NCBI GenBank assembly: GCA_000175855.1
Contig: ACYB01000040.1
Coordinates: 22,454 to 54,453 of the forward strand
Direction of reading: 5' to 3'
Length of the DNA stretch: 32,000 bases
DNA from: Raphidiopsis brookii D9
GTDB lineage: Bacteria > Cyanobacteriota > Cyanobacteriia > Cyanobacteriales > Nostocaceae
The translations under genes were made by a program, and so were the position numbers. This document shows positions 1 to 32,000 of the stretch, piece by piece. Position 1 is the stretch's first letter. Every line of letters starts with the position of its first letter. The notes beneath the pieces are model-generated. The model did not search any database. It was not told the origin of the DNA and saw only the letters and a program-made list of their open reading frames with translations.

Positions 1-290
1 CAATCTCTTAAGGACAAAAATCCCCCCAGAGATTCTCTAGAAGCCATTGCTGCTTCTCTGCTTTCAGGTTCCGGTGGCACATACCACACACCGTTACCAG
101 CCGCTGCTGCACAACCACTAGTACCACAATAGCCTTTATCTACTAACACTACTTTAGCTCCGGCATTAGCAGCGCTCCATGCTGCCCAAGCGCCAGCTGG
201 TCCACCACCAATTACTAATACATCAGCTACTAAAGTTTCGTGACTGTTCTTCTTGGAGGAAACCGAAAAAGAAAACTTTTCCTGAGTCAT
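1..290 (-). CDS. FAD-dependent oxidoreductase, N-terminal part (gene runs off the left edge)
   Basis: Not in the ORF track because it is open at the window edge. Reverse-strand ATG at 288-290 gives MTQEKFSFSVSSKKNSHETLVADVLVIGGGPAGAWAAWSAANAGAKVVLVDKGYCGTSG... This is a GxGxxG Rossmann FAD-binding N-terminus, like succinate dehydrogenase/fumarate reductase flavoproteins. Confidence 0.6.
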   Translation of the reverse strand, partial: MTQEKFSFSVSSKKNSHETLVADVLVIGGGPAGAWAAWSAANAGAKVVLVDKGYCGTSGCAAAAGNGVWYVPPEPESREAAMASRESLGGFLSLRD

Positions 291-368
291 GATTATTGTC
301 TCCCAAATTGTAGTATGAACTGCGATAAAAATGTAGTAAAAACTATCAGCAAAAAACTTTGATCCTAA

Positions 369-1412
369 TTACGGTGCTGGATTAGGATAACGAGTATTAA
401 CAGCATCTATTTCTTGGAAAATCTCTGGTTCTAAGACTATATTCACACTATCTATATCTTCTTGCAGTTGAGCCAAGGTCGTAGCCCCAATAATTGTGCT
501 TTTTACAAACCAACGACTTCTCACAAAGGCAATAGATAATTGAGCAGGTTTGAGATTATATTTTTTCGCAATCTCGATATAGGAAATTACAGCTTCTTTC
601 ACATTGGGTTTCAAATAACGCTGCCCAAAACCCGGAAACAAGGATATACGAGTGTTTTTTACCTCTTCATTCTCTATGTATTTACCAGTTAAAAACCAAA
701 ATGCTAGGGGACTGTAAGCGAGCAGTCCCACATCAGTATGGCGAGCAACTTCTGCTAAACCTGAATCAAAACTGCGATTAAGCAAATTGTAAGCATTTTG
801 AATCGAAACAACTTTCGGAAGTTTCAATTCCTTAGCAATACGGACAAACTCAGTTACCCCCCATGGGGTTTCATTACTTAAACCAAGATAACGAATCTTA
901 CCTGCGTCAATTAGCTTGGCAAAAGCAGTTAACTGCTCACTAATTGGCACGCTATCCCTTTCCAAATCGGGATTATATACTGTTTGTCCAAAGGTTGGAA
1001 CATAACGTTCCGGCCAATGAATTTGATACAAATCTATATAGTCAGTTTGTAATCTTTTTAAACTTTCCTCAACTGCTTGTTGAATATTTTGCTGATCAAC
1101 CTTATTATTTCCCCCTCGTAACCAGGTAAACGGACGACCAGGTCCGGCAATCTTTGTTGCTATTATCAGCTTATCTCTTTGCTGATTCTTTAGCCACTCA
1201 CCAATATAGACTTCTGTTTTTCCCTGGGTTTCACCACGAGGGGGCACTGGATACATTTCCGCAGTGTCTATAAAATTTATCCCCTTGTCAACAGCATAAT
1301 CAAGTTGTTCATATGCTTCCGACCCGGTATTTTGATGACCATAGGTCATGGTCCCTAGACAAATATCAGAAACGTAAAGATTACTTTCCCCAAGTTGATT
1401 GTATTTGACCAT
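369..1412 (-). CDS. tas: NADP(H)-dependent aldo-keto reductase, Tas-like
   Basis: 347-aa ORF. It contains LGTMTYG, INFIDTAEMYPVPPRGETQG, LKRLQTDYIDLYQIHWPER, IRYLGLSNETPWG and IQNAYNLLNR, and ends in YPNPAP. I recognise this pattern as the Tas subgroup of aldo-keto reductases. Confidence 0.8.
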   Translation of the reverse strand: MVKYNQLGESNLYVSDICLGTMTYGHQNTGSEAYEQLDYAVDKGINFIDTAEMYPVPPRGETQGKTEVYIGEWLKNQQRDKLIIATKIAGPGRPFTWLRGGNNKVDQQNIQQAVEESLKRLQTDYIDLYQIHWPERYVPTFGQTVYNPDLERDSVPISEQLTAFAKLIDAGKIRYLGLSNETPWGVTEFVRIAKELKLPKVVSIQNAYNLLNRSFDSGLAEVARHTDVGLLAYSPLAFWFLTGKYIENEEVKNTRISLFPGFGQRYLKPNVKEAVISYIEIAKKYNLKPAQLSIAFVRSRWFVKSTIIGATTLAQLQEDIDSVNIVLEPEIFQEIDAVNTRYPNPAP

Positions 1413-1516
1413 GTTACTAAATTATCCTCGTTACAAGAAAATAACTAAATTATCTGCAAATTCCACAAGCAGCTTTAAAATGCTTTTGTAGTTCATAACA
1501 AAAATCTAATAAACGA

Positions 1517-2737
1517 CTAATAAATAGCTGCCAAAACCCTATCCACTCCAGCGCGCAACGCTGTAGCAGCACCAGAACTCATATCTCGTGGCGCGCAAAT
1601 ACGATTTCTCAAATATGCTAGTGTAATGGCCCCTACAGCTGCAAAATTTGGATCCACACCTTCTTTTCCACCCGCATTACCACCCAATAAAAGTTTGTTA
1701 TCACCATTAACTAAATAATCTGCTAACAATCTCAGATAATATTCCACGGACTCTCGAATACTGACAACATCACCCAAAAGCTCTAATCCAGAGTTCTTAA
1801 CTATGTCTTTAATGGCAGCATCACGATTATTAGCCAGTCTTTCACTAGCTTCTGCTCTGTATTCTAGAAGCTCACTTTCTGCTAAATTCAAGGGTAAGGG
1901 ACTACCAATAGGTTTTAACCCAAATCTCCGTCTTAAAAGCAAATTGTTAGTGATGGGATCGGACTTCACCCTGCTAAATGCGGGACGCTCTTTAAAAGCT
2001 GCAAACCAGGTATTAATTCTAGGGAAACGGGGATTTCCTAAAAGGGCATAATCCCGATATACAGGCAAATTTGCTGCTAGTCTATCCAAATGGGGAATAT
2101 ACATGATATCAACCAAGCTAAAGGTTGACAAAAAATAAGGCCCCGGATATTGACCTAAATCTTCCTCAAATTCATCTAATTTACTTTCCAATTCTAGTTC
2201 TAACTTTGCTAACTCATTTTTATCCTCCGGAGGTTGTCGCAGCAGCTTGTAGGCAACAGTTTGCAATTCATTGGTTTCTGCTTTTTCGACCCATTGTCTG
2301 GCTACTTGATTTTCCTGTGGATCCTCAGGAAGCAAAGTCTCATCAAAATGCTCTTCTATAGCTAGAAGAATATCCTTGGATTCATAAACTAGTCTCCCCT
2401 CTATTTTGGCAGCAGGAACAAGAGTTGTGGGTACTAAATCTGTATACCATTTCGGCTTATTAGTTAAATCAATAAACTCTGTGCTGAATGGTATCTGCTT
2501 TTCTTCCAAAGCTAACCAAACTCGCTCACAAAATGGACACCAAGAATTACTGTCACGGTAAAGTAGAATCGGAGGTTGACCATCTGGTGGTAGTTTATTC
2601 CAACCAGCAGGAATGGGTGCACTTGAGGGATTCTGTCCCCATCTTTTTATTCGACGAGCAGAAGTGTACTTCTGCGCAGTTTCTAGCAGTTCCTCCCAAT
2701 CGGGTATTGTAGAACTGGGTATTGTAACAGGGGACAT
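1517..2737 (-). CDS. GST-like protein with glutaredoxin-type CPFC N-terminal thioredoxin fold
   Basis: 406-aa ORF. SNSWCPFCERVWLALEEKQIPF is a CPFC redox motif in a GST_N/Grx-like domain. A helical GST_C-like region and a long C-terminal extension follow. Confidence 0.65.
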   Translation of the reverse strand: MSPVTIPSSTIPDWEELLETAQKYTSARRIKRWGQNPSSAPIPAGWNKLPPDGQPPILLYRDSNSWCPFCERVWLALEEKQIPFSTEFIDLTNKPKWYTDLVPTTLVPAAKIEGRLVYESKDILLAIEEHFDETLLPEDPQENQVARQWVEKAETNELQTVAYKLLRQPPEDKNELAKLELELESKLDEFEEDLGQYPGPYFLSTFSLVDIMYIPHLDRLAANLPVYRDYALLGNPRFPRINTWFAAFKERPAFSRVKSDPITNNLLLRRRFGLKPIGSPLPLNLAESELLEYRAEASERLANNRDAAIKDIVKNSGLELLGDVVSIRESVEYYLRLLADYLVNGDNKLLLGGNAGGKEGVDPNFAAVGAITLAYLRNRICAPRDMSSGAATALRAGVDRVLAAIY

Positions 2738-2851
2738 TTTTACCTCGCTTTTTCCGCAATTCCAGAAAATACAAATGGTTTGGATTATTAATCCCCGGTC
2801 AAAAATCCCTGGTTTTTAACCTGGGGAAGCTAAAATATTCGACCGTATATT

Positions 2852-2887
2852 AAAAGTACTGTGAATTTATCGGATAACAGTACTTTT
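2852..2887. promoter_or_regulatory. 11-bp perfect inverted repeat in the divergent GST promoter region (candidate operator)
   Basis: AAAAGTACTGT (2852-2862), a 14-nt spacer, then ACAGTACTTTT (2877-2887). It lies 115-150 nt upstream of the minus-strand GST-like start at 2737. Confidence 0.4.
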
Positions 2888-3148
2888 CAAGATGAGGTAA
2901 CCATACTACAGAAGTTTGGGATAAATCAAGTATTGGATATTACAAAATTCCCATAACCTGATTTTTTTTGCAAGTAGCTTTGATAGAAACACTCTTTTGA
3001 GATTTGTTATAGCTTCTTAGCTATTAATTACATCCCATGTGGGTAAATGGCGATCGCTTGATTATTCTTGATTATTTAGGTTCCTAAGAGGAAAAAACAG
3101 ACCTTACCATGATTTGGGACCTACAAAGATAAAAAATCAATGTTGACA

Positions 3149-3202
3149 AAAATACTTGCTTTTTTGCCTGGACTATGAAACAATCATCTAATATACGGTA
3201 AA
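3149..3202 (+). promoter_or_regulatory. Candidate promoter/operator of the GST-FGE-sulfatase operon, colinear with 8494-8547
   Basis: AAAATACTTGC at 3149-3159 contains a -35-like TTGCTT at 3156-3161. After a 17-nt spacer comes a -10-like AACAAT at 3179-3184, then TACGGTAAA at 3194-3202. The same three blocks occur at identical spacing upstream of ssuB. Confidence 0.45.
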
Positions 3203-3270
3203 CCGACAGATAAACAGTACTTATTGATTACCAGGTAACGAAGTTTCAATCGCAAGAGTAAGGAAATAAT

Positions 3271-3945
3271 TTGATGACCAACCTAAAACTATATTTTGCC
3301 AAGGGATCCACCTTTTCTCAAAGGACCCGCGTTGTGTTACTGGAAAAAGGGGTTGAATTTACACCTATTGAAATTGATCTACAAAATAAACCGGAAATAT
3401 TCACCCAAACTTCTGCATACGGCAAGGTTCCCGCTATTAAGCATGGAGACTTAGCAATATACGAATCAGCAATTATCAATGAGTATCTAGAAGAAGTATT
3501 CCCTCAGCCAGCCCTATTACCCAAAGATCCAGGAGCAAAAGCATGGGCCAGAATTTGGATTGATTACGCTAATACGCGGCTAGTTCCAGCCTTTAATAAG
3601 TTACTGCGTGGTAAAAATAATGAGGAACAAGAGCAAGGGCGTAGAGAATTTTCAGAATCCTTACTGTATATTGAGAACAAAGGACTGGGACAAGTCTCCG
3701 GCAATGGACCCTACTGGCTAGGGGAAAATCTGAGTTTAGTGGATATTAGTTTCTATCCTTGGTTTGAAAGATTACCGGTTTTAGATAAATTCCGTAATTT
3801 TTCCCTTCCGGAAGAAACTCCCCGATTACAGGAGTGGTGGCAGAACTTGCGTCGTCGAGAATCAATTCAAAGTGTGGCTAATCCCACGGAATTTTATATA
3901 GATAGGTTTACTAGGCTGTTCGGATTAACAGGTCTATCAAAATGA
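3271..3945 (+). CDS. Glutathione S-transferase family protein (DHAR/omega-like, Ser in place of the catalytic Cys)
   Basis: 224-aa ORF. The track start is TTG 3271, but ATG 3274 is more likely. [18 protein letters not shown] resembles the DHAR/omega CPF[AS]QR motif with C replaced by [23 protein letters not shown] is the GST G-site signature. Confidence 0.8.
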
Positions 3946-3954
3946 AGAACTTGT

Positions 3955-4980
3955 ATGGCGCAATTTACCGACAATTTACTGCTCACACATGGAATTAGGC
4001 CGATAGTCACATTGACTATCTGGTTACTATGGTCACTGAGTAGTTGGCTATGGATAGATTTACCAGCTTTGGCAGTAAATAATCCTTGTCCGCAGGGCAT
4101 GATACTAATTCCCGGAGGTACCTTGAAAATGGGGACAGACAATTCTGTTTTTGCAGAAGAGAGACCCTCTAAGAATGTGACAGTTGATTCCTTTTGTATG
4201 GATAAATACGAAGTAACAAATGCTGAATTTGCTAAATTTGTTACAGCTACCGGGTATATAACAGTTGCAGAATTACCCCTGTCCAAGGAACAATTTCCCG
4301 ATCTAACTGAGCAACAAAGATCACCGGGATCTCTAGTGTTTAAAATGCCAAGACAGGGTGAAATTCCCTTTTTGAGTTGGTGGCATTGGCTTCCTGGGGC
4401 TAACTGGCAGCATCCCCTGGGCAATAAAAGCGAAATATTAGATAACTATCCTGTTGTCCACATAGCATATCAAGATGCCCTGGTTTTTGCTGATTGGTTG
4501 GGCAAGTCCTTGCCAACGGAAGCTCAGTGGGAATACGCTGCACGGGGTGGTTTAGAGGATGCAACTTATACCTGGGGTAATAAATATTCAGAAATAAAAG
4601 CTAACACTTGGCAGGGGACATTTCCGTTTCTGAACACTAAAGTTGATGGTTATGTAGGTCTGGCTCCAGTGGGTTCTTTCCCGGCTAACGGTTACGGATT
4701 GTATGATATGGCGGGTAATGTTTGGGAGTGGACTGTCGACTGGTTTACTGTAGAAGATAAACACTCTGTTAATCAAGTCTCAGAACATGAAATCTCAAAA
4801 ACAAGAAAAAGTTTTGATCCAAACAAACCTGGAGAAACTTTACTACATGTTATCAAAGGTGGCTCTTACCTATGTGCGCCCAATTACTGTAGTCGTTACC
4901 GTCCAGCTGCGCGGGAATCTCAAGCACCAGATACAGGGACGAATCACATTGGGCTTCGCCTGGTAAAAAATTTGTATTAG
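3955..4980 (+). CDS. Formylglycine-generating enzyme (FGE-sulfatase/SUMF1 family), exported
   Basis: 341-aa ORF with an N-terminal hydrophobic segment ending ALA|V. Contains YGLYDMAGNVWEW and the C-terminal GGSYLCAPNYCSRYRPAAR, the FGE CxxxxC active-site pair. It sits directly upstream of a Cys-type sulfatase. Confidence 0.85.
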   Translation: MAQFTDNLLLTHGIRPIVTLTIWLLWSLSSWLWIDLPALAVNNPCPQGMILIPGGTLKMGTDNSVFAEERPSKNVTVDSFCMDKYEVTNAEFAKFVTATGYITVAELPLSKEQFPDLTEQQRSPGSLVFKMPRQGEIPFLSWWHWLPGANWQHPLGNKSEILDNYPVVHIAYQDALVFADWLGKSLPTEAQWEYAARGGLEDATYTWGNKYSEIKANTWQGTFPFLNTKVDGYVGLAPVGSFPANGYGLYDMAGNVWEWTVDWFTVEDKHSVNQVSEHEISKTRKSFDPNKPGETLLHVIKGGSYLCAPNYCSRYRPAARESQAPDTGTNHIGLRLVKNLY

Positions 4981-5091
4981 TTCCCGAAATTGCCTATGGG
5001 AATTTTTGCCTCATTTTTCATACACGAGTTTATATACAATTTCATAGATAAGTTCATACACAAATTCAAAGCTTTATAATTAGGCAAGTCT

Positions 5092-7434
5092 ATGCTGTAT
5101 ACAATATTGCATAAAGTTTCACGATTACTCTTTTCGTTATTTTTTGTGTCATGGCTAGCTGTAACTAGTCCTGCTCTTGCGAGTACACCCAGTGTTCTAC
5201 CAATTGAGCCACCCTCTTTTGAAGGTAAAATTGGTTTATCTTACAAAGATTCTAAACCAGACTTTCCTAAGCAAATTAGGGCTCCAGAAAAAGCTCCTAA
5301 TGTATTACTAGTTCTGTTAGATGATGTAGGTTTTGGACAAGCCAGTACCTTTGGTGGACCAATAGAAACTCCCAACTTGACTCGTTTAGCACAACAGGGA
5401 CTGCAATACAACCACTTTCACACCACTGCTCTTTGCTCACCTACAAGAGCTGCTTTACTCACTGGAAGGAATCATCATGCTGTTGGGACAGGGGTAGTGT
5501 CCGAATTGGCTACGGGTTATCCTGGCTACACGACCATTTTACCTAAAAGTGCTGCCACCGTAGCCGAAATTCTGCGCCAGAATGGTTATAATACAGCAGC
5601 CTTCGGTAAGTGGCACAATACACCAGATTACGAAACCAGTGCTGCTGGACCTTTTGACCGTTGGCCAACAGGATTAGGATTTGAATACTTTTACGGCTTT
5701 TTAGGCGGCGATACTAACCAATGGAGTCCTGCTTTAGTAGAAAATACCCAGCGAATTACACCACTTAGTAATCAATCTAACTATCATTTGACTCCGGATT
5801 TAGTTGACCATGCCATTAGCTGGATTCGTACTCAAAACTCCATAGGACCAAATAAGCCCTTTTTTGCATATCTAGCCACTGGAGCCACCCATGCACCTCA
5901 CCATGCGCCCCAGAATTGGATTGAAAAATATCGAAGCAAATTTGATCAAGGTTGGGATAAATTACGTCAAGAAACCTTTGCCCGTCAGCAACAACTGGGT
6001 GTAATTCCCCGGGATGCCCAACTTACTCCTCGTCCGAAGGAACTACCCGCCTGGGATTCCCTCACCCTAGAGGAGCAAAAAATCTATAGCCGGGAAATGG
6101 AAGTATTCGCCGGCTTTTTGTCTCACACAGATTATGAAGTGGGAAGATTAATTAATGCCATTGATCAATTAGGAGAATTAGCTAATACATTAATTATTTA
6201 TATTGTAGGTGATAACGGGGCTAGTGCTGAAGGTGGTCTAACTGGTAGTGTTAATGAATTGAAGGTATTCAATGGAATAAAGGAAACAAAAGAACAAATT
6301 TTAGAATCCTTAAATGATTTAGGCGGTCCTCAGACCTTTAATCATTATCATGCAGCCTGGGCATGGGCCGGAAGTACCCCCTTTCAATGGACAAAGCAAA
6401 TAGCATCTCACTTTGGTGGTACCCGCAATCCCTTGATAATTACTTGGGGTGAAAAAATTAAACAGCCAGGACTGCGCAGTCAATTCCACCATGTAATTGA
6501 TATTACGCCTACTATTCTGGAAGCAGCGGGAATTACTTTACCCAGTAAGGTTAATGGTGTAAAACAACAAAAGATTGATGGCACGAGTTTGGTCTATACA
6601 TTTAAGGATTCCCAAGTAGCTTCCCAACGGCAAACTCAGTATTTTGAAATATTTGGCAATCGAGCTATTTATGACCATGGTTGGATAGCAGCTGCTCGTC
6701 ATCCCCGATTACCTTGGCAAGGTACAATTAAAGCTGATTTTGATCAAGATCAATGGGAACTATATAACATCGAAAAAGATTTTAGTGAAGCTAATAACCT
6801 AGCAGATACAAATCCCCAGAAGCTCCAAGAACTACAAAAATTATTCCTATCGGAAGCCAAGAAAAATAATGTTTTACCCCTAGATGATCGAATTTCTGAA
6901 AGGTTTGGCGTTCAAAATCGTCCCTCCCTAGCTGCAGGGCGTGCAAGATTCACCTATTATAGTGATGTTAGCATTCCCGAAGGTAGTGCGCCTAACATTA
7001 AAAATCGGTCATTCAGTATTATTGCTGAAATAGACACGTCAGAAAACGGTGCATCAGGCGTTCTATTGTCACAAGGTGGAAGATTTGCCGGTTGGGGGTT
7101 GATTGTGGATGATAGTAAACCAGCGTACGTATATAACTTGGCTAATACGGAGCGATACATTATCCAATCTCCCGAAAAATTACCAGTGGGTAAATCCACT
7201 GTCCAATTTGAGTTTGATTATGACGGTGGTATAGGTGCTGGAGGGACTGGGAAATTATTTGTCAACAATCAACAGGTAGCAGTAGGTCGAATAGCAAAAA
7301 CCATACCCTATCGTATTGCTCTGGATGAAACTTTCGATGTTGGTCGAGATACAGGAACACCAATTATTGATAGCTATCAAGTTCCCTTTGCATTTACAGG
7401 TAACCTGAAAAAAATTACCTTGGATTTACGTTAA
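5092..7434 (+). CDS. Arylsulfatase (Cys-type, formylglycine-dependent), Sec signal peptide
   Basis: 780-aa ORF. The signal peptide ends in SPALA|S. Contains LLDDVGFG and the sulfatase signature LCSPTRAALLTGRNHH (C-x-P-x-R), plus GKWH and GDNG motifs. Confidence 0.9.
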   Translation: MLYTILHKVSRLLFSLFFVSWLAVTSPALASTPSVLPIEPPSFEGKIGLSYKDSKPDFPKQIRAPEKAPNVLLVLLDDVGFGQASTFGGPIETPNLTRLAQQGLQYNHFHTTALCSPTRAALLTGRNHHAVGTGVVSELATGYPGYTTILPKSAATVAEILRQNGYNTAAFGKWHNTPDYETSAAGPFDRWPTGLGFEYFYGFLGGDTNQWSPALVENTQRITPLSNQSNYHLTPDLVDHAISWIRTQNSIGPNKPFFAYLATGATHAPHHAPQNWIEKYRSKFDQGWDKLRQETFARQQQLGVIPRDAQLTPRPKELPAWDSLTLEEQKIYSREMEVFAGFLSHTDYEVGRLINAIDQLGELANTLIIYIVGDNGASAEGGLTGSVNELKVFNGIKETKEQILESLNDLGGPQTFNHYHAAWAWAGSTPFQWTKQIASHFGGTRNPLIITWGEKIKQPGLRSQFHHVIDITPTILEAAGITLPSKVNGVKQQKIDGTSLVYTFKDSQVASQRQTQYFEIFGNRAIYDHGWIAAARHPRLPWQGTIKADFDQDQWELYNIEKDFSEANNLADTNPQKLQELQKLFLSEAKKNNVLPLDDRISERFGVQNRPSLAAGRARFTYYSDVSIPEGSAPNIKNRSFSIIAEIDTSENGASGVLLSQGGRFAGWGLIVDDSKPAYVYNLANTERYIIQSPEKLPVGKSTVQFEFDYDGGIGAGGTGKLFVNNQQVAVGRIAKTIPYRIALDETFDVGRDTGTPIIDSYQVPFAFTGNLKKITLDLR

Positions 7435-7520
7435 CAAAAACTTTGGGTAGACAATTCCTATGAATCAAATTACCTCCCTTCTTTTCCCCATATTCGATAA
7501 AAATTGCATTCCTATTATTT

Positions 7521-8438
7521 GTGGTTGCCACAATGTTTGGCACTGGATTAAAACTAACTTTACAGGAAATTTGGCAACCATTAGCTAATACTCGTTTAGT
7601 GATATTTTCCTTGATCACAAATTTTTTGCTAGTTCCTGTTTTCGTGTATTTGCTTTTGACTGTAATATCTGTAACCGAACCAGTAAAAGATGGTTTTATG
7701 ATTATGGCATTAGCTTCTGGACCTCCAGCTCTACCAAAACTTGCAGAAATAGTCAAGGGTAATTTGGCCTTTGCTACTGGACTGATGATGCTATTAATGC
7801 TGGGTACGGTATTTTATCTGCCAATTACACTACCCTTCTTTATAGAAGGGGTGCAAATAACCCCTTGGGATATTGGTAAACCTTTGATATTTATGATGAT
7901 TATCCCTTTAGTGATTGGGCTATCGATTAAATTAATTAAATTTGAATCCGAAGATATAGTGATCAAACTGCAAGCAATTACTTTTCAAATATCTAACTTC
8001 GGGTTGCTATTAGGTTTGGGAGTGAGGTTGATAGTACATTTTGACGAAATTCTTCTTCTGTTGAAAACCGGTGTAATTTTTATCTGTGCTGTTTTTATTA
8101 TCTTTTCCTTCAGTGTGGGTTATTTGTTAGGTGGACCAGGCGTTGACACTCAAAGAGTTTTAGGCGTAGGAACTGCTCAACGTAATTTTGCTGCAGCATT
8201 ATTAATAGGTACAAGTAATTTTGATGATCCTAATGTTGTAAGTATCATTATGGTGACAAGTTTATTAATGATGGTTTCTGTGCTGGTTCTAGGAAAAAAT
8301 CTTACTGAACTGGAACCAGCTACCACGAAAAGAATTACAAATCTAAAGAGTTACAGATCTTTTGATTTCCACTTGTTGTACATTAATTCCATAAAATGTA
8401 TTAGTAAATACATTATTTCCTTTTCCCCTACTGCGTGA
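7521..8438 (+). CDS. Bile acid:sodium symporter (BASS/SLC10, SBF) family transporter, possibly 5'-disrupted
   Basis: 305-aa ORF from GTG 7521. MFGTGLKLTLQEI, ALASGPPALPKLAEIVKGNLAFATG and VGTAQRNFAAALLIG match the SBF pattern. The first helix seems to be missing. A plausible N-terminus, MNQITSLLFPIF, lies in another frame from ATG 7460. Confidence 0.65.
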   Translation: MVATMFGTGLKLTLQEIWQPLANTRLVIFSLITNFLLVPVFVYLLLTVISVTEPVKDGFMIMALASGPPALPKLAEIVKGNLAFATGLMMLLMLGTVFYLPITLPFFIEGVQITPWDIGKPLIFMMIIPLVIGLSIKLIKFESEDIVIKLQAITFQISNFGLLLGLGVRLIVHFDEILLLLKTGVIFICAVFIIFSFSVGYLLGGPGVDTQRVLGVGTAQRNFAAALLIGTSNFDDPNVVSIIMVTSLLMMVSVLVLGKNLTELEPATTKRITNLKSYRSFDFHLLYINSIKCISKYIISFSPTA

Positions 8439-8466
8439 AAATCCCCAGTTGTTATTGGGGATTTTC
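8437..8466 (+). terminator. Stem-loop at the end of the BASS gene (terminator-like)
   Basis: GAAAATCCCCA (8437-8447), an 8-nt loop, then TGGGGATTTTC (8456-8466): a perfect 11-bp stem that overlaps the TGA stop. The U-tract lies only inside the 3' arm, so the terminator call is tentative. Confidence 0.45.
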
Positions 8467-8493
8467 AGTAAAAAAAATCTATTTTTCTGCACG

Positions 8494-8547
8494 AAAATAC
8501 TTGCACTTTTATTTTTTTTATGGCACAATCTATAAAAGTACAGTAAA
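8494..8547 (+). promoter_or_regulatory. Candidate promoter/operator of the ssu operon, colinear with 3149-3202
   Basis: AAAATACTTGC at 8494-8504 contains a -35-like TTGCAC at 8501-8506. After a 17-nt spacer comes a -10-like CACAAT at 8524-8529, then TACAGTAAA at 8539-8547. AGGAGG lies at about 8631, upstream of ATG 8644. Confidence 0.45.
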
Positions 8548-8643
8548 TCAGTAGATTTTATGTAGATTTTGTGTGAAGTTTGGGAGCAGCTAATCTGAAC
8601 ATTACCCAAGCGTAAGGAAAATTATCAATTAGGAGGTTTTGAC

Positions 8644-9450
8644 ATGGTGTCTCAGGTTAAGGGGATGAAATTAAACTTGGAGCGGTTAAGTAAGTCTTTT
8701 GGGACAAAGAAAGTATTGGAAAATGTGGATTTAGAAGTTCGTCCAGGAGAGTTCGTGGCAATTGTTGGTCGCAGTGGCTGCGGTAAAAGCACAATGTTGC
8801 GTTTAATTGCTGGATTGGAAGAAACTACTAATGGTAGTGTCCTTTTAAATAATAAGCATACAGAACAGCGAATTAATCCAAGTATTCGGATGATGTTTCA
8901 AGATGCCAGACTATTACCTTGGCAAAAAGTATTAACAAATGTTGAGTTGGGTTTATTGGGTTCTAACTCCCAGGTTTATGCAAAGCAAACTGCTTTACAA
9001 ATATTGCGCGAGGTAGGACTAGAAGACAGATCTCATGAATGGCCATCAGTTTTGTCCGGTGGACAAAGACAAAGAGTGGCTTTAGCCAGAGCTTTAGCAA
9101 GTAAACCCTCCTTATTACTACTAGATGAGCCTTTGGGAGCGCTAGATGCTTTAACGAGAATTGAAATGCAGCAATTAATAGAAAGATTATGGCAAGAACA
9201 GGGATTCACAGCACTCTTAATTACCCATGATGTAGAAGAGGCAGTAGTGTTAGCAGACCGTGTGGTTCTCATAGAAAATGGCAGCATTGTCCTGGACGAA
9301 AAAATTTCTTTACCCCGTCCGCGAGCCAGAGGTGATGCGGAATTTGCTAAGACCGTAGAGAAGATTCTAAACCGAGTTATGGGAGAACCAAAAATTCAGC
9401 GAGAGTTTGATTATGTTCTGACCACTGCCACTTCCTCGCTGCACAATTAG
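8644..9450 (+). CDS. ssuB: Aliphatic sulfonate ABC transporter ATP-binding protein
   Basis: 268-aa ORF. Walker [10 protein letters not shown], signature [15 protein letters not shown], Walker [13 protein letters not shown]. The NitT/TauT-type ATPase is followed by SsuA, SsuC, SsuD and SsuE homologs. Confidence 0.85.
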
Positions 9451-9479
9451 TTGTTAATTGAGTGTTAATTGAGTGTTAA
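9451..9479. repeat. 11-bp tandem repeat, about 2.7 copies (GTGTTAATTGA)
   Basis: TTGTTAATTGA / GTGTTAATTGA / GTGTTAA immediately after the ssuB stop. It contains the GTG (9473) that the ORF track uses as the ssuA start. Confidence 0.8.
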
Positions 9480-10636
9480 AAACACTAGTTTCTCATCTCA
9501 CAAGTTATTTAATGACTGACTTAATTATGAAAAGCATCATGAACAGTGTAAATGGTTGGCAAAATGAAGATCAACTAACTAGAAATATATCTGTAAGTCG
9601 TTCTTTGTTTGTCCTGGGCTATAGTTTTTTAGTTTTATCACTTACACTCTTTGGTTGCAATGGTTCTGGGAGTAACACATCGGTTAGTAATACGGACAGT
9701 AAAACTAATGGTTCCAGTAGCAATCAAAAAGTAATCAAAATAGTTCGTTCCAAACAACTCACCGCTCTAGCAGTATTAGAAAAGCAAGGTACTCTGGAGA
9801 AAAAATTGCAACCTTTAGGTTACAAAGTGGAGTGGCCAGAATTTGCCGCTGGACCACAGCAATTGGAGGCTTTAAATGCTGGTGGATTAGATATTGCTGC
9901 TACTGCTGAATCACCACCTGTTTTTTCTCAAGCTGCTGATGTACCCCTTGTTTATTTGGCTGCTAACTCTTCAGATGGACAAGCTATTTCTTTGCTGGTG
10001 CCAACTAAATCACCAGTGAAAACCCTTAAAGACTTGAAAGGTAAAAAAATTGCTTTTCAAAAAGCCTCTATCGGGCATTATTTAACTGTGAGGGCTGTGG
10101 ATAAGGAGGGATTAAAACTAAGTGATGTTGAATCTGTATTTTTACCTCCCCCAGATGCCAATGTAGCTTTTAGTCAAGGCAAAGTAGATGGTTGGTTTAT
10201 TTGGGAACCTTTTGTAACCAGGAATGTGCAAAACAAAGTTGGTCGTGTTTTATTAGATGGGGGTAACGGTCTGAGGGATACCAACAATTTTTACTCGACA
10301 AACCGTAAATTCTATCAAGAGAATAAACAGGCAATCAAAATTTTCTTGGAAGAGCTGCAAAAAGCACAAGTTTGGTCTAAAAATCATCCCAAAGAAATTG
10401 CCCAACTATTAGCTTCTGTGACGCAACTTGATCCTCCAACCTTAGAAAAAATGCACAGCAAGTATGATTTTTCTCTTGTGCCTATTACAGAATCAATAAT
10501 TAATAAACAACAGCAAGTTGCCGACAAGTGGTACAGCTTGGGATTAATACCTAAAAAGGTTAACGTTAGAGATGGTTTCTTGACACCTAAAGAATACGAA
10601 GAAATCACACCGCAAGAAGTGTTAGGTTCCAAATAA
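9473..10636 (+). CDS. ssuA: Sulfonate ABC transporter substrate-binding lipoprotein (SsuA/NMT1 family)
   Basis: 387-aa ORF. The real start is probably ATG 9512, 9527 or 9539. LSLTLFGC is a lipobox, followed by a Ser/Asn-rich linker. AAGPQQLEALNAGGLDIAATAESPPVF and LKDLKGKKIAFQKAS are typical of SsuA/TauA-type binding proteins. Confidence 0.85.
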   Translation: MLKTLVSHLTSYLMTDLIMKSIMNSVNGWQNEDQLTRNISVSRSLFVLGYSFLVLSLTLFGCNGSGSNTSVSNTDSKTNGSSSNQKVIKIVRSKQLTALAVLEKQGTLEKKLQPLGYKVEWPEFAAGPQQLEALNAGGLDIAATAESPPVFSQAADVPLVYLAANSSDGQAISLLVPTKSPVKTLKDLKGKKIAFQKASIGHYLTVRAVDKEGLKLSDVESVFLPPPDANVAFSQGKVDGWFIWEPFVTRNVQNKVGRVLLDGGNGLRDTNNFYSTNRKFYQENKQAIKIFLEELQKAQVWSKNHPKEIAQLLASVTQLDPPTLEKMHSKYDFSLVPITESIINKQQQVADKWYSLGLIPKKVNVRDGFLTPKEYEEITPQEVLGSK

Positions 10637-10657
10637 ATTTTTGTAAGGAGCAAATCC

Positions 10658-11706
10658 ATGAATTTTAATTTCCCATTACCTCGACGTACAGCTATCAAGA
10701 AGTTTGTTAAATATTCAGCCCTAGGCGCTCTACTTTTTACTCTTCCTATCACAGGCAATATTGTCCAGGCTGAAAATCCTCGTCTTGCAAATAAAACTGG
10801 CATTCAGACCAAAGTGGTGAGAATGGCTTACCAAACTTCTGGGGATATTGTTAAAATCAAGGGGGTGGTAGATAAACGCCTACAATCTTTAGGTATACAA
10901 GTTGAATGGTCTCCTTTTCCTGCAGGTCCCCAATTAATGGAGGCTATGAATGCCAACAGAGTTGATATTGGCACCGTGGGAGAAACTCCACCGATTTTTG
11001 CCCAAGCCGCCGGGGCTCAACTTACATATATTGCGGCGCGTAAACCAAGTAGGGGTGAAGGTAGTGCAATTGTTGTTCAGAAAGATTCCCCCATCAAAAC
11101 CCTTAAAGATTTAAAGGGCAAAAAGGTTGTCTTTCAAAAAGGTTCAGCAGCACATTATTTGCTATTGAGAGCTTTGGGTGAAGTGGGCTTAAAATATGGT
11201 GATATTCAACCTGTAAGTTTGACACCAGCTGAAGCTCGTGATGCTTTTATTCAGAAAAAAATTGATGCTTGGGTAGCTTGGGATCCTTTTATTGCCTTTG
11301 TTCAACAAACTGCCAATGCCAGGGTTTTAAGAAATGCTTCGGGAATTGCCACCCAAGGAGGGTTTTATATGACCAGACGGGATTTTGCTAGGGAAAATCC
11401 TGAACTTGTCAAGATCATCTTAGAGGAAATAGATAAACTAGGACAATGGGCTGAGTCTAATCGGGATGAAGTCGTCAAAATTCTCGCACCTGAGCTGAAA
11501 ATTGATCCATCAATTTTAAAAGTGGTGGTGGGTCGTCGTACATTCCGATTGCAAAAAATAACTTCTCCTATAATTTCTGAACAACAACGCATTGCTGACT
11601 TGTTTTATAATGAGGGGTAATACCAACAAAAATTGCAGTGCGCGAGTCATTTTTAACTCCTCAACAATACACAACTATTACACCAGCAAGAATCGGGAAT
11701 AGATAA
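10658..11706 (+). pseudogene. ssuA: Second SsuA-family substrate-binding protein, C-terminal frameshift (pseudogene or assembly indel)
   Basis: The 320-aa ORF ends ...DLFYNEG* at 11620. Re-reading G11617 (one base back, i.e. restoring a fifth G to the G4 run at 11614-11617) gives VIPTKIAVRESFLTPQQYTTITPARIGNR*, ending at 11706. This aligns with the paralog tail LIPKKVNVRDGFLTPKEYEEITPQEVLGSK*. The N-terminus LPRRTAIKKF looks like a twin-arginine signal. Confidence 0.8.
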
Positions 11707-11748
11707 TCCCTTCTATTAGTTGGTTCAGAATTCTGACTGTTTAAGGTT

Positions 11749-11793
11749 CCGGGTTAGTTGAAAAGTACCGTTATTTAAAAAGCACTAACTCGG
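11749..11793 (+). other. Intercistronic RNA hairpin between ssuA-2 and ssuC
   Basis: CCGGGTTAGT (11749-11758) pairs with ACTAACTCGG (11784-11793): 10 bp including one G-U pair, with a 25-nt loop. The 12-bp perfect palindrome TCAGAATTCTGA lies just upstream at 11725-11736. Confidence 0.4.
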
Positions 11794-11856
11794 AAATTAA
11801 TCTTAACCTGAATAATCTCAATTTTAACTTCTTAATCCCTCGATATCATCACAACA

Positions 11857-12720
11857 ATGATTAAAATATCCTCTGCTGAAACTGGAGACATTCCTGCCAG
11901 ATATGGAGTTATAAAAAGTCGTTCCTATTCCCGGCTGATTAAACTGGTGACTAAAAACCCTTACGTTCAATCTGCTATCCCTTGGTTAGTACCCATATCA
12001 ATTATTTTAATATGGCAACTTCTTTCCTCCCTAGGGGTAATTCCTAATCGAATTCTACCCGCTCCTTTAGCAGTACTAGCAGCAGCCATTAAACTGGGTG
12101 CATCGGGGGAGCTGTTTAGAAACATTGGTATTAGTGCAGCTAGGGCTATCTCTGGTTTTTTAGTGGGTGGCAGTATTGGCTTTAGTTTGGGCTTAATTAA
12201 TGGGATTTCTCCAATAGCGGAAAAGTTGATAGATACCTCTATTCAGATGCTGAGAAATATCCCAAATTTGGCTTTAATACCCCTGGTGATTTTGTGGTTT
12301 GGCATAGGTGATGAAGCTAGATTGTTTCTAGTTTCCTTGGGTGTCATGTTTCCTATTTATTTAAATACTTTTCATGGAATTCGCAGTGTTGATCCCGGAT
12401 TAATTGAAATGGGTAAAATTTATGGTTTAAACGCCTGGGGTTTATTTTGGCGAATTATTTTGCCAGGTGCTATGTCTTCTATTTTAGTGGGGGTTCGTTT
12501 TTCTCTGGGTATTATGTGGTTGACTCTTATTGTGGCGGAAACTATTGCTGCTGATTCTGGTATTGGTTATATGGCGATGAATGCTAGAGAATTTATGCAA
12601 ACCGACGTGGTAGTTTTAAGTATTCTACTATATGCTTGCTTTGGTAAATTAGCGGATGTTATAGCCAAATCCTTAGAAAGATATTGGTTACAGTGGAATC
12701 CAGGTTATTTCAAGACTTAG
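11857..12720 (+). CDS. ssuC: Aliphatic sulfonate ABC transporter permease
   Basis: 287-aa ORF, multi-pass membrane protein. It has the BPD_transp_1 EAA-like region (IEMGKIYGLNAWGLFWRIILPGAMSSIL) and sits between ssuA and ssuD. Confidence 0.85.
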   Translation: MIKISSAETGDIPARYGVIKSRSYSRLIKLVTKNPYVQSAIPWLVPISIILIWQLLSSLGVIPNRILPAPLAVLAAAIKLGASGELFRNIGISAARAISGFLVGGSIGFSLGLINGISPIAEKLIDTSIQMLRNIPNLALIPLVILWFGIGDEARLFLVSLGVMFPIYLNTFHGIRSVDPGLIEMGKIYGLNAWGLFWRIILPGAMSSILVGVRFSLGIMWLTLIVAETIAADSGIGYMAMNAREFMQTDVVVLSILLYACFGKLADVIAKSLERYWLQWNPGYFKT

Positions 12721-12811
12721 AGTTAGGAAGAGTAGGACTGAGCCACCAGTTTTTCGGTAAAGAATTATTAATTTTTTACTTTGTTTATGTGATACTGGAT
12801 TTAGAATCAAG

Positions 12812-12909
12812 TACAGTTTAACGATAAAGTAACCGAAGTTAAAGGCTAAGTATGGACCAATTAAATACAGTTTAATAAAAAAGTAACCGAATTTAAAAAA
12901 GCTAAAGTA
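12812..12909. repeat. Imperfect tandem direct repeat (period about 54 bp) in the ssuC-ssuD spacer
   Basis: Unit 1 is TACAGTTTAACGATAAAGTAACCGAAGTTAAAGGCTAAGTA (12812-12852). Unit 2 is TACAGTTTAATAAAAAAGTAACCGAATTTAAAAAAGCTAAAGTA (12866-12909). The repeat also shows as FKFGYFFIKLYLI / FNFGYFIVKLYLI in the spurious antisense ORF 12688-12954. Confidence 0.75.
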
Positions 12910-12924
12910 AGTCAGTGAGGAACT

Positions 12925-14082
12925 ATGCAAATTCTTTGGTTTATTCCCACTCATGGTGATGGGCGTTATCTTGGTACCAGTATAGGTGGTCGTTCAGTTA
13001 ATTTTGATTATTGGCGACAAATTGCCCAAGCAGTGGATCAAGTGGGGTTTACAGGGGCTTTATTACCCACAGGTCGTTCTTGTGAAGATGCTTGGGTTTT
13101 AGCTTCCACCCTAGTCACACACACTAAAAAAATGAAGTTTTTAGTGGCTATCCGTCCAGGACTGATGTCACCGGGACTAGCTGCAAGGATGGCAGCAACC
13201 TTTGATAGGATTTCTGGTGGTCGGTTGTTGATTAATGTTGTGACTGGGGGCGATCCAATAGAATCAGCTGGAGATGGATTACATCTGAATCATGATCAAC
13301 GCTACCAGCTAACGGACGAGTTTTTAACTGTTTGGCGGGAAATCACGTCCGGCAAAATTAGTAATTTTGTCGGTGATTATCTTCAAATTGAAGATGGTAA
13401 GATACTATTTCCTACAGTACAAAAGCCCTATCCACCCTTATGGTTTGGTGGATCCTCCGCCATTGCCCAAGAAATTGCGGCTAAGCATGTGGATGTGTAT
13501 TTGACCTGGGGGGAAACACCTGAGCAGGTAGCAGAGAAAATTAAACGGGTTAAGAATCTGGCAGCGGAGGAGGGGAGAACATTAAAGTTTGGAATTCGCC
13601 TTCATGTAATTGTGCGAGAAACTGAAAGTCAAGCCTGGGATGCTGCCAATGACTTAATTCGTTATGTTGATGAGGATGCTATCAATAAGACCCAGCAAGC
13701 TTATGCTCGTATGGATTCTGTTGGACAACAACGAATGAGGGAGTTACATAATGGTAGTCGAGAAAACTTAGAAATTAGTCCAAATTTATGGGCAGGAATT
13801 GGGTTAGTGCGTGGTGGAGCGGGGACAGCGCTTGTCGGTGATCCTGATACCATAGCTGCACGAATGCGGGAGTATACGGATGTAGGTATTGAGACATTTA
13901 TTTTTTCCGGTTATCCCCATTTAGAAGAAGCATATCGCGTGGCAGAATTGCTTTTCCCACGGTTACCTTTAGATAATTTACCCAATGTGGAACCACAGTT
14001 GTTAAGTCCTTTTGGTGAGGTTTTGGCCAACCGTGAATTTCCTCCACAACAGGTTCAAGGTAAATTACTAACTATAGATTGA
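12925..14082 (+). CDS. ssuD: FMNH2-dependent alkanesulfonate monooxygenase
   Basis: 385-aa ORF. The N-terminus [18 protein letters not shown] and the TGRSCEDAW motif with its conserved Cys fit SsuD (bacterial luciferase-like fold). An ssuE homolog follows directly. Confidence 0.9.
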
Positions 14083-14098
14083 TAGAGGTTTTTCCAAT

Positions 14099-14683
14099 AT
14101 GGCTCACGTATTAGCTATTGCTGGCAGTCCGGCCCACCCTTCTCGAACATACGGAATTTTAGAATATGCCACTCAATTTATTTCCCAGCAGGGTTTAGAA
14201 ACACAGATTATTTCTGTCCGAGATTTACCCGCTGAGGATTTGATTTATGGCAAGTACAATAGTCCAGCCTTAGAGCGTCCAAAAGCATTGGTAGAGCAGG
14301 CTAGTGGTATTATTATTGCCACACCCATATATAAAGCTGCTTATACTGGACTTCTCAAGACTTTTTTAGATCTCTTGCCTCAGAAAGCTTTCACTGGGAA
14401 AATTTTGCTCCCTTTGGCTACTGGTGGCACTATTGCCCATCTATTAGCAATTGAGTATGCTTTGAAACCAGTTTTATTCGAACTAGGTGCCAGACATATT
14501 TTAAGTACAGTATATGCAGTAGATAAGCAAATTCAATTCCCACAAGGAGGTTCCATTCAATTTGAAGAGGAACTGGCACAGAGACTGAATGATACTCTAG
14601 CAGAGTTTGTACGGGTTGTTAACCTTGAGATTAGTAACAGTCAACAGACAAATGTCAAACAATTAGCCCACACTGGTACATAA
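14099..14683 (+). CDS. ssuE: NADPH-dependent FMN reductase
   Basis: 194-aa ORF. LAIAGSPAHPSRT, IIIATPIYKAAYTGLLKTFLDLLP and LPLATGGTIAHLLAIEYALKPVL closely follow the SsuE sequence as I recall it. Confidence 0.88.
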   Translation: MAHVLAIAGSPAHPSRTYGILEYATQFISQQGLETQIISVRDLPAEDLIYGKYNSPALERPKALVEQASGIIIATPIYKAAYTGLLKTFLDLLPQKAFTGKILLPLATGGTIAHLLAIEYALKPVLFELGARHILSTVYAVDKQIQFPQGGSIQFEEELAQRLNDTLAEFVRVVNLEISNSQQTNVKQLAHTGT

Positions 14684-14702
14684 ACTTTAAGGAGTTGGTT
14701 AT

Positions 14703-15668
14703 ATGATAGACACCAAAAAATCAGTTTGGAAAACACTCAAAAGCAACAGGCTATTTATTTTAGGTCTAGCAGTTTTTACCTGTTTTTTGATTACCCCCGT
14801 ACTGCATTTACCAGCTTTAGGAAAGGTAACCAGTAGTAAGATTCAGTTTGTTGCTCCTAACTGGGTGGCTGAAAATAGTAAGGATCCAAATCTGAGAATT
14901 TTGGATGTAAGAAATTCGCCTCTGGACTATATTGATGGACATTTGCCTGGGGCGGTTAATATTGCCGACACGGCATTTCGCGGTCCGAGAGAGGGTTTGC
15001 CAGTGCAATATTGGGAAAATCGCAAATTAGGGGAAATATTTGCTAATTCAGGTGTCACCAATAACAGTCGAGTTTTAGTTTATTCTGATGGTCGCGATGT
15101 TCTAGGCGCCAGTATGGTAGCTTATCTCCTGGAACGTTCTGGAGTTAAAGACATCGCGGTATTAGATGGTGGTTACAAGGGTTACAATGCAGCATCGCAA
15201 ACAGTGACTAAAGTGTTTCCTAAATATAAGGTAGGTCAATTCACGGTTAGGGATAATCAGACTGTGCGTGTTTCCCTAAATGAGGTCAGAAAACTAATTG
15301 GTAAGACAGGGGTGAAATTTATTGATCCTAGACCTGCAGACTTGTTCCAAGGTAAGGAAAACATTTGGGTACGCAATGGACATATCCCCGGAGCAAAGAA
15401 TATTCCCTGGCCCACTTTTACCGATCCTCAAAATCCTCACAAGCTCAAGTCCTTAGAGGAAATTAAGAAGATTCTAGCTGACAAAAAAATTGCTCCCAAT
15501 GATGATATAATAGTCTCTTGCAGCACCGGTAGAGAAGCAACATTACAATATGTTGTACTCAAGCACTTGTTAGGTTATCCCAAGGTCAGGGTTTATGAAG
15601 GTTCTTGGACTGAATATAGCACTTACTCGGATTTACCTGTTGCTACCGGACCAGAAGAAGTAAGCTAG
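14703..15668 (+). CDS. Exported or membrane-anchored tandem-rhodanese sulfurtransferase (thiosulfate/3-mercaptopyruvate type)
   Basis: 321-aa ORF. The N-terminal hydrophobic segment is LFILGLAVFTCFLITPVLHLPALG. There are two rhodanese-like halves, with the active-site loop VSCSTGREAT only in the second. YEGSWTEY is the typical C-terminal motif. Confidence 0.8.
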   Translation: MIDTKKSVWKTLKSNRLFILGLAVFTCFLITPVLHLPALGKVTSSKIQFVAPNWVAENSKDPNLRILDVRNSPLDYIDGHLPGAVNIADTAFRGPREGLPVQYWENRKLGEIFANSGVTNNSRVLVYSDGRDVLGASMVAYLLERSGVKDIAVLDGGYKGYNAASQTVTKVFPKYKVGQFTVRDNQTVRVSLNEVRKLIGKTGVKFIDPRPADLFQGKENIWVRNGHIPGAKNIPWPTFTDPQNPHKLKSLEEIKKILADKKIAPNDDIIVSCSTGREATLQYVVLKHLLGYPKVRVYEGSWTEYSTYSDLPVATGPEEVS

Positions 15669-15724
15669 TTGGTTCACAACTGTTGATTGAAAACTTCTGT
15701 TTTGTCAATTTTGGGGATTAAGTT

Positions 15725-15898
15725 ATGAAATTAACATTCTTATTTTTTGCCGGACTACTGACAGCTTTTAGTGTCGTTGCTACGGTTGAAGCTAGTCAGT
15801 TTGCAGGTGGTTCGCCACAAAACGACCTAGTAGCCTGCACTAGGACTAAAGACCGTCGGCCATCAGATAATAAGGGTGAAAATCCCTCTAGGACTTAA
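15725..15898 (+). CDS. Hypothetical 57-aa secreted peptide (below the ORF-track cutoff)
   Basis: ATG 15725 follows GGGGA. Translation: MKLTFLFFAGLLTAFSVVATVEA|SQFAGGSPQNDLVACTRTKDRRPSDNKGENPSRT*. It has a clean Sec signal peptide with a VEA|S cleavage site. The hydrophilic mature part has one Cys. It lies on the same strand between the rhodanese and yeeE. Confidence 0.35.
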   Translation: MKLTFLFFAGLLTAFSVVATVEASQFAGGSPQNDLVACTRTKDRRPSDNKGENPSRT

Positions 15899-15977
15899 GT
15901 TGAGTTTTGTCATGGGAGGAATGTGGATATGGCTCAAAGCAAGAGTTTTTATCTAGCTTTCTCCCTTTTTTTCCTTA

Positions 15978-17192
15978 ATGAACTACTCATGCTCTAGGTG
16001 GACTTATATGACTAGTGCCTCTGACAACATATCTTTACGGGAATTCCACTCTCTAAACCCCCGTCCTCAAAAGTTGATTGTGACCATCGCCTTGGGTGTT
16101 TTAGTTGGAGCTGCTGTTTTGTTGTACAAGTATAGCTGGAGACAAAGTGTACTATTTATTATTGGTAGTTTGTTGGGTATAGCTCTGTATAATTCGAGTT
16201 TTGGTTTTGCATCTGCCTACCGTAAACTATTGTTAAGTAAAGACGGGAGAGGTATGTACGGACAGTTGTTAATGTTGTCTGTTGCTACCCTGTTGTTTGC
16301 CCCCCTGCTATCTGCTGGCAAAGTTTTTGGACAAGAAATAGAGGGAGCGATCGCCCCTATAGGAATATCAGGGATCATAGGTGCCTTCATCTTTGGCATT
16401 GGTATGCAATTGGGAGGGGCCTGTGGTTGTGGAACTCTTTATACCATTGGTAGTGGCAGTTATACAATGATTATTACCCTAATTACTTTTTGTTTAGGGG
16501 CTTTCTATGCTACTTTAACCCACGGATTTTGGTCTGGATTACCCAAAATTCCTCCCATTGTTTTAGGTGAAACTATTGGTTGGGCACCTGCAGTACTGAT
16601 ACAATTGACCATATTATTATTATTAGCAGTGGGACTAGGGATTTGGATTAAAAACAGCAATTCCATAGCCCAAAATACTCAATTTTCTCCCTGGTCAATA
16701 TTTACAGGGGCGATCGCCCTAGCGGTGCTCAATTGGTTAACCCTGCTAATTTCCGGCCACCCTTGGCGAATTACCTGGGGATTTGCACTGTGGACAGCTA
16801 AAGTTGCCATGTATTTAGGTTGGAGTCCCTCTAGTGGGGGGTTTTGGGATGGTGACAGTTCACTATCCAGTTCCGTATTTTCCGACATTAGCTCAGTGAT
16901 GAACCTAGGTATTATATTAGGTGCTTTACTAGCTGCTGCTCTAGCTGGTAAGCTCACACCACAAATACAAATTACTCCATCAAAAACTCTTGCTAAAGTC
17001 ACTGGTGGACTATTGATGGGGTATGGAGCCTTTTTGTCCTTTGGGTGTAACATAGGTGCCTTTTTTAGTGGCATTGCATCTACCAGTTTACATGGTTGGA
17101 TTTGGATCATTTTTGCTCTTTTAGGTACCTTTGTCAGTATTAAACTGCAAGCTCTATTTGATTCTCCACTAGATTTACCACCAATGGTTTAG
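15978..17192 (+). CDS. YeeE/YedE family sulfur-compound (thiosulfate-type) transporter
   Basis: 404-aa ORF; ATG 16008 is an alternative start. It is polytopic, with two Sulf_transp-type repeats carrying the conserved Cys motifs MQLGGACGCGTLY and FLSFGCNIGAFFSG. Confidence 0.8.
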   Translation: MNYSCSRWTYMTSASDNISLREFHSLNPRPQKLIVTIALGVLVGAAVLLYKYSWRQSVLFIIGSLLGIALYNSSFGFASAYRKLLLSKDGRGMYGQLLMLSVATLLFAPLLSAGKVFGQEIEGAIAPIGISGIIGAFIFGIGMQLGGACGCGTLYTIGSGSYTMIITLITFCLGAFYATLTHGFWSGLPKIPPIVLGETIGWAPAVLIQLTILLLLAVGLGIWIKNSNSIAQNTQFSPWSIFTGAIALAVLNWLTLLISGHPWRITWGFALWTAKVAMYLGWSPSSGGFWDGDSSLSSSVFSDISSVMNLGIILGALLAAALAGKLTPQIQITPSKTLAKVTGGLLMGYGAFLSFGCNIGAFFSGIASTSLHGWIWIIFALLGTFVSIKLQALFDSPLDLPPMV

Positions 17193-17239
17193 ATAAATTA
17201 GATAAACACGAATATCTTAGTAACTTAGTAACAAAATAA

Positions 17240-18538
<1,299 letters not shown>

Positions 18539-18582
18539 AGCTTATATATACTATCCGTCAATTCCCCGCTGTAGGTAATCAA

Positions 18583-19641
18583 ATGAGTTATCAGCACCTA
18601 ATTTCCCCAAAAACTCACTACTATAAATTAAGTGTGCCTTACCAACTAGAGAGCGGTACAATTCTAACTGGTGTTGAAATAGCATATCGCACTTGGGGAA
18701 CATTAAATTTAAATGGCGATAATGCAATCCTAATTTGTCATGCTTTAACTGGTTCAGCAGACGCAGATATATGGTGGGAAGGTTTATTAGGCAGCAACAA
18801 AGCATTGGACAATAATAAACACTTCATCATCTGTATTAACGTTTTAGGTAGTTGTTATGGTACTACGGGAGCAACCAGTATTAATCCAGAGACAGGAATC
18901 CCCTATGGTGGAAAATTTCCGGAGATTACTATCAGAGACATGGTTCGTTTGCAAGCTATCCTACTAATTAGGGAGCTAAGAATTAAATCTCTAAAACTAG
19001 TAATTGGAGGGTCTTTGGGAGGGATGCAAGTATTGGAGTGGGCACTACTATACCCGGATATGGTACGAGCGATCGCCCCCATGGCCACCTCTGGTAGACA
19101 TTCACCCTGGTGCATTGGGTTAAGTGAGGCCCAAAGACAGGCCATTTATGCTGATCCCAACTGGTTGGGGGGAAATTACACCCCAGAAAACCCACCAAAT
19201 CGGGGATTAGCTGTAGCTCGGATGATGGCCATGAGCACCTATCGTTCTTGGGAAAGTTTCCAGGAAAGATTTGGCAGAAACTATGACCAAGTAGCGGAGC
19301 AATTTACCATAGCCAATTATCTGCAATATCATGGTCAAAAGTTAGTAGAGAGATTCGATGCTAATACCTATATTACCTTAACCAGAGCGATGGACACTCA
19401 TGACATTGCCCAAGGTAGGGAATACAAAGCAGTTCTGCAAAGTATTAAACAACCTGCTTTAATTGTTGCTATTAATTCCGATATTTTATATCCACCAACA
19501 GAGCAGGAGGAAATGGCCAATTTAATTCCCCGTGGTGAACTGGTAAGCCTAAAATCAATATATGGTCATGATGCCTTTTTAATTGACACAATAGAACTTA
19601 ATCAGTTAGTTATTGACTTTTTGACGGTAATCCCAGATTAG
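18583..19641 (+). CDS. metX: Homoserine O-acetyltransferase
   Basis: 352-aa ORF. NAILICHALTGSA, the nucleophile elbow VIGGSLGGMQVLEW, and the C-terminal YGHDAFLID are MetX alpha/beta-hydrolase signatures. Confidence 0.9.
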   Translation: MSYQHLISPKTHYYKLSVPYQLESGTILTGVEIAYRTWGTLNLNGDNAILICHALTGSADADIWWEGLLGSNKALDNNKHFIICINVLGSCYGTTGATSINPETGIPYGGKFPEITIRDMVRLQAILLIRELRIKSLKLVIGGSLGGMQVLEWALLYPDMVRAIAPMATSGRHSPWCIGLSEAQRQAIYADPNWLGGNYTPENPPNRGLAVARMMAMSTYRSWESFQERFGRNYDQVAEQFTIANYLQYHGQKLVERFDANTYITLTRAMDTHDIAQGREYKAVLQSIKQPALIVAINSDILYPPTEQEEMANLIPRGELVSLKSIYGHDAFLIDTIELNQLVIDFLTVIPD

Positions 19642-19678
19642 GCTTTACAGCTGCACAGTATGATTTATAAATAATCTG

Positions 19679-21529
19679 CTAAATTAATGGACGAGCTGCA
19701 TCAGGTAAAAATCCACCTGCTTGCATTTTCCATAACTTATAGTAAGTGCCACCCAGTGCCATTAAATCACTATGAGAACCATCTTCAACAATGGATCCTT
19801 GATCAAATACCAAAATCCGGTCTAGATGGGAAATAGTAGATAACCGATGGGCCACCACAATCACGGTTTTATCATTCATGGCTAAATCCAGTGTTTCCTG
19901 AATTGCTTTTTCAGTAATAGAATCTAGACTGGAAGTTGCTTCATCTAAAATCAAAATTGGTGCATCCTTCAAAATAACCCGGGCGATGGCTATTCGCTGT
20001 CTTTGTCCACCAGATAATTTCACCCCACGTTCACCAACCAAAGAATAATAACCGTGGGTCATTTGAGAAATAAAATCGTGAGCATAAGCCTTGATTGTTG
20101 CCATTTTGACATCCGCATCTTCAGCATCTAAACGACCATAACGGATATTTTCTATTAAACTTCGATGGAATAAAGAAGGATCTTGAGGGATCAAACTAAT
20201 TTGTGAGTGAAGAGAATCTTGCGTCATTTGCCGAATATCTACCCCATCAATGAGAATCTTTCCGGATTGGGGGTCAAATAATCGTAAAATCAAATTAACA
20301 AAGGTCGATTTACCTGATCCAGAAAATCCTACTAATCCTACACGTTGACCTGGCTCAATTGTAACCGAAAGATTTTGAAACACCTTCTTCTCGCTTGAAT
20401 AACTAAAATTCACCTGGCAAAACTCAATGCTTCCTTGAGAAATTTGATGTGCAATTGCATTATCTTCATCAATCAATTCATGACCTTGAACAATTACATT
20501 AACTCCATTAGCTACATTGCCAATATGTTCAAAAAATTCGATAAATCTCCGACTTAAATTTCGGGCTTCACTGATAATTAATAGAGACAAACTAGTTGCT
20601 ACAACAAAATCCGCCGCCGTAATTAATCCTGAACTCCACAAAGATACAGAATAATACAAAGTAGAAATTTTTAAAATTGCAGCTGCAATAAATTGAAACC
20701 AACGAATTCTCTCCGAATACCCGTTAGCTTTCTTGACTTCTTTGAGTTCACACTTGAGTCGGTCATTCAAATAATCCCTTTCAAAACCTAATCGAGCAAA
20801 AAGCTTGGTACTACTGAGATTAGTGATTCCGTCAATAATAATACCTGTAGTTTCACTTCTTGCTGCTGATGCTCTACGAGAGTAAATTCGGCAACGAGTA
20901 GCTAACCAAAAAGAGATGCTGATGAAAAAAACTGCCCATGTCCCCACCAATGCTGCTAATGGGGGATAGGTGCGATAAAGCAAAATTGTGGATACAATAT
21001 ACACAATTATTAGAGACATAAATTCTGTAATGAGCATTTGCATTGTTTGGGTGACACCTAGGGAAGTTTCACCAATGCGGTGTCCTAATGCTCCAGCAAA
21101 ACTACTACTTAGATAACGATGGGAATGACATTGTAAATAAGCATAGAGGGAACGGACAATATGTTGTCGATGGATAGGATGAAGAACAATTTGTAATAAA
21201 CCTGCGGTTCGACCAAAAACTACCTCACCTATACTAAGAATAGTAAATAATATTAAAGGTTGTTTGATAACATTAAGTATTTCAATATTGCTAGTGTGAC
21301 TTGTTGTGACACTACGGATAATTTCACCAATAGCGTATGGCAACATAATTCCACAAGTAGCATGTAATATTTCTGATATTACCATTGCTACATACCACCA
21401 GCGAAACTGATTAACAAAATAACAAACAAATTTAAAAGGTGTATTAGGCAAATCTGGCGCATAAGGGTCACGCTGAAAAGATCGCCGATCCCTTTTTTGA
21501 GAGGACTTAGGGAAAATTAAATGCTTCAC
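19679..21529 (-). CDS. ABC exporter, fused permease/ATPase (type I, MsbA-like)
   Basis: 616-aa ORF with an N-terminal six-helix ABC_membrane domain. Walker A GFSGSGKST, signature [14 protein letters not shown], Walker B ILILDEATSSLD. Confidence 0.85.
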   Translation of the reverse strand: MKHLIFPKSSQKRDRRSFQRDPYAPDLPNTPFKFVCYFVNQFRWWYVAMVISEILHATCGIMLPYAIGEIIRSVTTSHTSNIEILNVIKQPLILFTILSIGEVVFGRTAGLLQIVLHPIHRQHIVRSLYAYLQCHSHRYLSSSFAGALGHRIGETSLGVTQTMQMLITEFMSLIIVYIVSTILLYRTYPPLAALVGTWAVFFISISFWLATRCRIYSRRASAARSETTGIIIDGITNLSSTKLFARLGFERDYLNDRLKCELKEVKKANGYSERIRWFQFIAAAILKISTLYYSVSLWSSGLITAADFVVATSLSLLIISEARNLSRRFIEFFEHIGNVANGVNVIVQGHELIDEDNAIAHQISQGSIEFCQVNFSYSSEKKVFQNLSVTIEPGQRVGLVGFSGSGKSTFVNLILRLFDPQSGKILIDGVDIRQMTQDSLHSQISLIPQDPSLFHRSLIENIRYGRLDAEDADVKMATIKAYAHDFISQMTHGYYSLVGERGVKLSGGQRQRIAIARVILKDAPILILDEATSSLDSITEKAIQETLDLAMNDKTVIVVAHRLSTISHLDRILVFDQGSIVEDGSHSDLMALGGTYYKLWKMQAGGFLPDAARPLI

Positions 21530-21630
21530 AAGAAAATTCTCGAAAGTTAAGGAAGTTACCTAGTTTTAATAGGGTTTAATGGGGAGCGCTAGAATTGGGC
21601 TTATAAAAATCTAATTAGGTTGTTCAGAAA

Positions 21631-21652
21631 TCCCCGGTTTAAAAACCGGGGA
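21631..21652 (-). terminator. Palindromic hairpin downstream of the amidohydrolase gene
   Basis: TCCCCGGTTT-AA-AAACCGGGGA: a perfect 10-bp stem located 58 nt after the stop at 21710. On the minus strand it is followed by TTTCTG, a weak U-tract. Confidence 0.5.
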
Positions 21653-21709
21653 GAAGTCAACTTTGAGGAGTGAGTTCATGACCAATAAGTCTGTAAACTG
21701 GTTTGGTTT

Positions 21710-23257
21710 TTAAACCGAGACTAAGTTTTGCTCCACTTTTTGTACTTGGTGTGATGCAATATTATTAACCTTAGACTCGATCACCGTACCTCGGAAGAAA
21801 TCAGGATTAGCTTGAGTATAGAATTTATATGGGTTTCTGAAGACGTATGACTGGAATTCATCCTCAGAAATCACACCTTCTTGGACTAGATCCCAACTTT
21901 CCGCTAAAGGATCCGTTAAATCGGGCACATCCCAGTGACCAACATCTGAAGAGTAAATGGCATTAATTTTTACATTTAGAGGGTTGGCCCGATCATTGAA
22001 CGCAGTGGCTATAGTTCGATCATCAGATTCAGACCCAAAGAAGAAACTATTCACCCAGCGATCGCGTATGTCTTCAATAGATTCAATTCCAGCAGCGGCA
22101 AAGTCTTCCAATTCACTACCCACAGGGGAACGACTATAACGATTAAAAGAGGAACCCAAAACAGTTTGAGTTAATTCTTCTTGACTGAGAGAATATCCTT
22201 CTAATAATTCGGTTCCGAACCTGATGAATAATTCATATAACTCATGGCTATTAGTCAAGTCTGGATTGTAATTTTGCAATCCTTTGAGATTACGCTTGGA
22301 GAATCGGTCTACCAAATGAATGTAAACGTGAGATCCCCAATCTGCACCACCCTCTAACATACCCACTCTTAATTGAGGAAAACGCTTGGTAACACCACCA
22401 AAAAACAATGCCTTGGCAAATGCTTGTGAACCATCTGCAAAATGACCAATATGGTTGTTCATATAATTGCTAATGGAAGACCGACCAGTCCAACCTTGAC
22501 TACCATAGTGGGTGGTGACGGGAACTCCTAACTCAACCAACTTAGCCCAGAATGGATCGTAGTCATATTCACTATCTATGCCGTAAAAATCTATATAGGA
22601 GGCATATTTAGCAATTTCTGGGTATTCCTCTGCTGGATACTTATCGGCGATCGCCCGAATTGGTCTTTTTACTCCACCGGGAATATTTGCCACTTTTAGA
22701 CCCAAGATTTTTACTGCAAACTCTAACTCTTCAATAGCTTCCTGAGGGTTATTCATCGGGATACCAGCAACTACTGTCAAACGATCACTATATTTACGAT
22801 ATAGATCCGCATGATAGTGATTAATTGCTCGTTGCAGTGCCTGACGATCTTCATTACTTGCTCCGGTGGGTGCCAAAACATTATTAGGGAAGAGTACGGA
22901 GTAGTCCGAACCTTGCTCTGCTTGACGCTCATAAAACAGTTCTGGTAAAGTGTAAGTAGCTAGATCCAAAGTATTCCGCGTCACTCTTGCCCACCAAGGC
23001 GAACGAATAGTACGATAATATTGACGCTCTTCAGGTGTTTGCTGATACCAATCTTTCCCTCTAACTTTAGAGTTAAGACGGGAAGACTCAGCTTTTCGCA
23101 ATGCATCTACTAGTCTTGATCCACCATAGTTAGCAATATAATCTTCTAATGCAGGAGTGAAATCATTAGTATGGACATCAGTATCAATCACTGGATAATT
23201 CAGCTTGGACTTAATGACAGCTGAACGAGAACTTTTGAGTCTACTATATTCAGTCAT
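21710..23257 (-). CDS. Amidohydrolase family protein (Amidohydro_2/ACMSD-like metal-dependent hydrolase), function unknown
   Basis: 515-aa ORF. The N-terminal VIDTDVHTND resembles the metal-binding DxHxH-type strand. Internal HYGSQGW and GGADWGSH fit the TIM-barrel metallohydrolase pattern. It is co-directional with the upstream LLM monooxygenase. Confidence 0.65.
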   Translation of the reverse strand: MTEYSRLKSSRSAVIKSKLNYPVIDTDVHTNDFTPALEDYIANYGGSRLVDALRKAESSRLNSKVRGKDWYQQTPEERQYYRTIRSPWWARVTRNTLDLATYTLPELFYERQAEQGSDYSVLFPNNVLAPTGASNEDRQALQRAINHYHADLYRKYSDRLTVVAGIPMNNPQEAIEELEFAVKILGLKVANIPGGVKRPIRAIADKYPAEEYPEIAKYASYIDFYGIDSEYDYDPFWAKLVELGVPVTTHYGSQGWTGRSSISNYMNNHIGHFADGSQAFAKALFFGGVTKRFPQLRVGMLEGGADWGSHVYIHLVDRFSKRNLKGLQNYNPDLTNSHELYELFIRFGTELLEGYSLSQEELTQTVLGSSFNRYSRSPVGSELEDFAAAGIESIEDIRDRWVNSFFFGSESDDRTIATAFNDRANPLNVKINAIYSSDVGHWDVPDLTDPLAESWDLVQEGVISEDEFQSYVFRNPYKFYTQANPDFFRGTVIESKVNNIASHQVQKVEQNLVSV

Positions 23258-23403
23258 TACCTTCTCCTTAGATAAATTGAGATAAATTATGGAAGTAGTG
23301 CTAACAGAAGAGTTGACAAGTTAGTTAATAAGCTAGTTAAAATTTATAGATACTGGGTAAATCAACACTCCACAGCACTTGAAACTCGTCATTACTCATT
23401 AGA

Positions 23404-24771
23404 TCAAACATAGGCAGGAATCAACATTTGATCTTTTTTCCCAGCAAATTGATTAAGTGGCCGACCTAACCCCAGATGTTCACGAAGAGTATTACCTTCG
23501 TATTCAGTGCGGAAAAGTTCCCGCTTCTGAAGAATAGGAACAACTAAATCAACAAAATCATCTAATCCTGTAGGGAGAACAGGTGGCATAATGTTAAAAC
23601 CATCAGCTGCACCATTGTTAAACCAATCTTCCAATTGGTCTGCAATAGTTTCAGGAGTACCAATAATAGTTCGATGACCCCTAGCTGTGGCCAAAGCCAT
23701 ATAGAGTTGACGCAAAGTCAAGGTTCCGCGATTAGTCAAATCCCTAACCAATTTGAGACGACTCTTGTTATTGTTGGTCTCACTGGGCAATTCAGGAGCT
23801 ATATCATCCAGAGAATAGCCAGATAAATCTACACCCTTATAATAGGTTGCCAGAATACCCCAGGCCACGTCAGGATGAATCAAAGACTGAATAAACTCAT
23901 ACTTCTCCAAAGCTTCTTCTTCCGTTCGTCCAATAACCGGAAAAGCACCGGGCATAATTTTCAGATCCTCTGGAGAACGCCCATATTTTGCTAGTCTACC
24001 TTTTATATCAGAGTAAAACTCCTGGGCATCCCTCAAAGTTTGATTGGCAGTAAAAATTACTTCTGCAGTACGAGCAGCTAACTCCCTTCCTGCTTCTGAA
24101 GCTCCAGCTTGCACAATTACCGGATAACCCTGGGGTGGACGACCTACGTTTAATGGACCTTTGACGGAAAAATATTTGCCTTTGTGATTAAGAACATGGA
24201 GTTTATCAGGATCAAAGTAAATACCTGATTCCCTATTTCGAAGAAAAGCATCATCTTCCCAACTATCCCACAAACCTTTGACAACTTCTACAAATTCCTC
24301 CGCCCTTTCGTAACGTTCTCCGTGTTCTGGATGATACTCTAATCCAAAATTAGCTGCCGCATTTTCATTCCCAGTGGTTACTACATTCCATCCTGCTCGA
24401 CCATTACTCAAATAATCTAAGGATGCGAACTTTCGTGCTAGGTTATACGGTTCCTCGTATGTCGTAGAAGCGGTGGCAATAAAACCGATACTTTTAGTTA
24501 CGGAGGACAAGGCTGCAAATAATGTCACAGGCTCAAAATGCACCAGCTTGCCATTGCGTTTTTGAGTTTCCGGTGTGCCTCTCCAAATTCCTGGACTGTC
24601 TGCTAGGAACACAGCATCAAACAATCCACGTTCGGCAGTTTGAGTTATTTTCCGATAGTGCTGAAAATTGGATCCAGCGTCTATTTGTGCTTCTGGGTGT
24701 CGCCAAGCGGAAACATGGTGACCAGTGGCTTGAATAAATGCCCCTAAATGAAATTTACGTTTTTTACCCAT
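23404..24771 (-). CDS. LLM-class FMNH2-dependent monooxygenase, NtaA/SnaA/DszA/SoxA subfamily
   Basis: 455-aa ORF. The N-terminus KFHLGAFIQATGHHVSAWRHPEA and the internal AGWNVVTT and GYPVIVQAGASEAGRELAARTAEVIFT are characteristic of the roughly 450-aa DszA/NtaA group of luciferase-like monooxygenases. Confidence 0.85.
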   Translation of the reverse strand: MGKKRKFHLGAFIQATGHHVSAWRHPEAQIDAGSNFQHYRKITQTAERGLFDAVFLADSPGIWRGTPETQKRNGKLVHFEPVTLFAALSSVTKSIGFIATASTTYEEPYNLARKFASLDYLSNGRAGWNVVTTGNENAAANFGLEYHPEHGERYERAEEFVEVVKGLWDSWEDDAFLRNRESGIYFDPDKLHVLNHKGKYFSVKGPLNVGRPPQGYPVIVQAGASEAGRELAARTAEVIFTANQTLRDAQEFYSDIKGRLAKYGRSPEDLKIMPGAFPVIGRTEEEALEKYEFIQSLIHPDVAWGILATYYKGVDLSGYSLDDIAPELPSETNNNKSRLKLVRDLTNRGTLTLRQLYMALATARGHRTIIGTPETIADQLEDWFNNGAADGFNIMPPVLPTGLDDFVDLVVPILQKRELFRTEYEGNTLREHLGLGRPLNQFAGKKDQMLIPAYV

Positions 24772-24971
24772 TTATGTAATTTGACCCAATGGAAGCACTT
24801 TACACAAAATAACTAAAAAAAGATGTACTGATGATTACTTTTTTTTGAATTTCTAATTATTAGAAAACCTAATATTACAAATTGCTAACTAATTTTGCAA
24901 TTTGATAACTTTTTGATAAGTTTTGCTTCTCATCAAAATAACCGTTGACTTATCAGAAAAATTATGAAATA

Positions 24972-24998
24972 CTAATATTTAGACAAACTAAATATTAG
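24972..24998. promoter_or_regulatory. 11-bp perfect inverted repeat just upstream of the ABC-2 operon (candidate MarR operator)
   Basis: CTAATATTTAG (24972-24982), a 5-nt spacer, then CTAAATATTAG (24988-24998), 23-49 nt upstream of GTG 25021. The half-site CTAATATT recurs at 24869-24876. TTGACT lies at about 24945. Confidence 0.4.
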
Positions 24999-25020
24999 AA
25001 AAAGGAATGGTCTCCCTATT

Positions 25021-25876
25021 GTGACTAAACTTACGGCAACGCCAATATCTCCAGTGACAGCTGAAAGAACTCCACCCTCGGTGGTGTTACAAACCCTAGA
25101 ACTGAGGCGATGTTTTGACAAATTCGTAGCAGTTGACAGCTTAAATATTTCTGTAAGCACAGGAGAGATATTTGGCTTACTTGGACCTAATGGTGCAGGC
25201 AAGAGTACTGTAATTAAAACATTAACAACCTTGTTACCTTTAACCAGTGGAAGAGCATACTTGGCAGGCTATGATGTGATTCATAGTCCTAATAGTGTTA
25301 GGAGAGCCATAGGTTATGTACCTCAAGCCTTATCAGCAGATGGCACCTTAACAGGATATGAAAATCTATTAATCTCTGCTAAAATTTACGATATTCCTTC
25401 CCGAAGGAGAAAAGACAGAATTAACCAGATGCTAGAGTTTATGGGTCTAGAGAACGTAACACATCGCCTGGTAAGAAATTATTCTGGGGGGATGATTCGG
25501 AAATTAGAAATTGCCCAAGCCATTCTCCATCAACCAAAGATTTTGTTTCTCGACGAACCAACAGTGGGCTTAGACCCTGTAGCACGTTCACAGGTTTGGC
25601 AGCTAATGCAACAATTGCGAAATGAGTGCGGGACAACTAATTTTTTTAACAACTCACTTCTTAGAAGAAGCGGATTCTCTTTGCGATCGAGTGGCAATCA
25701 TGAATCAAGGCAAGGAAATTATCACGGGTTCCCCGTCAGAGTTAAAGACCTCTATTGGCAAACCAGAGGCCAGTTTAGATGATGTATTTATTCATTATGT
25801 AGGCAATCAATTAATATCAGGAGTCAGCTACAGTGAAACTGCCAGAACTAGACATACAACACAAAGACTCGGTTAA
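25021..25876 (+). pseudogene. ABC-2 type (DrrA/NodI-like) transporter ATP-binding protein, +1 frameshift (pseudogene or assembly indel)
   Basis: Frame 1 carries Walker A GPNGAGKST, signature YSGGMIRKLEIAQAI and Walker B ILFLDEPTVGLD, up to ...LRNECGTT at 25638. The H-loop and C-terminus, IFLTTHFLEEADSLCDRVAIMNQGK...DDVFIHYVG, continue in the next frame from 25640. Skipping A25639 joins them seamlessly. Confidence 0.8.
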
Positions 25877-26687
25877 TAGAGAATCTACTAGGTCAAATAG
25901 TATTTTATTTGACATTAAGACTCTAATTATTAAGACCTTGGTGATTAGTGAGTTAGAAGTTAGAAAAGTCCGTCATGATCCCAGTGATTTGCTTATTAGG
26001 GCAGTACAACCCGCCCTATGGCTAATTATTTTTGGACAGGTTTTCTCCCGTGCTCGTGCTATTCCTACTGGTGACATACCTTACCTAGATTTTATGACTC
26101 CTGGCATCTTAGCTCAAAGTGGGTTATTTATGGCAATTTTTACCGGTGGAATGACCTTAATTTGGGAACGTGATTTGGGTATAGTACATAAGTTTTTAGC
26201 TGCGCCCATACCCCGTGCTGCTATAGTTTTGGGTAAGGGAATAGGTTCTGGTGTGCGCTGTTGTTCTCAAGTAATAGTGATTTATCTTCTAGCTTTGTTA
26301 TTGGGTGTAAATCTAAATCACAATCCCATAGCTTTTTTGCAGGTGGTGTTAGTTGTTTTCTTGGGAGCTGGTTGTTTTTGCACTTTTTCTTTGATTATTG
26401 GCTGTTTAGTTAGGTCACGGGAAAGATTTACTGGTATTGGGCAATTAATTACCATGCCATTATTTTTTGCCAGCAATGCAATATACCCCATTTCCTTGAT
26501 GCCAAGTTGGTTACAGCTTATTTCCCACTTGAACCCGTTAACTTATCAGGTAGATGCTCTGCGGGGGGTAATGCTAGCTAATGGACTGAGTATTTATGGG
26601 TTCGCTGTAGATTGTACAATTCTCCTGTTAACATTAATAGGCTTAACCTTCATTTGTGGACGACTTTATCCACGGGTGGTCTTGTAA
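25833..26687 (+). CDS. ABC-2 type transporter permease
   Basis: 284-aa ORF with six predicted helices and an ABC2_membrane-like pattern (RKVRHDPSDLLIRAVQPALWLIIFG, ...NPLTYQVDALRG). GTG 25833 overlaps the ATPase end by 44 nt. TTG 25936 and GTG 25939 are alternative starts. Confidence 0.75.
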   Translation: MKLPELDIQHKDSVNRESTRSNSILFDIKTLIIKTLVISELEVRKVRHDPSDLLIRAVQPALWLIIFGQVFSRARAIPTGDIPYLDFMTPGILAQSGLFMAIFTGGMTLIWERDLGIVHKFLAAPIPRAAIVLGKGIGSGVRCCSQVIVIYLLALLLGVNLNHNPIAFLQVVLVVFLGAGCFCTFSLIIGCLVRSRERFTGIGQLITMPLFFASNAIYPISLMPSWLQLISHLNPLTYQVDALRGVMLANGLSIYGFAVDCTILLLTLIGLTFICGRLYPRVVL

Positions 26688-26706
26688 TCTGGAGAACAAC
26701 AATCTT

Positions 26707-27152
26707 ATGTCCTTGGATAAACCCTCCCGACAGTGCGCAGCTAGGGTCATGGAAACCATCCCCTATTAATGCGGTTTATCCGGACTGATATGCGAACACA
26801 CAGTGCGGATTGTTTGTCTATACCGCAACTGCGTTCACTAGCTTTTTTAAAGCGTAATCCTGGAGCTTCTCTTTCTGCTGTGGCAGATCATCTGGGTGTC
26901 ACCTGTGCCACAGCTTCAACAACTATTGAAAGACTTGTGCAACGTCATTTGGTTCAGCGATCAGATCATCCCCAAGAAAGACGACGAATAGTTTTAAATC
27001 TGACAATGGAGGGTAAGTCTTTGTTAGAGGAGTCTCAGGAAAAAACTCGCATTCATATTGCTGAAATTATTGATGGTTTAACCTCGGAAGAAATATTACA
27101 AATTGAAACAGGTTTAACTTTACTGAAAAATGTCTTTGAAACCGTAGATTAA
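26707..27152 (+). pseudogene. MarR family transcriptional regulator, -1 frameshift near the N-terminus (pseudogene or assembly indel)
   Basis: ATG 26707 gives MSLDKPSRQCAARVMETIPY*. The 127-aa ORF from 26769 has the winged-helix core LSIPQLRSLAFLKRNPGASLSAVADHLGVTCATASTTIERLV. Adding one C to the C4 run at 26760-26763 gives ...METIPLLMRFIRTDMR..., a normal MarR of about 148 aa. Confidence 0.75.
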
Positions 27153-27239
27153 TTAATCAGGGAAATTGGCATAAAGGTTCGAGTGGTCATGCTTGGATTA
27201 AATGTTGCAATATAATGGGATGTCCCTGAAATTTATCAA

Positions 27240-27884
27240 ATGATTAGCTATCTCAAAGGTATTGTTGCTGGAGTGCAAACTGGTAGTCCCAATCGCTGGA
27301 TTCTCACTTTGGAAGTCAATGGTATTGGCTATGATGTCTACATACCACAGCGTTTGGCTAATCAGTTAACTAATAACGGTGATGTAACCCATATTTTTAC
27401 TCATTACCAAATACGAGAAGAACTACCCATACTCTATGGCTTTTCTTCTCCTGCAGAAAGAGACTTATTTCGACATCTACTTTCTGTAACTGGTATTGGT
27501 ACAGCTATGGCCATATCTCTCATAGACACTTTAGAATTACCAGAACTAGTGCAAGCAATTATCTCTGGTAATACTATTATGCTAATTCAAACCCCGGGAG
27601 TGGGTAAAAAAACTGCAGAGCGTCTGTGTTTGGAACTCAAGGGTAAATTGGTAGAATGGCGCAAGTCAGCAGGGTTTTTCGTTGCTACTGGTGGCCCACC
27701 ACCAGCTATTTTAGAAGAGGTGCAAATGACCCTTTTTGCCTTGGGTTATACTCCTCACGAAGTTAGTCATGCTCTACATGTTATCAGTGAAGATATCGGT
27801 TTGCCTAAAAATGCCTACCCCGAGGACTGGATTAAACAGGCGATCGCTCATCTTAGTAGCAATGAGACTGTGAGTAAACCTTAA
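27240..27884 (+). CDS. ruvA: Holliday junction branch migration protein RuvA
   Basis: 214-aa ORF. The N-terminus MISYLKGIV, the HhH region [15 protein letters not shown] / [19 protein letters not shown] and the C-terminal domain III fit RuvA. Confidence 0.9.
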
Positions 27885-27906
27885 CTTTCCCATATCACCT
27901 AAGCTA

Positions 27907-29045
27907 ATGAAACATAATCCTTACAATTGGATAGAAGAATCGTTAAATACTATTCATCGGGCTGACTGGTATCGTTCTGTACAAACTATTAACAGTCCCC
28001 CGGGTGCAGTTGTGATCCTATCCGGGCAAAAGATGATCAATTTTGCCAGTAATGATTATTTGGGATTAGCTGCTGATGATAATCTCAAAATGTCTGCTAT
28101 AGAAGCCATTCGTCAGTTTGGTACGGGAAGCACAGGTTCCCGATTACTCACCGGAGATCGTCAATTACACAGGGAATTAGAGCAGGCGATCGCATCTACC
28201 AAACAAACAGAAGATGCTGTGGTATTTAGTTCGGGTTATTTAGCTAATGTGGGGACAATTACTGCATTGGTAGGGAAAAGAGATATCATATTTTCCGATC
28301 AGTACAATCATTCCAGTTTAAAAAGTGGAGGGATTTTGAGTGGGGGAACCGTGATAGAATATCCCCACTGTGACATGATAGTTTTAGAAAAGAAATTAAA
28401 GGAGGAGCGACAAAAATACCGTCGTTGTTTAATAGTCACAGATAGTGTGTTTAGTATGGATGGGGATTTATGTCCCTTACCGAACCTGTTAGATTTAGCT
28501 GAGGAATTCAACAGTATGTTACTGATAGACGAGGCACATGCGACTGGGGTGATGGGTAAAAGTGGCGCTGGGTGTGTAGAGCATTTTAATTGTACAGGTA
28601 GGGAATTAATTCAAATTGGCACATTAAGTAAAGCCCTGGGGAGTTTAGGAGGTTATGCTACGGGGAGTAGCGCATTAATTGACTTTCTCAGAAATCGCGC
28701 ACCCAGTTGGATTTATAGTACAGCTCTGTCACCAGCAGACACTGCTGCTGCACTTGCGGGAATAAATGTAGTGCAAAAAGAACCAGAACGAAGAAAAAGA
28801 TTATGGGAGAATGTTAATTATTTACAAAAAGTGGTGAAAGAGAACCTAGGGAAACTAAAAATATTACCAACCCAGTCCCCATATTATGTTTTGAGCTACC
28901 TGATGCTGCAACAGCATTGCAGGTGGGAAAATACCTAAGAGAAGAAGGTATTTTTGCTCCAGCTATTCGTCCTCCCACCGTTCCCACAAGTCGGATCAGA
29001 ATTACAATAATGGCAACCCATAACAGGGAGCATATTGATAAGCTA
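27907..29045 (+). pseudogene. bioF: 8-amino-7-oxononanoate synthase, frameshifted (pseudogene or assembly indel)
   Basis: The ORF carries [18 protein letters not shown] and the PLP-lysine [12 protein letters not shown], then degenerates after ...PTQSP at 28880. Re-reading A28881 (one base back, i.e. restoring a fifth C to the C4 run at 28877-28880) gives [54 protein letters not shown], which is the BioF C-terminus. A second possible 1-nt loss near 29040 would extend it to ...[13 protein letters not shown] at 29071. Confidence 0.85.
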
Positions 29046-29075
29046 GTGGATAGTTTGCAACGGATATCCTAACTG

Positions 29076-30497
29076 ATGATAACACCAATAGAAGTGCGTA
29101 ACCCCCGCACAGGTAAATTTGATTATGTGATTGTTCCCCCACCAGCAAAACTCCTTTCCCAGCAGTGTCATAGACTGCGTAGGGGACAAATCTCTTGGCA
29201 GAAAATTGGTGTTGAAGGAAGAATAGAAACTCTAAAGCACTTTCGAGAATCTATAGTACGTGAATATAATTTATTAAAAAATGCTTTAGTTAGTGATACG
29301 GGGAGATTAGGAACGTCAACATTGGAGATAGATATTTTCTTAAATAACATTGATAAATGGTGTAACTTAGCTCCTCAACTGTTACAGTCAACAGCCAAAA
29401 ATACATCGATTCCCTTTATTAGTTTAAGACAACAACTAGCTCCGTACAGACTAGTTGGGATCATAAGTCCCAGTCATTTTCCCTTATTGACATCAACAAT
29501 TGATGCTATTCCTGCTCTGTTAGCGGGTTGTGCAGTAATTATCAAACCCAGTGAACTAACACCCCGGTTTTTTGGCAATCTCATGACTATCATCAATAAA
29601 ATTAATAAACTAAAAGATGTATTAACCTGCATTGAAGGTGGACCAGAGACAGGGACAATTTTAATAGATGAAGTAGATCTAATTTGTTTTCGAGGTAGTT
29701 TACAAACAGGGAGACTAGTTGCTCAAAATGCTGCTAGGAATTTTATTCCAGCTTTTTTAGAATTAGGAGGAAAAGATCCAGCCATTATTTTAGAATCTGC
29801 CAATTTAGATTTAGCAGCTTCGGCAATTTTATGGTCAGCAGTTATGAATAGAGGTGGTTCATCAATTGAAAGAATTTACGTTGCGGAATCTATATATGAA
29901 GAGTTTTATCACCTACTAATCACTAAAACCCATCAATTAAAATTTGCCTATCCCGACATTGAAAGTGGAGAAATAGGACCAATTATGTCTGAAAATCAGG
30001 CCAAAATTATCAATAACCACCTACAAGATGCAATAAAAAAGGGAGCAGTAATTCATTGTGGAGGGAAAGTTGAAGAGATGGAGGGTACTTGGTGGTGTAA
30101 ACCTACAGTCCTGACCCAAGTAAATCATTCCATGAAAATCATGATGGAACAAACCTTTGGTCCGATCATGCCCATCATGAGCTTTTCCACGGTTGAAGAA
30201 GCAGTGAATTTGGCTAATGATTCCATTTATGGATTGAATGCTGCCATATTTGCTGAATCAGAAGAATTAGCGGTAGAAATTGGTATGGAATTAGATGTGG
30301 GCACCATTAGTATTAATGATGCAGGTCTAACAGCTATTATGCAAGAGGGGGAAAATCATCCCCTAAAATTTTCTGGTTTAGGAGGATCTCGCATGGGTAA
30401 CTCAGTTTTTAAAAACTTCCTCCGAACTAAGGCTTTCTTAATAAAAACTAACGATCTTAACGATCCTTGGTGGTTCAATATAGAACAATCTATTTAA
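29076..30497 (+). CDS. Aldehyde dehydrogenase family protein with Ser at the catalytic Cys position
   Basis: 473-aa ORF. IKPSELTP, FRGSLQTGRLV, ELGGKDP, EQTFGPIMPI and NDSIYGLNAAIF are ALDH motifs. NRGGSSIER sits where the FxNxGQxC nucleophile motif is expected. Confidence 0.8.
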   Translation: MITPIEVRNPRTGKFDYVIVPPPAKLLSQQCHRLRRGQISWQKIGVEGRIETLKHFRESIVREYNLLKNALVSDTGRLGTSTLEIDIFLNNIDKWCNLAPQLLQSTAKNTSIPFISLRQQLAPYRLVGIISPSHFPLLTSTIDAIPALLAGCAVIIKPSELTPRFFGNLMTIINKINKLKDVLTCIEGGPETGTILIDEVDLICFRGSLQTGRLVAQNAARNFIPAFLELGGKDPAIILESANLDLAASAILWSAVMNRGGSSIERIYVAESIYEEFYHLLITKTHQLKFAYPDIESGEIGPIMSENQAKIINNHLQDAIKKGAVIHCGGKVEEMEGTWWCKPTVLTQVNHSMKIMMEQTFGPIMPIMSFSTVEEAVNLANDSIYGLNAAIFAESEELAVEIGMELDVGTISINDAGLTAIMQEGENHPLKFSGLGGSRMGNSVFKNFLRTKAFLIKTNDLNDPWWFNIEQSI

Positions 30498-32000
30498 ACT
30501 CCCACACCTTCCAACTGTTCATCAGTCAACTCATACAACTGACGCAGTTGATTTAGTCTATTTTCATCCGCATTCCACAAACCTCGACCATGTGCTTCTA
30601 ACATCCTGCTGACAATATTCCTAAATGCTTCTGGGTTAGCTTGACGCAATTTTTCCGCCATTTCCTGATCTAAAGCATAGGTATCTGCTGCTTGTTCATA
30701 AACCCAATGGTCTCTAAAATCCACGGTTCCCCCCCATCCAATTAAAGCTGTCATCCGCTGGGAAATTTCAAAAGCACCTCCCGAACCTTGATTGGCCATG
30801 GAGTTAGCCCATTTAGGATTTAATAACTTAGTTCTGTACTCCATTCTTAATAAATCATCTAAATTCCTGGGTGTGGTGTCTTTAGAAAAACTCTCCACAA
30901 AACTAGCTGTCACTCGCTTTCCACTTTGCTGCTCTGCAGCTTTTTTCAACCCCCCTGTGTTGGCATAATACTCTTGAATGTCAGTTAAACCATACTCTAC
31001 AGAGTCTATTTCCTGGACTATGCGATCGCTTGTTTTTAATAAGGTTTGTAATACCTCTGGTCTAGCTTGTCCTTTGTCTTGACGACCATAACTAAAAACA
31101 TTGCGACTTTCCCAGGTTTTGCCTAATTCATCACCACTATCCCAATTACCATCAACTACCCGGTCATTAACCAAAGAACCGAAATCACCGGAGGGGTTAG
31201 AAAACAATCTAGCTGATGAATTTTCTATTCCCTGTGCTTGTAAGAGCAAAGCATGTTTTCTAATAAAATTCCACTCTTGAGGTTCATCAATTTGTGCTGC
31301 TCGCAGGAATAAATCATCCAACAGTTCAATAATATTCACAAAGCTATCGCGGAAAATACCTGATAGATTACCCAGCACATCAATTCTAGGATGTCCCACA
31401 GTTTCTAGAGGTTTTAAATCGTATCTGACAATTCTTCCTGTTCCTTCCTTCACTGGTTCAGCACCTACCAACTCTAATAAAATCCCCAGGGATTCACCTT
31501 TAGTTTTAATTGCATCTAAACCCCATAATAAAACTGCTACGGTTTCTGGATAGGAGTGATGTTCTTGTAGATGCTGGTCAAGGATTTTGCGGGCAATTTC
31601 CCTACCTCGCTCATAAGCAGCGGGAGAAGGCATTCTATAGGGATCTAAAGCATGAATATTTCTCCCCGTAGGTAATACACCCGGACCATCTCTCAACAAA
31701 TCTCCACCAGGTGCGGGGGGAATATACTCACCATTTAATCCTCGTAATAAGTTGGTTAATTCATCGGTGGACTGGTTTAATAAATCTACAATTAGATTTT
31801 CTTGAGATTTTTGGGATTCTTTTTGCACTTCAGTTCCTTCTCCAAAATAGGCGTTCAAATAACCAGTTAGTTCTTCTTCATTAGGCGGTTCACCTAAAGT
31901 GTGCAATCCAGAAGAAAATAGACGGTTTTCCAATACCTGTAGGTACTCATATAACTTAACTAAATAATGTTCAAAAGCATGAACACTAAACATTTTGACA
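30494..32000 (-). CDS. Magnesium chelatase H-subunit (ChlH/BchH, CobN family), C-terminal ~500 aa; gene continues beyond the right edge
   Basis: The reading frame stays open through position 32000. PTGRNIHALDPYRMPS is ChlH-type, unlike CobN. Also contains LWGLDAIKTKGES, GHPRIDV and the C-terminal MLEAHGRGLWNADENRLNQLRQLY. Confidence 0.8.
   Translation of the reverse strand, partial: VKMFSVHAFEHYLVKLYEYLQVLENRLFSSGLHTLGEPPNEEELTGYLNAYFGEGTEVQKESQKSQENLIVDLLNQSTDELTNLLRGLNGEYIPPAPGGDLLRDGPGVLPTGRNIHALDPYRMPSPAAYERGREIARKILDQHLQEHHSYPETVAVLLWGLDAIKTKGESLGILLELVGAEPVKEGTGRIVRYDLKPLETVGHPRIDVLGNLSGIFRDSFVNIIELLDDLFLRAAQIDEPQEWNFIRKHALLLQAQGIENSSARLFSNPSGDFGSLVNDRVVDGNWDSGDELGKTWESRNVFSYGRQDKGQARPEVLQTLLKTSDRIVQEIDSVEYGLTDIQEYYANTGGLKKAAEQQSGKRVTASFVESFSKDTTPRNLDDLLRMEYRTKLLNPKWANSMANQGSGGAFEISQRMTALIGWGGTVDFRDHWVYEQAADTYALDQEMAEKLRQANPEAFRNIVSRMLEAHGRGLWNADENRLNQLRQLYELTDEQLEGVGV

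Follow-up and report, generated by a model that had tools for sequence, protein, structure and literature searches.

Many of the proteins encoded by a sulfur-related gene run of Raphidiopsis brookii D9 contain next to no cysteine or methionine, which raises the question of whether they were purged of these residues in order to save sulfur, and whether such a purge can be used to delimit a regulon. We analyzed a contiguous stretch of 32,000 nucleotides (the window), in which many proteins encoded at positions 3271-24771 had been singled out for extreme Cys/Met depletion, a bias proposed as a regulon boundary marker. Sulfur sparing was reportedly recognized in cyanobacterial phycocyanin by Mazel and Marliere in 1989 and in sulfur-assimilation enzymes by Baudouin-Cornu et al. 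in 2001, and Scott et al. are said to have described low-sulfur-content proteins of Pseudomonas putida in 2007. For sulfur-acquisition proteins such sparing is already established, their low Cys and Met content being described as a general and broadly observed trait (PMC7661421, PMC2940859, PMC8557817), and the island analyzed here is a further instance. It has in common with the known cases the selective removal of Cys and Met, the retention of some residues that are probably catalytic, and the occurrence in several unrelated folds at once; it differs in that a whole cyanobacterial scavenging island is covered, known from sequence alone. A literature search retrieved no paper on this locus.

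The window encodes an ssu/ats set (Table 1), with SsuA/B/C importer, SsuD, SsuE and a Cys-type sulfatase plus maturase all matching Pfam models well above the gathering cut-offs; the CSPTR motif corresponds to residues 115-119 of the arylsulfatase. FGE and arylsulfatase would serve sulfate-ester hydrolysis, ssuBAACDE sulfonate import and desulfonation, and metY and metX direct sulfhydrylation, with rhodanese and the YeeE-type transporter as further parts of the island. The NCBIfam matches of this transporter to TsuA and YedE were below their cut-offs. The GST gene at 3271-3945 likely starts at the ATG at 3274, matching the 223-aa gene call in a near-identical contig. Compared with the ssu/ats systems of E. 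coli and Pseudomonas (SsuEADCB, AtsA), the SsuA-type binding protein, SsuB/SsuC, SsuD, SsuE and the Cys-type arylsulfatase are shared, whereas the gene order is different, SsuA is present as two paralogs, and the run additionally contains the aerobic FGE, the rhodanese, the YeeE-type transporter and metY-metX. Also, the window lacks a gene for a LysR regulator of the CysB/Cbl type.

Table 1. Features of the window with position, strand, family assignment and sulfur residues (C+M, Cys plus Met).
Feature	Position	Strand	Family evidence	Sulfur residues and remarks
Aldo/keto reductase (AKR)	369..1412	-	Pfam PF00248	1 Cys, 3 Met of 347; sulfur-poor, outside 3271-24771
GST-fold protein, CPFC motif	1517..2737	-	Pfam GST_N_2 + GST_C_2	3 Cys, 3 Met of 406; moderately sulfur-poor
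Glutathione S-transferase (GST)	3271..3945	+		0 Cys; Met N-terminal only
Formylglycine-generating enzyme (FGE), sulfatase maturase	3955..4980	+	Pfam PF03781, E=1.6e-75	4 Cys, 6 Met; 2.9%, ordinary
Arylsulfatase, 780 aa	5092..7434	+	Pfam Sulfatase	1 Cys (C115, CSPTR), 2 Met
SBF-family membrane transporter	7521..8438	+	Pfam PF01758	4.6% C+M, ordinary to high
ssuB, ssuA-1, ssuA-2, ssuC; sulfonate-type ABC importer	8644..12720	+	Pfam	
SsuA-1	9473-10636	+		C62 (lipobox-like), M327
ssuD (luciferase-like monooxygenase) and ssuE (FMN reductase)	12925..14683	+	Pfam	
SsuE	14099-14683	+		0 Cys; 1 Met (initiator)
Two-domain rhodanese	14703..15668	+	Pfam PF00581	C27 (N-terminal hydrophobic segment), C273, M138
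YeeE/TsuA-like sulfur-compound membrane transporter	15978..17192	+	Pfam PF04143	3.7% C+M, ordinary
metY, O-acetylhomoserine sulfhydrylase, 430 aa	17246..18538	+		0 Cys, 2 Met
metX, homoserine O-acetyltransferase	18583..19641	+	NCBIfam NF001209, 399 bits vs cut-off 331	4 Cys, 10 Met
Fused ABC exporter (membrane domain + ATPase)	19679..21529	-	Pfam	6 Cys, 12 Met; ordinary
Uncharacterised amidohydrolase-2-fold enzyme, 515 aa	21710..23257	-	Pfam PF04909	0 Cys, 4 Met
NtaA/DmoA-family FMN-dependent monooxygenase	23404..24771	-	TIGR03860	0 Cys, 5 Met
ABC-2 exporter ATPase + permease, MarR regulator	25021..27152	+	Pfam	Ordinary sulfur; outside 3271-24771

All Cys and Met counts on which the original prediction was built were reproduced, the sole, trivial mismatch being the ABC exporter, for which 13 Met had been noted. 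As a proxy for the organism's own proteome, the ORFs surrounding metY in 80 Nostocales genomes were dereplicated to 381 families and used as background (C+M without initiator Met: median 2.37%, 5th percentile 0.56%). This set probably errs on the conservative side, since further sulfur-poor families are found near metY in Nostocales, including TauD, an acyl-CoA-dehydrogenase-like protein and an old-yellow-enzyme homolog. Against this 381-family proxy, the lowest percentiles were obtained for MetY (1.6-1.8), SsuE (1.6-2.1) and arylsulfatase (2), followed by GST (4), amidohydrolase (6), monooxygenase (10-11), AKR (10th-12th), rhodanese (11-12), the GST-fold protein at 1517-2737 (18th), SsuA-1 (20) and SsuD (37). 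SsuD (1 Cys, 7 Met, 2.1% C+M) shows no depletion; the SsuA binding proteins are sulfur-poor past their N-terminal segments, and the SsuB ATPase (3.0%) and SsuC permease (3.5%) are ordinary. Only the sulfur amino acids are depleted: among the eight proteins originally listed, Cys is reduced by 3.0 log2 units (about 8-fold) and Met by 1.6 (about 3-fold) relative to the Nostocales background, and the remaining 18 residues are within ±0.3 log2. Some of the sulfur residues that were kept occur at known motifs or are invariant. C115 of the arylsulfatase, the expected formylglycine precursor by its motif, is conserved in 60 of 60 sampled orthologs and M266 of the amidohydrolase in all 30 sequences compared; rhodanese C273 and the lipobox-like C62 of SsuA-1 may be further cases. 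Arylsulfatase M336 and MetY M60 are not conserved.

Comparison with orthologs reveals an old trait that is order-, phylum- or family-wide, rather than an adaptation confined to this genome. MetY has 0-1 Cys and 1-3 Met in each of 120 Nostocales orthologs, the arylsulfatase 1-4 Cys and 2-5 Met in 120 cyanobacterial orthologs (69-97% identity), and the GST 0 Cys and 1-2 Met in four Nostocales orthologs (72-78% identity) and 1 Cys and 1 Met in Pseudanabaena. All 120 amidohydrolase homologs (67-100% identity) from cyanobacteria, Betaproteobacteria and myxobacteria contain 0-1 Cys and 1-5 Met. A contrast with homologs outside the sulfur-limited role, as called for at the outset, gave an answer that depends on the protein. 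For MetY there is such a contrast, since its family is mostly sulfur-ordinary: in 61 representatives the median number of internal sulfur residues is 10, as against 1 in the window protein. In the family alignment, column 300 is mostly Met but Val in the window protein. For the amidohydrolase, there is no sulfur-rich member among the 120 homologs, and a within-family contrast does not separate adaptation from intrinsic family composition. The contrast is weak for the monooxygenase (23404-24771), which lies at the 26th percentile of 65 homologs from the NtaA/DmoA subfamily, itself sulfur-poor (median 1.77% C+M).

The use of the depletion as a regulon boundary marker fails on sensitivity. SsuB, SsuC, SsuD, FGE and the SBF and YeeE transporters, whose genes are certain members of the ssu/ats operons, are ordinary (2.1-4.6%). 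Low C+M fails to flag roughly half of the genes within these operons and neighbourhoods and therefore cannot draw regulon boundaries. The ABC exporter and metX had been taken not to be under the same pressure; their ordinary sulfur content stands, but both are conserved neighbours of depleted genes. metX is located 3' of metY in 77 of 80 Nostocales loci, where it has a median of 4 Cys and 8 Met, and the 44-bp gap between metY and metX contains no terminator-like site. Across two phyla, four genomes have an ortholog of the exporter (50-81% identity) as a neighbour of the amidohydrolase, including Nostoc MS1 (81%), Pseudanabaena (69%) and Caldimonas (50%, partial). A plasmid island of Pseudanabaena carries orthologs of 13 window genes with the same split into sulfur-poor soluble and ordinary membrane or ATPase proteins, and its ssuB, ssuA and ssuC orthologs (59-71% identity) have the same sulfur pattern as those in the window. 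The Pseudanabaena sulfur island also includes an AKR ortholog (66% identity, 0 Cys, 3 Met) and orthologs of the ABC-2/MarR genes (57-69% identity), which are divergent from the monooxygenase gene in the window and from the amidohydrolase gene on the plasmid. Exact-protein look-ups with MetY and AKR gave no record; the one with the GST-fold protein (1517-2737) retrieved a 99.8%-identical contig, in which TauD and an OprB porin poor in sulfur are encoded further left. Sulfur-poor genes are thus not confined to 3271-24771 (AKR, and OprB in the near-identical contig), and the ABC-2/MarR genes outside that range recur in the Pseudanabaena island. An AhpC gene was also observed near the island in this contig.

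An Rfam scan of the window gave no match, and a search of 15 intergenic regions on both strands for 10-14-mers with 1-3 mismatches yielded no shared promoter motif clearly above shuffles, the best 14-mer occurring in 8 of 15 regions vs a shuffle maximum of 7. Scanning 15600-25100 for promoters and terminators gave no more sites than shuffled sequence.

Several explanations other than sulfur saving were considered. Chance fluctuation, inflated by the choice of low-sulfur proteins, has a practically negligible probability. The eight proteins were indeed picked after inspection, and a CobN fragment at 30494-31993, with no sulfur link, also lacks Cys and contains 7 Met (1.4%). However, in Mann-Whitney tests against the background not only these eight (p=1.7e-5) but also 14 unselected soluble island proteins differed (p=7e-5), with p=0.02 for all 17 genes of 3271-24771; furthermore, the Poisson tails for low sulfur are 8e-7 (arylsulfatase) and 3e-4 (MetY), and the pattern recurs in independent genomes. 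Residue-composition tests against the background led to rejection of both chance and a general low-complexity bias. The depletion claimed for many island proteins is real, above chance in the Mann-Whitney tests, restricted to sulfur residues, and concentrated in sulfur-scavenging proteins. That oxidisable Cys and Met were avoided in periplasmic proteins or in those handling reduced flavin and oxygen, under selection to resist oxidation instead of to save sulfur, is very unlikely, although arylsulfatase, SsuA and rhodanese are exported, SsuE and the monooxygenase belong to FMNH2/O2 systems, and AhpC is encoded close to the island in the near-identical contig. Some of the strongest depletion is seen in cytoplasmic, non-redox proteins (MetY, GST and amidohydrolase), SsuD shows none although it is a flavin monooxygenase, and oxidation-prone Trp, Tyr and His are slightly enriched in the depleted set (+0.15 to +0.28 log2).

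We also regard it as unlikely that low Cys and Met contents are an inherited family property, due to structure or phylogenetic inertia, without any link to sulfur limitation here. The depletion of all 120 amidohydrolase homologs across phyla, the sulfur-poor NtaA/DmoA subfamily, and the depletion common to all close orthologs of MetY and arylsulfatase would fit such inheritance. On the other hand, the depleted families are unrelated folds having only a role in sulfur acquisition in common, and sulfur-free members of the mostly ordinary MetY family are scattered over taxa (Acidimicrobiales, Rhodocyclus, Absicoccus). In addition, in Bordetella, Variovorax and Caldimonas depletion tracks operon boundaries instead of family membership, with permeases being low too; the amidohydrolase operons of Bordetella and Variovorax have 0.3-2.2% C+M vs 2.7-6.6% in flanking genes.

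Based on the observed composition, its specificity and conservation, and the gene neighbourhoods, the window probably carries a sulfur-scavenging island of R. brookii whose soluble and periplasmic proteins were purged of Cys and Met to save sulfur, so that they would cost little sulfur when sulfur limits. We infer that the island would be induced by sulfur limitation. No depletion is seen in the membrane subunits of the transporters, in ATPases and the regulator, or in FGE, SsuD and MetX; these may have escaped the purge owing to lower abundance or to a structural need for Cys or Met. The island is a clean and quantified case of elemental economy in a cyanobacterium, and very low Cys+Met is a specific pointer to sulfur-scavenging function, which here flags two unannotated enzymes in agreement with synteny.

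These two enzymes, encoded at 21710-24771, had been tied to sulfur by composition. The amidohydrolase matches PF04909 with 42.8 bits (cut-off 26.4) over residues 133-305 only and has no NCBIfam match; a PDB sequence search gave only weak partial matches (best E=3.6e-5). A fold search with its structure model (pLDDT 75) gave matches at family level, without pointing to a function, to decarboxylases of the PF04909 type and to dinuclear oxygenases, with probability 1.0 at 13-16% identity. It is predicted to be a TIM-barrel with amidohydrolase-2 fold, a model that does not separate hydrolase, decarboxylase and oxygenase chemistry. The monooxygenase scores 609 bits against TIGR03860 (cut-off 279.7) over positions 1-422 of the 422-position model. 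It had been labelled 'DszA-like'; DszA is among the PDB matches but, like DmoA, lower in the list than the closest solved relatives, YtnJ/MoxC (E=6e-121) and a nitrilotriacetate monooxygenase. YtnJ/MoxC is encoded in the Bacillus subtilis ytmI operon, which serves the salvage of organosulfur compounds and combines flavin monooxygenases with an amidohydrolase and an ABC importer; the amidohydrolase of that operon is an M20 peptidase, whereas the window enzyme has the PF04909 fold.

On the Pseudanabaena plasmid, orthologs of amidohydrolase and monooxygenase (80% and 83% identity) are surrounded by ssu genes, TauD and the CysTW/Sbp sulfate transporter. The amidohydrolase gene heads sulfur-poor operons with SsuA/B/C-like importers in Bordetella, Variovorax and Caldimonas. 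In Sorangium, the genes beside it are not sulfur-poor. Synteny independently ties both enzymes to sulfur scavenging, which supports the earlier proposal. The monooxygenase of NtaA type, the enzyme with amidohydrolase-2 fold, the fused ABC exporter and the ABC-2/MarR proteins probably form a conserved module. Tentatively, the highly conserved, near sulfur-free amidohydrolase family could, together with the NtaA/DmoA-type monooxygenase, an SsuABC-like importer and the fused ABC exporter, constitute an undescribed cross-phylum pathway releasing sulfur from organosulfur compounds, with an N-acylated aminosulfonate as candidate substrate. If so, family-wide sulfur depletion would be the functional clue identifying this pathway. 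The most useful by-product of the analysis is this highly conserved sulfur-free family as a candidate, for which the gene context suggests an organosulfur role in cyanobacteria and proteobacteria. In Variovorax and Bordetella, a regulator gene is followed by those for the amidohydrolase, a binding protein, two permeases and an ATPase; in gene order only, this resembles the naaR-naaS-naaABB'CC' cluster by which Ruegeria and Cupriavidus use N-acetyltaurine (PMC4334477).

Genes in the window (G+C content about 40%) were called and ordered on the basis of Pfam and NCBIfam. The first 3 kb were 99.8% identical to contig NBYN01000058.1 of another assembly. As background for the combined Cys and Met content (C+M), ORFs of at least 120 aa were collected from the surroundings of metY in 80 Nostocales loci, homologs of window proteins were taken out, and the remaining ORFs were collapsed into 381 families.

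Genes of the window, assigned from Pfam and NCBIfam, and C+M percentiles of their products relative to the metY-neighbourhood families, which serve as a stand-in for the genome (remaining window proteins: percentile at least 38)
Gene or product	Position	Strand	Background percentile
AKR	369-1412	-	10
GST-fold protein with CPFC	1517-2737	-	18-19
GST	3271-3945		4
FGE	3955-4980		
Arylsulfatase	5092-7434		2
SBF transporter	7521-8438		
ssuB, ssuA-1, ssuA-2, ssuC	8644-12720		SsuA-1, SsuA-2: 19-20
ssuD, ssuE	12925-14683		SsuD: 37-38; SsuE: 1.6-2.1
Rhodanese	14703-15668		11-12
YeeE/TsuA-like transporter	15978-17192		
metY	17246-18538		1.6-1.8
metX	18583-19641		
Fused ABC exporter	19679-21529	-	
PF04909 amidohydrolase	21710-23257	-	6
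NtaA/DmoA-family monooxygenase	23404-24771	-	10-11
ABC-2 ATPase, ABC-2 permease, MarR	25021-27152		
RuvA, BioF-like aminotransferase, aldehyde dehydrogenase (ALDH), CobN fragment (in that order)	after 27152 (CobN fragment: 30494-31993)	CobN fragment: -	

The original prediction had described Cys/Met depletion in eight proteins (arylsulfatase, MetY, SsuE, GST, amidohydrolase, monooxygenase, rhodanese and SsuA-1), and recomputation gave the same counts throughout, except that the exporter contains 12 instead of 13 Met. In the arylsulfatase, C115 within CSPTR is the sole Cys; past the N-terminal segment of the rhodanese C273 and M138 remain, past C62 of SsuA-1 M327 remains, and GST and SsuE lack internal sulfur residues. 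The pooled background (841 ORFs, initiator Met counted) contained 1.03% Cys and 1.80% Met, and the C+M of its families without initiator Met had a median of 2.37%, with 5th and 10th percentiles of 0.56% and 0.83%. Mann-Whitney tests against this background yielded p=1.7e-5 for the eight proteins, p=7e-5 for 14 unselected soluble or periplasmic island proteins, and p=0.02 for all 17 genes of 3271-24771. Only Cys and Met are depleted: in the eight pooled proteins these were reduced by 3.0 and 1.6 log2 units, respectively, and every other residue stayed within ±0.3. The low tail of the background held TauD, an old-yellow-enzyme homolog, dienelactone hydrolases, short-chain dehydrogenases and an acyl-CoA-dehydrogenase-like protein adjoining another NtaA-type monooxygenase; since such sulfur-poor families sit in metY neighbourhoods, the background probably errs on the conservative side. 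The CobN/Mg-chelatase C-terminal fragment has 0 Cys and 7 Met in 499 residues (1.4%), thus moderately low C+M also arises in proteins unconnected with sulfur.

Comparison with homologs showed that the depletion is common to orthologs and not confined to this genome. All 120 Nostocales MetY orthologs (at least 89% identity) had 0-1 Cys and 1-3 Met, 120 cyanobacterial arylsulfatase orthologs, down to 69% identity, had 1-4 Cys and 2-5 Met per approximately 760-830 residues, and all 120 amidohydrolase homologs (67-100% identity) had 0-1 Cys and 1-5 Met. The latter came from cyanobacteria, Bordetella, Achromobacter, Variovorax, Caldimonas, Sorangium and Polyangiales, the proteobacterial proteins being poorer still (median 2 Met). 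For the monooxygenase, 65 metagenomic homologs (45-86% identity) had a median C+M of 1.77% versus 2.91% in their neighbours (p=3e-11); half of them lacked Cys, and the window protein lies at the 26th percentile within this sulfur-poor subfamily. From these data, the depletion is an old order-, phylum- or family-level trait rather than an adaptation peculiar to this genome.

For the wider MetY family, 61 full-length proteins, each standing for a cluster at 50% identity and sharing 37-58% identity with the window MetY, were aligned. Over the aligned columns, their median number of internal sulfur residues was 10, versus 1 in the window MetY; 8% of them had at most one and 18% at most three, and sulfur-free representatives belonged to unrelated taxa (Acidimicrobiales, Rhodocyclus, Absicoccus). 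Thus, sulfur loss is tolerated by the family, absent from most members and repeated in origin. The expected substitution of Met columns was seen at two positions: the only majority-Met column of the MetY family (59% Met) is Val in the window protein, and residue 520 of the arylsulfatase, Met in 58 of 60 cyanobacterial orthologs, is Ile. In MetY, none of the sulfur residues is conserved family-wide. Judged from the alignment, the change at residue 520 would represent the purge taken one step further in the arylsulfatase of this lineage; C115 is invariant in the 60 aligned orthologs.

Low C+M had also been proposed as a regulon boundary marker, which could not be upheld. When genes with canonical sulfur functions and genes recurring in a sulfur gene island of Pseudanabaena were taken as members, 11 of 22 were sulfur-poor (AKR, GST-fold protein, GST, arylsulfatase, SsuA-1, SsuA-2, SsuE, rhodanese, MetY, amidohydrolase, monooxygenase) and 11 were ordinary (FGE, SBF, SsuB, SsuC, SsuD, YeeE, MetX, exporter, ABC-2 ATPase, ABC-2 permease, MarR), and 3271-24771 does not delimit the island. 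The clear non-members RuvA, BioF-like protein and ALDH were all ordinary (3/3). Low C+M is a specific signal for island membership with a sensitivity of about half. The sulfur-related region exceeds the window and is patchy: left of the window, the near-identical contig encodes a sulfur-poor 2-hydroxyacid dehydrogenase (0.95%), OprB porin (0.90%) and TauD (0.66%) as well as an ordinary FAD-binding flavoprotein (4.0%), ferredoxin (9.4%), nitroreductase (2.9%) and AhpC (2.5%). Both kinds are interleaved at 12448-21220 of the locus extracted from this contig.

In Pseudanabaena sp. ABRG5-3, 13 of the window genes have their orthologs on plasmid ABRG53c, gathered in a single island (SsuE 51%, SsuB 62%, SsuC 71%, SsuA-1 59%, SsuA-2 67%, AKR 66%, GST 56%, monooxygenase 83%, amidohydrolase 80%, exporter 69%, MarR 57%, ABC-2 permease 69%, ABC-2 ATPase 63% identity), which also holds TauD, CysT/CysW and a sulfate-binding protein. 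Its C+M is split as in the window, with 0.34-1.04% in enzymes and binding proteins and 2.0-5.5% in permeases, ATPases and MarR. In Nostoc sp. MS1, monooxygenase, amidohydrolase, flavin monooxygenase, DLH and AKR each have 0.4-0.9%, and the exporter by the amidohydrolase (81% identity to the window exporter) has 2.6%. In Bordetella hinzii and Variovorax the amidohydrolase gene is first in an operon, followed by genes for an NMT1-type binding protein, two permeases and an ATPase, with a monooxygenase in addition in Bordetella; these operons have 0.3-2.2% versus 2.7-6.6% in flanking genes. The Caldimonas locus is similar, with DLH and a 50%-identical exporter fragment, and at the Sorangium locus the amidohydrolase alone is sulfur-poor. 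These neighbourhoods support, independently of composition, the proposed link of the two enzymes at 21710-24771 to sulfur scavenging.

The fused ABC exporter is encoded together with the amidohydrolase in Raphidiopsis, Nostoc MS1 (14890-16719 of the compared locus), Pseudanabaena (18132-20111) and Caldimonas (3-620), with 50-81% identity, and is an odd component for a nutrient-scavenging module. The ABC-2 pair and MarR are divergent from the monooxygenase gene in the window (24772-27152) and from the amidohydrolase gene on the Pseudanabaena plasmid (12383-14586 of the locus); MarR could be a local regulator of the monooxygenase/amidohydrolase module.

The evidence fits best with selection that lowers the sulfur cost of proteins produced in large amounts under sulfur limitation. 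When sulfur becomes limiting, the island proteins would be induced, and soluble proteins would have been purged owing to their higher abundance, with membrane, ATPase and regulatory proteins spared. The Cys/Met-specific depletion across unrelated folds sharing a physiological role supports the sulfur-sparing reading of the original prediction; moreover, the soluble-versus-membrane split recurs in unrelated genomes, and C115 of the arylsulfatase and the invariant M266 of the amidohydrolase are kept. Avoidance of Cys and Met as protection against oxidation is weakened as an alternative, because the cytoplasmic MetY, GST and amidohydrolase are depleted, SsuD is not, and Trp, Tyr and His are slightly enriched.

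A study by Scott et al. from 2007, to judge by its title, reportedly related sulfur content to the sulfur-starvation response of Pseudomonas putida. A generally low Cys and Met content of sulfur-acquisition proteins has been stated in the literature (PMC7661421; PMC2940859, which refers to Mazel and Marliere 1989 and Baudouin-Cornu 2001; PMC8557817, in which Cys and Met were counted in desulfurization proteins). Sulfur sparing in such proteins is already known, and the window is a further instance; a literature search found no publication on this locus. Some novelty attaches to one lead, namely the amidohydrolase-fold family, conserved and sulfur-free, with its gene module.

No NCBIfam model matched the amidohydrolase. 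Its predicted structure (pLDDT 75, pTM 0.77) matched PF04909-type decarboxylases as well as amidohydrolase-related dinuclear oxygenases at 13-16% identity, and the enzyme may have hydrolase, decarboxylase or oxygenase chemistry. Conservation is unusually high (67-74% identity between cyanobacteria and Betaproteobacteria or myxobacteria), invariant residues include D25, D27, H29, H147, H149, H250, H269, H272, E302 and D438, and the usual neighbour is an SsuABC-like importer. The order in Variovorax and Bordetella (regulator, amidohydrolase, binding protein, two permeases, ATPase) resembles, in gene order alone, the N-acetyltaurine cluster naaR-naaS-naaABB'CC' (PMC4334477), and a link to NaaS and N-acetyltaurine use may be taken as a lead only. 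The monooxygenase matches TIGR03860 over the full length (609 bits). Among solved structures, B. subtilis YtnJ/MoxC (6e-121) and a nitrilotriacetate monooxygenase come nearest, ahead of DszA, then of an alkane and an EDTA monooxygenase, and then of DmoA.

In 77 of the 80 Nostocales loci metX adjoins metY. MetX is ordinary in all of these (median 4 Cys, 8 Met), whereas MetY is the opposite (0 Cys, 2 Met); the two are neighbours yet under very different compositional pressure. No terminator-like site was found in the 44-bp metY-metX gap of the window, and the two genes are probably co-transcribed. Other island genes seldom adjoin metY in the 80 loci, thus the window arrangement is lineage-specific. 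Sulfur-poor families recurring near metY there comprise a SAM-dependent methyltransferase, a Tat-signal dienelactone hydrolase, TauD, two short-chain dehydrogenases, a class II aldolase, the old-yellow-enzyme homolog and the acyl-CoA-dehydrogenase-like protein beside another NtaA-type monooxygenase.
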